In this document: positions 1-64,000 of the stretch, piece after piece
How the letters are laid out: each line of letters starts with the position of its first letter
Numbering within the stretch: the stretch's first letter is position 1
DNA from: a virus
Strand: one strand, 5' to 3'
IMG/VR virus record: IMGVR_UViG_3300044638_008303
Span: 28,545-92,544 of that record
Length of the DNA stretch: 64,000 nt
The notes under the pieces: generated by a model
Told to the model about the DNA's origin: nothing
Databases searched by the model: none
Seen by the model: only the letters and a program-made list of their open reading frames with translations
Translations under genes and position numbers: made by a program

Positions 1-569
1 GGTAACATTATTCTACGAAGAAAATTTGAAGTAAGAACGGCTCCAGCAGCAACTTTTGCACTATCTTCAAATCCTTTACTTAAATCATTTTTAGAAATAA
101 GAGCGTCCATACTATCAATCAAAAAATAATAACGAGTATTTTCTGGATTATTTTTAATAAGTTCTAGAATTAAAGTGGCGACATTTTCATATATATTAGA
201 GCGTAATACAAAACATGTACCTTTGTCCCATTTTTCTGGATCGTCTACAAAATTAACACCAGATATTTTTTTGACATTAGAATTAAGCCTTCCCTCCGCT
301 TTTACTAAAAAGCCTTTAGAATTAGGAACGGTTTTTAAAAAATTATTCATAATAAGCAAAGCGGAACTTGTTTTTCCCCCGCCGCTCACTCCTGTAAAAC
401 GAATAATTGCAGGAACCTCAAGTGTACCACCAAGTTCCGAATCTAAAAGAAGAGACCCGGTAGACACTTGAAAAACTTGTTCGTCTTCAAAATTATAATG
501 CGAATCTTTATTATCTTTAAGATGTGAAGATAATATACTTTTACCTGTTAGACTGTTTTCTTTTGCCAT
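1..569 (-). CDS. RecA/UvsX-like recombinase ATPase (3'-truncated by window edge; absent from ORF track)
   Basis: Manual translation from ATG at 569 gives MAKENSLTGK...VSTGSLLLDSELGG...RFTGVSGGGKTSSAL (Walker A)...YFLIDSMDAL (Walker B)...KVAAGAVLTSNFLRR, open to position 1. Confidence 0.85.
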   Translation of the reverse strand, partial: MAKENSLTGKSILSSHLKDNKDSHYNFEDEQVFQVSTGSLLLDSELGGTLEVPAIIRFTGVSGGGKTSSALLIMNNFLKTVPNSKGFLVKAEGRLNSNVKKISGVNFVDDPEKWDKGTCFVLRSNIYENVATLILELIKNNPENTRYYFLIDSMDALISKNDLSKGFEDSAKVAAGAVLTSNFLRRIML

Positions 570-901
570 AGATTTAGAAATTCTCTTAAGTTCAGAGCTT
601 TAACTAAATCATAACCTTCTTTGTCTTCAAAAGCAATATTATTATTTTCTATTTCAAACTTTTTTATTTCAGGTAAATTTAAATTAAATTTTTTATATTC
701 TTGATTTAAAAATTTACGCCCATCATCTGATAAAAACCAACACAAGCTATTTAATTTAAAATTTAATTCTAAACTATTCCAAAATTGTTCATTAGGAAAA
801 ATTTTAAATAAACTTTTGACCATTTTCATTTCTCTTGGCCAAATAATATTATTATTATCTTTTAATAATTTTTTAATAAAGTCTTTTTTATTTAGACTCA
901 T
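548..901 (-). CDS. hypothetical protein
   Basis: 117-aa ORF overlapping both neighbours in the operon; no recognisable motif. Confidence 0.6.
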   Translation of the reverse strand: MSLNKKDFIKKLLKDNNNIIWPREMKMVKSLFKIFPNEQFWNSLELNFKLNSLCWFLSDDGRKFLNQEYKKFNLNLPEIKKFEIENNNIAFEDKEGYDLVKALNLREFLNLWQKKTV

Positions 902-1085
902 ATTCGTTACAATGAATACATATATCGGGTTCTACTTTTAGAATATTTTTTTTATAACAAAAATACCCTTTAACTTCATAATTACCCCCTTGACAAGAAC
1001 ATCTTTGAACAGTTTTAGAAATTTCTTGTTCAGATCTATGTTTACATGTATCAAATTTTGATGGTAACTGTTGAACTTCACTCAT
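888..1085 (-). CDS. small Cys-rich, putative metal-binding protein
   Basis: 65 aa with six Cys (CKH, CSC, FC, CIHC); GTGTAA motif 9 nt upstream of the ATG. Confidence 0.6.
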   Translation of the reverse strand: MSEVQQLPSKFDTCKHRSEQEISKTVQRCSCQGGNYEVKGYFCYKKNILKVEPDICIHCNEYESK

Positions 1086-1094
1086 AAATATATT

Positions 1095-1100
1095 TTACAC
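1095..1100 (-). promoter_or_regulatory. GTGTAA putative late-promoter motif
   Basis: GTGTAAAATATATTT-ATG; the same hexamer recurs in most intergenic gaps of the morphogenesis region. Confidence 0.55.
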
Positions 1101-1114
1101 TTATTTTATAATTT

Positions 1115-1540
1115 TTAACCATATTCTTCATTTTCTTCATCTGGTGGTTCATAATTCCGTTCATTTTTTAGAGTAGTAATAAAAAAATTTTCTATTTTAC
1201 TTAAAACATTATTATATTTTTCCTGATATATTTCTGTACTTTCTGTTATTTCATCGTTATTTTGAAGTGCCGAATAGAATACATTTTTAGGGGAATTTAA
1301 AATATCATTAATAATTTTTAAATCTGAACTTGCTATATTTTGATGTGCAAATTTTTTCCATGTTTTAATAAATTCTTTATGAACGTGTTTCTCTTTAAAA
1401 TCATTTTCTTCATTAATATGATTTGCTATATAATTAAAACAAAAAAATAACATTGACCATTGTAAGTTTTGCATAAACTTAGTCTCCAATGTTTCATCCA
1501 TTGAATCACGTAGCTGTTTATGTATATCCTTATTTTTCAT
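1115..1540 (-). CDS. hypothetical protein
   Basis: 141-aa ORF coupled to the nrdJ stop (TAATG overlap). Confidence 0.6.
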   Translation of the reverse strand: MKNKDIHKQLRDSMDETLETKFMQNLQWSMLFFCFNYIANHINEENDFKEKHVHKEFIKTWKKFAHQNIASSDLKIINDILNSPKNVFYSALQNNDEITESTEIYQEKYNNVLSKIENFFITTLKNERNYEPPDEENEEYG

Positions 1541-3519
1541 TATTTAATCGGGCATGCGCCACCCTCACACTCAATGCCCTCCAATGCGTCATTACCAATA
1601 TTTTGATTTATGTTAATTACAGGTTTAACTTTAGCTTTTTTGATTTGATATATTTCTTTACTAATTTCTTCGTATGGGGCTTGTTTAAACCCATGTTTTT
1701 GCCTCAAAAGAAAACTAACTGATTTAATTCCATTTTCATAGTTTTCAGCAAGCCATTTTTTTAAATCATTGAGCTCTTCTTCACTATAATATGCTGTAAC
1801 ACTAACAGCATTATCTGACCAGACCTCTTGGAGTTTTTTAACCATTTCAAGTTGCTTAATAACTCCCATATCGTCTGCAAATAATGCACCATCAGGGGTT
1901 TCACATGGAAATTCTACGACAACGGTATCATGATTTTCAGACCCATCAAAATTAACAACATATTCAACATTATAACCAAGATCACGACAATAAGATACTA
2001 GCGCATCATTGCTTGCCATACGAACTCTCCGAATATAATATTTCGAATACGCTGGGTGTACACCTGGTGTAGATCCACCTAAAAGACTTAGGGTGCCGCT
2101 TGGTTTAATTGTAGTAAGTTTAATACTACGATTCCACCCACGTTCTTTACTCCATTCTTTATCAAATTTACGAAGTTCTTTATAACAAGAATCAAGCCAA
2201 TCAATTTTGTCAAGAGATTGACAAATACCAGTAACCCCTAATCCAAGACGCATATTTTTATGTACAATTTTATTTGTCTCTTCATGAATAAAAGGTAGGG
2301 CTGCAATCGCTTTTTGAGTTTTATATAAAAGTTTAGCACAAAGAATTAGTTCTTCTTTTGAGGAAATATTATTTAAATATAATTCAGAAAGATTACAGCA
2401 TTCATAAGAAGCTAGGCTAATTTCTCCACAAGGATTTGTCCCAACGACATTATCTTCATCGGTAGGATAAAGATTACTATCTTTCATAAGACCATCTTTA
2501 AGACGGCCATATTTTTGCGACAAAGGAAGGTTAAAAAATCCATAAGGCTCTCCTTTAGCAAAACCTGTTTCGCTATCTAATACATAACCATTACTCCATA
2601 TCTCATTTGAAATATGAGAGAAATCATCAGCATAAATTGTATTATTCGACATTGCTCTCCAGTTAGGAATATTTCCTAACGACCAATTTTTTGCACGTAA
2701 AAATAAGTAATCGTCTGGATCTCCAATAGCAATTTGTGCGCTACGGCGGACATTTCCAGAAACAACAATCCCACCAATGATATTACAAATATCAAGAACA
2801 TCAATAGAACGAAGTTTTTTCCCTTCTCTAGTTTGAAAAATTTTATTAATTTTATCGATACCTTCAATCAAAATTTGTGGACCGCTAGCAATACCACCAA
2901 ACCCACCAATACGCTCACCAGCCCCACGAATAAGAATTGTTGAATAATTAAAAGATTTACCTTTTACAAAAAAGGCTTCTAACACCCTCTCTAAAAGACG
3001 AATCCATCCTTCACGACTATCAGGAACAATAAAATCTGCATCTTTTGTATTTTTATGAACTATATTGACATCTTTTTTAATACGTGGTAACTCATGAATA
3101 TCTTCACGACGAATAGAGAAACCTACGCCACCACCAAGCATTAAATTTTCAAACAGAAAAAGAAATGAACGAATACTATTAATTGATACATTCCAGCAAT
3201 TAAGAAGAGAATTTGCTCCAAAACGTTCTACAGTTGGAGTCCCAAGTTGCCAAAGCATCCTTCCAGCAAAATTACATTTGAGATTAAAGATAAGATCAAA
3301 AAGTTGCTCAGCTTCTTCTTGAGTATAATTCGCTCCAATTTTTTGTGCGCCATTGATGCAACGACGAATAGTGTCTTGCCATTCTTCTGTCTTCCCATCT
3401 TCTTTAAGACGGGCATATGTTCTTTTATAAACAATGTATCCTAGTCCATTAAAACCCCAATTTGGTTGTTTGTTGCTATACTTGCTAGCAAATTTCTCTG
3501 TAATAATTTCTGTGTTCAT
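1540..3519 (-). CDS. nrdJ: class II (adenosylcobalamin-dependent) ribonucleoside-triphosphate reductase
   Basis: YKRTYAR, LLNC, GNVRRSAQIA, TNPCGEISL (thiyl-radical Cys), TTIKPSGTLSLL and C-terminal CEGGACPIK. Confidence 0.93.
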   Translation of the reverse strand: MNTEIITEKFASKYSNKQPNWGFNGLGYIVYKRTYARLKEDGKTEEWQDTIRRCINGAQKIGANYTQEEAEQLFDLIFNLKCNFAGRMLWQLGTPTVERFGANSLLNCWNVSINSIRSFLFLFENLMLGGGVGFSIRREDIHELPRIKKDVNIVHKNTKDADFIVPDSREGWIRLLERVLEAFFVKGKSFNYSTILIRGAGERIGGFGGIASGPQILIEGIDKINKIFQTREGKKLRSIDVLDICNIIGGIVVSGNVRRSAQIAIGDPDDYLFLRAKNWSLGNIPNWRAMSNNTIYADDFSHISNEIWSNGYVLDSETGFAKGEPYGFFNLPLSQKYGRLKDGLMKDSNLYPTDEDNVVGTNPCGEISLASYECCNLSELYLNNISSKEELILCAKLLYKTQKAIAALPFIHEETNKIVHKNMRLGLGVTGICQSLDKIDWLDSCYKELRKFDKEWSKERGWNRSIKLTTIKPSGTLSLLGGSTPGVHPAYSKYYIRRVRMASNDALVSYCRDLGYNVEYVVNFDGSENHDTVVVEFPCETPDGALFADDMGVIKQLEMVKKLQEVWSDNAVSVTAYYSEEELNDLKKWLAENYENGIKSVSFLLRQKHGFKQAPYEEISKEIYQIKKAKVKPVININQNIGNDALEGIECEGGACPIK

Positions 3520-3532
3520 CTTAGTATTATAA

Positions 3533-3561
3533 ATTATACATCAATATGATTTAAGTAGCAA
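3533..3561 (-). promoter_or_regulatory. sigma70-type promoter for nrdJ
   Basis: TTGCTA-17 nt-TATAAT. Confidence 0.6.
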
Positions 3562-3592
3562 AAAAATAAAAATTATCAAAATGAAAATTAAT

Positions 3593-3931
3593 TTATTGAA
3601 CAGTTTTTGGTGTATGGTTAAGATTACGTTTTTGTTTCCAGTCTTTAACATAACTTTTTTTAACTGGATCGTTTTTGCTACCACCGCGTTTTTCACTTAA
3701 TTCTTTTGAAAGATCCATCATTTCACCAAAAGTTCCCGCCTTATTAGTTTTATCCATAAAAGCTCGTTTAGAGTATGGATCTATATTTGCGTCAATACTA
3801 GCTTGTGGAACAACAAATTCCCTAGTCCATTTAAGACCTTCTTCATCAATATATATTTTTTCATCATTCATGTGAAAAAATATTTCACGAATTTCTCCAG
3901 AATTTGGATGGCTAAACAAATAATAAGGCAT
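3593..3931 (-). CDS. FmdB-like small regulatory protein (Cys-less variant)
   Basis: N-terminus MPYYLFSHPNSGEIREIFFHMND follows the MPxYxYxCxxCGxxFE FmdB pattern without the cysteines. Confidence 0.55.
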   Translation of the reverse strand: MPYYLFSHPNSGEIREIFFHMNDEKIYIDEEGLKWTREFVVPQASIDANIDPYSKRAFMDKTNKAGTFGEMMDLSKELSEKRGGSKNDPVKKSYVKDWKQKRNLNHTPKTVQ

Positions 3932-3934
3932 ACC

Positions 3935-4075
3935 TTATTTTACTTGTTTCTTATTATTTTTTCTAATTTGATAAGCTCTTGGAGACATTCTACGTAATTC
4001 ACCGTTTGGCATACGCATGTATTCTGTACCATCTTTAAATTTAATTTTTTCGCCAATATTTGTTATTGTTTCCAT
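3935..4075 (-). CDS. 46-aa basic hypothetical protein (below ORF-track threshold)
   Basis: METITNIGEKIKFKDGTEYMRMPNGELRRMSPRAYQIRKNNKKQVK*; fills the gap between neighbouring genes with 1-3 nt spacing. Confidence 0.65.
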   Translation of the reverse strand: METITNIGEKIKFKDGTEYMRMPNGELRRMSPRAYQIRKNNKKQVK

Positions 4076-4076
4076 A

Positions 4077-5168
4077 TTAAATATTTTTCATTATATCTAG
4101 AATCGAGTCTACCATTTTAGAATATGTAAATTGCTCTTGAAGTTTTAACCCTTCTGTATTAATAGGATTTTTTGTATAACGAGATTCTACTTCATCTAAC
4201 CCATTAAGGAAATCATTTTCATTCCAATCAAAAATATTGCCTTGATTAAATTCCATTCCAGGTTTAAAAAATATATTATCATAACATGGTATTTTTCCAT
4301 TTGGTTGGATTAATACTGCATTATCTTTATTCATCCAGTCTTTATATGCGTGAGCATTCAAACCTAAACAATGTTTTCCCAAAGCCACAGATTGAAATTC
4401 TGGTAACCCCCAGCCTTCTCCACCACTCATTGCTAAAACTATATCTATATTATTTAGCAAATCATTATACATTTCATTAGATGGCATATAATTTAAAAAA
4501 TTAATATTAAAATAATTTTTGCCATTTAAAGCCTGTCCAATTATTTGAGATTGTAAACTTGGATCTAGAAAATGATTAAATATAGCGCAATTTAAAGAAT
4601 ATTTTGGATTATTTCCATACTTTTGAGCCCACAAAGAAAGTGTTTTTAAATGACGTTTACGCTGAGGTTCTAATTTACCGAATAAACCAAATTGTATACT
4701 ATTATTATTTCTTTTTACAGATTTTTGAAAATGAGTAGAATCAAAAGCAAGCGGTATATAATCAACATTATTAAGACCTAGAGAGTGAAAGATTGATACT
4801 GCATAATTGCTAGATAACAAAACTTTTTCATTATTCTTTATAATATTGATTTCTGTTGCTGTTGGAGAATCTACTTCATAAAAAGATAACAAAACTTGTT
4901 TATTAGAAAAACTTTCAAGACTTCCAATAAAATGCCATAGTTTAAATATTGGGTTTTTTTTACTATGTTCTTTATAAGCGGAACTTATAGAAGACTGAAT
5001 CCAAGAAAAAAAATCTGGATCATTTTTTTGTGTATTAAAATCTACATTCCCACCTATTGGGAATAGGTTAATAGATAACTTTCTCTCATAGAGTTCTCTT
5101 AGAATTGAGAACGATACTTGTCCTAGAGATGTAGGATTTAATGGTAAATTAAAAGATAGTTTTGCCAC
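4077..5168 (-). CDS. glycosyltransferase, GT-B fold, GT4-like
   Basis: FGLFGKLEPQRK and SGGEGWGLPEFQSVALG, resembling the GT4 EgfglxxxEAmaxG motif. Confidence 0.8.
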   Translation of the reverse strand: MAKLSFNLPLNPTSLGQVSFSILRELYERKLSINLFPIGGNVDFNTQKNDPDFFSWIQSSISSAYKEHSKKNPIFKLWHFIGSLESFSNKQVLLSFYEVDSPTATEINIIKNNEKVLLSSNYAVSIFHSLGLNNVDYIPLAFDSTHFQKSVKRNNNSIQFGLFGKLEPQRKRHLKTLSLWAQKYGNNPKYSLNCAIFNHFLDPSLQSQIIGQALNGKNYFNINFLNYMPSNEMYNDLLNNIDIVLAMSGGEGWGLPEFQSVALGKHCLGLNAHAYKDWMNKDNAVLIQPNGKIPCYDNIFFKPGMEFNQGNIFDWNENDFLNGLDEVESRYTKNPINTEGLKLQEQFTYSKMVDSILDIMKNI

Positions 5169-5171
5169 GAA

Positions 5172-5474
5172 TTAGAATGGAATCTCTTCTGTTTTTTCTT
5201 CTTTAGAAACTTTAGAAGTTTCGTTATTTACTGTTGATTTTTTTTCTGTTTTTATTTCGGGTACTGCATTCTTTACAGGACCGTTGTCATAATAAATACG
5301 ATAATCTGGTTGATTAGAACCTTCAGTTTTATATTTATTTTTAAAAACAATTACGCTAATTTCTTCGCCAGATTTAGATTTAATCTTTCCAGTAAGGAAT
5401 TGATTTCCAGTTTTTGAGCTTTTAATCCAAAAAGCGCCAGCTTCTTCGAGTTTAGGTTTTTCGTTTGTATCCAT
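5172..5474 (-). CDS. DUF736-like putative ssDNA-binding protein with SSB-type acidic tail
   Basis: GAFWIKSSKTGNQFLTG...VFKN...NQPDYRI pattern; C-terminus EEIPF resembles the SSB tail DDDIPF. Confidence 0.65.
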   Translation of the reverse strand: MDTNEKPKLEEAGAFWIKSSKTGNQFLTGKIKSKSGEEISVIVFKNKYKTEGSNQPDYRIYYDNGPVKNAVPEIKTEKKSTVNNETSKVSKEEKTEEIPF

Positions 5475-5479
5475 AATCT

Positions 5480-6067
5480 TTATATATTAGAATAAATTGA
5501 TTTATTTGTCAATTTTTTTTTCGCAAAGTTTATAAATTTATTATGCCAATTTAAAACAGTTTGTGGCGTAACATTAAGAATTTCAGCAATTTCCGAATAA
5601 TTTAAAATTCGTTCTTTATTATGAAAATAACGATAGTAAATAGCGTTTTTTGTATTTGGATCAGTTATATCATTAAATAAATCTATAATTGTGTTTACTA
5701 ATTCTTTTTGGTTAGATAACTGATTTTTTTTATTTAAATCGTTTATAAAAAATTCTAAATGTTGATCTTCAATTGGTATTAATTTGGAATTTTTATTTTT
5801 AAAGTTTAAGCAAAAAAATCTAATTTGATTACCTAGCCATGTAGAAAATTTGCTTCCTTTTTGTGGATTAAAAGATTTTGCGGCGTTAAAAATAATCCAA
5901 TATTTATTATCGTTAAGTTCATTAAGATCAAGATTACATGAGGCGCAATATTTTTTCCCAATATTAAAAATCATTCCACCATGCTTATCGACTAATTTTT
6001 TTAAACTTTCATTGCATTGTTTATTAACGATTTTTTTTATTAATTTTTCATCATTATCTGATTTCAT
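5480..6067 (-). CDS. phage-encoded sigma70-family RNA polymerase sigma factor
   Basis: Region-2-like AAKSFNPQKGSKFSTWLGNQIR and region-4 HTH YSEIAEILNVTPQTVLNWH. ATG 6067 is preferred over the ORF-track TTG at 6103. Confidence 0.8.
   Translation of the reverse strand: MKSDNDEKLIKKIVNKQCNESLKKLVDKHGGMIFNIGKKYCASCNLDLNELNDNKYWIIFNAAKSFNPQKGSKFSTWLGNQIRFFCLNFKNKNSKLIPIEDQHLEFFINDLNKKNQLSNQKELVNTIIDLFNDITDPNTKNAIYYRYFHNKERILNYSEIAEILNVTPQTVLNWHNKFINFAKKKLTNKSIYSNI
5484..5512 (-). promoter_or_regulatory. sigma70-type promoter inside the 3' end of the sigma gene, driving the SSB/GT4 operon
   Basis: TTGACA-17 nt-TAATAT, 9 nt upstream of ATG 5474. Confidence 0.6.
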
Positions 6068-6111
6068 TTTATTCAAAATAATCGTTATTGATTTGAAAGT
6101 CAAACATTTTT

Positions 6112-6139
6112 TTGATTTCTTAAAAAAAGATAATATAAT
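6112..6139 (+). promoter_or_regulatory. sigma70-type promoter (rightward)
   Basis: TTGATT-16 nt-TATAAT at the strand-switch point. Confidence 0.45.
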
Positions 6140-6144
6140 TTTGT

Positions 6145-6187
6145 GAGCAAAGCGAACAAATCGAAGCCGAACAAAGTGAGGTTTCGA
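6145..6187 (+). other. GC-richer hairpin element with two GARCAAAGYGA boxes
   Basis: Stem TCGAAGCC (6161-6168) / GGTTTCGA (6180-6187); loop GAACAAAGTGA repeats the upstream GAGCAAAGCGA. Confidence 0.45.
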
Positions 6188-6205
6188 AATAAGAAATGTT
6201 CCTTT

Positions 6206-6233
6206 ACTTTAACTTTTTTTATAGTAATGTCAA
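6206..6233 (-). promoter_or_regulatory. sigma70-type promoter (leftward, toward the sigma gene)
   Basis: TTGACA-16 nt-TAAAGT on the minus strand. Confidence 0.4.
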
Positions 6234-6625
6234 GTTTATTTTTAATTTTACTCTGTTGTTTAGGGGCCTTAATAATACATTTATGGTTTTATTCTGATTT
6301 TGTAGCATACTATGTTAGAACATTTAAAATTTTAATACCAGTTAAAATCTATAATTGGCTATTAATAGATGAATATTTAAATAACCAAGATCCAGATTTA
6401 TTCTTTGATAGTTACATTGAATATCTTTTTGTAAAACGATCTTTTGCAAAATCTTTTAAAACAAAATTTTTTCTAAAACTTTTTTCATGTATAACATGTT
6501 TTACTGTATGGATTTCTATAATTATATCTGTAATATATGGTAACATGATGTATGTAGGTCTAATTTTTATTCTTTTACGTCTTTTAGATTATATTCTTAG
6601 ATTTGTTTTAAAAAAGAAAATATAA
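6227..6625 (+). CDS. membrane protein with CxxC, DUF1360-like
   Basis: Hydrophobic helices and LKLFSCITCFTVW, like DUF1360 LLxCxxCxxVW. ATG 6227 is preferred over GTG 6143. Confidence 0.55.
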   Translation: MSSLFLILLCCLGALIIHLWFYSDFVAYYVRTFKILIPVKIYNWLLIDEYLNNQDPDLFFDSYIEYLFVKRSFAKSFKTKFFLKLFSCITCFTVWISIIISVIYGNMMYVGLIFILLRLLDYILRFVLKKKI

Positions 6626-6626
6626 T
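6598..6626 (+). promoter_or_regulatory. sigma70-type promoter, leaderless
   Basis: TAGATT-17 nt-TATAAT, 4 nt before ATG 6631. Confidence 0.5.
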
Positions 6627-6630
6627 ATAC

Positions 6631-7065
6631 ATGAAAAAATTAGATTTTTGTAAACCAACTAAATCTGTTACTGGATCATGGATAACTTTTGGACTAACCC
6701 AGGATCAAGAAGATCAAAAAAAGAACGGGTTTTATGTAAACATGATTCGTCAAGCTGGATGGAATAATGAGACTAAAAATGGAACATTTAAAGAAAACGT
6801 TAATAACCCAGAAAAACATAAAAGAATTAAACTTAGTGAAAATGATATTGCTGAAACTCTTTTAGTATTAGGATCAAATGGAGAAAAAAAATGGTCAACA
6901 GTCCATGCTGGAAAAACGCCTATTTTTGTAGAGCCTTTTATTCGTGAAGAAAAACATGTTGGCTATCTAATTAAATTAGGTGGAATTAGTATTGCGTTAA
7001 ATTTTGCAGAAACTCTTCGTCTTCAAGAATATTTAAAATTGACTTTACAACAAATGTATTTATAA
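6631..7065 (+). CDS. hypothetical protein, possibly Whirly/PC4-fold ssDNA-binding
   Basis: Two beta-rich plus helix repeats ending IKLSENDIAETL and ISIALNFAETLRLQEYL, reminiscent of Whirly repeats. Confidence 0.5.
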   Translation: MKKLDFCKPTKSVTGSWITFGLTQDQEDQKKNGFYVNMIRQAGWNNETKNGTFKENVNNPEKHKRIKLSENDIAETLLVLGSNGEKKWSTVHAGKTPIFVEPFIREEKHVGYLIKLGGISIALNFAETLRLQEYLKLTLQQMYL

Positions 7066-7074
7066 TACATTAAT

Positions 7075-8991
7075 ATGCGTAAAAAAAGAGTTTTATTTTT
7101 GACAGATTATGCTGGAGCGTTTACTGGCTTTGGTAAACAATGTAAACTACTTTTAACATATTTATATAAAACAGGTAAATATGAGATATTAAATGCCGCA
7201 CAAGGAACTCCTAAACATGGTGCGCATACAACTAAATTTCCATGGAAAACTGTAGGGGTCCTTCCAGATGACCCACAACAAATACAACAAATTAATCAAG
7301 ACCCAAATTTAGCAAGAAATGCTGCTTATGGAGCTTTAGAAATTAATAATATTGTTAAAGAATTTAAACCAGATGTTATTTTCTCAGTTAACGACACTTG
7401 GGGCTCTCAGTTTGTAGTTGACATGCCATTTTTTAATAAAATAACTACTGTTTGTTGGAATACATTTGACTCCTTACCCTTGCTTCCAGACACCATAGAA
7501 AAAGCACCAAAAATTAAACATTATTGGACATGGAGTGATTTCGCAAGGAAAGAATTGCATAAACATAATTTTAATCATGTTCAAAATCAATATCCATTAG
7601 TTAATACAGATAGTTTTTATAAGCTACCAGATTCAAAAATATCTGAAATTAAAAATCGTTTTGGTTTACCTCTAGATTCTTTTATTATAGGTTTTGTTTT
7701 TAGAAACCAACTAAGAAAATTAATAAATACCCAAATCGAAGCATATGCGTTATTCAAAAAACATAATCCAGAAATAAAAAATACATTTTTATATACACAT
7801 ACTCATTATGGAGAAGGATGGGATATTCATAGATTATGCCAACAATATGGAGTAGATCCCAAAGAAGTTCTTTGTACGTATATATGCAAAGAAACTCGTC
7901 AATATTTTATTGCCCCATTCCATGGTCAAGATGTCGAAAACCCCGTTACCAAAAAGAAAACTTTAATTACTGCAAACGTAGGACTTGGAGTTACAGATGA
8001 GCAATTAAATGAAATTTATAATATATTTTCTTTGTATTCCCATCCAGCAACATCTGGAGCTTGCGAATTACCATGTGTTGAAGCGGCTTTAACAGAAAAA
8101 ATTATTACAACTGCCCCATATTCTTTTGGCGAAGATATTATTGAAAATAATAAAGGAAGTATCGCCATGAAATTTACTTTTTATACAGAACATGGTACAC
8201 AATTTCTAAAATCCCAACCATCAGCTTACGAACTTTCTAAAATTTTCAAAAAAGTTTATGAAATGAAGCCGCAGCTTAAATATCAAATGGAGCAAGAGTC
8301 AAGAAAGTGGGCTTTAGAAAATTATGGAATAGAAGTTAATGGAAAAAGAATCGAAAATTTTATAGATGAACAGTTAATTTTAGAAGAAGAAATTTTCAAT
8401 TTTTCAGAAAGTAAAAATAATCCAAACCCAAATGCGAAAGTAGAAGATAACGCTGATAATAAAGAATGGGTAAAATCATTATATAAACTAATTTTAGATA
8501 GAGATATTTTAGACCAAGACGAAGGACTTATTCATTGGCTTCAAAAACTTGAGCAAAATGTTTCAAAAGATCAAATCGAAAATTATTTTAGACAAGTCGC
8601 TAAAGAAGATCTTGCTAAAAATAACCCTGTAAATTTTGAAGATATTTTAGATAAAGATGATGCTGGACGTAGAGCTTTAATCGTTATTCCCGAAAGTATC
8701 GGTGACGTATTTATGATAACAAGTCTTTTTGAATCGTTCAAAAATGTATATCCTGATTATCATTTATATATAGCTACAAAACAAGAATATTTTGATATTT
8801 TAATTGCCAATCCATACGTACATAAAGTTATTCCATATGTACCACAAATGGACAATCTAATGTGGCTTGAAGGCGCTGGAGAACATAAAGGATTTTTCGA
8901 AATAGCCTTTTTGCCACATATTGGAACTCAAAGAATTTTAAATTATTTACATAATGGTAAAGATATTATAGAATTTGATATAAAAAAATAA
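7075..8991 (+). CDS. multidomain glycosyltransferase: GT4 + DUF4214-like helical domain + N-terminal half of a GT9
   Basis: GT4 motifs TGFGK, IIGFVFRNQLRK and SGACELPCVEAAL; DUF4214-like WVKSLYKLILDR...EGLIHW; GT9 N-domain-like LIVIPESIGDVFMITSLFESFKNVYPD...ILIANPYVHKVI. Confidence 0.8.
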   Translation: MRKKRVLFLTDYAGAFTGFGKQCKLLLTYLYKTGKYEILNAAQGTPKHGAHTTKFPWKTVGVLPDDPQQIQQINQDPNLARNAAYGALEINNIVKEFKPDVIFSVNDTWGSQFVVDMPFFNKITTVCWNTFDSLPLLPDTIEKAPKIKHYWTWSDFARKELHKHNFNHVQNQYPLVNTDSFYKLPDSKISEIKNRFGLPLDSFIIGFVFRNQLRKLINTQIEAYALFKKHNPEIKNTFLYTHTHYGEGWDIHRLCQQYGVDPKEVLCTYICKETRQYFIAPFHGQDVENPVTKKKTLITANVGLGVTDEQLNEIYNIFSLYSHPATSGACELPCVEAALTEKIITTAPYSFGEDIIENNKGSIAMKFTFYTEHGTQFLKSQPSAYELSKIFKKVYEMKPQLKYQMEQESRKWALENYGIEVNGKRIENFIDEQLILEEEIFNFSESKNNPNPNAKVEDNADNKEWVKSLYKLILDRDILDQDEGLIHWLQKLEQNVSKDQIENYFRQVAKEDLAKNNPVNFEDILDKDDAGRRALIVIPESIGDVFMITSLFESFKNVYPDYHLYIATKQEYFDILIANPYVHKVIPYVPQMDNLMWLEGAGEHKGFFEIAFLPHIGTQRILNYLHNGKDIIEFDIKK

Positions 8992-8992
8992 T

Positions 8993-10198
8993 ATGCACAT
9001 ACTTGAACAATATGCTTTAAATTGTGGTTTAAAAATAGGTAAGCCACATATATATGAAAAATTTTTTCCAATGCCTTTTGAAAAATATCTTACTTTCAAT
9101 CCATTTGGAAAATTTAATTCTAGAAAATATTCTTATTGGCAAGAAGTCGTAGATTTACTGCTTCCTATATTAAATAAACATAATATACATATAGTTCAAA
9201 TAGGTGGTAAAGATGAGCGAGGATACCAGAACTGTTTTCAATTAATGGGTCAAACAAGTTTTAACCAAACCGCACACATTATTAATAATAGTTTATTACA
9301 TTTTGGCGTGGATAGTTTTCCAATACATATAGCTTCTCATTTTGATAAAAAAATTGTAGGACTTTATTGTAACATGTATGCTTCACAATCAAAACCATAC
9401 TGGTCAAATGAAAAAAATGTAATCTTATTACAGGCAGATTTAAACGGTAAAAAGCCTTCTTATGCCGCAGAAGAAAATCCTAAAACAATTGATCGAATTA
9501 AACCCGAAACAATCGCTAATTCAATTATAAAATTATTAAATTTAGAAGAAAAAATAAATTTTGAAACAACATTTATTGGTGATAAATATGGACATCTGCT
9601 TTTGGAATCAACGCCCTCAACAATTGTGCCACCAAATATTTTACCAAATATTTTATTAAATATAAGATTTGATTATGTTAAAACGATTGAAGAAAAAGAT
9701 TATGTATCAATTTTTAACAATTTAAATATTAGAGACTGTGCCTTTATTACCGATAAGTTTATTGATCTCAAGAAGTTTTATAATTTAAAACATAAAATTA
9801 AAAATATATTTTATGATATTAGTTCTACAGAAATAGATTTTAATTTTTTAAATGAGCTATATAGTTTAAATTTTAAAGTCGATTTTGTTTTTAATAAGTC
9901 AAAAGAGCCAAATGAAGAAATATTAAATTCTAAAAAACTTCAATTAATTAACCACCAGGAAGTAATAAATGTTATTGAAAACTCTAATCAAGATTTTAAA
10001 AATTTAACACAATCAAGTTTATTTTATAAAAGCAAAAAATTATTATTTGATAATAATAGCATTTACTTAAGTAAAGCTGGTTATTTAGAAAATAAACCTA
10101 TAATTGTAAATGATTTAAATATATCTCAAAAAATTTCTGAAATCAGTAATATTGATAATTTAAAAGAAGACTTTGATTATATATTATTATATAAATAA
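8993..10198 (+). CDS. GT9 (heptosyltransferase-like) C-terminal domain protein with unknown C-terminal extension
   Basis: IVQIGGKDE...GQTSFNQTAHIINNSLLHFGVDSFPIHIASHFDKKIVGLY matches the GT9 nucleotide-sugar-binding domain (DSGpxHlA). Confidence 0.75.
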   Translation: MHILEQYALNCGLKIGKPHIYEKFFPMPFEKYLTFNPFGKFNSRKYSYWQEVVDLLLPILNKHNIHIVQIGGKDERGYQNCFQLMGQTSFNQTAHIINNSLLHFGVDSFPIHIASHFDKKIVGLYCNMYASQSKPYWSNEKNVILLQADLNGKKPSYAAEENPKTIDRIKPETIANSIIKLLNLEEKINFETTFIGDKYGHLLLESTPSTIVPPNILPNILLNIRFDYVKTIEEKDYVSIFNNLNIRDCAFITDKFIDLKKFYNLKHKIKNIFYDISSTEIDFNFLNELYSLNFKVDFVFNKSKEPNEEILNSKKLQLINHQEVINVIENSNQDFKNLTQSSLFYKSKKLLFDNNSIYLSKAGYLENKPIIVNDLNISQKISEISNIDNLKEDFDYILLYK

Positions 10199-10202
10199 TA
10201 GT

Positions 10203-10231
10203 TTGACATTTTAAGCAAAATTTAAGATACT
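10203..10231 (+). promoter_or_regulatory. sigma70-type promoter, leaderless
   Basis: TTGACA-17 nt-GATACT, 6 nt before ATG 10238. Confidence 0.6.
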
Positions 10232-10237
10232 TATCTT

Positions 10238-10996
10238 ATGTCAGATAAAATCGTTTATAAATATAAAGATACTGTTAATAAATTTAAAAGGGATGTTAAT
10301 GGTCTATTAGAATGCATTAATTATATCTTTAATCAAGATAATACGATAAATTGGAGATCAATGATAAACAAAGAGTATCTTGTTCCCAATAGAGACTCTT
10401 TTAAAAATCAAAAAGATATCAATTTAAAAGAAATTGATGTTACAACCCTTGCGGATAACCAACTTCTTATTCTTTTAGCCGGAATAAAAGAACTAGCTCA
10501 AATACGTGGATATACAAATGTTAATTATGACATTGTTCAGGCCCAACCAGATTATGTAGCGGTTAAATGTACAATTGATTGGATACCCAATTATGAAACA
10601 GCTATGGAAAAAGTTTCGTTTTCTGCTTTAGCAGACGCTCATCTTGATAATACCAAGGATTTTGCAAAAAACTTTTTGATGGCTATTGCTGAAAATCGCG
10701 CATTTATTCGTGCAGTTCGTAGCTTCCTTAAAATTAATATTGTTGGTAATGATGAAATGGGAAAAACAACACACATTGATTCAGAAGTCGAGCCAAATAC
10801 GTTAGCAACACAACCAATTGCCCTACTCCAAAAGACAATGGAAGAATATAATATTTCGTTTGAACAAATTAAAGAGAGGGCCGTTCAGAAAAAAATGGAA
10901 AATGCCGAAGAATGGTCTAAAATTGAAGATATTTCTCCGCTAGCTATGTTTACTATCATAAGTGGAATTAAGAATAAAAATAATAAAAAATCTTAA
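10238..10996 (+). CDS. Rad52/Sak-like single-strand annealing protein (putative)
   Basis: LAGIKELAQIRG...VAVKCTI...ALADA...MAIAENRAFIRAVRSFL resembles the Rad52-superfamily core. Confidence 0.55.
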   Translation: MSDKIVYKYKDTVNKFKRDVNGLLECINYIFNQDNTINWRSMINKEYLVPNRDSFKNQKDINLKEIDVTTLADNQLLILLAGIKELAQIRGYTNVNYDIVQAQPDYVAVKCTIDWIPNYETAMEKVSFSALADAHLDNTKDFAKNFLMAIAENRAFIRAVRSFLKINIVGNDEMGKTTHIDSEVEPNTLATQPIALLQKTMEEYNISFEQIKERAVQKKMENAEEWSKIEDISPLAMFTIISGIKNKNNKKS

Positions 10997-11983
10997 TCAT
11001 GTAGAAGATGAAGAACTTCCACGGTCTTCTCTAAAGATTTTTTTGCAATCTTCTTCTTTATAATCATCTATTCCCGGATTACCAATTCTAGCAGAATCTT
11101 CAAATGTATCCCAATTCATTGTTGCACAAGCGTTTCTATTAACGGTCGAAATAGATCCATTGATAATTGCCGACGATGAAATAAGATTAGGAAAAGAATT
11201 ATTTCCAAACATTTGAATTACATTACCTTCAAAAGCGATTCCTCCAATTGTTTGAAGATTCCAGGGTCCGCCTTGAATAAGATCCCTCTCTGGTCTACCA
11301 TCCAAACTTGAGATTCTTGAGACCGAAGAAAAAGCAGGCCCATTTATTCCAAGTGCGGGGCCAAACATTAAAATTACTCTAGGCCAATATTGACCTCTTG
11401 TAACTACAACATCACTAAAATCTATGGATAAAAAACCATTATTGGTTAGTCCAAAATGATAAGAACCTATTGCAGTAGATCCTTCATTTACATCATTACG
11501 AAACGAACCTAAAACATTTTTAAGTTTGTTATCTAAATTTAATGGATTTTTACTATTCTGGTCTTTTGGGGTTCCAATAATTTTTGCTTTACCTTGTGTA
11601 ATTCCATAATTAATACCAGGTAGGGTTACACGAACTTTAGAACGGCCAATTACAGAAACTTGGGTTTGAGTGCTAAAGCTTACAACGCTTGCCTGTATAG
11701 CCCCTATCGCAGCGTTTAGGCCAGCTAAAGCGCCGACTATACCACCTGCTGTTCCCCCAGCAGATCCAAAAGCGCCGAAAGCATCTGTTGGTAAAATAGC
11801 AAAAGCTGAACATGTAAAAGTTCTATGCCTCCAAAATAATTTAGCAAATTGGCTTTGAGTAAACCAAACTGGCCTATCCGAACCAGGACCAGTTACAAAA
11901 CTTCTTTCTGGTCTATTTTCAGGATTATCTAAATAAAAATTTCCTAAAACATTAACATTATTAAATATTCTTTTTTTACTCAT
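10997..11983 (-). CDS. putative virion/tail-associated protein
   Basis: Last gene of the tail module; Gly/Ala-rich hydrophobic stretch and Ser-rich C-terminus. Confidence 0.55.
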   Translation of the reverse strand: MSKKRIFNNVNVLGNFYLDNPENRPERSFVTGPGSDRPVWFTQSQFAKLFWRHRTFTCSAFAILPTDAFGAFGSAGGTAGGIVGALAGLNAAIGAIQASVVSFSTQTQVSVIGRSKVRVTLPGINYGITQGKAKIIGTPKDQNSKNPLNLDNKLKNVLGSFRNDVNEGSTAIGSYHFGLTNNGFLSIDFSDVVVTRGQYWPRVILMFGPALGINGPAFSSVSRISSLDGRPERDLIQGGPWNLQTIGGIAFEGNVIQMFGNNSFPNLISSSAIINGSISTVNRNACATMNWDTFEDSARIGNPGIDDYKEEDCKKIFREDRGSSSSST

Positions 11984-12002
11984 TTATATTATATGATAAT
12001 TT

Positions 12003-12701
12003 TTAATTTCCGGCATCATTAGGATTTTTTAAAATACTAAAATGTCTACGACCCCCATTCCCAAGATATGGAAATGGCACTGCACAAGGAATACCACTTG
12101 CTACTGTTGCTACCATTATTAGATCGCTGTCTAGAATTTGAAGCCATGTTGGAACAGATGACGATGAAGATGATGACTGACCATCTGGATTAGAAGGTGG
12201 TGCGATACTAGAACTGGATGACGGAACTTGATTTTTTTGGTCGCTATTTTTAAATTCATCGTCTAAGGTATAACCTATTAATGCGTAAGCTTTCGTTTGT
12301 CTAGCTCCAGCTCTATAAGTTTTTAAACGACCATCAGGGTGAAACTCAAAACCAGGTTCTATTTTATATAATTCTGGATAATTAGTCCAACCACCAGCAG
12401 GAGCTTGTTTTCCAACTTTTTCGCATTTAACACTAGCCCCAGAGACTTGAAGATTTGATAAAATGGTAAATTCTAAGTATAATTTTTCATTTTTTTCTTT
12501 ATAGGGAATATTTTTTTCAAGATTGTCAATCGGAACAAAAGATCCAGTATCATAAGAATATTTAGAAAAAACAACCCCAGGACCAACCATAAAATTTACG
12601 CCTTGACTTTGACCAGATGCTTCTAGTATTTTAAATGAAATATTTAATTCTTGTTGAGGGCTTTCCACAAAATTAAAACGATTTCTTTTACTTGAGTTCA
12701 T
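12003..12701 (-). CDS. putative virion/tail-associated protein
   Basis: Synteny; Ser-rich loop. Confidence 0.55.
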   Translation of the reverse strand: MNSSKRNRFNFVESPQQELNISFKILEASGQSQGVNFMVGPGVVFSKYSYDTGSFVPIDNLEKNIPYKEKNEKLYLEFTILSNLQVSGASVKCEKVGKQAPAGGWTNYPELYKIEPGFEFHPDGRLKTYRAGARQTKAYALIGYTLDDEFKNSDQKNQVPSSSSSIAPPSNPDGQSSSSSSSVPTWLQILDSDLIMVATVASGIPCAVPFPYLGNGGRRHFSILKNPNDAGN

Positions 12702-12712
12702 ATTTATTTTAT

Positions 12713-15700
12713 TTAAATAACTCCGGTTATTCTAAAATTAAAACCACTAATCCCAGTATTATTTATATTTTTGATTACCAATTCTGCAACGTCAATATTT
12801 GAGTTGGAAGCTGCATTTAATTGATTAAAATAACCAATAGTCGTATTTATAACAAATGGGAATTCTCTCTCAAAAAATTGGTTATTAGTATATAAACCAC
12901 TAATTCCTATATAATTATTTTCTCTAAAATTAATTTGATTCGTTAATGAAAAACCAGTTGATAAACCCCATATTCCAGAAAAATTTCTAATACCTTGAAA
13001 AGTTGACACGTTACCAGTAATATTTCCAGAACCAGAATTATTAGAATAAAATCCAGTCCCTAAAAGAAGTTCAGAAATATTACCAGTCATAATTGGATCT
13101 CTATTTACTCGTTGAGATGTAAAAGTTGAAACTCCAAATTCATCTATATCTAAAATTCTTTCTCTAACAATTTTATATAATCTTGGGTAAAAATCAGTTC
13201 CAGATAAATAATTTATAATTTCTACACCGGTAGAATTAAAAAGTATATTTATATTACCAGAAGAACCACTAATATTGCTATTTAATATAATTGTATCGTT
13301 GTCCCCAGTTGTAGCTGTTACTAAAAATAAACCTGGATCATTATTAATTGTATTAATAAATACATTATTATTATTAAAATAAATTGGGGGTAAGAAAGAA
13401 GTATTATCAGAATTGAATGTTAAATCATTTCCATTTATAGATATAAAGTCAAAATTATTTATATTATTATAATTTATAGAAATTATAGCTTCAGAATTAA
13501 TAAATCCAGTTGGTTCTGGATAATAAGCAAACCGATCTCCAACTGGTGTTCCAGTAAAAACTAATCGACCAGTAGCATTTAATCTGCCACTAATAGTATT
13601 TCCAGAAACAATTCCTGTTATTGGATAATAACCAAGTACATCATATTTTACATACTCAACATTTTCAATTGTAGAATCAAAAGTTCCATTTGAAACTATT
13701 TCATGATACTGTACTGGGGAGCTTGCTAATCTGCCACCAAAAAGTAATTCTTGGTTAATAACCTCTGTTTTTACTGCTATTGCGTTTCCACTTATAATCC
13801 CACGCCCAGTAACAATTCCAGATATTGTTTCAGAAAAATATACAGATTGCGTTAATGGGTTGTAAAAATAACGACTATTATCTGTATAAAAAACATTTCC
13901 GACACCAAGACCAGATGTTGTTAAAAATCCAGTTCCGCTTTCGCTAATAATTCTTCCAGAAACTTTATTAAAAATGACTAATTGTTCATTTTCTTCTATT
14001 TTTCTAACAAAAGGTGTCGCAAAAAATTTATAAATACCACTATCTTCTGGAATCATCCTATAATTCCAAATACCAGAAATTTCTATTGGAAAAATTCCTT
14101 CTACATCAATAATATAATCTGCACCGATTGTGCATAGGGGCATAGATTTGTGTTCTGTTAAACTTCCTGTATCTAAAGTATATAAATTAACCTGTTGTAC
14201 ATAAAATGAGTCTTTTTGTAATAGAAGATCATCTGGATAAGAAATAAATCCAGATAGAGATACTCGATATTTATCATAAATTTTACTAATATCAAAACCA
14301 ATATCTTGCGAATTTTGTAAAGAAGAGTTTAATCCTGGAAGATTTAAATTATTAACGTTAAAATTCCATCCAGTTCTTATGATATGGTATTCTCCGATTG
14401 AATCCCCACCAGCACCGCCAGGTGGCCCTTCACCCGCTGCTTCACCACCCCCTCCTCCGGCCCCACCATCTCCACACAACTCTTGATTACTATTAGTTTG
14501 AACTAAATTACCGCTAGCGTCAATAGTATATTTTTTACATTCTTCTTTTGGAATGCTTACTGTTATCTCTTTAAAGGTTACGCTCGGCGGACATAAAGGA
14601 TTTTGATTAAAAGTTACAGTTCGCTGTTGTTCACGTAATATAACATCTTTGCAACCTGAAGGGCCAGGAGGTTCTTCTCCCGGTTCGGGTAGACCTTCTT
14701 CTTCTTCTTCTTCTTCTTCTAAACCGCCACCCTCAGAACCCATAGACCTTTGAATCCTTTCAATTTTTGCAAAATCTCCAGATAAATTATTACGAACATC
14801 TAAAGTCTCCCATAATTGAGTGTTTTTGTTAAATCCTTCTAATTGAATATCTATAGGAACTAAATAATTCCAGCCTTTAAAAAATTGAGATGGAAGCCTT
14901 GTTTGTGAAAATATAGAAATTGAATAAGTCATATCACTTACGTCTTTTATTTGTGGGTAAGACCTCAAGGATATAAAATCAATTCTATTATTAAAATGAC
15001 TTATTGGTAACATTCCAGTTTCTCCAGTATTTTTATAAAACTCCATCAGTTTTCCTGTAACAAATATTCCAGATTCTGTATTTTTTAAACATTCATAAGG
15101 ATACCAAACTGGATAAGTCTCTAATATATTTACTTTTGCATTTAATTGGTCAACAAGAGAATCTAATGAATTAAAATCATTAGGATAATATAGTCTAAAA
15201 CCAGTATTTAAATATGGTGGATAGTTACCCAAATGTAATTCTGAATATAATTTAGGAAAATTATAATTATAAAAACGCCAATCAATGTAGTCTCCACTAG
15301 ACCAGTTATTATATAAAAGATATCCACTATAAATTAGATTCGTATATCTAATTTCCTCTCCACTTATTGAGACAAGACTATTATTAACTTCTGCAGTCTT
15401 AATTTCTGTCATTCTTGCTTTGGCAGAAACGCCTGATAAAAATAATTGAAAAGCTCCAGAATCTCTTAAATCGCCAGTAAAACAAATCTCCTCTGGTTCT
15501 GGGGTCCCTGCGACTTCACACTTACGATTTTTTGCGCAAAAATCTTGGAGTTCGTTAAAAGTTAAAACACTTAAAGTATTAAAATTTTGAGTATATAATA
15601 TGGGATTTTTTTCTAAATTTAATACGTAAGCTTTTCCAGTTGCCGTGTTTATATCAATATTTCCAGTATAAACAGTACGTCCCGATAAAACTCCAGAAAC

Positions 15701-17137
15701 AACAATATCTATAGCATAAGAAAAAACATTGTTAGGCGTAAGACCCCCAATTGCCATTCCGGTACTAACATCATATGTAGCCCATGCTCTATCATTCGTA
15801 AAATAAGCCAAATAACCGCTGTTTCTTGGTTGTTGTGGCCTAATACTTATTAATTGTTTATGATAATTACCAATAATATCTCTAGAATCATTTACTCCAT
15901 AATTAATATGAAATCTATTTTGACCGCCCAAGCGTGTTGAAGTATCTAATTTTAAAATAACGCCAGCTTCTTGATTATGAAAACCCGAAAGACCATAGCC
16001 AGAAAATTCTTTACCATATTCTAACCAACTCTCATTAGAAGTAATTAATGGTAATCTAGATTTATCAATTTTTTTATTTTCTATAAATATACCAGAGCCA
16101 GTTTCGTTGTATAACTTGATAAAAGTATCTTTAGTGTAATAAAGAGATCCCGTATCTAAACATTTACCAATACAAGAACCGGAGACGCCTTCAATATTCA
16201 CTGTTACGTTTTTACCAGCCGGAAACCATTGTTCATTTCCTGGTTGAAAAATTGAAACTATACCTGATCCAGTTAAGCCTAAAAGACTAACAACTCCATC
16301 CGTATCTAATGTAAAAAGTGGTGAAGAGGTACTATAAAATAGTGGTAAATTGCTATTAGTGGTTGCTTGTAAAGAAAATGGCGGGCTAGTTATTACTTTA
16401 TTATAAATATCAAAAGGTGTCGAAATAAATTGATTTTGCTTTTGGGCTGGACATGTCAAACATACGACTTCATATTCAAAACTAGTTGAAGACAATGTGG
16501 GGGATGTTGCTGTAAAGATTTTCGCCCTAAATCTATAAGTATCACCAGCAACGACATTTAGAGGAATAAAATTCTCATTAACAGTGGCAATTCCATCTTG
16601 GTTATTGTCTCCATAAAAAGATTGTTCGCCTAAAACAATTTTATAATTAACTGTTGAAGTAGTATTAAAAGTGAAATCTTTTTCAAAATGCCATCCATTA
16701 TAATATAAATTATGAGAAGCAAGATTTTGACTATTCGGGCTGCTACCAATAATAGAACTATTGTTAGAAACAAAATTAACAAGTAATCCAGGTTGAGAAG
16801 CTGGAGTCCCACCAACCGTATATGCTTTAGTATTTTTATTAAAGGTAATTTTTGCCGTAACAGTACTATTTGCGGCCACATCAAGAGGAATTGGTCCTAA
16901 AGACGAGCGCAGAACGGCTATATTATTTGTCCCCCTACCGTACCAAATGTTTAAACTTGTGTTAAGACCTTCCCAAACTCTAAATGGGTAGCTTTTTTGT
17001 ATTGGAGCATTGGGGAATCCAAAATATCCTACAAGCAAATTTGAATCTGTTTGGCTGGAGAATAGTTGACCACTAACGCTTAAAGCGTCTAATCCAAATG
17101 GCCAGTCGCCACTACCCTGTATATAATAATTTGCCAT
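12713..17137 (-). CDS. large virion structural/tail-tip protein (1474 aa)
   Basis: Beta-rich, with an Ig-like segment (SPPFSLQATTNSNLPLFYST), Gly/Glu low-complexity loops and dense SG/TG dipeptides. Confidence 0.7.
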   Translation of the reverse strand: MANYYIQGSGDWPFGLDALSVSGQLFSSQTDSNLLVGYFGFPNAPIQKSYPFRVWEGLNTSLNIWYGRGTNNIAVLRSSLGPIPLDVAANSTVTAKITFNKNTKAYTVGGTPASQPGLLVNFVSNNSSIIGSSPNSQNLASHNLYYNGWHFEKDFTFNTTSTVNYKIVLGEQSFYGDNNQDGIATVNENFIPLNVVAGDTYRFRAKIFTATSPTLSSTSFEYEVVCLTCPAQKQNQFISTPFDIYNKVITSPPFSLQATTNSNLPLFYSTSSPLFTLDTDGVVSLLGLTGSGIVSIFQPGNEQWFPAGKNVTVNIEGVSGSCIGKCLDTGSLYYTKDTFIKLYNETGSGIFIENKKIDKSRLPLITSNESWLEYGKEFSGYGLSGFHNQEAGVILKLDTSTRLGGQNRFHINYGVNDSRDIIGNYHKQLISIRPQQPRNSGYLAYFTNDRAWATYDVSTGMAIGGLTPNNVFSYAIDIVVSGVLSGRTVYTGNIDINTATGKAYVLNLEKNPILYTQNFNTLSVLTFNELQDFCAKNRKCEVAGTPEPEEICFTGDLRDSGAFQLFLSGVSAKARMTEIKTAEVNNSLVSISGEEIRYTNLIYSGYLLYNNWSSGDYIDWRFYNYNFPKLYSELHLGNYPPYLNTGFRLYYPNDFNSLDSLVDQLNAKVNILETYPVWYPYECLKNTESGIFVTGKLMEFYKNTGETGMLPISHFNNRIDFISLRSYPQIKDVSDMTYSISIFSQTRLPSQFFKGWNYLVPIDIQLEGFNKNTQLWETLDVRNNLSGDFAKIERIQRSMGSEGGGLEEEEEEEEGLPEPGEEPPGPSGCKDVILREQQRTVTFNQNPLCPPSVTFKEITVSIPKEECKKYTIDASGNLVQTNSNQELCGDGGAGGGGGEAAGEGPPGGAGGDSIGEYHIIRTGWNFNVNNLNLPGLNSSLQNSQDIGFDISKIYDKYRVSLSGFISYPDDLLLQKDSFYVQQVNLYTLDTGSLTEHKSMPLCTIGADYIIDVEGIFPIEISGIWNYRMIPEDSGIYKFFATPFVRKIEENEQLVIFNKVSGRIISESGTGFLTTSGLGVGNVFYTDNSRYFYNPLTQSVYFSETISGIVTGRGIISGNAIAVKTEVINQELLFGGRLASSPVQYHEIVSNGTFDSTIENVEYVKYDVLGYYPITGIVSGNTISGRLNATGRLVFTGTPVGDRFAYYPEPTGFINSEAIISINYNNINNFDFISINGNDLTFNSDNTSFLPPIYFNNNNVFINTINNDPGLFLVTATTGDNDTIILNSNISGSSGNINILFNSTGVEIINYLSGTDFYPRLYKIVRERILDIDEFGVSTFTSQRVNRDPIMTGNISELLLGTGFYSNNSGSGNITGNVSTFQGIRNFSGIWGLSTGFSLTNQINFRENNYIGISGLYTNNQFFEREFPFVINTTIGYFNQLNAASNSNIDVAELVIKNINNTGISGFNFRITGVI

Positions 17138-17148
17138 TTATATAATTT

Positions 17149-17173
17149 TCCTTATTCCTTTATAAAATTACAC
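17149..17173 (-). promoter_or_regulatory. GTGTAA late-promoter motif plus AGG-N4-AGG leader box
   Basis: GTGTAA-TTTTATA-AAGGAATAAGGA upstream of ATG 17137. Confidence 0.55.
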
Positions 17174-17234
17174 TATATTATTTATTATGATACCAATACA
17201 ATCTACAGAGTTATTAACATAAAATTGTGAATTA

Positions 17235-20200
17235 TTAATATTTAATTAAAGCATCAATACCACTCAAAATATTATTATTTAAAGAAATTTTTTCCATTGG
17301 AGTATGATATAATGGTTGGTTTAATAGATTATTTTCAAAACCTGGGGGGGTTACAATCCCGCCCCCATCTACAGGTGGGTTAATCCCTGGTATAAAACAT
17401 TCATAACCAGGTTTAATGTCCCAAGAACCATTTGGGCAAACTGGATTAAATTGAAGATCTTGACATGACACGCATACAAACTCATTTAATGCGAATGGTG
17501 TGAATTTATGTACAGTACTATTACGTCCTATTTCACTACAGCGTCTTTCAGAAGTAACTTGATATATACTTTCAAATCTAAGATAACATTCATTAAGCGT
17601 TGAGCAACACCAACATTGTCCCGCGCTACCAGCGTCAGTTTCACAACAACCAAACACAAAATCTGACAAATTTATACATTCGTTCGCATAAAATTTTAAA
17701 TCACCGCTGTTAAGAACAGTTAATATATTACGCCCAAAATTAAACTTTATCAAATCTGATTTTTGATTTGCGATTGTAAATGTTGGTGGCTCATTTACTC
17801 CAAGAAGAGAGGCGTCATAAACAGTATATCCATAACCAGAAATAAACTTAATTTTTGGATCTATTGAGTTATTAAAGCTCACAGCTGGTAGATCAAAACT
17901 CTGACCAATTTTATCATCTTGATTGTCTCCATATAAGTCAGGAGAAAATCTTTTCCAATTATTGTTTTCTTTTGAATATTTTTCAAAAACTACAATACCT
18001 GCAGTATTAAACTCTGATTGATCATCAGTACCGATACATCCGATACTACGATAACTTGGATACCCATCAAATCTTTGTACTAATTGAACTTTATAACCGT
18101 ATTGCATATTAGATCTCCAACCATGATTTATATCATAATTTGTATCAGTATCAGAAGGGCCGATAATTAATCCATTAAATTTATTTTTAGAAATAAAAAT
18201 ACTACTAAAATTAGAACTATTAATAGAGTCTATTAAATTCCAAGTTTCTCCGTAATCATAAGAAATATAAACATTATCAACTGATGTGGCAATTTGAATT
18301 TCTCCATTATCATTTATAGCGATATCAATCCAATTATTTGTAATACTTTTTCCGACCCAAGATTGTCCATAATTTCTTGAAACAAAAATTTGGATATTAT
18401 TACCAACTACCGTTTGAAATTGACCGTCTAAACTCATATCAACTTTTTGGTAAGGTCTAGAGAATTGACGTAAAACCCAGTTAACTCCATAATCATCAGA
18501 AGTATGAATGTTACCATTAAAAGCAACGGCTGTTTGATATTTACCATCTTTTGAAATAGAAACACTTCTCCAATTTTTATTAGTTAATAATACAGGATGA
18601 TTAATAGTAGACCAGTTAACTCCATAATCATTAGATCTATAAATTCTATTATTGGAAGCAACCGCAATTTGTATTTGACCATTTGAACTAATTTTAATAG
18701 ACTCCCAAGAATTTACTATTCCTCGAAGCGTCCAATTTTTTCCAAAATTATCTGACACATAGATATTATCATTAAAAGCAACGGCTGTTTGATATTTACC
18801 ATTTTCTGAAATAGCAACATCTTTCCACTGCTTATTAGTATTAACTACGGGGTGAACAACTTCGTTCCATGTAATTCCATAATTTCTGGAAGTAAATACT
18901 TTTCCATTATTTACTACTATTGTTTGAAAAATAGCATCATAACTTGATCCAATTTTACAATTTCCAAGTAAAAATGGGTTTGGAGATTTTGGTGACAATG
19001 AAATCTGATTAAAATTTTTACCAGAATTAATAGAAAACCACCCATTATTAGAATTTGTAATTAAACCAATAATATAATTATATTTTTCTTTATTTTTATT
19101 TAAAGCCGTTGTAATTAATTCGGCATTTACAACCGCTGTATTAAAATCCACTACCGACCAAGAGATTCCATAATCCTTAGACTCATAAACACTAGTTAAA
19201 GTACAAGCTAATTGAATATCACCACGACCGTTTAAACTAACACTATTCCAACTTAATTCTGTAAATGATTCTATCCAAGTGACTCCATAATCATGAGATA
19301 CAAAAATTTTACTCATTTCAGCTACAGCTGTTTGAAACTGTCCGGTATCACTTATATCAAGCTTTTTCCATTGTTTCGCTCCTTGGTATCCTTGAGACCA
19401 AGTGGCTCCATAATCATTAGATCTATAAATTTCGCCAATACCAGAAGACTCATTCCAAGCAAGAGCGGTTTGATATTTACCGTCTTCAGACATTGCAATT
19501 GCCGTCCAATTTTTAATAATATTAATCGTAGTTAAGTTATTACCATTATAAACTAATATATTTCCATTATTTTCTAATATTGTTTTATATCCGTTATTAG
19601 AAGACCAATCTTTCGTAGCTGCCATAGCCGCATCCCTATCATCAATTCCAATAATTTCTAGATCTGGGTTAAAAGGTCCTGGTGGTAATACCGTAGAAGA
19701 CAAACCTACAGGATAATAATCTAAAAGAAGTTGGTGTCGAACTAAACGATCCCAATAGAAAGAACCTCCCCTTTTTATAAAATTTGGATCATGATTTGTA
19801 GGCCCATTATATACATTTCCCCATGCCAACCATAAACTAAGATTATTTGTATTACTTAGGTCTGGTTTAACTAATGATATGTCTCGCCAAACCCTCCTAT
19901 CAAAAATCGTAATATCATCATAGTATTGGTTTGTAAAATTGACAACTTTAAATCTAGACATCGCCGGTGGACTGTCAAAAAAACTGATATCAACAATTCC
20001 ACCACCCACTAAAACAGGATCAGATATACTAGGCTCTATGAACTCTTCTCTATCGTCAAAAAATTTAGATTTCCAGTTTGCGAAATAATTTTGTTTAGGA
20101 TTCGCATAATAAGTTACAGTATTTCTAGCCATTGCTAATAAATTAGCTCTTGAATCCAAAATTAAACTACCTCTATTTAAATCTTTCAAAGCTCTAATTG

Positions 20201-22850
20201 AATTATATGGAATCGGCATTGGATCTGGTAAGATACCTTTAAAACAAGCGTTAGTAACTACATCATCTACGCCACCATAATTTGATAAAAGATCAATACA
20301 ATTATTAATATTCTGATCTGAATAATTTCTCCAATTAGTGACTTGCCAAGGGTATGGAACATTTTCATAACTATAATATGAAGTTGAAAAATTTTCAGCA
20401 CATTCATCCAATTCATTACAAATACTAGCGCCTTCTTGAATTAACCATACCGATGATCCACCAAAAAAAGGATCGTCCGGAATTGTCCGAATTACTCTCC
20501 TACGAATTCTTGAAAAAGGTTCTGATATTCTTAATATATGGTTCCATCTACCATATTGATTATTTGGATCCGAATTTAAACTATCTGGAACGTAATACCC
20601 CAAAAGACTAGTATTAATATTATTTTGACAAGTCCTAACTATATAAAATCCAGGGTCTGGAACCCCATTTAAACAAAAACCATAAGCCCTAGATTGGTAA
20701 CTTTTTGAATTATATGGTTTTGAGGTAGAGCCTAGCGTCGGTAAACTTTCATGCAAAAGATAAATAATTTCATCTCTAGCTAATACAGCTCGCCATGCTC
20801 CATCTTTTTCTGGCATTCTATAAAAAGGAGAGCAAAATGATTGTACCATACCCTTTTTTCCATTATTGAAAGGGTCTGAAATTATAAAATTAATTTTTTC
20901 GTCACTAATTGGAAATGTTTGATTTGTTATTATTCTACCCTCCCATTCGCCTGGCGGTGGCGGCAGTTCAGACTTGTTACAAGGCTCCATAAGAGGATCT
21001 ACAGCACCTTCTTTTGTAATTAACCTTGCAAAACTTTTTGTAAGCATATCAACATCCCACCCATAGGCCATATCTTTAGTATAAATCTCTAAATCTTCAC
21101 GAAGATTTATATTTTCATATAAAAATGGAGAAATATAAGTATTATAAATTTCCCAATTACCATAAGAATCAGGCCTAACAAAATATGGGTATTCTGGTGA
21201 GCTAATAAGTGGTGAAGATGTTACCCCATAAGGAAGATAATAAACATAAACTTTATTTAAATTTGGTAAACCTACAATCAAAGCATATGAATTAATAGCA
21301 ACTGAAACCCCTGCATATTCTAAACCTGGGGGGAGATCATAATTTAATTGATTCTGGGTTTCTACAAAAGATCCATAATCATCATATCGTTGAATTTTAA
21401 ATGTTTTAACATATATAGATTTTGGTTCGTTTGTATTTATATCATAATAAGCTCCGGCAATTGCGCAAGATGAATTCCCACAAATATCAAAAGCAATTGA
21501 AATTCCAAATCGAGATATTTCTGTCGGAGTAGATGCTGGGCCGTTGATTGTTTGTAATTTTTTAAATGAATATTTAGTTTTAACTATCCAAACACCTGTA
21601 AAAAAATCTAAACGAGATAAATCAATAGGTTCAATTTCGTATATATTTACCTTATTACTATTAGGAATACCGACAATTACTATAGTTCCAAATAAGACTT
21701 TCGCATACTCTTTATCTAAACTATAATGTTTCCAGAATAATTTACGAGAAGAAATAATTCTATTATCTGGATAAATAGATTGTTGATCAAAACTAAAATC
21801 TTCAGAAGATAATTCTGAAAAAAATAATTCATTAGATATTAATATATCTGTAATGTCTTGATCACCTGGTGTAATTTCAACAATACCCTGGTCCTTATAA
21901 CATAAATCAGATGCTGATTGAGTACATTCTGGCTCAACAGAGATGTTTCCATTTAAAGAAATCTTAACAAGACCATTAAAATATGTTTCTTTATAGTAAG
22001 TAAATTTGCCACCTATCAATATTTCTGTAACAGGATTCTGACCTATTGATGGAATTATATCATAAACAGTATCGTCAAATCCCGAGCCAGATTGAAAATT
22101 ATTACTTAAATTACCATTTGATTGTAAACTAATAATTCTATTAGCTGGATTATTTTTATAATTTAAAAATGAGCCACCAATAAAAATTTGATTTTGGCTA
22201 CGATAATAAATAGCTCGTACTTCATTATCAAACCCAGGGCCAATATCAAAAGTATTATCTATATTACCATCTGAGTTTAAAATAACTAGCCTATTTTTAT
22301 TAATATTATTATAAGTAGTAAATTTTCCACCAACAATAATTCTATTATCATTACTAATAGGATGTATATTATAAACATCATCATTGAATCCAGATCCAAT
22401 ATTAAATAATTGATCTATGCTACCATCTTCATTTAAACGAATTATTTTATTTCTGTTTTGGCCATTATATGAAGTAAATGATCCGCCAATTAGAATTTTA
22501 CCATCAGATTGCTGGGTAATAAATTCAACATCACCATTAAAACCACTACCAATATTAAATGATCCATCTATACTACCATCTTCATTTAAACGGATTATTC
22601 TATTTCTGTTTTGACCATTATAGGAGGTAAAAGACCCGCCAATTAAGATTTTTTTATTTTGTTGTATATATATTTTTTTTACATTATTATTAAAACCAGA
22701 GCCAATTTGAAAACTATCATCAATAGTTCCATATTTTGTTAAATATATAATTCTATTTGATATAGTACCTCTAAATTGTGTAAACTCTCCGCCCAAAAAA
22801 ATTCCAGAATCAGTATATGCGGTTGTTAAAACTTTATCATTAAAATGCAT
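17235..22850 (-). CDS. giant adhesin-like virion protein: delta-60 (DUF5122-like) propeller + Asp-box/BNR propellers + Cys-rich tail
   Basis: Repeats QSDGKILIGGSFTSYNG..RNRIIRLNEDGSID..F; many SxDYGxxW Asp-boxes; C-terminal Cys cluster. Confidence 0.8.
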   Translation of the reverse strand: MHFNDKVLTTAYTDSGIFLGGEFTQFRGTISNRIIYLTKYGTIDDSFQIGSGFNNNVKKIYIQQNKKILIGGSFTSYNGQNRNRIIRLNEDGSIDGSFNIGSGFNGDVEFITQQSDGKILIGGSFTSYNGQNRNKIIRLNEDGSIDQLFNIGSGFNDDVYNIHPISNDNRIIVGGKFTTYNNINKNRLVILNSDGNIDNTFDIGPGFDNEVRAIYYRSQNQIFIGGSFLNYKNNPANRIISLQSNGNLSNNFQSGSGFDDTVYDIIPSIGQNPVTEILIGGKFTYYKETYFNGLVKISLNGNISVEPECTQSASDLCYKDQGIVEITPGDQDITDILISNELFFSELSSEDFSFDQQSIYPDNRIISSRKLFWKHYSLDKEYAKVLFGTIVIVGIPNSNKVNIYEIEPIDLSRLDFFTGVWIVKTKYSFKKLQTINGPASTPTEISRFGISIAFDICGNSSCAIAGAYYDINTNEPKSIYVKTFKIQRYDDYGSFVETQNQLNYDLPPGLEYAGVSVAINSYALIVGLPNLNKVYVYYLPYGVTSSPLISSPEYPYFVRPDSYGNWEIYNTYISPFLYENINLREDLEIYTKDMAYGWDVDMLTKSFARLITKEGAVDPLMEPCNKSELPPPPGEWEGRIITNQTFPISDEKINFIISDPFNNGKKGMVQSFCSPFYRMPEKDGAWRAVLARDEIIYLLHESLPTLGSTSKPYNSKSYQSRAYGFCLNGVPDPGFYIVRTCQNNINTSLLGYYVPDSLNSDPNNQYGRWNHILRISEPFSRIRRRVIRTIPDDPFFGGSSVWLIQEGASICNELDECAENFSTSYYSYENVPYPWQVTNWRNYSDQNINNCIDLLSNYGGVDDVVTNACFKGILPDPMPIPYNSIRALKDLNRGSLILDSRANLLAMARNTVTYYANPKQNYFANWKSKFFDDREEFIEPSISDPVLVGGGIVDISFFDSPPAMSRFKVVNFTNQYYDDITIFDRRVWRDISLVKPDLSNTNNLSLWLAWGNVYNGPTNHDPNFIKRGGSFYWDRLVRHQLLLDYYPVGLSSTVLPPGPFNPDLEIIGIDDRDAAMAATKDWSSNNGYKTILENNGNILVYNGNNLTTINIIKNWTAIAMSEDGKYQTALAWNESSGIGEIYRSNDYGATWSQGYQGAKQWKKLDISDTGQFQTAVAEMSKIFVSHDYGVTWIESFTELSWNSVSLNGRGDIQLACTLTSVYESKDYGISWSVVDFNTAVVNAELITTALNKNKEKYNYIIGLITNSNNGWFSINSGKNFNQISLSPKSPNPFLLGNCKIGSSYDAIFQTIVVNNGKVFTSRNYGITWNEVVHPVVNTNKQWKDVAISENGKYQTAVAFNDNIYVSDNFGKNWTLRGIVNSWESIKISSNGQIQIAVASNNRIYRSNDYGVNWSTINHPVLLTNKNWRSVSISKDGKYQTAVAFNGNIHTSDDYGVNWVLRQFSRPYQKVDMSLDGQFQTVVGNNIQIFVSRNYGQSWVGKSITNNWIDIAINDNGEIQIATSVDNVYISYDYGETWNLIDSINSSNFSSIFISKNKFNGLIIGPSDTDTNYDINHGWRSNMQYGYKVQLVQRFDGYPSYRSIGCIGTDDQSEFNTAGIVVFEKYSKENNNWKRFSPDLYGDNQDDKIGQSFDLPAVSFNNSIDPKIKFISGYGYTVYDASLLGVNEPPTFTIANQKSDLIKFNFGRNILTVLNSGDLKFYANECINLSDFVFGCCETDAGSAGQCWCCSTLNECYLRFESIYQVTSERRCSEIGRNSTVHKFTPFALNEFVCVSCQDLQFNPVCPNGSWDIKPGYECFIPGINPPVDGGGIVTPPGFENNLLNQPLYHTPMEKISLNNNILSGIDALIKY
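22395..22655. repeat. imperfect direct repeat (~153-nt period) encoding delta-60 blades
   Basis: Two near-identical copies of ctaccatcttcatttaaacgRattattYtatttctgttttgRccattata at about 22420 and 22573. Confidence 0.75.
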
Positions 22851-22870
22851 AAATTATTATAATATTAAAA

Positions 22871-22876
22871 TTACAC
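22871..22876 (-). promoter_or_regulatory. GTGTAA late-promoter motif
   Basis: Lies in a 41-nt intergenic gap, 20 nt upstream of ATG 22850. Confidence 0.5.
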
Positions 22877-22891
22877 CATTTAAATTTAATT

Positions 22892-25800
22892 TTAATAAAA
22901 ATTAAGAAACCCACTATTCAGATAAGATGTGCCTATCCATAATCTTGTTTTTATATTTCCATTATTAAAGAACCCAAGGTAATCAGAAGGATAAAAAATT
23001 GTAGTACCTAACGTAGAATTAGGGTATTTATTTAATAAAATATCATATAAATACCATTTAAATGGTTCCATAATATTATTCCTATAAGTCCAAACTGCTC
23101 CAGAATTTTGATTATAACCGGGGCTACTAACGGTAATATTAATAGCGCCTCTTAAAGAAGGGCCTGTATCATAATAATTCTTGCCGTAAGTTATAATTTT
23201 TGAACCAAAAAGACTATTTGGAGCACCAGTTAATTTATTATAAAAAGACCAACCAATATTTTTATCACCAGTATAAATAGAAACTGCGCCAGCTTGTAAT
23301 CCATTTGTCGAATCATATGGAGCACCAATCGTTATGACATTTCCATTTTCATCCATTGAAATACTATTTCCAAATCTACTATTAAAACTTCCAGTTAAAC
23401 TATTTTTTAAAGACCATGTATTATTATTATTATTGTAACTATAAACTAAACAACCAGTATTTAAATTACCAGTACCACCAACAATTAAAACATCTCCTGA
23501 AAAATTAGTTTGTAAATTTAAACCAAAATTACCATTATTAACTGTAGAAGATAATTTTTGCTTAAAACCCCAATTACTAACAGAATTACCTGTATAATAG
23601 TAAACGGCACCTTGATTTAAACTATTATCACTGTCTTTAGGAGCGCCTACAAATAAATCATTCTTATTATTTTTACCAAAATATATACTGTGCCCAAATC
23701 TACTATTAGAGCTACCAGTTAATGTTTGTTTTAGAATCCAATTATTATTTATATTTTCATATACATAAACGGCGCCACGATTCGAATCATTTGGGGCCCC
23801 TATAAAAATAATTTGTTCTGTTGGGTGCGTAGCTACAGAATACCCAAATTCAGAATTTAAGACAGGGCCTGTAAAGCTTCTTATTAAACCTAAATAATTA
23901 ATACTACGCGAATCACGTGAATAGAGTTGACAAGTGTTTAAATCACCACGCCCTAGTAAAATTACTTTTTGGTCAGTATAGACCGAATAGGATGTATCAA
24001 TACTATATCCGTCTTTTAAGAAAGAACTATTATTGCTTAACCATTGTTCTGATGATGATTCTTCTAAAGATAATTTTTTTTCTGTGATTGCTTTATGTAA
24101 ATTAAAACTTGAAGGAATTTCTACAATCTCAAAATTATTGCCAGAATTAGAACTCATAATCATAGGACCGTTCTTAATTAGACATATTGAATATTTATTA
24201 TCATAACTAGATATTATTTTTGAATAATTTCTAAATTCATTTGTAAGCCTAAGATCTATAGTCCGATTATTATGATTGCCAGGATATAAAAATGTTGGGA
24301 CACTGTTTTGGAAGGTGCCCGGATTTCCTGTAAAAATAGATTTTAAAGTTCTAATGCAGCATGGAGCTGGCGGAGGAGACAATACAATATCTGTAACAGG
24401 TCCTGATAAATTAATATCAAAAGAATTAAGTTTTCCATAATATGTATTACCACCAAAATTATTAAATGGGTCTGAATATTGATTCCATGTTTTTCCAGAA
24501 TTATAAGATACATATAGACCCATTTCTTTTCTAGCGTCTGGACGTCTACTATAACCATTAGCGTACCCTCCTGGTTGAGTTGGATCCCATATTCTTCCAG
24601 CAGAAAGTACTCCGGCAAACATTGTTTTACCATCATTTGAAATTGCAGCTGAAGCCCACATTCTACCATGACCAGTATAGCCATCTGGCGGGGCTGCCGA
24701 ATTATCATCAGGACATGGTGGTTGATACTGTTCAGATACAAGTGCACCACATGGGGAACCACAATCAAAAGTATATGCAGTTTGGCCAACTCTGTTAGTT
24801 AGATATTTTGGCGACCAAGTTACACCATAATTATTTGAAACAAAAATTGGTGGGCATCTTCTATTGGCCCTGGCCGATAATAATACTCCACCGATACCAG
24901 TATCAGCAGTTTCACATACTGCAATTTGATTTTGACCATCTCTACTCATTTTTATACTAGCCCATGAATTACTTTCAGCTATGGGAGAATACCCACGAAC
25001 TCCTTTATATCGCCAAGTTTCGCCAGAATTTGAGGACACGCAAATATTTCCTGTGAGACTAAATAATAATCCATAATAATTAATACAATTATTAGGAGAT
25101 AAATCCCCAGTACAAACAAAATAATCAGAAACAGATGTAGTAATAAATCTTCCGTTATCACTTATATCTACTGGGCCATAAGAAAATTTATCAGAAAAAG
25201 TAATATCGTTAAATGGAAAATTCCCCCATCTTGAAACATCTGAAAGATTTTTTCTAGCCCAAGTTATTCCATAATCATTTGAAACAAAGAATACACCGAA
25301 AGGTCCTGTTACCGCCATATGTTGTCCATTACTGCTCATAGCAGTATATTTCATATTTGTAAAAGGAATATAATTAGGAAATGACATTTTAGGATGTATA
25401 ATAGTTCCATCTATATCTTTATAATTATAATCTGGTTGAAACCATGTTTTTCCATAATCGTGCGAAATTAATAATTCCGAACCATTTCTAACTGTTAGTA
25501 TATATTGACCACCAGAACTTATATTTAAACTCTTGTTCCAGTTAGATCTATAATAGTAAGTTGTATCAACTACTCTTTCAAATGGGAAATCATCATCAGG
25601 ATCAAATTCGCCGCTAGTACATTCAAAAGGTAAGCTTGGAATAAATTTACCACTATTAAGACAATCTTTTAAGTTTAAAAATCTATTTGCTGGATACAAA
25701 TAATCTTCAGTTTGAAATCCACTAAACTCACCAGCAATAGAATAAGAACATTGATCGCTATTAATATCGTATACTGTAGCCAAATTATTAATTATGGAGC

Positions 25801-28588
25801 TACTCGACGAACTACTCGACGAGCTACTCGACGAGCTACTCGACGAGCTACTCGACGAGCTACTCGACGAGCTACTCGACGAGCTACTCGACGAACTAGA
25901 AAAAACTCTACACCAATTTGGATCAACAATATTATAAACCTCATCATATACCCATAATTTAGTTCCTATCGAAAAACTGTTACATATTCGTGGCGGTTCG
26001 CAAGATAACCCTAATCTTATATCTCTAAAATTATTAAAATAATTTACAGAATTAATGTAATATGTGCCGTTATAATTATTATTCCCTAAAATTAATATTT
26101 GATCACCAACAGAAGATCGGATACTTGGTATAATAGATGGGTTTAAATATAATAATCTTACCATTTTCTGCCCAAAATTTTGTGTATTACATATTTGAAA
26201 TTCTAAACCGTAATTAAAATTATCTCCTGAAAAGATTGGGTTTTGACTATTTATAAAAGTAATTGAACCGGATTTTTCAACAGAATATTGTTTTTTAGGC
26301 CAGTTTGAAAAACATTCCGACCAACAGTTCGTAATACTTGAATTATTAATAAAATAAAAATCTGGATTATCTATTGTAAAATAAATAATTGTTGGGTCAC
26401 ATGGGTATAATAAATTAGATTCTATACTAATATCGGTAATAGAAGGCACTATACCAGTGTCAAATATGGTAAATGGTTCTAATGTTGTTAATGTTTCTTC
26501 CCAACCCCCGCCATTATAATTGTTAGGAATTGGTTGTAAAATTGGATCTAAACCGCTTAAAAAGCCACTTTCAAATTCTAATTTTACATTGGGAACATCA
26601 AAAAGATGATAAAATTTTCCACTACCAGATGGCGTTTCCCCTAATCTGGAAATTCTTGTTCTACCGCCGGTTGGATGTCCGTCATATAATTGATAGTTCC
26701 CACTTATAAGTTGAAAATAACTATTTTCAAAAAATCTTTCTTCTTCCCCAGAAATTGGTCGTAATATATATCCAGTATATTGGAAATTATAAGTTGTATC
26801 ATCTTTAAAACATTGATTAGCAGTAACAAAAGATGGGATTTCATTAATTTCTATAGTTTCCGGAATTTTAGGATCACAAAAAGTTATATTTAAACCTGTT
26901 GAAGCTATACCATCGAAAAAGCCAGTAGAACTATTAAGAACAACTGAACCATCGACAGGATTAAATCCTGCCCCATCTTGATTCCAAAATAAAAAAGATT
27001 CTCCAGTTATTATTCCAACATAAGGTTTAAAAATAGTCCATTTACCAGGTTCAAAATTTAGTAAATAATCTCCGATAAGTTTACCGCTTGTTCTTCCCCC
27101 AGTTGCTAAAGCCCCCCCAGTAATTTTAAAAAATCCAGTAACATTCCCCGTAGGAGAAAGAGGCGGAGATACTAATCTGATAGTTTCATACTCAGATTGG
27201 TCAAAAAATAAAAATAATCCGCCAGTATACCGAAAAAATTTTGTTGCAAAACCAGTTCTTGTAGCAGTTTCATAATCATAGTCAAAAGAATATTGGGAAC
27301 ATATAGAATTACTTAAATTTGAAGAACAGATAGCGTTATAAGCTGATTCACTAATTGGAGGTGGTACAAAATTACCGCTACTATTAAGATACCAACCTCT
27401 TTTAGCATCTGGCACGACACCTGTTACCAAACCAGAATAAAAACCTGTTAACAAACCACCTTGAAAATTTATAAACCCACTAAATAAAATATTACCCTTA
27501 CTACCCCGTGCTGAAATATTTGTTAATGAATATATGTCTCCTATCCCAGAAGCTAATTTATCATATTTTTTTTCTATATATTGATCATCTGCAATTCTAA
27601 AAAAGCTTGCAATTCCAGAGCCTGTTCCGTATTCATAATAATTTCTTAGCGTATTGAATCCGCTAACCAACCCCGATACGTTTCCATATAAAAAACCGCT
27701 CCCTTCTATAAAACCAGATACAGTTTGGTTTGTTAAAAAAGCAGTTCTTTCTATTGGTATAAAATAATCCCCAGTAAAACCACTAATATATTTTAACTGA
27801 ATAGATAATTCAATATCTTTTTCATCGTAAAAAGATAAAATATAATTTACAGTATTATTGTTAGCAATATTATCTTGTTCCGGCCCAAAAGAAAGATATT
27901 GAATTTGGTCTTCTGGCGTTTCTAATATAAAACCAGAAACAGTAATATCAAAATTTAAAACTCCTATATTTGTATATAGAGTAATTGGTAAGGAAGAAGT
28001 TCCAATTATTAAGCCCGTATTAACTAAATTAAAAGAACCAGAGCTAGAAGGATTAATTAAAAAATTATTTGGTAAATTGAGAAAAAAATTATTATCTGAT
28101 AAAAATCCCGAAAATACATTTATAACACTGGAACCATTATTAAAAATAGTTATTGGTATGTTGGTATTTTGATAAATATATTCTTTAAAAGTATCTATAA
28201 AAAATACGGGTCTTTTCCCATAAATTATAAAATTATTAACATCAATAAAATTAGGATTACCACTTAAAATAAAAGAAGATAGACTAAAATCGTTTTTATT
28301 TTCAGCTCCATAAAGAAGACTATTATTTTTATATAAGTCAAAATAATTTTGACCTATATTACCGGAAAAATTTATATTTTCGTTACCAGCATAATTACCA
28401 ATAAGATAATTGTTTTTATTATAAATTTTATTATTTTTTAAATTAAAAATATGTAAAAGCTGGTTTTCTCCAGAAAAATAAAAATTAAAATTTTGATTGC
28501 CAGTTACTTCTTGGGGTAGCAAATTTAAATTCCAACTAATTTTATTTTGTGGATATATACTTTTCGAAAATATGCCAGAAATTGTCAT
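22892..28588 (-). CDS. giant virion structural protein with poly-Ser linker, Asp-box propeller and FG-GAP propeller (1898 aa)
   Basis: SG/TG-rich N-terminal half; about 35 consecutive Ser; SHDYGKTW/SNDYGITW boxes; FG...IGAP repeats at the C-terminus. Confidence 0.75.
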   Translation of the reverse strand: MTISGIFSKSIYPQNKISWNLNLLPQEVTGNQNFNFYFSGENQLLHIFNLKNNKIYNKNNYLIGNYAGNENINFSGNIGQNYFDLYKNNSLLYGAENKNDFSLSSFILSGNPNFIDVNNFIIYGKRPVFFIDTFKEYIYQNTNIPITIFNNGSSVINVFSGFLSDNNFFLNLPNNFLINPSSSGSFNLVNTGLIIGTSSLPITLYTNIGVLNFDITVSGFILETPEDQIQYLSFGPEQDNIANNNTVNYILSFYDEKDIELSIQLKYISGFTGDYFIPIERTAFLTNQTVSGFIEGSGFLYGNVSGLVSGFNTLRNYYEYGTGSGIASFFRIADDQYIEKKYDKLASGIGDIYSLTNISARGSKGNILFSGFINFQGGLLTGFYSGLVTGVVPDAKRGWYLNSSGNFVPPPISESAYNAICSSNLSNSICSQYSFDYDYETATRTGFATKFFRYTGGLFLFFDQSEYETIRLVSPPLSPTGNVTGFFKITGGALATGGRTSGKLIGDYLLNFEPGKWTIFKPYVGIITGESFLFWNQDGAGFNPVDGSVVLNSSTGFFDGIASTGLNITFCDPKIPETIEINEIPSFVTANQCFKDDTTYNFQYTGYILRPISGEEERFFENSYFQLISGNYQLYDGHPTGGRTRISRLGETPSGSGKFYHLFDVPNVKLEFESGFLSGLDPILQPIPNNYNGGGWEETLTTLEPFTIFDTGIVPSITDISIESNLLYPCDPTIIYFTIDNPDFYFINNSSITNCWSECFSNWPKKQYSVEKSGSITFINSQNPIFSGDNFNYGLEFQICNTQNFGQKMVRLLYLNPSIIPSIRSSVGDQILILGNNNYNGTYYINSVNYFNNFRDIRLGLSCEPPRICNSFSIGTKLWVYDEVYNIVDPNWCRVFSSSSSSSSSSSSSSSSSSSSSSSSSSSSSSSSSSSIINNLATVYDINSDQCSYSIAGEFSGFQTEDYLYPANRFLNLKDCLNSGKFIPSLPFECTSGEFDPDDDFPFERVVDTTYYYRSNWNKSLNISSGGQYILTVRNGSELLISHDYGKTWFQPDYNYKDIDGTIIHPKMSFPNYIPFTNMKYTAMSSNGQHMAVTGPFGVFFVSNDYGITWARKNLSDVSRWGNFPFNDITFSDKFSYGPVDISDNGRFITTSVSDYFVCTGDLSPNNCINYYGLLFSLTGNICVSSNSGETWRYKGVRGYSPIAESNSWASIKMSRDGQNQIAVCETADTGIGGVLLSARANRRCPPIFVSNNYGVTWSPKYLTNRVGQTAYTFDCGSPCGALVSEQYQPPCPDDNSAAPPDGYTGHGRMWASAAISNDGKTMFAGVLSAGRIWDPTQPGGYANGYSRRPDARKEMGLYVSYNSGKTWNQYSDPFNNFGGNTYYGKLNSFDINLSGPVTDIVLSPPPAPCCIRTLKSIFTGNPGTFQNSVPTFLYPGNHNNRTIDLRLTNEFRNYSKIISSYDNKYSICLIKNGPMIMSSNSGNNFEIVEIPSSFNLHKAITEKKLSLEESSSEQWLSNNSSFLKDGYSIDTSYSVYTDQKVILLGRGDLNTCQLYSRDSRSINYLGLIRSFTGPVLNSEFGYSVATHPTEQIIFIGAPNDSNRGAVYVYENINNNWILKQTLTGSSNSRFGHSIYFGKNNKNDLFVGAPKDSDNSLNQGAVYYYTGNSVSNWGFKQKLSSTVNNGNFGLNLQTNFSGDVLIVGGTGNLNTGCLVYSYNNNNNTWSLKNSLTGSFNSRFGNSISMDENGNVITIGAPYDSTNGLQAGAVSIYTGDKNIGWSFYNKLTGAPNSLFGSKIITYGKNYYDTGPSLRGAINITVSSPGYNQNSGAVWTYRNNIMEPFKWYLYDILLNKYPNSTLGTTIFYPSDYLGFFNNGNIKTRLWIGTSYLNSGFLNFY
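25797..25892. repeat. 12-bp tandem repeat x8 (GAGCTACTCGAC) encoding poly-Ser
   Basis: Eight contiguous units, one of them the variant GAACTACTCGAC. Confidence 0.95.
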
Positions 28589-31542
28589 AAAGTTAATACT
28601 TTAGTATTACTAGTTCTTTGACTGGTTCTGGTATATAAATCTTTTAATATTTGATAATTACCACCCGCGCCAACGCCCCCGCCCATACTAACTGGTTTTA
28701 TATATTTATCTAGTAAACTAGATAAAGAAGTACCCATTCCGGGCGGTTGAAATAACTTATCACTAAATTCATACTGTGTAAAAACGCCATCACTTGAAAT
28801 AATTAAACTTAAAGAAGATAATCCCTCTTCAACTTTAAAATTTTCAGGAATTAAACCCGCAAGTTTAAAACTTATAAATTTTAATGGATCTGAATATGAA
28901 TAAGATTGCATATTAGCTAAATCTTTTACATAAGCCTCTAATAATGCTTCATTTGGGATACAACTTCCACCAAATAAATTAAGAAAATTTTCTGCAATAT
29001 CATTTATGTAATAATCAACGGAATAAACTTTTGTTGGATTTTTTACTGAAACACTATTAATTAATTCTATTTTTGGAATAAAAACAGGTATATCATCAGA
29101 GCATTTGACAAAAACTCTGTATCCTTTTGTGTAACTACTATTTAAATAACTTGGATTAGGGTCGCTAAGATTCGCTTGAGTAGTAAAAGCTTGCGCCATA
29201 TCTTGGGTTTGTTCACTAAAGGACTGTACTGGGGGAAAAATTTTCATTCCAGGTACAGAAATTTCTATACAGGAAGAAGATTGAAGGCCCCATTTACCAC
29301 GATTTACTAAGATCGTTTTTCCGTCCGCCCCCTGTCTTTCTAAATAATGATTTTCTGCTATTTCTTGATTAGGATGTTTATCAATTAATTGGGCGCTTAA
29401 TTTCCAATCTTTTAACTCTTTTACTATAAAAAGTTTTATACTTGTATCGTATTTTGCTTGAGGATACAAATCGAATAATAAATTCGGCCTGCCATCAACT
29501 GTACCAAATTTTTTAAAACATTGATCCCCATGCCAATTGAATAAAGTTTGATACCATTTAGTTGCATATTCTAGTTCTGGAAGCCATTTCGTATTGGCTC
29601 TTTCCCATAATAAAAAACCTTTAGTTGAATATATCTCAGGTTTTTTTTCTTTTACCGTTGATTGAAGAGTATTTTTTCTTTCATCTCGTTTGATTTTATT
29701 TTCACTAAGCCCTGCTTTAAATTTTGATTTAAGAAATCTTCCTAGTATAGATTGTTTCGCATGTCCAAAATTAAAAATCTTAATATTATCCATATTTTGA
29801 CCAATTTTTATAAAATTACCGCTACCATCTTCTGGAGGACCCTCTACATTACATTCTGATTTAGCGTTACTACTATTGGGAACATTAGTTGAAAATAAAC
29901 GGTAGAAATGTTTTCCTAAAAAATTAGTAGCTAAATTTTGTTCAGTTTCTATCATTTGGCTCCAACCATCTTCATTTACTTTCGCAATAAAAAAATAATA
30001 TTTTGGATCTTCTGGAGTGCCACCGCCAAGCATATAAAATTCTCTTTGTTGTCGTGTCATCAAAGTATCTCTTATTAAAAAAAACTTATTTTGCTGTTCT
30101 CCTATTAGTTTTGGATGAAAAACGTTGTAAACTTCCATATCACCAAAAAATTTTAATGTTTTTTTGTCAGCAGGTTCAGTTGCTGGACTCCCATCTTCTT
30201 CATAATTATCTGGGGAACTTTCAAAATAAGAATCGGTAATAGTCATATCACTTGATGTCGTGGTATTCCCAATAGTTCTAGTATTAGATGCGTTGTTAGA
30301 GGAACCTGGTGATTGACTACTTGGTGAAGAAGCGGGTGCTGAAGAACTACTAGATGGCGCAGAACTAGAAGAAGAATTGGATGAGCTAGAAGACCCTGAA
30401 GAACTAGAAGAGCCAGCAGACATTTTATAATTATCGTTTAATACTTTATGATTTAAAATTCCATAATAAGAAAACCAAAAAAAACTATTTCTTAAATCTA
30501 CGCTATAATAATTAAGAGTTACGCCTATTTCTTTTGCTACTAAATCACTTTTTATTACTGCATTCGGTACGGCTGAATTATTTGATTTTCCATCAAGAGT
30601 TGATAATTCTGCAAAACTTAAAGGTTTTAAATTTTGATAGGTATCATTTTCACAACTATATGAACGAGGACCCCCAGGTTTGTTAAAAGGACCAATAAAA
30701 CCTCTACTATAAGTACCTTCTAAAGTTGTTTTATATTTTAAATCAGTAACATTTTTTATGTTTTTAGCCGTTTCATAAGATATTAATTTTGAATTAGTAA
30801 TTAAAACTGTTCTATCAATAATTTTTAACTCATTTTTTAGCGCATCGTAATAAAATGTTAAGCCAAGGTCATCCATCCAACTATTTAAGACATTTCTTAA
30901 ATTTCCAACATGTTGAGCTTTGGGAAGATATACTTTAGATGCATCAAAAGTAATTATTATTTCTGTAACTTTTGCTTTAATTTGATTAATTAAATTATGA
31001 AATGTATAGTAAACAGGGTAGTTTTCCCAGTTAGTAGTTTCCGCATCGCATATTGACTTATATTTAGTTGGCGGCATAAATGGACATGGGTCACATGGAT
31101 CAATCTGAAGTTTTGTTTCTGTATAATCCACAATAGAATCTAAATTTTTGTCACAGGGATGATACTGTTTACCAACAAGTATAAGATTAGATGGATTAGA
31201 GTTAGCGCTCCTTTTTCCATGTATAGTATTTAAGCCAACAAACCATTGATCTAATTTTATAGATTTATCAACATATTCTAATTTTAATACTTTTTGCTCA
31301 GTAGTTGAGTCTAATTCTGTACTTATTAAGTAACCTTTAAATGTAAAGTCTCCAACTGTAATCGTTTCTTCTTTTTCTAAATCAGGTTCGGGCGGATTAT
31401 AAGTTCCAAGTTTATTTGCAATCGTCACACTTAATTTACTTGGACTACTACCACCATTAAATTGCCAATTAAAGTCTATAATACCATCATCGCCTTGTAA
31501 TCCAGGAACTGAAATTTTATCAATTGTAATTTGTTGTGACAT
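28585..31542 (-). CDS. putative baseplate hub / tail-tip (Tal-like) protein
   Basis: Downstream of the tape measure; N-terminal PSKLSVTI...FKGYLIS...LKLEYVD hub-like pattern; Ser-rich insertion. Confidence 0.55.
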   Translation of the reverse strand: MSQQITIDKISVPGLQGDDGIIDFNWQFNGGSSPSKLSVTIANKLGTYNPPEPDLEKEETITVGDFTFKGYLISTELDSTTEQKVLKLEYVDKSIKLDQWFVGLNTIHGKRSANSNPSNLILVGKQYHPCDKNLDSIVDYTETKLQIDPCDPCPFMPPTKYKSICDAETTNWENYPVYYTFHNLINQIKAKVTEIIITFDASKVYLPKAQHVGNLRNVLNSWMDDLGLTFYYDALKNELKIIDRTVLITNSKLISYETAKNIKNVTDLKYKTTLEGTYSRGFIGPFNKPGGPRSYSCENDTYQNLKPLSFAELSTLDGKSNNSAVPNAVIKSDLVAKEIGVTLNYYSVDLRNSFFWFSYYGILNHKVLNDNYKMSAGSSSSSGSSSSSNSSSSSAPSSSSSAPASSPSSQSPGSSNNASNTRTIGNTTTSSDMTITDSYFESSPDNYEEDGSPATEPADKKTLKFFGDMEVYNVFHPKLIGEQQNKFFLIRDTLMTRQQREFYMLGGGTPEDPKYYFFIAKVNEDGWSQMIETEQNLATNFLGKHFYRLFSTNVPNSSNAKSECNVEGPPEDGSGNFIKIGQNMDNIKIFNFGHAKQSILGRFLKSKFKAGLSENKIKRDERKNTLQSTVKEKKPEIYSTKGFLLWERANTKWLPELEYATKWYQTLFNWHGDQCFKKFGTVDGRPNLLFDLYPQAKYDTSIKLFIVKELKDWKLSAQLIDKHPNQEIAENHYLERQGADGKTILVNRGKWGLQSSSCIEISVPGMKIFPPVQSFSEQTQDMAQAFTTQANLSDPNPSYLNSSYTKGYRVFVKCSDDIPVFIPKIELINSVSVKNPTKVYSVDYYINDIAENFLNLFGGSCIPNEALLEAYVKDLANMQSYSYSDPLKFISFKLAGLIPENFKVEEGLSSLSLIISSDGVFTQYEFSDKLFQPPGMGTSLSSLLDKYIKPVSMGGGVGAGGNYQILKDLYTRTSQRTSNTKVLTL

Positions 31543-34407
31543 TTAATTATTATATATTATATCTGGTAACTGTTCTAAAAATAGAACCCCAGTTTTTAGA
31601 TTTAAACTTGATAATTCATTATAATCTTCATTATACGATTGTCTTATACCATTTACATATATTTCCGACAATCTTTCGTAATATTTTTGTGGAGAATAAG
31701 AGTAAGGCTTTCCACTTTCTATATATGAATAATCGTAATTTTTAGGAACAAAGCATAAATTACCAGTAATTCCCGTATAGAAAGAATAATTATTAAAAGT
31801 AATGTTATTTGAAGAATAAACTAACCCCCCAGCGTTAACTGATGAACTTGGAGCGCCCTGTACAAAAATTGACCCATCATTATTTAAGCTAAGATGTTTT
31901 CCATGATATGGAGAAACCTGACCGCTAGGAATTTCTTGATGAAAAGCCCACCCAATATTTAAATTACCTGTAAATATTATAGTACTATCACCTTCATTTT
32001 TTGCTGTAGCTATAATTGTTCCATTATTATTAATATCAATACTCGAACCAATTATACCAGTAATTACTTGTTTTAATACCCATTCATTATTTAAATCTCC
32101 TGTATAAATAGAAATACCAGAAGAACTCCCGAAATTACCGATTACACACACATTACCCATGCCATTACATGCGACATCCCATCCAAAGTAAGGAATCTGA
32201 GTACTAGGTTTTAATATGTTTTTAATACCCCAACCAACTAAAGAATTTCCAGTATATATAATTGCTGACCCCGTAAAATTACTCTGATCATTTGGCGCTC
32301 CTACTACTAAAATTGTACCGTCATTATTGGTATCCATAGAGTTACCTATTTGCTTACAATTATTAATTGAACTTAACTGTTGTTTGAAATTCCATCCATT
32401 ATTTATATCACCGGTAAAAATAACTACAGTTCCATTTCGATCATTATTAAAAGGAGCCCCAACTGCTAAAACTGTACCGTCATTATTAGATGTAGTTGCA
32501 TAACCAAACCATCCTACAGCATCATAAATAATTTCAATTTCTTCATCCTCAATTATTTCAATAGATTCCTCATAAGGTAAATCATTTTTATATTTCCATC
32601 CATTATTTGCATCACCAGTATAAATAGAAACCTTATTTATTCCGAAGCTACCTATCATCAATAAATTAGCACTACTATTAGTTGCAAGACTATTACCAAA
32701 AAATTCATTATTTAGGATACCAGTGATTGTTTGTTTTACATTCCAGCCAAGAATTGAATTCCCAGTGTATATAGCTACAACTCCTCTAGCAGTATTTTGT
32801 AAATAATCGCCCACTATTATTACAGATTCGTCATTATTTATTCTACTACTTCTATAACTCCTACTATTAAAAATATTCTGTAACTCATCTCTTAAATCAT
32901 AATTATTATCAATACTATAATGTATATTTTCAGTTAATTTTTGCCCATTAAAAAATATATTAAAACTACTATTTGATAGCGATGGGATAGAAATAGATGA
33001 TTCTATATATAGATCTTCATAACATACGGTTTCCCCGGTATTAAAATCAACAAAAATAGAGTCTGAAGATGGTTGGCCATATAAATTAAAAGGAACAATT
33101 TTTCCGTTTTCTACGCCATAATCATTTTTAACAATTCTTATTAAATCTGGATTGTAAGAATTACTTAAATCAATAAGTTCTCCAGACGTTTGATATTGCC
33201 CATTAATAAATAAAGATTCGTTTTCTATAGTGCGGTTGGGTAAATAGTAACCATAATCAAACCTATTTTGAGATAAAAATAAATTTTTATTATTAATTTT
33301 ACTTATATCTCCAGTAATTAAACCAATTTCTATTAAATCGTCATTTATTTTATCTGTTGTAAATTTTATATAATCTTTGTTATAATTATTAAATTTATTC
33401 AAATTTCTTTTCAAAGAAATCGTTAAAGGTTCATTAAAAAATTGAAAAAATGAACCGGTAAGAAGAGTAAAGCCATATAACGGTCTTAAACCGTATAATG
33501 GGCTATTAGTATATCCAACTGTCTGAAAACCCCAATCATCATATATAACACCTGTTGCAGTTCTTTGAAAACCTGTAATATATAATCCGCTTCCAGTAAT
33601 TTCATATCTTCGTCCTGTGATTCCCGTCACAAGACCTGACGCTAAAGCGCCTCCAGACGCATAAGTATCATGAATAAAGCCTGTATAAATAAAAGGTAAT
33701 TCTCGATTAAATAATCCAGAACCCACAATAAAATTATCGATATACCCCAAAAATGGTTGATTATTATTATATGAATTAATTGACTCAGGGTTATATCCTA
33801 TATATAAATTTTTTGGATTGTATATAAAGTTTGAATTAATATTAAAATTAGAATTAATTACCGAATTTTGAACAAAATTAAAGTAGCCAAAATTTACAGT
33901 GTTATTAGAAATATTTAAATATACACTAGATTTATTTGATAAATTAGACTCTTGAACAAAAACTCTTGAACCAGATGGTTCAAAATATTCAAAATAAAGA
34001 TTATTATTAGCCGTAACACCAAATTCAAAACCTTGATTAACATTTATAAAGTAAGTACTACCATCTTCATTATATTGTAAAATATTATCTTTTGTAATAC
34101 TAGATATTAAAGTACTAGATCCAACCCTTATTTTTTCAAAATCTATAATAAAAGTAGAATCATTATAATTTATAAAATTATTTATACCAGTTATTCTTGC
34201 GTAATTACCAGAAAAATATCCACGACCACTTGTTGACCATAATTCATAAGGAAAAGGAATTATATTTGCAGATAAACGCCCAGAATTAATTCCATTATTT
34301 TTTATAGTAGACCCGGTTTCTAAAAAGTTATATCTTAAAACTAATTTAGAATAAATATCTGGACGGGCAAACTGTATAAAATATAGATTATCTTCAATTT
34401 TATTCAT
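31543..34407 (-). CDS. virion protein: LamG/ConA-like N-terminal domain + inserted FG-GAP propeller
   Basis: LVLRYNF...LYIGY...FLGYIDNF is LamG-like; GTVLAVGAP/GTILVVGAP repeats; FFNGQKL and YVNGIRQ motifs. Confidence 0.7.
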   Translation of the reverse strand: MNKIEDNLYFIQFARPDIYSKLVLRYNFLETGSTIKNNGINSGRLSANIIPFPYELWSTSGRGYFSGNYARITGINNFINYNDSTFIIDFEKIRVGSSTLISSITKDNILQYNEDGSTYFINVNQGFEFGVTANNNLYFEYFEPSGSRVFVQESNLSNKSSVYLNISNNTVNFGYFNFVQNSVINSNFNINSNFIYNPKNLYIGYNPESINSYNNNQPFLGYIDNFIVGSGLFNRELPFIYTGFIHDTYASGGALASGLVTGITGRRYEITGSGLYITGFQRTATGVIYDDWGFQTVGYTNSPLYGLRPLYGFTLLTGSFFQFFNEPLTISLKRNLNKFNNYNKDYIKFTTDKINDDLIEIGLITGDISKINNKNLFLSQNRFDYGYYLPNRTIENESLFINGQYQTSGELIDLSNSYNPDLIRIVKNDYGVENGKIVPFNLYGQPSSDSIFVDFNTGETVCYEDLYIESSISIPSLSNSSFNIFFNGQKLTENIHYSIDNNYDLRDELQNIFNSRSYRSSRINNDESVIIVGDYLQNTARGVVAIYTGNSILGWNVKQTITGILNNEFFGNSLATNSSANLLMIGSFGINKVSIYTGDANNGWKYKNDLPYEESIEIIEDEEIEIIYDAVGWFGYATTSNNDGTVLAVGAPFNNDRNGTVVIFTGDINNGWNFKQQLSSINNCKQIGNSMDTNNDGTILVVGAPNDQSNFTGSAIIYTGNSLVGWGIKNILKPSTQIPYFGWDVACNGMGNVCVIGNFGSSSGISIYTGDLNNEWVLKQVITGIIGSSIDINNNGTIIATAKNEGDSTIIFTGNLNIGWAFHQEIPSGQVSPYHGKHLSLNNDGSIFVQGAPSSSVNAGGLVYSSNNITFNNYSFYTGITGNLCFVPKNYDYSYIESGKPYSYSPQKYYERLSEIYVNGIRQSYNEDYNELSSLNLKTGVLFLEQLPDIIYNN

Positions 34408-34409
34408 AA

Positions 34410-35972
34410 TTAACCTCCATATAATTTTGTTTCTGCTGAATACTGTAATTCAAAATCATATCTTACAGTGGTATCTTTTGTCATCGAACAAGTTTTTTTT
34501 ACTAAAAATTCATTTGCAAAATTTTCAGAGTTTTTAAGTTCAGTATATATGGATGCCGCTGCCGCTAAAACATCCTCTTGTATTCCCTCGTTTTCAGATA
34601 AAGCTGTACCTTGAATAGATATTTCACCCCTTGTTTTAGCTTTAACATTTATCAAACCTTGAGAACCGTCAAGAAATTGAATTGGATTTTTTATTGGTAT
34701 GGATGGAGTATAATCAATATTATATTCAAAATTAAAAACTTGACCTTGTAAATTTTGTGGTATTAAAGAAGAGTCATCGAATGAAACATTAAAATTTGTT
34801 GAAAAACTTGCGCTATTTGTTGTAATTGAGGAACTTTTAGGCAGTGTAAAAACAGGGGGCGGGGTAACATTCGGAAAATATTTAGTATACTCTGTTTGGC
34901 ATGATTCATTTAAAGGCGGGTCGAAGCTATTTAATTGACTTATGTTTGTTTTTCGTTCTTTTTGATGTTTTTTTTGAAACGTCGCTGTACCATTCACGCT
35001 AACTGTTCTTATATCATTTACAACATCATGATCAGCAGTTGTTTCTGATAAAATTAATTTATCTATAATAATATTATTAAAAGTATAACTAAAAGTTATC
35101 GTATTATTTAACTCGTCTTCGTCAACAGAAAAATTAATAGCCCTAGGATCTATAGTTTGCCCATTAGAACCTATATCTGCGGCATATTTCTCAATCGGAA
35201 TTTTTTTAAATTCGTCTCGCAGTGTTTCAATTGTCATATCTTGTGGTCCAGATAGAGCGCCTTGAACTGTAATTAAAGTTGTTCCAGCTTTTTTATCTTC
35301 CGAAGATTCTATTGAAACATTTAAAAATGTACTAGATTGTGAATTTTGATTGTATTTAAATTCAACGTCAACACTTATAGAACCATCTAACCTATTAACT
35401 ACCTGTCTAAAAGATAAAGGTTTGATATTTGAAGGTGGCGAACCCATTCCTGGTAAAAGTAGTTCAATATTGTCTGGAATCGTTTCTAAATTTAAACTCG
35501 TTATCCATGTTTTTACTTTTTCAATAGCTTGCCCTGGGGCGTCAGCGATTCCTCTTCCAGAAACTCGCCTATTAACAGAAATAGACCCATCTTTATTTTC
35601 AATCACGCTAATATTATCAATTGGATCTGCAACCCGAACTATATCAGAAAACCAATTATCTGGATAAGCTAAAAACTCGGCACTATATTCGGCACCGAAA
35701 ACAGTTGAATTTAATATACTAAAAGATTCACAGCGAGCCTTTTCAGCAGAAAAACCTCCAGCACTTAAAGATTGAAAGCCCGCAACCATAGTTTTTGAAA
35801 ATTTATTTATTTCTTGCAATATATTTTTTTGACAATTATCTTTATCTAAAACAATTTTTCCTTGTATTAAAAACCGTCTTACTGAATATAATTTACCGCC
35901 ATATATTACAGTTTCATCTCTAATCCCGACGAATGGATCTTGATTACCTAGTTTTATTCCTCCGAAAGTCAT
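34410..35972 (-). CDS. putative distal tail / tail-tip protein
   Basis: Synteny after the tape measure; repeated xITVQGx / ITFSYTF beta units. Confidence 0.55.
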   Translation of the reverse strand: MTFGGIKLGNQDPFVGIRDETVIYGGKLYSVRRFLIQGKIVLDKDNCQKNILQEINKFSKTMVAGFQSLSAGGFSAEKARCESFSILNSTVFGAEYSAEFLAYPDNWFSDIVRVADPIDNISVIENKDGSISVNRRVSGRGIADAPGQAIEKVKTWITSLNLETIPDNIELLLPGMGSPPSNIKPLSFRQVVNRLDGSISVDVEFKYNQNSQSSTFLNVSIESSEDKKAGTTLITVQGALSGPQDMTIETLRDEFKKIPIEKYAADIGSNGQTIDPRAINFSVDEDELNNTITFSYTFNNIIIDKLILSETTADHDVVNDIRTVSVNGTATFQKKHQKERKTNISQLNSFDPPLNESCQTEYTKYFPNVTPPPVFTLPKSSSITTNSASFSTNFNVSFDDSSLIPQNLQGQVFNFEYNIDYTPSIPIKNPIQFLDGSQGLINVKAKTRGEISIQGTALSENEGIQEDVLAAAASIYTELKNSENFANEFLVKKTCSMTKDTTVRYDFELQYSAETKLYGG

Positions 35973-37618
35973 TATTTTAATGTTAATATGGTTTGAGTTG
36001 AAACTAATTGTCTATTACTAGAAGAATATTTTATATTTAAATTTTCTAACATAGAATTTTGGACTATTGCAACGCTTAGATTTGCCGCTTGAAAAATTTC
36101 ATTGAGTTTTTTTGTAGACAACACAGAGCGTGTAATTGTTTTAATTTCTCTTTTAAAAACTTTATTTGGATGCTCTTGTAAAATTTGAAATTTATCTTCT
36201 CCAATAGGAGTATAAACAGCAAAAGTATCTAAGTTTTCAATTGGTTCTTCAGAAATTTGTTCAGATTGTCTTCTTATAATTGTTGAGTTGTCATTCTCAT
36301 CATTATACAATAAACCCTTGTCGTTCGAATAAGTATAAGAATATTTTATTGCACCCTCGTTATAGGCGTGCGTTTCAGATTTTCTTGTTATTTTAAAAGT
36401 ACTACCAGCGTTATTAGAAGAAAAATTATCGCATCTTTGTTTTATTTCATTCTTAATTTGATCAAAAGCGGCTTTTGCTACGTCATATTTTGGGGTTCCA
36501 TTAGTAATTGAATCTGAATAAGTATTTGGAGTATCCAGTAAGCCAGAAACGGTCCCCTCTTCTGAAACATTTATTACCGCACCATCTAAAGATTCTGTAT
36601 TACTATATTCAATTATGCATTTTTTTTGTTCATCAATTTCTAGATTATTAGTAAGCACTAGAGTTAAACTGGCTTTTGCTTCATTTCTTGAATAAAGTAA
36701 TGTTTTAGAAATTGGAGTTTTTTGTAACTCTTGTTTTTCACCTTGTAATTTTCCAGTATCAATAAATGCAGTAAAAATTGTTTCTGCCGCGTCTTTTAAT
36801 GCCTGTTCTTGGCTTGTAACAAATTGTTTTGCTATGTCAAAACGTGTATTAAGATCTCCATCACTGTTTCCTACAGCTTCGACGGTAAGTGTTATATTTG
36901 CAAAACCATTTTCTACAAACTCGAACCTATTTTGAAAAGAAGCTAAAATATCTGGATCGGTATTTCTAGTGTTGTCATCGTAAGTTATCCAATTTTGGTT
37001 TGATCTATAAGCGCAAGAAACAGAATCAAAATCTGTTTCTTTGAATTTTTTTTGAGTAAAACTTGCTGGAAATTGGATAGACTTTAATAAAACTTCTAAT
37101 TTTGTTGTGTCTTTGTATATGGCGTCCGCAATATTTTTAGCGGTTTGAAATGTTTCGGATTTATTATCTGGATTTAATTTTATTTCAACTTCGTGAGAAA
37201 AATTATTTATTTTTTTATCTTTTGAAATATTATAATTTTCTGAAATTGATTCAATTTTAAGCGTGTCTTGTAAATTTATACCTTGTATTGCTTTATCAAG
37301 CTCGCCCTCTTCTTCAATAACTATATTAACTGTATATGTTTTTCTTTGCTGGTCAGGACCTTCTGGGTTCGCATCAATAGACTGAACATAACCATTTCCA
37401 AAACTAGTACCATTTATTGTAATATTTTCTCTTAAAGTTCCTTTTGATACAAAAGCTTCGTTGGATAAGCTTTCAATAACTCCATGAACCGCTGAAATAT
37501 CTGAACCTAAAGATTCGCATTCAACAGATATATCCAATACGCGCTTTAGAAGAGCATTATCTCCTAAATACTCAAAACGCTTCGTAAAACTAATACCTTT
37601 TGCCTTGTCTATATTCAT
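35972..37618 (-). CDS. putative distal tail / tail-tip protein
   Basis: Immediately follows the tape measure; units (VSEEGTVSG, IKYSYTYS) resemble the next gene. Confidence 0.55.
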   Translation of the reverse strand: MNIDKAKGISFTKRFEYLGDNALLKRVLDISVECESLGSDISAVHGVIESLSNEAFVSKGTLRENITINGTSFGNGYVQSIDANPEGPDQQRKTYTVNIVIEEEGELDKAIQGINLQDTLKIESISENYNISKDKKINNFSHEVEIKLNPDNKSETFQTAKNIADAIYKDTTKLEVLLKSIQFPASFTQKKFKETDFDSVSCAYRSNQNWITYDDNTRNTDPDILASFQNRFEFVENGFANITLTVEAVGNSDGDLNTRFDIAKQFVTSQEQALKDAAETIFTAFIDTGKLQGEKQELQKTPISKTLLYSRNEAKASLTLVLTNNLEIDEQKKCIIEYSNTESLDGAVINVSEEGTVSGLLDTPNTYSDSITNGTPKYDVAKAAFDQIKNEIKQRCDNFSSNNAGSTFKITRKSETHAYNEGAIKYSYTYSNDKGLLYNDENDNSTIIRRQSEQISEEPIENLDTFAVYTPIGEDKFQILQEHPNKVFKREIKTITRSVLSTKKLNEIFQAANLSVAIVQNSMLENLNIKYSSSNRQLVSTQTILTLK

Positions 37619-37620
37619 TT

Positions 37621-47368: not shown

Positions 47369-48214
47369 TTAACTACTTTTTTCAGTAGGTTCGATAGCTT
47401 TTTCTTCTAATTTTTCTACAGAAACAGTTTCTTCAATTTTAACTTCTGTTTTTACGACTTCTTCTTTTTGTACGGGTTCTTCTTTATTAACGGCTTCGAC
47501 TTCTTTTTCGGCATTTTCTTCAGAAGGCTTATTCTCTTCTAAGAATAAATCATCAAAGTATTTAAAATCAGATTCTTTATCAGCGCGACCTAAAAACCAT
47601 AAAGTAATTAAATAAGTAAATCTTCTCAAGACCCCAAGAATAAATTCATATTTTTCATAATCCTCTTCAAAAGCATCATAAAGATCTAATTTAGAATTAA
47701 AGGTTTCTCCCTCAAAAATTGGCTCATATTTATCATTAATATTTTCGTAAGAGAGGTTCAGCACCCACCATAAAATTGATTTGTTACGAGCTTTTGCTTC
47801 AGCTGTATTTTCGAAAATAGAAATTTGTGATGCTTCAAAAGTTTGAATTTCTTTTTTAATATCTTCTAATTCCTCTAGCAATTCATCAGAGCGTTTCTTT
47901 TCTTCCTCGCTTCTTTCGGTTACGTTTTTAATTAAAATCGATTGCAATTCAAAAGATTTATCTCTAAAAGTAATTAATAAATTACCATAAATTTCGCGTT
48001 CTTTATCGCTTATACTGCCACCGCCATTAGAAAGAATTGTATTCCAAGCTGCTTTTGGTAATACACCAGCTTTGGCAAATTTAGAAACCTCAACAGAATA
48101 AAATAACTCACCATCTTCTCTTAACCTACGAGTTGGTTTTAAAATGCTATATTTTTTAATATCACCGCTTTTATTTTTAGTTTCGAAGCTATATATAAAG
48201 TTATTTTTATCCAT
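47369..48214 (-). CDS. putative tail assembly chaperone (upstream)
   Basis: Synteny; coiled coil and acidic tail. Confidence 0.55.
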   Translation of the reverse strand: MDKNNFIYSFETKNKSGDIKKYSILKPTRRLREDGELFYSVEVSKFAKAGVLPKAAWNTILSNGGGSISDKEREIYGNLLITFRDKSFELQSILIKNVTERSEEEKKRSDELLEELEDIKKEIQTFEASQISIFENTAEAKARNKSILWWVLNLSYENINDKYEPIFEGETFNSKLDLYDAFEEDYEKYEFILGVLRRFTYLITLWFLGRADKESDFKYFDDLFLEENKPSEENAEKEVEAVNKEEPVQKEEVVKTEVKIEETVSVEKLEEKAIEPTEKSS

Positions 48215-48223
48215 ATTATTATA

Positions 48224-48448
48224 TTATTTTTTTGTTAGTGTAAAATCAAAACTATTTAATTGTTCTTCGATATTTCTAGAACAATTATTTCCATAATCAA
48301 GAACACGCTTTCTCAATCTTTGGAATTCTTCATCAGAAATTTTGTCTTGGGCATGTAAATCTTCTAATAAATATAAGAAATTTAAATATAATTTTTTAAT
48401 ATCCCTATGAATAAAACTTGTTACCAAATTATTTAAATCAATATTCAT
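48224..48448 (-). CDS. small hypothetical protein
   Basis: 74-aa ORF with its own GTGTAA motif and AGG-rich leader. Confidence 0.65.
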   Translation of the reverse strand: MNIDLNNLVTSFIHRDIKKLYLNFLYLLEDLHAQDKISDEEFQRLRKRVLDYGNNCSRNIEEQLNSFDFTLTKK

Positions 48449-48450
48449 AA

Positions 48451-48486
48451 CCTTTACAAAAACCTTTTACCTAAATCAACTTACAC
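48451..48486 (-). promoter_or_regulatory. GTGTAA late-promoter motif plus AGG-N4-AGG leader box
   Basis: GTGTAA-GTTGATTT-AGGTAAAAGGTTTTTGTAAAGGTT-ATG. Confidence 0.55.
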
Positions 48487-48490
48487 CAAT

Positions 48491-48523
48491 AAAAAAAAAT
48501 GGGCACCTAAAAAGATGCCCATT
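48491..48523 (-). terminator. intrinsic terminator after the tail tube gene
   Basis: AATGGGCATCT-TTTT-AGGTGCCCATT followed by a T tract. Confidence 0.85.
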
Positions 48524-48546
48524 AATTTTTAATAACTTATATTGTA

Positions 48547-49653
48547 TTATACAAACGAACCAGAAATGAAGATACCTTTTTGGTTATCTTGAGGACTACC
48601 AAGTTGAACTTCATAAGTTGCACTCATCGTTGCATTGTCTCCGATTGCCGAACTAAAGTTCTGACTGATTAATTTAGCACCTTTGAAAATGTATCTCAAG
48701 GAGGGCGCTCCATTACCATTACAATCAGGCTTCTTCATTGTGATTGTGAAATCATATGTTGAACCATCGCAGAGCAAATCAGCTAAGTTACCATCCTCTA
48801 AATCTCCAACTTCGGCATTAACTTCTAAAGTTGCGGTGACTGGGAAATCAATTTCACGAGAGAAGGCAAATTTAGAACCAAGTTTTTGAAGTGGCGTACG
48901 AGCAAGATCAAAAGAAAGCGTAAAATCTTGAACTTTAAGATTTTCTTCACTGTAACCAACTAAGCCATTAAGAGTGAAATCTATGTCTCCTGGTTGTAAA
49001 GCTGTTGCTTGGCTTGCGCTATTACTTGTTTGCGCGGTTGGTAATTTGAATTGAGCCGTAGTAATTGGTAACCCATTAACTGGATTTACTGCTGGAACGT
49101 TATCTGTACCACTTGCGTTTGCATAAACTCTTACGTTAAGAGCTTCTAAGTCTACAGAAGCAGTTGGGATTTCGCCAACTGCGGCGTTAATGCTATAAGA
49201 TGTAATAAAACCATTACCTAATGCAATAACGCCACTTTTACCAACTGGAGAAAGTGTGTCTGCACTATAGTTACTAGCATCATTGCCCTCATCGGCAATT
49301 AAAAGATAATAATTTTTTTCATCTGTAGACTTATTAAGAATACCGGAAATACAAGAAACATTATTAGAAGCACCACTAGGGGTTACTGTTAAACCTAAAA
49401 AGCTTTCATTACTACCATCAGTTACGTAATAAGAAAGACTACCATTTACTGTAGGAGCTTCGACTTCAATACGGTCGATTGCGGCCAGATTCCCAAATTG
49501 ATTAACATCTGTAAGGTTTCTGCTGAAATCTTCATCAAAAGACTGTACGCGAGTTAATTGTTTGACCGTGTTTTCACCTGTTTGCATTCCACTAGGACCA
49601 ACTTGGCTAGCATAAAGTGCTAAAACATTGTAAATGATTCTATTTCTACTCAT
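48547..49653 (-). CDS. major tail tube protein
   Basis: Own promoter and terminator; beta-rich with RVQSF..., VQDFTLSFDLARTPLQKLG and SSAIGDNATMSATY; sits between neck genes and chaperones. Confidence 0.7.
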   Translation of the reverse strand: MSRNRIIYNVLALYASQVGPSGMQTGENTVKQLTRVQSFDEDFSRNLTDVNQFGNLAAIDRIEVEAPTVNGSLSYYVTDGSNESFLGLTVTPSGASNNVSCISGILNKSTDEKNYYLLIADEGNDASNYSADTLSPVGKSGVIALGNGFITSYSINAAVGEIPTASVDLEALNVRVYANASGTDNVPAVNPVNGLPITTAQFKLPTAQTSNSASQATALQPGDIDFTLNGLVGYSEENLKVQDFTLSFDLARTPLQKLGSKFAFSREIDFPVTATLEVNAEVGDLEDGNLADLLCDGSTYDFTITMKKPDCNGNGAPSLRYIFKGAKLISQNFSSAIGDNATMSATYEVQLGSPQDNQKGIFISGSFV

Positions 49654-49662
49654 ATTAATATA

Positions 49663-49689
49663 TTACAGTATATTTTTTTTCTTAGACAC
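49663..49689 (-). promoter_or_regulatory. bipartite late promoter GTGTC-17 nt-TGTAA
   Basis: AGTGTCTAAG...CTGTAATATATTAAT-ATG; same architecture at 54958-54984. Confidence 0.6.
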
Positions 49690-49690
49690 T

Positions 49691-50539
49691 TTATTTTCTA
49701 GGATTTCTTACGTCAGATAATTCAAAATCTATAAGAGCGGCAACACATTTTTTATTAATTTTAGCATTGTCAATTTCATCAAGTTTAGACACTGTTACGC
49801 GGTCTATGTAAACAAGACTAGATTGTGGTTGATTTTTACATAAATTAATATAATTAAATGAATTACCTGTTTTTAAGTCCCCAAAATAGTTAAATGGGAA
49901 ATCATTTGAGTTTAATACCGGAAATACTTTTCTAGCACTATCACTCAATATTGAAATTAGCCCATCAAGTGAGAAGCTATTAGAAGCAAGAGCAATACAA
50001 CGAATCATTGTTTGTGTAGTATCTTCGCCACCAAAAGCAAAAGGAACGTTTTCACCCATTCGATGTTTTATAAAAATACATGGATATGGCGTATCTAAAT
50101 ACCCAAGCGCTCCAGTAACTTGTGTTACTTTTGGAGTAATATTATAAGCTTTTTCAAAAAGTAATTTTTCTTCACGTTCATCAGTATAATAAATATTATA
50201 CTCCTTAAAACTATAATTAGCTGTTACATTATTAGAATTAACTGCGTTGTTTAAAATTGCACGACCTTTATTAAAATCAATATTTAAGCCACTCGTTCCG
50301 CGCGCGAGGTAATTTCCATTAATAAAAATGCCGGATGGAATACTTGCGTTAGGAATACTACTATCATAGACCCACTGACGAAATGGCGCACTATAAATTG
50401 AATTCGTACTAAAATTTGGATCTGGAGAGCCGTAAAGTTTTCCACTATAGTTTACAAATGCTTCGCCATGAGCTAATACTTCATGGTCCAACCATAAATA
50501 AAAACTTGACATTAAATTTGTAATATAAGTAGCTTTCAT
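49691..50539 (-). CDS. putative tail terminator / completion protein
   Basis: Directly upstream of the tube; YPCIFI...PFAFGG motif. Confidence 0.55.
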   Translation of the reverse strand: MKATYITNLMSSFYLWLDHEVLAHGEAFVNYSGKLYGSPDPNFSTNSIYSAPFRQWVYDSSIPNASIPSGIFINGNYLARGTSGLNIDFNKGRAILNNAVNSNNVTANYSFKEYNIYYTDEREEKLLFEKAYNITPKVTQVTGALGYLDTPYPCIFIKHRMGENVPFAFGGEDTTQTMIRCIALASNSFSLDGLISILSDSARKVFPVLNSNDFPFNYFGDLKTGNSFNYINLCKNQPQSSLVYIDRVTVSKLDEIDNAKINKKCVAALIDFELSDVRNPRK

Positions 50540-51123
50540 TATTTAACCCCTACTCTTTTAAGAAATTTTGTATACATTTGACTAAAATATTTGACAGGTT
50601 TAAATACACGATCCGAATATTTAAATTTACTTTGTATACCCCCGCCAGAACGAGAAGTACTAAAACGCCCGTATAAATAAGCGCCCAGACCGGAAACCCC
50701 TCTTTCTATATCTAATAACCAACTTCTTCCACTTTCCCACGGCAAACTACTTATAGAAGCAAAATCATCTTTAGATGGTACATTCATTGTAAATCTAAAC
50801 TTAGAACCGCTTTTTCGTGGTAGTGATGGGCTTAACGCGATACTTCTAATTAAAAGTTTTACTGGAGCCGTTGGCTTTGAACCAGCATTGAAACCTAAAA
50901 AAGAAAATAAATTACCATAACCACCTAACGTACCAGAATTATTAGAAGAAGTTTCACCGCCATCTAATTCCTGTGTAACAGGATGAGATTCAAATTCATT
51001 TTGAAATAATATTTTTTCTTTTTGAACTTCTTTTTCCACTATATCTCTCATTAATTTTTTTACTGATTTACTGGCAAAAATTTGCTCTTCAATAATTTTT
51101 TTATTAATTCGTCCAGCCATCAC
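50539..51123 (-). CDS. putative neck / tail-completion protein
   Basis: Basic protein in the head-tail connector cluster. Confidence 0.5.
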   Translation of the reverse strand: MMAGRINKKIIEEQIFASKSVKKLMRDIVEKEVQKEKILFQNEFESHPVTQELDGGETSSNNSGTLGGYGNLFSFLGFNAGSKPTAPVKLLIRSIALSPSLPRKSGSKFRFTMNVPSKDDFASISSLPWESGRSWLLDIERGVSGLGAYLYGRFSTSRSGGGIQSKFKYSDRVFKPVKYFSQMYTKFLKRVGVK

Positions 51124-51551
51124 TCACTCTCCTTAAAAAACATTGTATAGAAATCTATATTAAAAAGTCCGTGTGGTCTATTTGTACCAAGAGCTTGGAC
51201 GGGACGACCATCAATTTCAATTTTTTCTGCATCACTAATGAAATCAACAAAATCTTTTTTAGCTTTAATGCGACAGATATTACCACGAACTTCTTCTCGA
51301 ATTTCTGGCCATCCACCCATTTTAGATGGGTCTTGCCATTGTATACGACAATCAAATTTTCCACTAACTGGAATATATGTTACTTCAATAGACTCTTGAT
51401 CATTATATAAAAAATTGTAATTAGGGTCGCTTGAAACAACTATCCGCTCTGGAGTTTTCCATGCTGTAACGGGACGTGCAAACGTATCATGCAAATTATT
51501 GAATTCATTTGCCAATGATAATTTTTCCGCATCTGAAATAAAACTTGGCAT
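51120..51551 (-). CDS. putative head-closure (stopper) protein
   Basis: Synteny and size; beta-rich C-terminus KIEIDGR...FYTMFF. Confidence 0.55.
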   Translation of the reverse strand: MPSFISDAEKLSLANEFNNLHDTFARPVTAWKTPERIVVSSDPNYNFLYNDQESIEVTYIPVSGKFDCRIQWQDPSKMGGWPEIREEVRGNICRIKAKKDFVDFISDAEKIEIDGRPVQALGTNRPHGLFNIDFYTMFFKESE

Positions 51552-51552
51552 A

Positions 51553-52086
51553 TTAATTTAGTGTTCTTTGATATTCTTGAATTATATAATGTGAAACGCC
51601 TTCGGTATCATCTCCAGCAATTTGATCGGGAATTGCATTATATTTTAAGTACATTTTTACAGTTTTATCTAATTCCGCTTTGCAGTCTTGAGCTAAACCC
51701 CTAAAGTTTTTAGATATTTCATTTTTATTAATTTTTGTAATAGTGCTATCGCCCTCTTTTAAAGTAGTCCAATCATTACCAATAGTTGCAGAACTTTTTG
51801 CCAAGTTTCTAGACTGGTTTTTTAAAAAATCGCAATCAAATATTATTTTATAAATAGCTAATTGATCATTGTTTGGTTCTGGGGTAATACCATAACCAGT
51901 AATAAGATTTTGTTGATTTTTATAGGCAACTCCAGAAAAAGATGTACCTATTAAATTATTTAGTTTCCCTAAATTAGAGTTATCTATAAACCAAGAAGTT
52001 AATCGCGCTGGAGTATAGTCTACAGGCTCACCCAAATCATAATAAACGTTGGTAACAAATTGTGTTAAATAATCTTGACAGTTCAC
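51553..52086 (-). CDS. putative head-tail adaptor protein
   Basis: Synteny; WTTLKEGDSTITKIN adaptor-like hairpin; GTG start 8 nt after GTGTAA. Confidence 0.55.
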   Translation of the reverse strand: MNCQDYLTQFVTNVYYDLGEPVDYTPARLTSWFIDNSNLGKLNNLIGTSFSGVAYKNQQNLITGYGITPEPNNDQLAIYKIIFDCDFLKNQSRNLAKSSATIGNDWTTLKEGDSTITKINKNEISKNFRGLAQDCKAELDKTVKMYLKYNAIPDQIAGDDTEGVSHYIIQEYQRTLN

Positions 52087-52094
52087 ACATTATT

Positions 52095-52100
52095 TTACAC
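52095..52100 (-). promoter_or_regulatory. GTGTAA late-promoter motif
   Basis: GTGTAA-AATAATGT-GTG start. Confidence 0.55.
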
Positions 52101-52105
52101 AAAAA

Positions 52106-52483
52106 TTAGGCGCCTTCTCTTAAGATCTTTTTAGCTTTTGCGTCTAAATCATCGACAGATCTAACTTGACCAGTGGCAACATTACTACCATATCTTGAAT
52201 TCCATTTAACGAATTCTTGAGCTAAACGATCAGTTAAAACTTTTCTATCTGGAGTTGGAACTAGTCCAATTTTATAAGCATGTGCTTGTAAATCGGTCAT
52301 ATTCATTTCAGCCAATTGGCCACGATACTCTTCCGAACTATTAGCTGTATAAATAGAAAGAGTTTCTCCCAAGATTTCATCTAAAGAAGATGGTGGTTTT
52401 TGAACTTTTTCTTCTTTTCCGTGAATTTGTAACATTTCTTTTTTGGAGGGGCGACCTCTTTTCTTTTTGTTCGTAGTATTCAT
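52106..52483 (-). CDS. AT-hook + Rho-N/HeH-like nucleic-acid-binding protein
   Basis: KKKRGRPSKK (AT-hook core) and LAEMNMTDLQAHAYKIGL...RKVLTDRL. Confidence 0.55.
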   Translation of the reverse strand: MNTTNKKKRGRPSKKEMLQIHGKEEKVQKPPSSLDEILGETLSIYTANSSEEYRGQLAEMNMTDLQAHAYKIGLVPTPDRKVLTDRLAQEFVKWNSRYGSNVATGQVRSVDDLDAKAKKILREGA

Positions 52484-52490
52484 CTTAAAT

Positions 52491-52519
52491 ATTATGTTAT
52501 TTTATATAATAATAATCTA
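52491..52519 (-). promoter_or_regulatory. sigma70-type promoter, leaderless
   Basis: TAGATT-17 nt-CATAAT, 7 nt before ATG 52483. Confidence 0.45.
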
Positions 52520-52528
52520 ATTTATTAT

Positions 52529-52557
52529 AAAAAAAGAGCCACCCTTTCGGGTGGCCC
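52529..52557 (-). terminator. intrinsic terminator after the major capsid gene
   Basis: GCCACCC-GAAA-GGGTGGC followed by TCTTTTTTT. Confidence 0.9.
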
Positions 52558-52582
52558 TTAATTTTTTAAACTATTTGTTTAA

Positions 52583-53707
52583 TTATACAATTAAACCAAC
52601 AGCTGCACGAGCGTCAACGGCTACGCGGCCTTCTTCTACATAACTGTAGAAACCAACTTTTTGGCTACGAGCCAAGAATTGATCGTCAGGAAGAACCTTG
52701 ACTTGACCACGGGTTTCGCTTTGGATTGCGACTGGGCGCAAGAAAGCGTTACGGCTAGCGTCGATACCAAGAATTAACTCGTCGGAAGCACTTGTGAAAG
52801 TTGTTCCGCCAGCTTGTCCATAGGTATTGAATTGTGTCGATCCAGCGAAGGTATCGAACAAGTCATTGTACTTACGGCCTTCGCCAAGTTCAAGCAATTC
52901 ATGAATTGTTACGCCGAAGATTTCGTTCGTACCAGCAGCACGATAGATTTCTTCACGAACGCTGTCAGGAAGAGCTACCGAGGTAGCACCACTTGTAGTA
53001 ACAGCGCCTGAGCGTGTGTTCATTGGCTGATAAGCAAATGCACGAATTTGTTCTTTGACTTCTGGGCTTACGAAGATGTCGGTCAAGCCACGGCTCTGGA
53101 GAGCTTGTGGTGTACCGCCTGTGTAAGCAGCATTGAGTCTACGGACTAAAGTCCAGAGCTTGTTCATGTCGTCGAGTTGGAAAGTTCCAGCAGTACCGAC
53201 ACGGAAAACGTGTTTGGTGCTGTTTGTGGAAGCTTCGGCCAAGAGTTTGAGAATAACAGCCCAAGCATTACGTTCTTGTTTAACAAGAATTTCATTGGCC
53301 ATACGTTCTAAACCAGCGGCTACAACGTCGAGACGGGCTCTACGAACATAACGCTTGTCCATACTAATGGCACTGTCAAGACGATAGGTATTAACCTTCA
53401 TTTCTTGCATGCCTTGAACAAAGTTAGTTGGGAGACCGCCACCTACTGTTTGTGACCAAACGCTGATGTGACCTTCGTTAAGACCATAGTATAAGTCGAG
53501 AGGAATCGAAGGAGAATCATCTTCGTCAAATTCTACGTCACGATAAATCATTGAAGCAGTACCGGCTTGTAAGAGAACTTGCTGAACAACATCACTGATG
53601 AATGCAGCAAAAGCTTCTTGAGCTTCTACAGCTACAGTTTTGTTGTCTGAAGCAAGAGCCTTGATAAGCTCGATTTGCTCAGGATTTTTGTCGAATTGAA
53701 TTTTCAT
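52583..53707 (-). CDS. major capsid protein (HK97 fold, inferred)
   Basis: 374 aa after protease/scaffold and decoration genes; high-expression codon bias; strong terminator; C-terminal KVGFYSYVEEGRVAVDARAAVGLIV. Confidence 0.8.
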   Translation of the reverse strand: MKIQFDKNPEQIELIKALASDNKTVAVEAQEAFAAFISDVVQQVLLQAGTASMIYRDVEFDEDDSPSIPLDLYYGLNEGHISVWSQTVGGGLPTNFVQGMQEMKVNTYRLDSAISMDKRYVRRARLDVVAAGLERMANEILVKQERNAWAVILKLLAEASTNSTKHVFRVGTAGTFQLDDMNKLWTLVRRLNAAYTGGTPQALQSRGLTDIFVSPEVKEQIRAFAYQPMNTRSGAVTTSGATSVALPDSVREEIYRAAGTNEIFGVTIHELLELGEGRKYNDLFDTFAGSTQFNTYGQAGGTTFTSASDELILGIDASRNAFLRPVAIQSETRGQVKVLPDDQFLARSQKVGFYSYVEEGRVAVDARAAVGLIV

Positions 53708-53732
53708 ATTTTTATATTTTCTTTCTAATTGA

Positions 53733-54269
53733 TTAGAGTTCTACCTTGAGTAAAGCATATCCTTCGTCGTTTTTAGGTCCGAGGAATTTGCCAACTGTTG
53801 CGCTGCCATAGGCAACTACTTTAAGGTCTCCATCACCAGCGTCAGAAACGGCTGCGCCGCTACCGAATCCTGGGGTGCCAACAATACCGTTAACAAGGAC
53901 AAGACCCTTCGTAAGAATGGGGCATGCTTGACCACTGATGATGACATCCATCTCAGCTGCCTTGCGTGGGTTGAAAATTAACTGTTCACCGTTCTCATCA
54001 ACTTTGCGAACATCTTTGAGCAATAATCCAACGATTGCACCTTTAGCTGCGCCAGAAGCGGCTGGGCTAACGGTCCAAGGAACGTTGAACTGTGCTGAAA
54101 GAGTATTCCCATAGGACGAGAGGTTGTCTAAAGATGAAGCATCTTTTAAATTAACCCCAACGCTATCAGCTGTAACAACAGTACCTTTATTGGCACTTAC
54201 AGCATTGACGGCGAAAAGGTTAATAACATCATGCTCATCATAATCTCTAAATGGTTTTAAATTTGCCAT
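53733..54269 (-). CDS. putative capsid decoration / cement protein
   Basis: Between scaffold and capsid genes, same codon bias; GLLLKDV and VGKFLG motifs. Confidence 0.6.
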   Translation of the reverse strand: MANLKPFRDYDEHDVINLFAVNAVSANKGTVVTADSVGVNLKDASSLDNLSSYGNTLSAQFNVPWTVSPAASGAAKGAIVGLLLKDVRKVDENGEQLIFNPRKAAEMDVIISGQACPILTKGLVLVNGIVGTPGFGSGAAVSDAGDGDLKVVAYGSATVGKFLGPKNDEGYALLKVEL

Positions 54270-54289
54270 AATATTTTATCTTTCTTTTT

Positions 54290-54949
54290 TTATTTAATTT
54301 TTACGCTGTTTTTATTGAAAGCTGCACCGATTTTTTCAACCAGTGAAACTTCTTGAGGAGAGGAAGCGTTTGGAAGGACTTCTTCCGTTACCTCTGCACT
54401 CGAAATTACTTCTTCTACAGTTTTTTCTTCGCTAGCGACGACTTCAGAAGCTTTTTCTTCTTTCATTTCTTTATCGTCTTTTTCTTCACCTTCTTTTTTG
54501 AAGGGAACAAATTTTTTCGCTGATTTCTTTTTGGCAGCTGCGAATGTAGAGAACTTCTTGTACCATTTTTCGAATTGTTCATCATTCTCAATGGCGTTTA
54601 AATCTTCTGCGATGATACTGCGATCTTCATCAGTAAGATCAAATTCTTCATCAAGCAAGGTCATACGGCGTTGGAAATTGGCTTCAATTTCTTTAGCTTT
54701 GAGATCTTCTTGAATCTTTGTGAATTCTTCTTTTACTTTTTCGCTATCAACTTTAATTGCTTCGAGATCTGTTCTCAATGTTGAAATTTGATCTTCGGCA
54801 GCTTTAAGTGCGGTTTCTTTTTCTTCAACTTTTGATTTCCATTCTTGGGCAAGTTCTGCAATACGATTCGAAATAAATTCACGAACAGCACTAGCAGCAA
54901 CTTCCTTGATGGAATCGTCCGTAATATCATCAATATTTTTTAGTTGCAT
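54290..54949 (-). CDS. predicted nested in-frame scaffold protein (219 aa, MQLKNIDD...)
   Basis: In-frame Met390, 8 nt downstream of a GTGTC-17-TGTAA promoter. Confidence 0.6.
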   Translation of the reverse strand: MQLKNIDDITDDSIKEVAASAVREFISNRIAELAQEWKSKVEEKETALKAAEDQISTLRTDLEAIKVDSEKVKEEFTKIQEDLKAKEIEANFQRRMTLLDEEFDLTDEDRSIIAEDLNAIENDEQFEKWYKKFSTFAAAKKKSAKKFVPFKKEGEEKDDKEMKEEKASEVVASEEKTVEEVISSAEVTEEVLPNASSPQEVSLVEKIGAAFNKNSVKIK

Positions 54950-56116
54950 ATTATTTTTTACATTATTATTTTCTTCTTGGACACTTTTTTTATTCATTTT
55001 AATTTCAGAAGACTCTACTTCATTTTCTTCTTCATCATCATCTTCTTGAATTTCATCATAATCTTCGCTATCACATTTGGGGCAAACTTCTGCTTCAGAA
55101 CCTTTGTACCCACATTTAGCACAAACATATTTTTCTTTTTCGGCTTTAACAGTTTCATCTGTTTGTGGTTTATCATAAGAAATGACGACCCCACTAACTT
55201 CAGCAGCTGGGGTATTAGTAAAGCCAATACCTAATGGAAGAACATTCCCCTGAAGATTTAAAAGAACGATATCTCCATCTTCTGTATAGCCATTACCACC
55301 AAATACTTTAAGGCGATCTTTTAATTCTACAATATCTTCTTCTTTCTCAATAATAGTTGCATCTGCTAAATTCTTATTACCTTTAGCTACATTAAATTCA
55401 TTGAATCCAAGTTCCCAACTTGCGCTCACAGAAAGATATTTATTAGATGACGGATCGCTACTTTCAACAAGTTCTGACGCAAAGTCTGGATTTACAATTT
55501 TCCATACATAACCAGAAAGAACAACGTTGAAAGGATCTTTCATGGCTTTAACCTCTTCTAAAGTTAAAGGCTTACTACTTCCAAATTCACTAAAACCGTA
55601 TCCGGTACAAACACCAACAACAACTTTACGATTATGTTCAATATTAAAAGGTTTATTAATAAAATTTTCAACCATTGCTAAAGCAACGTCTGTACTAATA
55701 ATGTGTCCATTTTTATTACCACGATTAACAACGAAAGCATCAAAAGCAACGCCCATTAAATCACGGTTGACATCGAGATCAACATTTTTAGGAAGATATT
55801 CTTTTAATTGGTCAACAGACGCAACTGCTAAATATTTGTCCTCGTCAGATGAAACCATCGCCTGAACTATAATCCCGTCAAAACGAATTGAATATTTAAA
55901 ATCTTTTATTGTATCCATTTGTAAATTTACACTTTGTTCTGCTAATAGGGCAACATTTTTGAGCTTACTTCCTACAATGATTTTATTGTTTTCAACTTTA
56001 TCTAACTCCATAGCGCACAAAGAGATAGGGCGCGAGAAAGAAAAAAGTAAATCGGACAAGTCAAACCCAGTTAAGGAGTCAACATTTTTTACTGGCTCAT
56101 CATCGTAAGTCGGCAT
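54290..56116 (-). CDS. prohead protease-scaffold fusion with internal zinc ribbon
   Basis: Protease-like NKNGH, KPFNIEH and SASWELGF motifs; CAKC...CPKC; acidic coiled-coil C-terminus. Confidence 0.75.
   Translation of the reverse strand: MPTYDDEPVKNVDSLTGFDLSDLLFSFSRPISLCAMELDKVENNKIIVGSKLKNVALLAEQSVNLQMDTIKDFKYSIRFDGIIVQAMVSSDEDKYLAVASVDQLKEYLPKNVDLDVNRDLMGVAFDAFVVNRGNKNGHIISTDVALAMVENFINKPFNIEHNRKVVVGVCTGYGFSEFGSSKPLTLEEVKAMKDPFNVVLSGYVWKIVNPDFASELVESSDPSSNKYLSVSASWELGFNEFNVAKGNKNLADATIIEKEEDIVELKDRLKVFGGNGYTEDGDIVLLNLQGNVLPLGIGFTNTPAAEVSGVVISYDKPQTDETVKAEKEKYVCAKCGYKGSEAEVCPKCDSEDYDEIQEDDDEEENEVESSEIKMNKKSVQEENNNVKNNMQLKNIDDITDDSIKEVAASAVREFISNRIAELAQEWKSKVEEKETALKAAEDQISTLRTDLEAIKVDSEKVKEEFTKIQEDLKAKEIEANFQRRMTLLDEEFDLTDEDRSIIAEDLNAIENDEQFEKWYKKFSTFAAAKKKSAKKFVPFKKEGEEKDDKEMKEEKASEVVASEEKTVEEVISSAEVTEEVLPNASSPQEVSLVEKIGAAFNKNSVKIK
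54958..54984 (-). promoter_or_regulatory. intragenic bipartite late promoter GTGTC-17 nt-TGTAA
   Basis: AGTGTCCAAG...ATGTAAAAAATAAT-ATG, matching the tail-tube promoter. Confidence 0.6.
55927..55932 (-). promoter_or_regulatory. intragenic GTGTAA motif before in-frame Met67 of the protease
   Basis: GTGTAA-ATTTACAA-ATG (55918). Confidence 0.5.
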
Positions 56117-56134
56117 TTTATTATTATAAATACA

Positions 56135-56140
56135 TTACAC
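56135..56140 (-). promoter_or_regulatory. GTGTAA late-promoter motif
   Basis: Intergenic, 18 nt upstream of ATG 56116. Confidence 0.5.
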
Positions 56141-56157
56141 TAATTTTTATAATTTTA

Positions 56158-56862
56158 TTAAAGAGATTTTACATATTTACCATGTTTAAAATTAGGATTT
56201 TTATTTCCAACATATTTTTTAGCTCTTTCTGATATTAATTTTTTCTGGTAATTTGACATTGGATGATCAAAATTAAAAATAATACCAATATTTTCTGAAT
56301 TACATAATCTCCAGCCTTTATGATGATGTATTTTCTTACGTCTTAAATCTTTAATTAATCTATAACATAAATTGTTATCTTTACAAAATTTTCTGATTCC
56401 GTGTATTTTGATTTTTTCTCCGAAAGGGTTTATTAAATAAATGGGGGCAAATCTTTGTTTATTAGTTAAATGCGCCATTAATTTTTGTTCTTCTGAAATA
56501 GTTTTGCCTTTGTGTACTTTACTAACTTTTTGTTTATATTCTGGCAAACATGAAAGTTCTCTAGCTGGGCAATAAGTATCGACAGTGATATTGTAACCAT
56601 CATCACGACTATTTAAGCTATCTATCCAAAATCTTTCTTTATCTTTTAATAAATTGATTTCTTTTACTTCCTCTAAAATTAAAAAATTAAAATTATTTAG
56701 ACCATACTTATTTACAGCGTTTTGTAATTTTTGATTTGAATGTATTTTCTTTTTGAGTTGGTATTTATGTTGTGATAGTCTTGAATTTATATTTACTGAA
56801 CTACCGACATATAATTTTTTATTTAAAATATTTTGAATTATATAAATACCAAAAATTTTCAT
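56158..56862 (-). CDS. free-standing GIY-YIG homing endonuclease with NUMOD3-like motifs
   Basis: GIYIIQN...KLYVGSS...R..QH...E..WI...GYN; KVSKVHKGKTISEEQK; GNKNPNF. Confidence 0.9.
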   Translation of the reverse strand: MKIFGIYIIQNILNKKLYVGSSVNINSRLSQHKYQLKKKIHSNQKLQNAVNKYGLNNFNFLILEEVKEINLLKDKERFWIDSLNSRDDGYNITVDTYCPARELSCLPEYKQKVSKVHKGKTISEEQKLMAHLTNKQRFAPIYLINPFGEKIKIHGIRKFCKDNNLCYRLIKDLRRKKIHHHKGWRLCNSENIGIIFNFDHPMSNYQKKLISERAKKYVGNKNPNFKHGKYVKSL

Positions 56863-57566
56863 AATCTACAAAATTGCCAATGTTGAAAATCCATATTTCT
56901 TTCGCGCCCCAAACTAACGCCGCCTTCTTCTTCAACAAATTTCCAATAATCATTAAAATCAGGATGTGCCATTTTTGCACGGTCTTTTCCCCATCTTAAT
57001 TGGTTTCTATCGGGATCAATATCTATCGCGCAAGACCAAGAATGGGTACTCCAAGAATTACCACCGCGCATTTTTCTAACGTTGAGGCACCCACCAAATA
57101 GATTTAAACCCAATCTTTCAATTTCTTTTTCTCCATATGTTTTTAATACTTTTTCAAAGACACTATAAAAACTTTTTGCACATTTCTGATGACATGTAAA
57201 TTTTTTAATTATTGTACCTTTTGCCCATGCTAATTTCATTGGATATGGAATTTCTAAAGATGTGGTATTCTCCCCAACTGGTCCATAAAAATTCACCATA
57301 CTTGTATAGTCTTGTTTTGGCCAACGCTGCGAAAGCGGAGTGTTCTCGGAAACCGTTGTTATAAAAGCCCAAGTTTTTGGACCAACAATTCCATCTGGTT
57401 TTAATCCATTTTTTGCTTGAAATTTTAAAGTCTCTCTTTCTGTCGCTGGCCCGAAAGCTCCGTCAACATAAGGAATTTTATAACCAGCGCTTTGTAGAAA
57501 TAATTGCCACTGTTTGACATTTTCACCGAAACTACCCTTTTTTACACTGCTGGATTTATTGCTCAT
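56859..57566 (-). CDS. endolysin: PG_binding_1 domain + M15-family (L-Ala-D-Glu-type) peptidase
   Basis: DGAFGPAT...FQ...GLKPDGIVGPKT; R..RGG...STHSW..AIDID...DFQHWQ. Confidence 0.88.
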   Translation of the reverse strand: MSNKSSSVKKGSFGENVKQWQLFLQSAGYKIPYVDGAFGPATERETLKFQAKNGLKPDGIVGPKTWAFITTVSENTPLSQRWPKQDYTSMVNFYGPVGENTTSLEIPYPMKLAWAKGTIIKKFTCHQKCAKSFYSVFEKVLKTYGEKEIERLGLNLFGGCLNVRKMRGGNSWSTHSWSCAIDIDPDRNQLRWGKDRAKMAHPDFNDYWKFVEEEGGVSLGRERNMDFQHWQFCRL

Positions 57567-58020
57567 ATGACATTACCCATTCTATTGGCGCGTAGGAAGG
57601 ATCCTTTTTATATATTTCTTGATACTTAATAGTTTCTTCTAATATTACTTTTTCATCAATTTCTTCAATTGATTTGCTTGTTTCATAGGATTGGTTTGAA
57701 GAACTGTTGTAACTAAAATCTGCAATTGTTTGTACCCCTAAATATGCAGCAATAATAATAGCTAAAACTTCGATTGTTTTTGTAAAAATAGTAACGTAGC
57801 CAGAAACCATATCACGATTATCCGGTGGGATAAAAAACAAAACAGCAACGCTCGTAAAATAAAAAAATAATAATCCTAGAAAAGCAGTCACAGCAATAAA
57901 GAATTTTTTAGATGCGAAATGATTTTCTTTTTTCATTGCCTCTCTTAAACTAATGGGCGTATTAGGGGGAGCCTTCTTGCTGCTCAAAAAAGATAGGGCA
58001 CTTTTGAACCAAGTTATCAT
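57556..58020 (-). CDS. putative holin
   Basis: Two transmembrane helices (SKKFFIAVTAFLGLLFF; VLAIIIAAYLGVQ); overlaps the endolysin start. Confidence 0.6.
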   Translation of the reverse strand: MITWFKSALSFLSSKKAPPNTPISLREAMKKENHFASKKFFIAVTAFLGLLFFYFTSVAVLFFIPPDNRDMVSGYVTIFTKTIEVLAIIIAAYLGVQTIADFSYNSSSNQSYETSKSIEEIDEKVILEETIKYQEIYKKDPSYAPIEWVMSYEQ

Positions 58021-58021
58021 T

Positions 58022-58552
58022 TTATAAGAACATCCAAATTAAAGTTGCAAAGAGTCCTGCACCACCAATCGGTATTAATAAATTATAGGGTGGAGGAACA
58101 AAGGCCATAAATTGTAATCCTAACAATACTCCACCAGCCGCGCCAATAAGTGCGGCGATCCATTTTAAACGATGATAGCGTTTCACGGTATCTGTATATT
58201 TTTCAAACCATTTAAAAGCTTCCTGCTGTTGTTGTACACCCCAATCTTTTAGGGCATCGGCCTGCTTTTGAACTACGGAAACATTATTGACAGCTTCTGC
58301 AACTTTAGTATTCGCATTTGCTAAATTGTTTTTTAACCTTGCGTTCTCAGATTTTGCAGATTTTAATTCTGAATTCAATTCTTTAATAATTTCCCGCGCT
58401 TCTTGTATACTGGTTTTATTGTTTTTCTGTACAACTACTGTAGCAACTGGCTTTGTAGTTACAACTTCTTTTTTTTCTTTTTTATTCCATGGCCAAGCCA
58501 TCGCGCTAGAACTCAAACATAATATAATAATAATTGGTAATATTTTTTTCAT
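58022..58552 (-). CDS. putative spanin-like periplasmic coiled-coil protein with C-terminal membrane anchor
   Basis: Signal peptide ending AMA, coiled coil, two C-terminal hydrophobic helices; lies in the lysis cassette. Confidence 0.5.
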   Translation of the reverse strand: MKKILPIIIILCLSSSAMAWPWNKKEKKEVVTTKPVATVVVQKNNKTSIQEAREIIKELNSELKSAKSENARLKNNLANANTKVAEAVNNVSVVQKQADALKDWGVQQQQEAFKWFEKYTDTVKRYHRLKWIAALIGAAGGVLLGLQFMAFVPPPYNLLIPIGGAGLFATLIWMFL

Positions 58553-58556
58553 AAAT

Positions 58557-58820
58557 TTATTCAGGTTTTAATACATTTTTATTGGCCGTTTCTTTTTCAA
58601 TTTCTTCTAATAATTTCTCAAGGCGTTCAGCCAAAGAAAGAGCTTTGTCTATATTCGCGGCTACTTTAGTATTACTTTCACCAGCTTTTTCAAGTTCCGA
58701 TTTTGTTTCCTCTAAAGACTGAACGACTTGAGCTGTTGAAACAGATGGCGGGGGTGTTAATTTTTGGGGTGTTTGGCACCCAATTAAAAACATGGATAAT
58801 ATTATTAAGTAATACTTCAT
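58557..58820 (-). CDS. lipoprotein, putative outer-membrane spanin component
   Basis: MKYYLIILSMFLIG|CQ lipobox, Pro-rich linker and coiled coil. ATG 58820 is preferred because the ORF-track GTG is part of the promoter motif. Confidence 0.6.
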   Translation of the reverse strand: MKYYLIILSMFLIGCQTPQKLTPPPSVSTAQVVQSLEETKSELEKAGESNTKVAANIDKALSLAERLEKLLEEIEKETANKNVLKPE

Positions 58821-58829
58821 ATTATATAT

Positions 58830-58835
58830 GTACAC
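58830..58835 (-). promoter_or_regulatory. GTGTAC variant late-promoter motif for the lysis cassette
   Basis: 9 nt upstream of ATG 58820. Confidence 0.5.
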
Positions 58836-58901
58836 CTAAAATAAATTATAAAATAAAAAACTAATGTTAAATATAGATGGCATAATAAAGACAATATGTA
58901 G

Positions 58902-61900
58902 TTATATTTCTAAACCGTTATCTATAATAGTCCAGCCCCTACCAGTCAATATATTTCTTGCGCTTTGAGCTGAAGAATTATATTTTGCAGTAGAGGTTCT
59001 TAGCCTAACATTTGGGTTACGTAAATCTGCATTTAAAGCTAAATTTTTTAATAAATTACTATAATCATTTGTAGATAAAGTTGAGAAGGTAGAATTAAAC
59101 CCTTCTCCAAAATTAACTCCTTTTACTTTTAAATTATTTGCAAATAGTCCAGAAGGTACTGTTGTACCGTACATAGCAGTATTAAATTCGAAAGTTGACC
59201 CGAATGATTCAACTTCTGTATTTTTTTCAAAAAGCTTTTCTGGAATATTTGTCAAAGGATTTTGAATAAAGCAATAACTAAAATCAATTGCGCCCGTGTT
59301 ATTTATAAATAGATTTTCCGGCAAGGAGTCGATCCCACAATTACTAAAAGTAGATTTAAAAGATTTTGCATTAATATTCTGACTAAAAAGCCCAGAAGGA
59401 ACAGACGGCGAGAGCAAAGGACTTTTAACCCCATCAAAAACGTAATTAAAATTAGTTAATTGTGGATTAAGATAAAAAACCCTTTTAGGAATCTCCATCT
59501 GACTAGGAAAACTAGTGAAGATAGCTCCACCTCTAAACAAGTCAGGTATTTCTGTTAATCCAGAAATATACGGAATTACAGAAGTATATTTAAACTTACG
59601 AACCACATCATTCTCGGGAAAATAATCAAAATTCAAAAGACCACTACCATTATTAAAAAATCCACTTATTTTTAATATATAATTTCCAGCGTTATAGTAA
59701 AAGTCGGGTTTATATTTTAGTCCTGGAGTCGTATATGTTTGAATAGGAGTTCCATCTCCCCAGTCAACAACTATATTAGGACTACCTTCTAACAAAATAG
59801 AAACTGGCCTGAATGTTGGGCCTTCAATTCCAATTTCCCATACAATGGGATCTGTAGTTTCTATTAAAGAAGGAGAATTATTGCTAGAACCAACTGCGTT
59901 TACCGCGCGAACTCTTACGTAATAAGTTGTTCCAGCTGTCAATCCAGTAATGGATTGGCTTGTACCGTTGACCGTCAAGTTATCGTAACCCGTGAGACGC
60001 GTTGCAAAATTGGATGCGGTAGAAACGTCTATACGATAACTTGCCGCACCAGTGACGGAATTCCAATTCGCGGTGAAGCCTGTAGTCGTAATATTCGTTG
60101 CTGTCAGAGCGTTTGGCGCAACTAGTAGCGTAATTTGTTGAGCATTCGGAGAATTTGCGCTTGTTACGGTATTAGCCGTTAATGTATTAACAGCACGAAC
60201 CCTCACGTAATATGTCGTATTAGGATTCAATCCTATTACGCTAACACTTGTACCATTTACAACTTGATCATTATAACCCGTAACAAATCCGCTTGTGAAA
60301 TTATTGCTTGTCGCCACATCGACTCGATATTCTGAAGCTCCCGCAACACTATTCCATGAAGCTGTAAATGTTGCGCTGGTTACGTTTGTAATTGCAGGTT
60401 GGTTTGGCGCAACTGGTACGGTAATTTGCGTAAGTGTTGCGGAATTAGGACCGGTTCCCGCCGCATTTACTGCGCGCGCCCTTACGTAATAAATTGTACC
60501 AGCGGTTAATCCGGTAACGGATTGGCTTGTACCGTTAACCACTAGATTATCGTAACCAGCAAGACGGGTTGCAAAATCGGACGCGGTAGAAACGTCTAGA
60601 CGGTAGCTTACAGCTCTAGGATTCGCTGTCCAGCTTATAGTCATACCATTAACCGTAATATTAGAAGCCATTAAACCCGCTGGCACATTTGGAGCCACAA
60701 AAGGAGGTAGTTGAACTACAATATTTTTTTCATAATTACCAGTAAACAAATATTGATATTTTATTTCATCGGGTCCTGTGTTTGTTATAGTCCATTGTCC
60801 AGATGGTGGGTTTAAAAGGGTTGGGCGTAAATCTTCAGTAGTAAAAAAATCAATTCCATAATAAATATTTGGTAATGTACTTCCTGTAGTTTTAAATGTA
60901 TGGGAATAATTTACATTAGAACTAATACCGCTTTGAGATCCGTCGCCCCAATCGGCAGTAACTAGACCATTTTGATAAACCACACGAAAATTTGTTAATG
61001 TTTTATTATTAGGATCTTGAGTAAAATCCCAAAAATTTGCCAATGTATTAGGATTAAAAGGTATAAAAGTGCCTGTATTATCCAATAAACATTTAATATC
61101 TGGGACTTTAAATCTTTTAATACCAGTATTTCTATTACCCCATTTTTGATATATATAAGCATTGGGGTCGGAAGGTGGAGAGTTTGGAGGTATCTTTAAA
61201 AAATTAAATCCGCCAGACACATAATCAATATATTTTCCATCACTTCTAAATATATTTATCTTCGGGCGATCATTAATATTTCCTTCGTATGGAAAATAAT
61301 CATAAACAGTATTATTATTAAAATCCCATTGAACTGAAAATTCTACATAATCAGTAGGGTTACAACATAAAATTTCTCTATTATAATTATTTATGTCATT
61401 TATAAATTTATCAGCAGCAAGATTTAATATTGGGATATCGTAATTATAACCACGCGTTTGTTGCTGAGTAGTAATTTGTAAATTATTACTTTTAGGTTCT
61501 AAAACATTATTAGAAGTAAGTATGTCTATATCTTTTAAAGCATTGTGTTTAAATTCTTGTGCGAAAGTATTTATATTAATAATAAGCGGCTGGTCTTCTA
61601 AAGTTTCTAGAACTTCGATGTTAAAAATTGCCGAAGTGCTATTAAAATAATAATTACTACGAGTAGAAACAACAATAGAAGTTTTACCTAAAGAAACTGG
61701 AATTAATTCATATTCATTTGAAGAAATTTGTAAAATTTTTAATACTGTTTCGTCTGTAGAAAAAACATTTTTAATTAATTCGGTAAGTGTTTGAATTTTT
61801 AAAGTTCTAACATTTAATGGGGTATTTTTTAAAAGTACAGTGCTTGGCCCTAAAAAAGTAATTGGGGGTTTAGATTTATTTACAATAATTAAACGATTAA

Positions 61901-62129
61901 TTTGATTCGGTGTAAAATTTTCAGATTCTAATTGTTTTATAATAACATAAGCACGTCCAGGCCCTGTAATTGTTACGATCCCATCTTGATTTACAGTAAA
62001 AACAGATGGATCAGAAGTTTCGTAAATAAATAACCCGTTACTTTTTGATGACACGCCCAGTTGAAATTCTGGTGACAAATATTCTTTTTCAGGAATACAA
62101 TCTAGATTGATTGGAACAGTAGGTTTCAT
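58902..62129 (-). CDS. virion fibre/adhesin: Ig-like + PKD-like (DWGDG) + 3x fibronectin type III + BspA/DUF285-like repeats
   Basis: YETSDPSVFTVNQDG; three FTAxW...YRxDV...GLxxxTxYYVRVRAVN units; FSYCF...IPEKLF; GWTIIDNG C-cap. Confidence 0.8.
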   Translation of the reverse strand: MKPTVPINLDCIPEKEYLSPEFQLGVSSKSNGLFIYETSDPSVFTVNQDGIVTITGPGRAYVIIKQLESENFTPNQINRLIIVNKSKPPITFLGPSTVLLKNTPLNVRTLKIQTLTELIKNVFSTDETVLKILQISSNEYELIPVSLGKTSIVVSTRSNYYFNSTSAIFNIEVLETLEDQPLIININTFAQEFKHNALKDIDILTSNNVLEPKSNNLQITTQQQTRGYNYDIPILNLAADKFINDINNYNREILCCNPTDYVEFSVQWDFNNNTVYDYFPYEGNINDRPKINIFRSDGKYIDYVSGGFNFLKIPPNSPPSDPNAYIYQKWGNRNTGIKRFKVPDIKCLLDNTGTFIPFNPNTLANFWDFTQDPNNKTLTNFRVVYQNGLVTADWGDGSQSGISSNVNYSHTFKTTGSTLPNIYYGIDFFTTEDLRPTLLNPPSGQWTITNTGPDEIKYQYLFTGNYEKNIVVQLPPFVAPNVPAGLMASNITVNGMTISWTANPRAVSYRLDVSTASDFATRLAGYDNLVVNGTSQSVTGLTAGTIYYVRARAVNAAGTGPNSATLTQITVPVAPNQPAITNVTSATFTASWNSVAGASEYRVDVATSNNFTSGFVTGYNDQVVNGTSVSVIGLNPNTTYYVRVRAVNTLTANTVTSANSPNAQQITLLVAPNALTATNITTTGFTANWNSVTGAASYRIDVSTASNFATRLTGYDNLTVNGTSQSITGLTAGTTYYVRVRAVNAVGSSNNSPSLIETTDPIVWEIGIEGPTFRPVSILLEGSPNIVVDWGDGTPIQTYTTPGLKYKPDFYYNAGNYILKISGFFNNGSGLLNFDYFPENDVVRKFKYTSVIPYISGLTEIPDLFRGGAIFTSFPSQMEIPKRVFYLNPQLTNFNYVFDGVKSPLLSPSVPSGLFSQNINAKSFKSTFSNCGIDSLPENLFINNTGAIDFSYCFIQNPLTNIPEKLFEKNTEVESFGSTFEFNTAMYGTTVPSGLFANNLKVKGVNFGEGFNSTFSTLSTNDYSNLLKNLALNADLRNPNVRLRTSTAKYNSSAQSARNILTGRGWTIIDNGLEI

Positions 62130-62155
62130 TTATTAATTTAAATTATAAACAATAT

Positions 62156-62161
62156 TTACAC
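62156..62161 (-). promoter_or_regulatory. GTGTAA late-promoter motif
   Basis: Intergenic, 26 nt upstream of ATG 62129. Confidence 0.5.
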
Positions 62162-62203
62162 TTAAATATAAATTATAAAAAATAAATTAATAATATAAAA
62201 TTT

Positions 62204-64000
62204 TTATAATGAGTAAACAAAAGCTGCGCCAGGGCCGACATCTGGATTTCCTATTGTATTACCTAAAGGAGCCCCAACCATTAAAATTTCTCCACCCGAA
62301 TTAATAGACACACTACGTCCAAATTCTCTACTATCTACATATCCTAAAAATTTATTTTTTAAACCCCAACCTAATGTAGCATTACCTGTAAAAACAGATA
62401 CAGAACCAGAGGACATATGATTTCCAACGACAATAGAAGTGCCATTACTATTCATTGCTAATGTTCCATATGTTAAATCTCCATATCCAGTTATTTTTTG
62501 ACGTAAATTCCAACCATTAACCGAATTACCAGTATATATAAATATTGCTGGAACACAGCCCGCAGCACTTGAACATTCATTGAATTGGCTTGGAACTGCA
62601 GCCCCATTAACTGCTAATATAGTACTATTATTGTTAGTTACTACCGACCGGCCAAACCTACAATTAATAATATCGCCTGTTATTTTTTGACGTAAATTCC
62701 AACCATTAATTGAATTACCAGTATATATAAGAACAGCTCCAGCGTTAGTTGCGGCGTCATCATCTCCATCCCCACCCATGAAGAGGACCGTTCCATTATT
62801 ATCGACAGCGACACTACGTCCAAAAAAATCATCGCTACTATCTCCAACTAATCTTTGCTTAAATTTCCACCCATCAATTGAATTTCCAGTGAAAACTAAA
62901 GCCGCTCCAGCATTTTGACCAAATAATTGACCATCCAATCCCGTATGACTAATCCCACCCATCATTAGAACATTTCCAGCTGCATTAGAGGCCACACTCG
63001 TTCCAAAAGCTGGATAACCTGGTTGGATATTATTATCAATATATTCAGTTGTTAACAATTGTTTAAAATTCCACCCATTAATTGAATTACCTACAAAAAC
63101 TGCGGCAGTACCTTTAGCGATACCATTGAATGATACCTCGGGACCACCTATTACAATAATATTACCATTATTATTAGTAGCTAAACTTAGACCATATTCA
63201 GCGGTATATGTCGAAGCCCGTATTTGTCCTATATATTGGTTATCTGGTATTAATAATTTTTGTTTTTGTGTCCACCCATTAATCATATTGCCTACATAAA
63301 CTAAACCAGCACCAGCAACAAAACCAGCTTCATCATCCCATGGCCCACCCATAATTAAAACATTTCCATTATCATTAGTTTTAACAGTTGTTCCAAATCT
63401 ATCAGCAAGATTACTTGGTGATATAGTTCCATCACTATTATTTATACCATCACCTAATAACATTTGATTATAAAGAGTAATATTTTGTGCTAACGTTAAA
63501 GAATTTATGCTTGTAGCCACAGAATTAATAGAGCGAACTCTTACGTAATAAGTAGTATCAGTGGCTAAATTTGTAATCGGTTGACTAGTACCGTTAACAA
63601 CTAAGTTATCATATCCAGGAAGACGAGTGGCAAAATTAGAAACATTAGAAACGTCGAGACGATAACTTGTGGCGTTAGTCACGCTACCCCAATTAGCGGT
63701 AAAGCTTGTCGTAGTTATTGCCGTAGATATAGGCTGACTTGGAGCTTCTAAAATAGTTACTTGGGTCACACTTACGGAATTTGCACTCGTTACAGTATTT
63801 GCTGTTTGATCGTTAATCGCACGAACCCTTACGTGATAAACCGTTCCTGGAATAAGACCTACAACTAAACTACTTGTTGTACCAACTGTAGCATCGTTAT
63901 AATTCGTAACAAACCCAGTTGTAAAGTTGCTACTGGTCGCAACATCAAGTCTATAACTCGAAGCACCAATTACACTATTCCACGTAACCCTGAATGAAGT
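62204..64000 (-). CDS. virion fibre protein: at least 2 Fn3 domains + FG-GAP propeller (5'-truncated by window edge)
   Basis: The frame is open from 64000 (TSFRVTWNSVIGASSYRLDVA...), so GTG 63769 is internal; FG...GNVLxMGG and ILMVGAP repeats. Confidence 0.8.
   Translation of the reverse strand, partial: TSFRVTWNSVIGASSYRLDVATSSNFTTGFVTNYNDATVGTTSSLVVGLIPGTVYHVRVRAINDQTANTVTSANSVSVTQVTILEAPSQPISTAITTTSFTANWGSVTNATSYRLDVSNVSNFATRLPGYDNLVVNGTSQPITNLATDTTYYVRVRSINSVATSINSLTLAQNITLYNQMLLGDGINNSDGTISPSNLADRFGTTVKTNDNGNVLIMGGPWDDEAGFVAGAGLVYVGNMINGWTQKQKLLIPDNQYIGQIRASTYTAEYGLSLATNNNGNIIVIGGPEVSFNGIAKGTAAVFVGNSINGWNFKQLLTTEYIDNNIQPGYPAFGTSVASNAAGNVLMMGGISHTGLDGQLFGQNAGAALVFTGNSIDGWKFKQRLVGDSSDDFFGRSVAVDNNGTVLFMGGDGDDDAATNAGAVLIYTGNSINGWNLRQKITGDIINCRFGRSVVTNNNSTILAVNGAAVPSQFNECSSAAGCVPAIFIYTGNSVNGWNLRQKITGYGDLTYGTLAMNSNGTSIVVGNHMSSGSVSVFTGNATLGWGLKNKFLGYVDSREFGRSVSINSGGEILMVGAPLGNTIGNPDVGPGAAFVYSL

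Follow-up and report, generated by a model that had tools for sequence, protein, structure and literature searches.

In the tail-fiber proteins of an abundant, uncultured phage from water, about half of the glycines are preceded by serine or threonine, and this excess of the dipeptide Ser/Thr-Gly ([ST]G) is genuine and under selection. Most probably, the signature corresponds to tight turns of the fiber folds; judging from the sequences, it could also be a site of sugar attachment. The window, i.e., the whole stretch of 64,000 nucleotides that was analyzed, contains about 40 ORFs, three or four of which show the bias. When five related genomes are taken together with the window, the bias is found in 29 out of 716 ORFs, the distribution of the z values across ORFs is bimodal, and Ser or Thr precedes 51% of the glycines in the 29 fiber proteins versus 16% in the 687 other ORFs. 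The features are listed in Table 1.

Table 1. Features of the window, with observed and expected numbers of [ST]G dipeptides.
Feature	Position (nt)	Strand	Length (aa)	[ST]G observed	[ST]G expected	z	Remarks
Probable third GT-B enzyme	4077–5168	-	363				Weak GT1-family similarity only
GT-B (GT4/GT1-like) + DUF4214 + GT9 N-lobe-like fusion	7075–8991	+	638				Clade core gene
GT9 C-lobe-like (residues ~30–186) + unknown domain of ~215 aa	8993–10198	+
Terminal fiber-type protein	12713–17137	-	1474	64	23.8	9.5
DUF5122/BNR propeller protein	17235–22850	-	1871	13	20.8		Unenriched
Fiber-type protein	22892–28588	-	1898	70	32.9	7.6
Conserved tail-module protein	28585–31542	-	985	2	11
Fiber-type protein, three parts	31543–34407	-	954	35	14.3	6.2	Parts from AF2, Foldseek and alignments
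FG-GAP propeller of 31543–34407	31768–32925	-					Y-T-G-[ND] blades
TG-repeat shaft of 31543–34407	33403–33672	-
ConA/LamG-like jelly roll of 31543–34407	33673–34230	-					[ST]G at hairpin turns
Tape measure protein	37621–46296	-	2891				No bias, O/E 0.80
Tube-region, neck-region and capsid ORFs	46341–53707	-					No significant bias
Fn3-containing structural protein	58902–62129	-	1075	24	13.2	3.4	Moderate excess

Three ORFs (12713–17137, 22892–28588 and 31543–34407) are the only strongly biased ones in the window, with observed/expected ratios (O/E) of 2.1–2.7 and z values of 6–9.5, and none of 5000 shuffles gave an [ST]G count as high as that observed. The first-pass annotation had counted by hand 13 glycines out of 21 after Ser or Thr in each of two dense segments, 13503–13972 (residues 1056–1212 of ORF 12713–17137) and 27410–27790 (residues 267–393 of ORF 22892–28588); both counts proved exact on recounting, and the recurrence of the bias that it reported in 31543–34407 is equally real. 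In the terminal fiber-type protein, the dense parts are residues 289–710 (nt 15008–16273; 25 of 40 glycines after Ser or Thr) and residues 990–1474 (nt 12716–14170; 32 of 50), and residues 1–288 and 711–989 are at the background level. Its C-terminal module has 21 homologs with the same bias (z up to 16.5); the AF2 model of residues 990–1474 is poor (pLDDT 47). In ORF 22892–28588, the N-terminal 800 residues (nt 26189–28588) carry 44 [ST]G in 79 glycines (z 9.3), values close to background are found in the BNR-like part and in the FG-GAP part (nt 23174–23905), and the alignment of the orthologs contains conserved [ST]G columns.

The bias is limited to a discrete subset of fiber-type proteins; the earlier statement that it saturates the exposed structural proteins was thus too strong. 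Within the range 12713–34407, to which it had been assigned, the three ORFs above are biased, but 17235–22850, which represents an internal negative control, and 28585–31542 are not. The depletion in the latter is not conserved (O/E of the orthologs from 0.3 to 1.09), so that an avoidance of [ST]G in the interleaved unenriched proteins, as under off-target pressure, was discarded. The bias proposed for the tail tube, terminator and adaptor was not recovered: ORFs 46341–52483 have O/E values of 0.8–2.2, all with z below 2, and the tube candidate (48547–49653) harbors seven [ST]G versus 5.5 expected (z 0.7, shuffle p 0.30). The capsid-like ORF 52583–53707 has an O/E of 0.80 and two Ser/Thr within its last 40 residues, and no S/T-rich C-terminal tail was found among ORFs 46341–53707. 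NrdJ, the glycosyltransferase (GT) genes and the tape measure had correctly been described as lacking the bias (O/E 0–1.05).

The bias works at the level of the peptide and not of the DNA. While [ST]G is enriched, the reverse order G[ST] does not exceed its expected frequency; moreover, Ser and Thr are the only residues favored before Gly, Thr (O/E 3.35) more than Ser (2.33). When these two are set aside, Asn and Asp precede Gly about as often as expected (O/E 1.03 and 1.12, respectively), which rules out the avoidance of Asn-Gly and Asp-Gly (deamidation) as the cause. The content of Gly, Ser and Thr is higher in the enriched proteins than in the rest, as would be the case if the excess were an artefact of S/T/G-rich regions, of codon bias or of a DNA motif; nevertheless, such an origin is extremely improbable. 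Composition is ruled out by the shuffles restricted to blocks of 30 residues, under which z is still 5.6–9.6, and by the unenriched G[ST]; a DNA motif or codon bias is ruled out by the contribution of every Ser, Thr and Gly codon, both Ser codon boxes included. Position counts also confirmed the hydrophobic residues that had been noticed around the dipeptide, the context of the sites being hydrophobic-[ST]-G-x-hydrophobic. An extended motif [ST]-G-x-T was rejected, since its last position is hydrophobic and shows no excess of Thr.

The [ST]G sites are kept in 73% (close homologs) and 61% (distant homologs) of the cases, whereas other S/T positions stay Ser or Thr in 46% and 30%, respectively. 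Furthermore, Ser or Thr precedes 37–39% of the lineage-specific glycines versus a background of 16%, a sign that the pressure is still acting in folds that are unrelated. None of the T4 fiber and baseplate proteins and of their T5 counterparts has a bias beyond z 3, and gp5, gp12, gp34 and gp37 of T4 have no [ST]G excess. Only 23 out of 146 representatives of the FG-GAP homologs are enriched, and a Bacteroidota T9SS FG-GAP homolog has an O/E of 0.7.

The sites are fixed positions of short β repeats, turns of propeller blades and hairpins of jelly rolls. The repeated units include (I/V)-[TS]-G-(Y/F) shaft repeats of three, four and seven residues, FG-GAP blades of the type Y-T-G-N..G-W (in agreement with the [YF]-T-G-[ND] previously reported in these blades) and, in relatives, LRR units N-x-L-T-G-x-I-P, one relative (G001) harboring an LRR protein with N-Q-L-T-G-x-I-P-S-L-S-G units. 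Altogether, the excess is carried by jelly roll, BNR, FG-GAP, LRR, shafts and non-repetitive modules. The occurrence of the motif in unrelated folds, which had been taken as an argument against a structural repeat, is therefore confirmed, but a structural repeat is involved all the same, since tandem repeats contain many of the sites at invariant positions. Alignment A2 resolves the dense stretch into tandem repeats with a Gly every 3–4 residues and T-G pairs that do not vary; in 25 sequences with a mean column identity of 24%, both T264-G265 and T278-G279 are invariant. The AF2 model of 31543–34407 (pLDDT 72.7) places the jelly-roll [ST]G at strand-end hairpin turns; in the same monomer model the dense stretch consists of two strands of 31–35 residues forming a long ribbon. 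Thr spacings of 3 and 4 would put the side chains on both faces of the strand, so that not all of them would be exposed.

ORF 31543–34407 can be aligned with the FG-GAP parts of 22892–28588 and 62204–63769 (~30% identity), in which PF14312 recognizes repeated blades with 45.8 and 28.5 bits, respectively (cut-off 23). The blade Thr is also found in generic FG-GAP blades without the following Gly (Y-T-R-S-G..W) and interchanges with Val in 62204–63769; it is older than the Gly after it. On the other hand, Ser or Thr before Gly is not demanded by any fold: the BNR blades of 17235–22850 have [DN]-G where the homologous protein of G001 has S-G or T-G. The sites are distributed across anchor as well as shaft modules, with no concentration in the distal binding domains. 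Searches for cultured-phage relatives of the fibers and the capsid found none, PHROGs and Pfam gave nothing for most structural ORFs, the ESM Atlas search gave no result, and PDB sequence searches with the fiber families and the GTs gave no match.

The best explanation of these data, which we rate at slightly less than an even chance, is a structural turn rule acting on unmodified proteins. [ST]G would be the preferred strand-end or turn dipeptide of the modular tail-fiber and receptor-binding proteins of this clade: a hydrophobic strand residue would be followed by Ser/Thr, then by a Gly making a tight turn, and then by the next strand, hydrophobic again. The hydroxyl would cap the turn, the dense stretches may represent oligomeric β shafts, and the excess could be explained without any modification; the neighboring GT genes would have another target or would exploit a motif present for structural reasons. 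This rule is favored by the confinement of the bias to one protein class with bimodal z values, by the tandem repeat with its invariant T-G pairs, by the hairpin-turn sites and the two-faced Thr of the model, by the retention of the sites compared with other S/T positions, by the blade Thr that lacks a Gly or is replaced by Val, by the hydrophobic flanks and by the features of the GT9-like enzyme described below (no iron-finger cysteines, RfaF as the nearest solved relative). Against it stand the different residues before Gly in homologous BNR blades, the small share of enriched FG-GAP representatives together with the T9SS homolog, the T4 and T5 proteins, the Ser/Thr at lineage-specific glycines, and the fact that Ser/Thr are not replaced by Asn or Asp, which usually form such turns before Gly. 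No structural cause was found for the convergence of many folds of one clade on [ST]G.

Precedents for such a rule exist in repetitive β proteins: L-[ST]-G-x-I-P is the consensus of plant-specific-type LRRs, and triple β-helix fibers such as T4 gp5 have Gly-kinked repeats. As in these proteins, Gly occupies a fixed corner with a small polar or β-branched residue before it, and the short tandem repeats with a corner Gly (alignment A2) resemble trimeric β-helix and β-spiral shafts, the likeness being drawn here from sequence and monomer models. Unlike in them, one dipeptide recurs across many unrelated unit types in one clade. If the signature is only structural, it would represent a clade-specific building rule across folds and a cheap sequence marker for fiber and receptor-binding genes in a large clade left unannotated by Pfam and PHROGs.

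The presence of three GT-like genes in the genome, already noticed in the first-pass annotation, was confirmed; two are supported by Pfam, and all three are conserved among relatives. They are located 2.5–9 kb from the last fiber gene in all the genomes examined, and in 54 out of 80 GT-centered loci a large enriched ORF is found within 10 kb. At least 559 relatives of the GT4-like gene are known from IMG/VR, clustering at 90% identity divides its core protein into 2883 clusters or more, and the GT9-like gene is present in 13 out of 14 related records. ORF 8993–10198 evolves much faster than its operon neighbors, as the fibers do. The GT operon, at 6143–10996, is core to the whole clade, as is the bias, and the comparison was made inside the clade, where no GT-less control exists; their co-occurrence therefore says nothing on glycosylation. 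PF01075 matches the GT9-like protein over the C-lobe only (E 3.8e-8), the NCBIfam LPS heptosyltransferase models score far under their cut-offs, and the best solved relative by profile is the LPS enzyme RfaF (1PSW, E 4.6e-4). The protein has just four Cys (11, 81, 126 and 249) and no CxxC, C249 alone being invariant in alignment A4.

An alternative to the structural rule is that the hydrophobic-[ST]-Gly turns are O-glycosylation acceptor sites on the tail fibers, which we consider a serious but less probable possibility. The enzymes would be the cytoplasmic GT-B proteins of the clade (the GT4-DUF4214-GT9N fusion, the GT9C-like protein and the third GT), they might recognize a strand-loop-strand shape as the bacterial autotransporter heptosyltransferases (BAHTs) do on AIDA-I and TibA, and the glycan could serve for fiber shielding, stabilization or tuning of adhesion. 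An excess that is one-directional, specific for Ser/Thr, set at the peptide level and common to several folds speaks for it, as do the appearance of S/T-Gly at non-conserved glycines too, the lack of bias in the T4/T5 controls and in the cellular FG-GAP homolog, the vicinity of three clade-core GT genes to the fibers and the fast evolution of the GT9C-like gene, like that of the fibers. So far, however, it is a candidate based on sequence, and phylogeny confounds the co-occurrence of the bias and the GTs, both traits being clade-wide. Moreover, the bias is not virion-wide (the large exposed proteins 17235–22850 and 62204–63769, the capsid and the tube are unenriched), and many sites are invariant repeat positions, 3–4 residues apart, on both strand faces. 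A related, somewhat more specific and slightly more doubtful proposal is that the clade, which ranks among the most abundant clades of uncultured aquatic phages, may densely O-glycosylate its tail fibers at these turns through dedicated clade-core enzymes, among them a GT9 fold divided between two ORFs. Viruses would then have their own version of the shape-directed hyperglycosylation of autotransporters, with a dipeptide signature readable from sequence alone. If the sites are glycosylated, they would be the first case of phage tail fibers glycosylated in a motif-directed manner, with consequences for host recognition, for the stability of the particle and for the role of the many unexplained GTs of environmental phages.

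The BAHTs TibC and AAH hyperglycosylate the β-helices of TibA and AIDA-I; one mapped site, Ser313 of AIDA-I, lies in an N-S-G-G loop, Ser but not Thr is modified, and TibC has a four-cysteine iron finger and an N-terminal β-barrel followed by the catalytic lobes (PMC4358343). As in these systems, a putatively GT9-related cytoplasmic enzyme is encoded beside a large repetitive β-rich protein (an adhesin in the case of BAHTs). The strand-end context of the dipeptide would fit an acceptor hydroxyl in a short loop that joins short strands, as in BAHT substrates, and the recognition would be directed by structure, as it is in BAHTs, which follow no strict linear sequon. However, the phage sites are predicted ones in which Thr is more enriched than Ser, no iron finger is present in the phage GT9-like protein, and its GT9 C-lobe is at the N-terminus, with an N-lobe-like stretch in the preceding ORF, an arrangement not collinear with TibC. 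Since TibC was also not among the PDB matches to the GT9-like profile at E values up to 10, membership of this enzyme in the BAHT family was rejected. In mycobacteriophages, O-linked glycans are placed on the C-termini of capsid and tail-tube subunits (Freeman et al. 2023, Cell Host Microbe 31:1216, as cited in PMC12619734). By analogy, GTs encoded by the phage could attach glycans of cytoplasmic origin to its virion proteins; unlike in that system, the capsid and the tube have here neither the bias nor an S/T-rich tail, and the candidate sites are dipeptides dispersed over fiber turns.

The hydroxyl-Gly turns might instead serve another hydroxyl-dependent function, such as phosphorylation or acylation, a hydrogen-bonding surface for a host polysaccharide, or a faster, chaperone-free folding of β fibers. 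A hydroxyl-specific, cross-fold and continuing pressure acting on proteins of the receptor-binding class is in line with this idea, which we nevertheless regard as unlikely: neither an enzyme nor a ligand emerged as a candidate, and the sites lie over anchor and shaft modules instead of gathering in distal binding domains.

As for DNA as a target of the GTs, phage GT-B enzymes similar to LPS enzymes add heptose to 5hmC, and DNA-glycosylating systems are accompanied by a C5-methyltransferase and 5mYOX or by thymidylate-synthase-type enzymes (bioRxiv 10.1101/2023.12.21.572611). Such partners were not found in four complete genomes of the clade: the thymidylate-synthase-type hydroxymethylase (PF00303) and the C5-methyltransferase (PF00145) are absent according to profile searches with working controls, and PF12851 (TET/JBP) gave no match in a search that lacked a working positive control. 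DNA glycosylation through the known acceptor pathways, which depend on enzymes supplying hydroxymethyl-pyrimidines, was thus rejected with the same reserve for TET/JBP; a DNA target for the GTs is weakened, and this counts in favor of O-glycosylation. The likeness to the phage GTs that glycosylate DNA is that they too are GT-B enzymes related to LPS biosynthesis, found in uncultured phages and sometimes near structural genes.

The excess of Ser or Thr directly before Gly ([ST]G) noticed in the first-pass annotation is real, yet narrower in reach than claimed. Its hand counts in the segments 13503-13972 and about 27410-27790 are exact, 13 of 21 glycines following Ser or Thr in each. Within 12713-34407, the range assigned to the bias, the excess is carried by three giant distal-tail fibre-type ORFs, including 31543-34407, for which it had been specifically claimed (Table); their observed counts were reached by none of 5000 shuffles, and shuffling in 30-residue blocks left the excess unchanged. 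ORFs 17235-22850 (observed/expected ratio, O/E, 0.63) and 28585-31542 (O/E 0.18) lie in the same range and do not share it. In the latter, where 11 [ST]G would be expected, there are just two (shuffle p about 4e-4); this depletion is not conserved, since O/E varies between 0.3 and 1.09 among the orthologues of the ORF. The bias also attributed to the tail tube, terminator and adaptor falls short of significance (z <2 for every ORF in 46341-52483), while NrdJ, the glycosyltransferases (GTs) and the tape measure, described as unbiased, are indeed at or below expectation, as is the capsid.

Table. [ST]G content and modules of the enriched ORFs, and coordinates of the GT-like and tape measure genes in the window.
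Feature	Coordinates	Strand	[ST]G observed	[ST]G expected	z	Details
Fibre-type ORF	12713-17137		64	23.8	9.5	enriched residues 289-710, 990-1474; near background 1-288, 711-989
Fibre-type ORF	22892-28588		70	32.9	7.6	enriched residues 1-800; near background 801-1898
Fibre-type ORF	31543-34407		35	14.3	6.2	enriched residues 1-335; near background 336-880 (O/E 1.7-2.0, z <=2.0)
ORF with moderate excess	58902-62129		24	13.2	3.4	
GT-B domain, DUF4214 and GT9 N-lobe-like stretch	7075-8991	+				N-lobe-like stretch at residues 530-638
GT9 C-lobe-like	8993-10198	+				C-lobe-like at start of protein (residues about 30-186)
Third GT-like gene	4077-5168	-				weakly GT1-like
Tape measure protein	37621-46296	-				2891 aa, PF10145

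The window belongs to a tailed-phage genome of low GC content (about 32%) whose minus strand carries the structural genes. Sequence searches retrieved no match to its capsid and fibres among cultured phages, and PHROGs and Pfam gave no name to most of its structural ORFs. The capsid-like protein has 95 IMG/VR relatives; their contigs reach 178 kb, and several bear terminal repeats. The window was compared with five relatives: the genomes of G001, G005 and G006 are complete, those of G010 and G013 partial. In each of them the per-ORF z is bimodal, with a background O/E of 1.1-1.2 and a handful of outliers; these belong either to the syntenic tail module past the tape measure or to other fibre-like genes. 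The bias is shared by proteins homologous to the C-terminal module of 12713-17137, the most extreme having Ser or Thr before 105 of 169 glycines (z 16.5). With the window and the five genomes pooled, the 29 enriched proteins (26,400 aa in total) have 51% of their glycines after Ser or Thr, versus 16% in the 687 other ORFs. The density of the remaining glycines is about 5% in both sets, so that [ST]G seems to come on top of normal Gly use.

All six Ser codons and all Thr and Gly codons are represented at [ST]G, which indicates that the bias acts on the peptide. It is directional, G[ST] not being enriched, and before Gly it favours Ser and Thr alone (O/E 2.0 and 3.0, respectively, in the three fibre-type ORFs; 2.33 and 3.35 in the 29 proteins). 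All other residues are depleted there to about the same degree; thus, there is no special avoidance of Asn-Gly or Asp-Gly. The flanks, at position -1 and at the second position past Gly, are hydrophobic. A window site is still [ST]G in 73% of cases among homologues that are 45-80% identical, and in 61% among those that are 28-36% identical, Ser and Thr exchanging freely; at other Ser/Thr positions, either residue persists in only 46% and 30%, respectively. Even where Gly is present in 15% or less of the family members, Ser or Thr precedes 37-39% of these glycines; the preference is therefore still acting, and not merely inherited.

Residues 1-520 of 31543-34407 were modelled by AF2 with 25 homologues (pLDDT 72.7). 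In this model residues 60-245 fold as a ConA/LamG-like jelly roll with its [ST]G at hairpin turns and strand ends; Foldseek matched it, at fold level only, to the generic lectin-like jelly-roll subdomain found in receptor-binding domains of toxins with solved structures. The model gives two strands 31-35 residues long for the dense stretch 246-335, which aligns as a tandem array (I/V)-[TS]-G-(Y/F)-x-x, with Gly every 3-4 residues and with T264-G265 and T278-G279 invariant at a mean column identity of 24%. Residues 990-1474 of 12713-17137 reached a pLDDT of only 47; confidence is low in the dense [ST]G stretches, a pattern to be expected if they folded only in the oligomer. The [YF]TG[ND] motif ascribed to FG-GAP blades was found in the blade alignment as Y-T-G-[ND]-x-x-x-G-W, and some blades of 62204-63769 have Val in place of the Thr. 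In the relatives, an enriched LRR protein is built of N-Q-L-T-G-x-I-P-S-L-S-G units and enriched fibres of N-P-S-G-F-I-T-G and L-S-G / T-T-G units.

Concerning the three GT genes proposed, 7075-8991 and 8993-10198 hold GT domains, and the third shows weak similarity to GT1. One GT9 fold appears to be split across the first two; a single base separates the stop codon of the former from the ATG of the latter, an arrangement kept in four relatives. The best solved relative of 8993-10198 by profile is the LPS heptosyltransferase RfaF (E 4.6e-4); the same search of solved structures gave no match to TibC, a bacterial autotransporter heptosyltransferase (BAHT). BAHTs possess a four-cysteine iron finger (PMC4358343), whereas the cysteines of this type are absent from the phage protein. 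The GT operon forms part of the clade's core: of 14 records, 13 contain the GT9-like gene, and the GT4-like gene counts at least 559 IMG/VR relatives and at least 2883 protein clusters. In all five genomes the operon adjoins the last fibre genes, and an enriched ORF of 400 aa or more lies within 10 kb in 54 of 80 GT-centred loci. Since both traits are clade-wide, their co-occurrence carries no independent weight. The GT9C-like protein is a fast-evolving GT within a conserved operon, sharing 65% identity with its G001 counterpart (124526-125731), against 82-94% for the operon neighbours and 99% for the capsid.

Overall, the analysis shows that the excess stems from a dipeptide used at turns or corners, within the repeat units and hairpins of a single protein class. 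An unmodified structural rule, under which [ST]G would serve as a turn dipeptide without modification, accounts for it with a likelihood just short of even. What speaks most strongly against a purely structural origin is that no fold requires [ST]G, as follows from these controls. In T4, gp5, 6, 7, 8, 9, 10, 11, 12, wac, 18, 34, 35, 36 and 37 have O/E 0.56-1.65, every z being <2; in T5, pb1 has O/E 0.75, pb2, pb3, pb6, pb8 and the portal 1.0-1.6 (z <2), and pb4 1.87 (z 3.0). FG-GAP-region homologues reach z >=5 in 23 of 146 representatives and stay at z <1 in 77 (the low-bias ones include a Bacteroidota T9SS protein), generic blades reading Y-T-R-S-G-T-T-W or similar. Finally, BNR/Asp-box blades have [DN]-G and S-x-D-Y-G in 17235-22850, and S-G and S-x-N-T-G at the homologous positions of G001 131839.

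The sites may instead be O-glycosylation acceptors, a serious rival that we consider possible rather than probable. It draws its weight from a pressure for [ST]G that spans folds, is hydroxyl-specific and still acts, from BAHTs being known to modify a Ser-Gly loop, and from a core GT set with no obvious DNA route: four complete genomes of the clade contain no ThyA-type enzyme or C5-methyltransferase, nor any TET/JBP enzyme in a search run without positive control, making a DNA target for the GTs less likely. The structural rule and glycosylation are not mutually exclusive, as an enzyme could exploit a structural motif.

At equal positions of the tail module, 17235-22850 has DUF5122 and BNR propellers and G001 131839-134145 an RCC1-like domain and BNR, which fits domain swapping in receptor-binding proteins. 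A second fibre-like module, distant from the tail operon, lies at 53.6-69.7 kb of G001, where four paralogous proteins of 560-655 aa, one with a weak M12/reprolysin-like metallopeptidase match, are interleaved with [ST]G-rich proteins, two out of three of which match FG-GAP regions. The GT operon and the third GT-like gene flank 5480-6103, which encodes a sigma-70 region-2-like protein (Pfam E 1.7e-4, below cut-off). At 3524 aa in G010 (81774-92348) and 2891 aa in the window, the tape measure proteins are very long, which implies unusually long tails.
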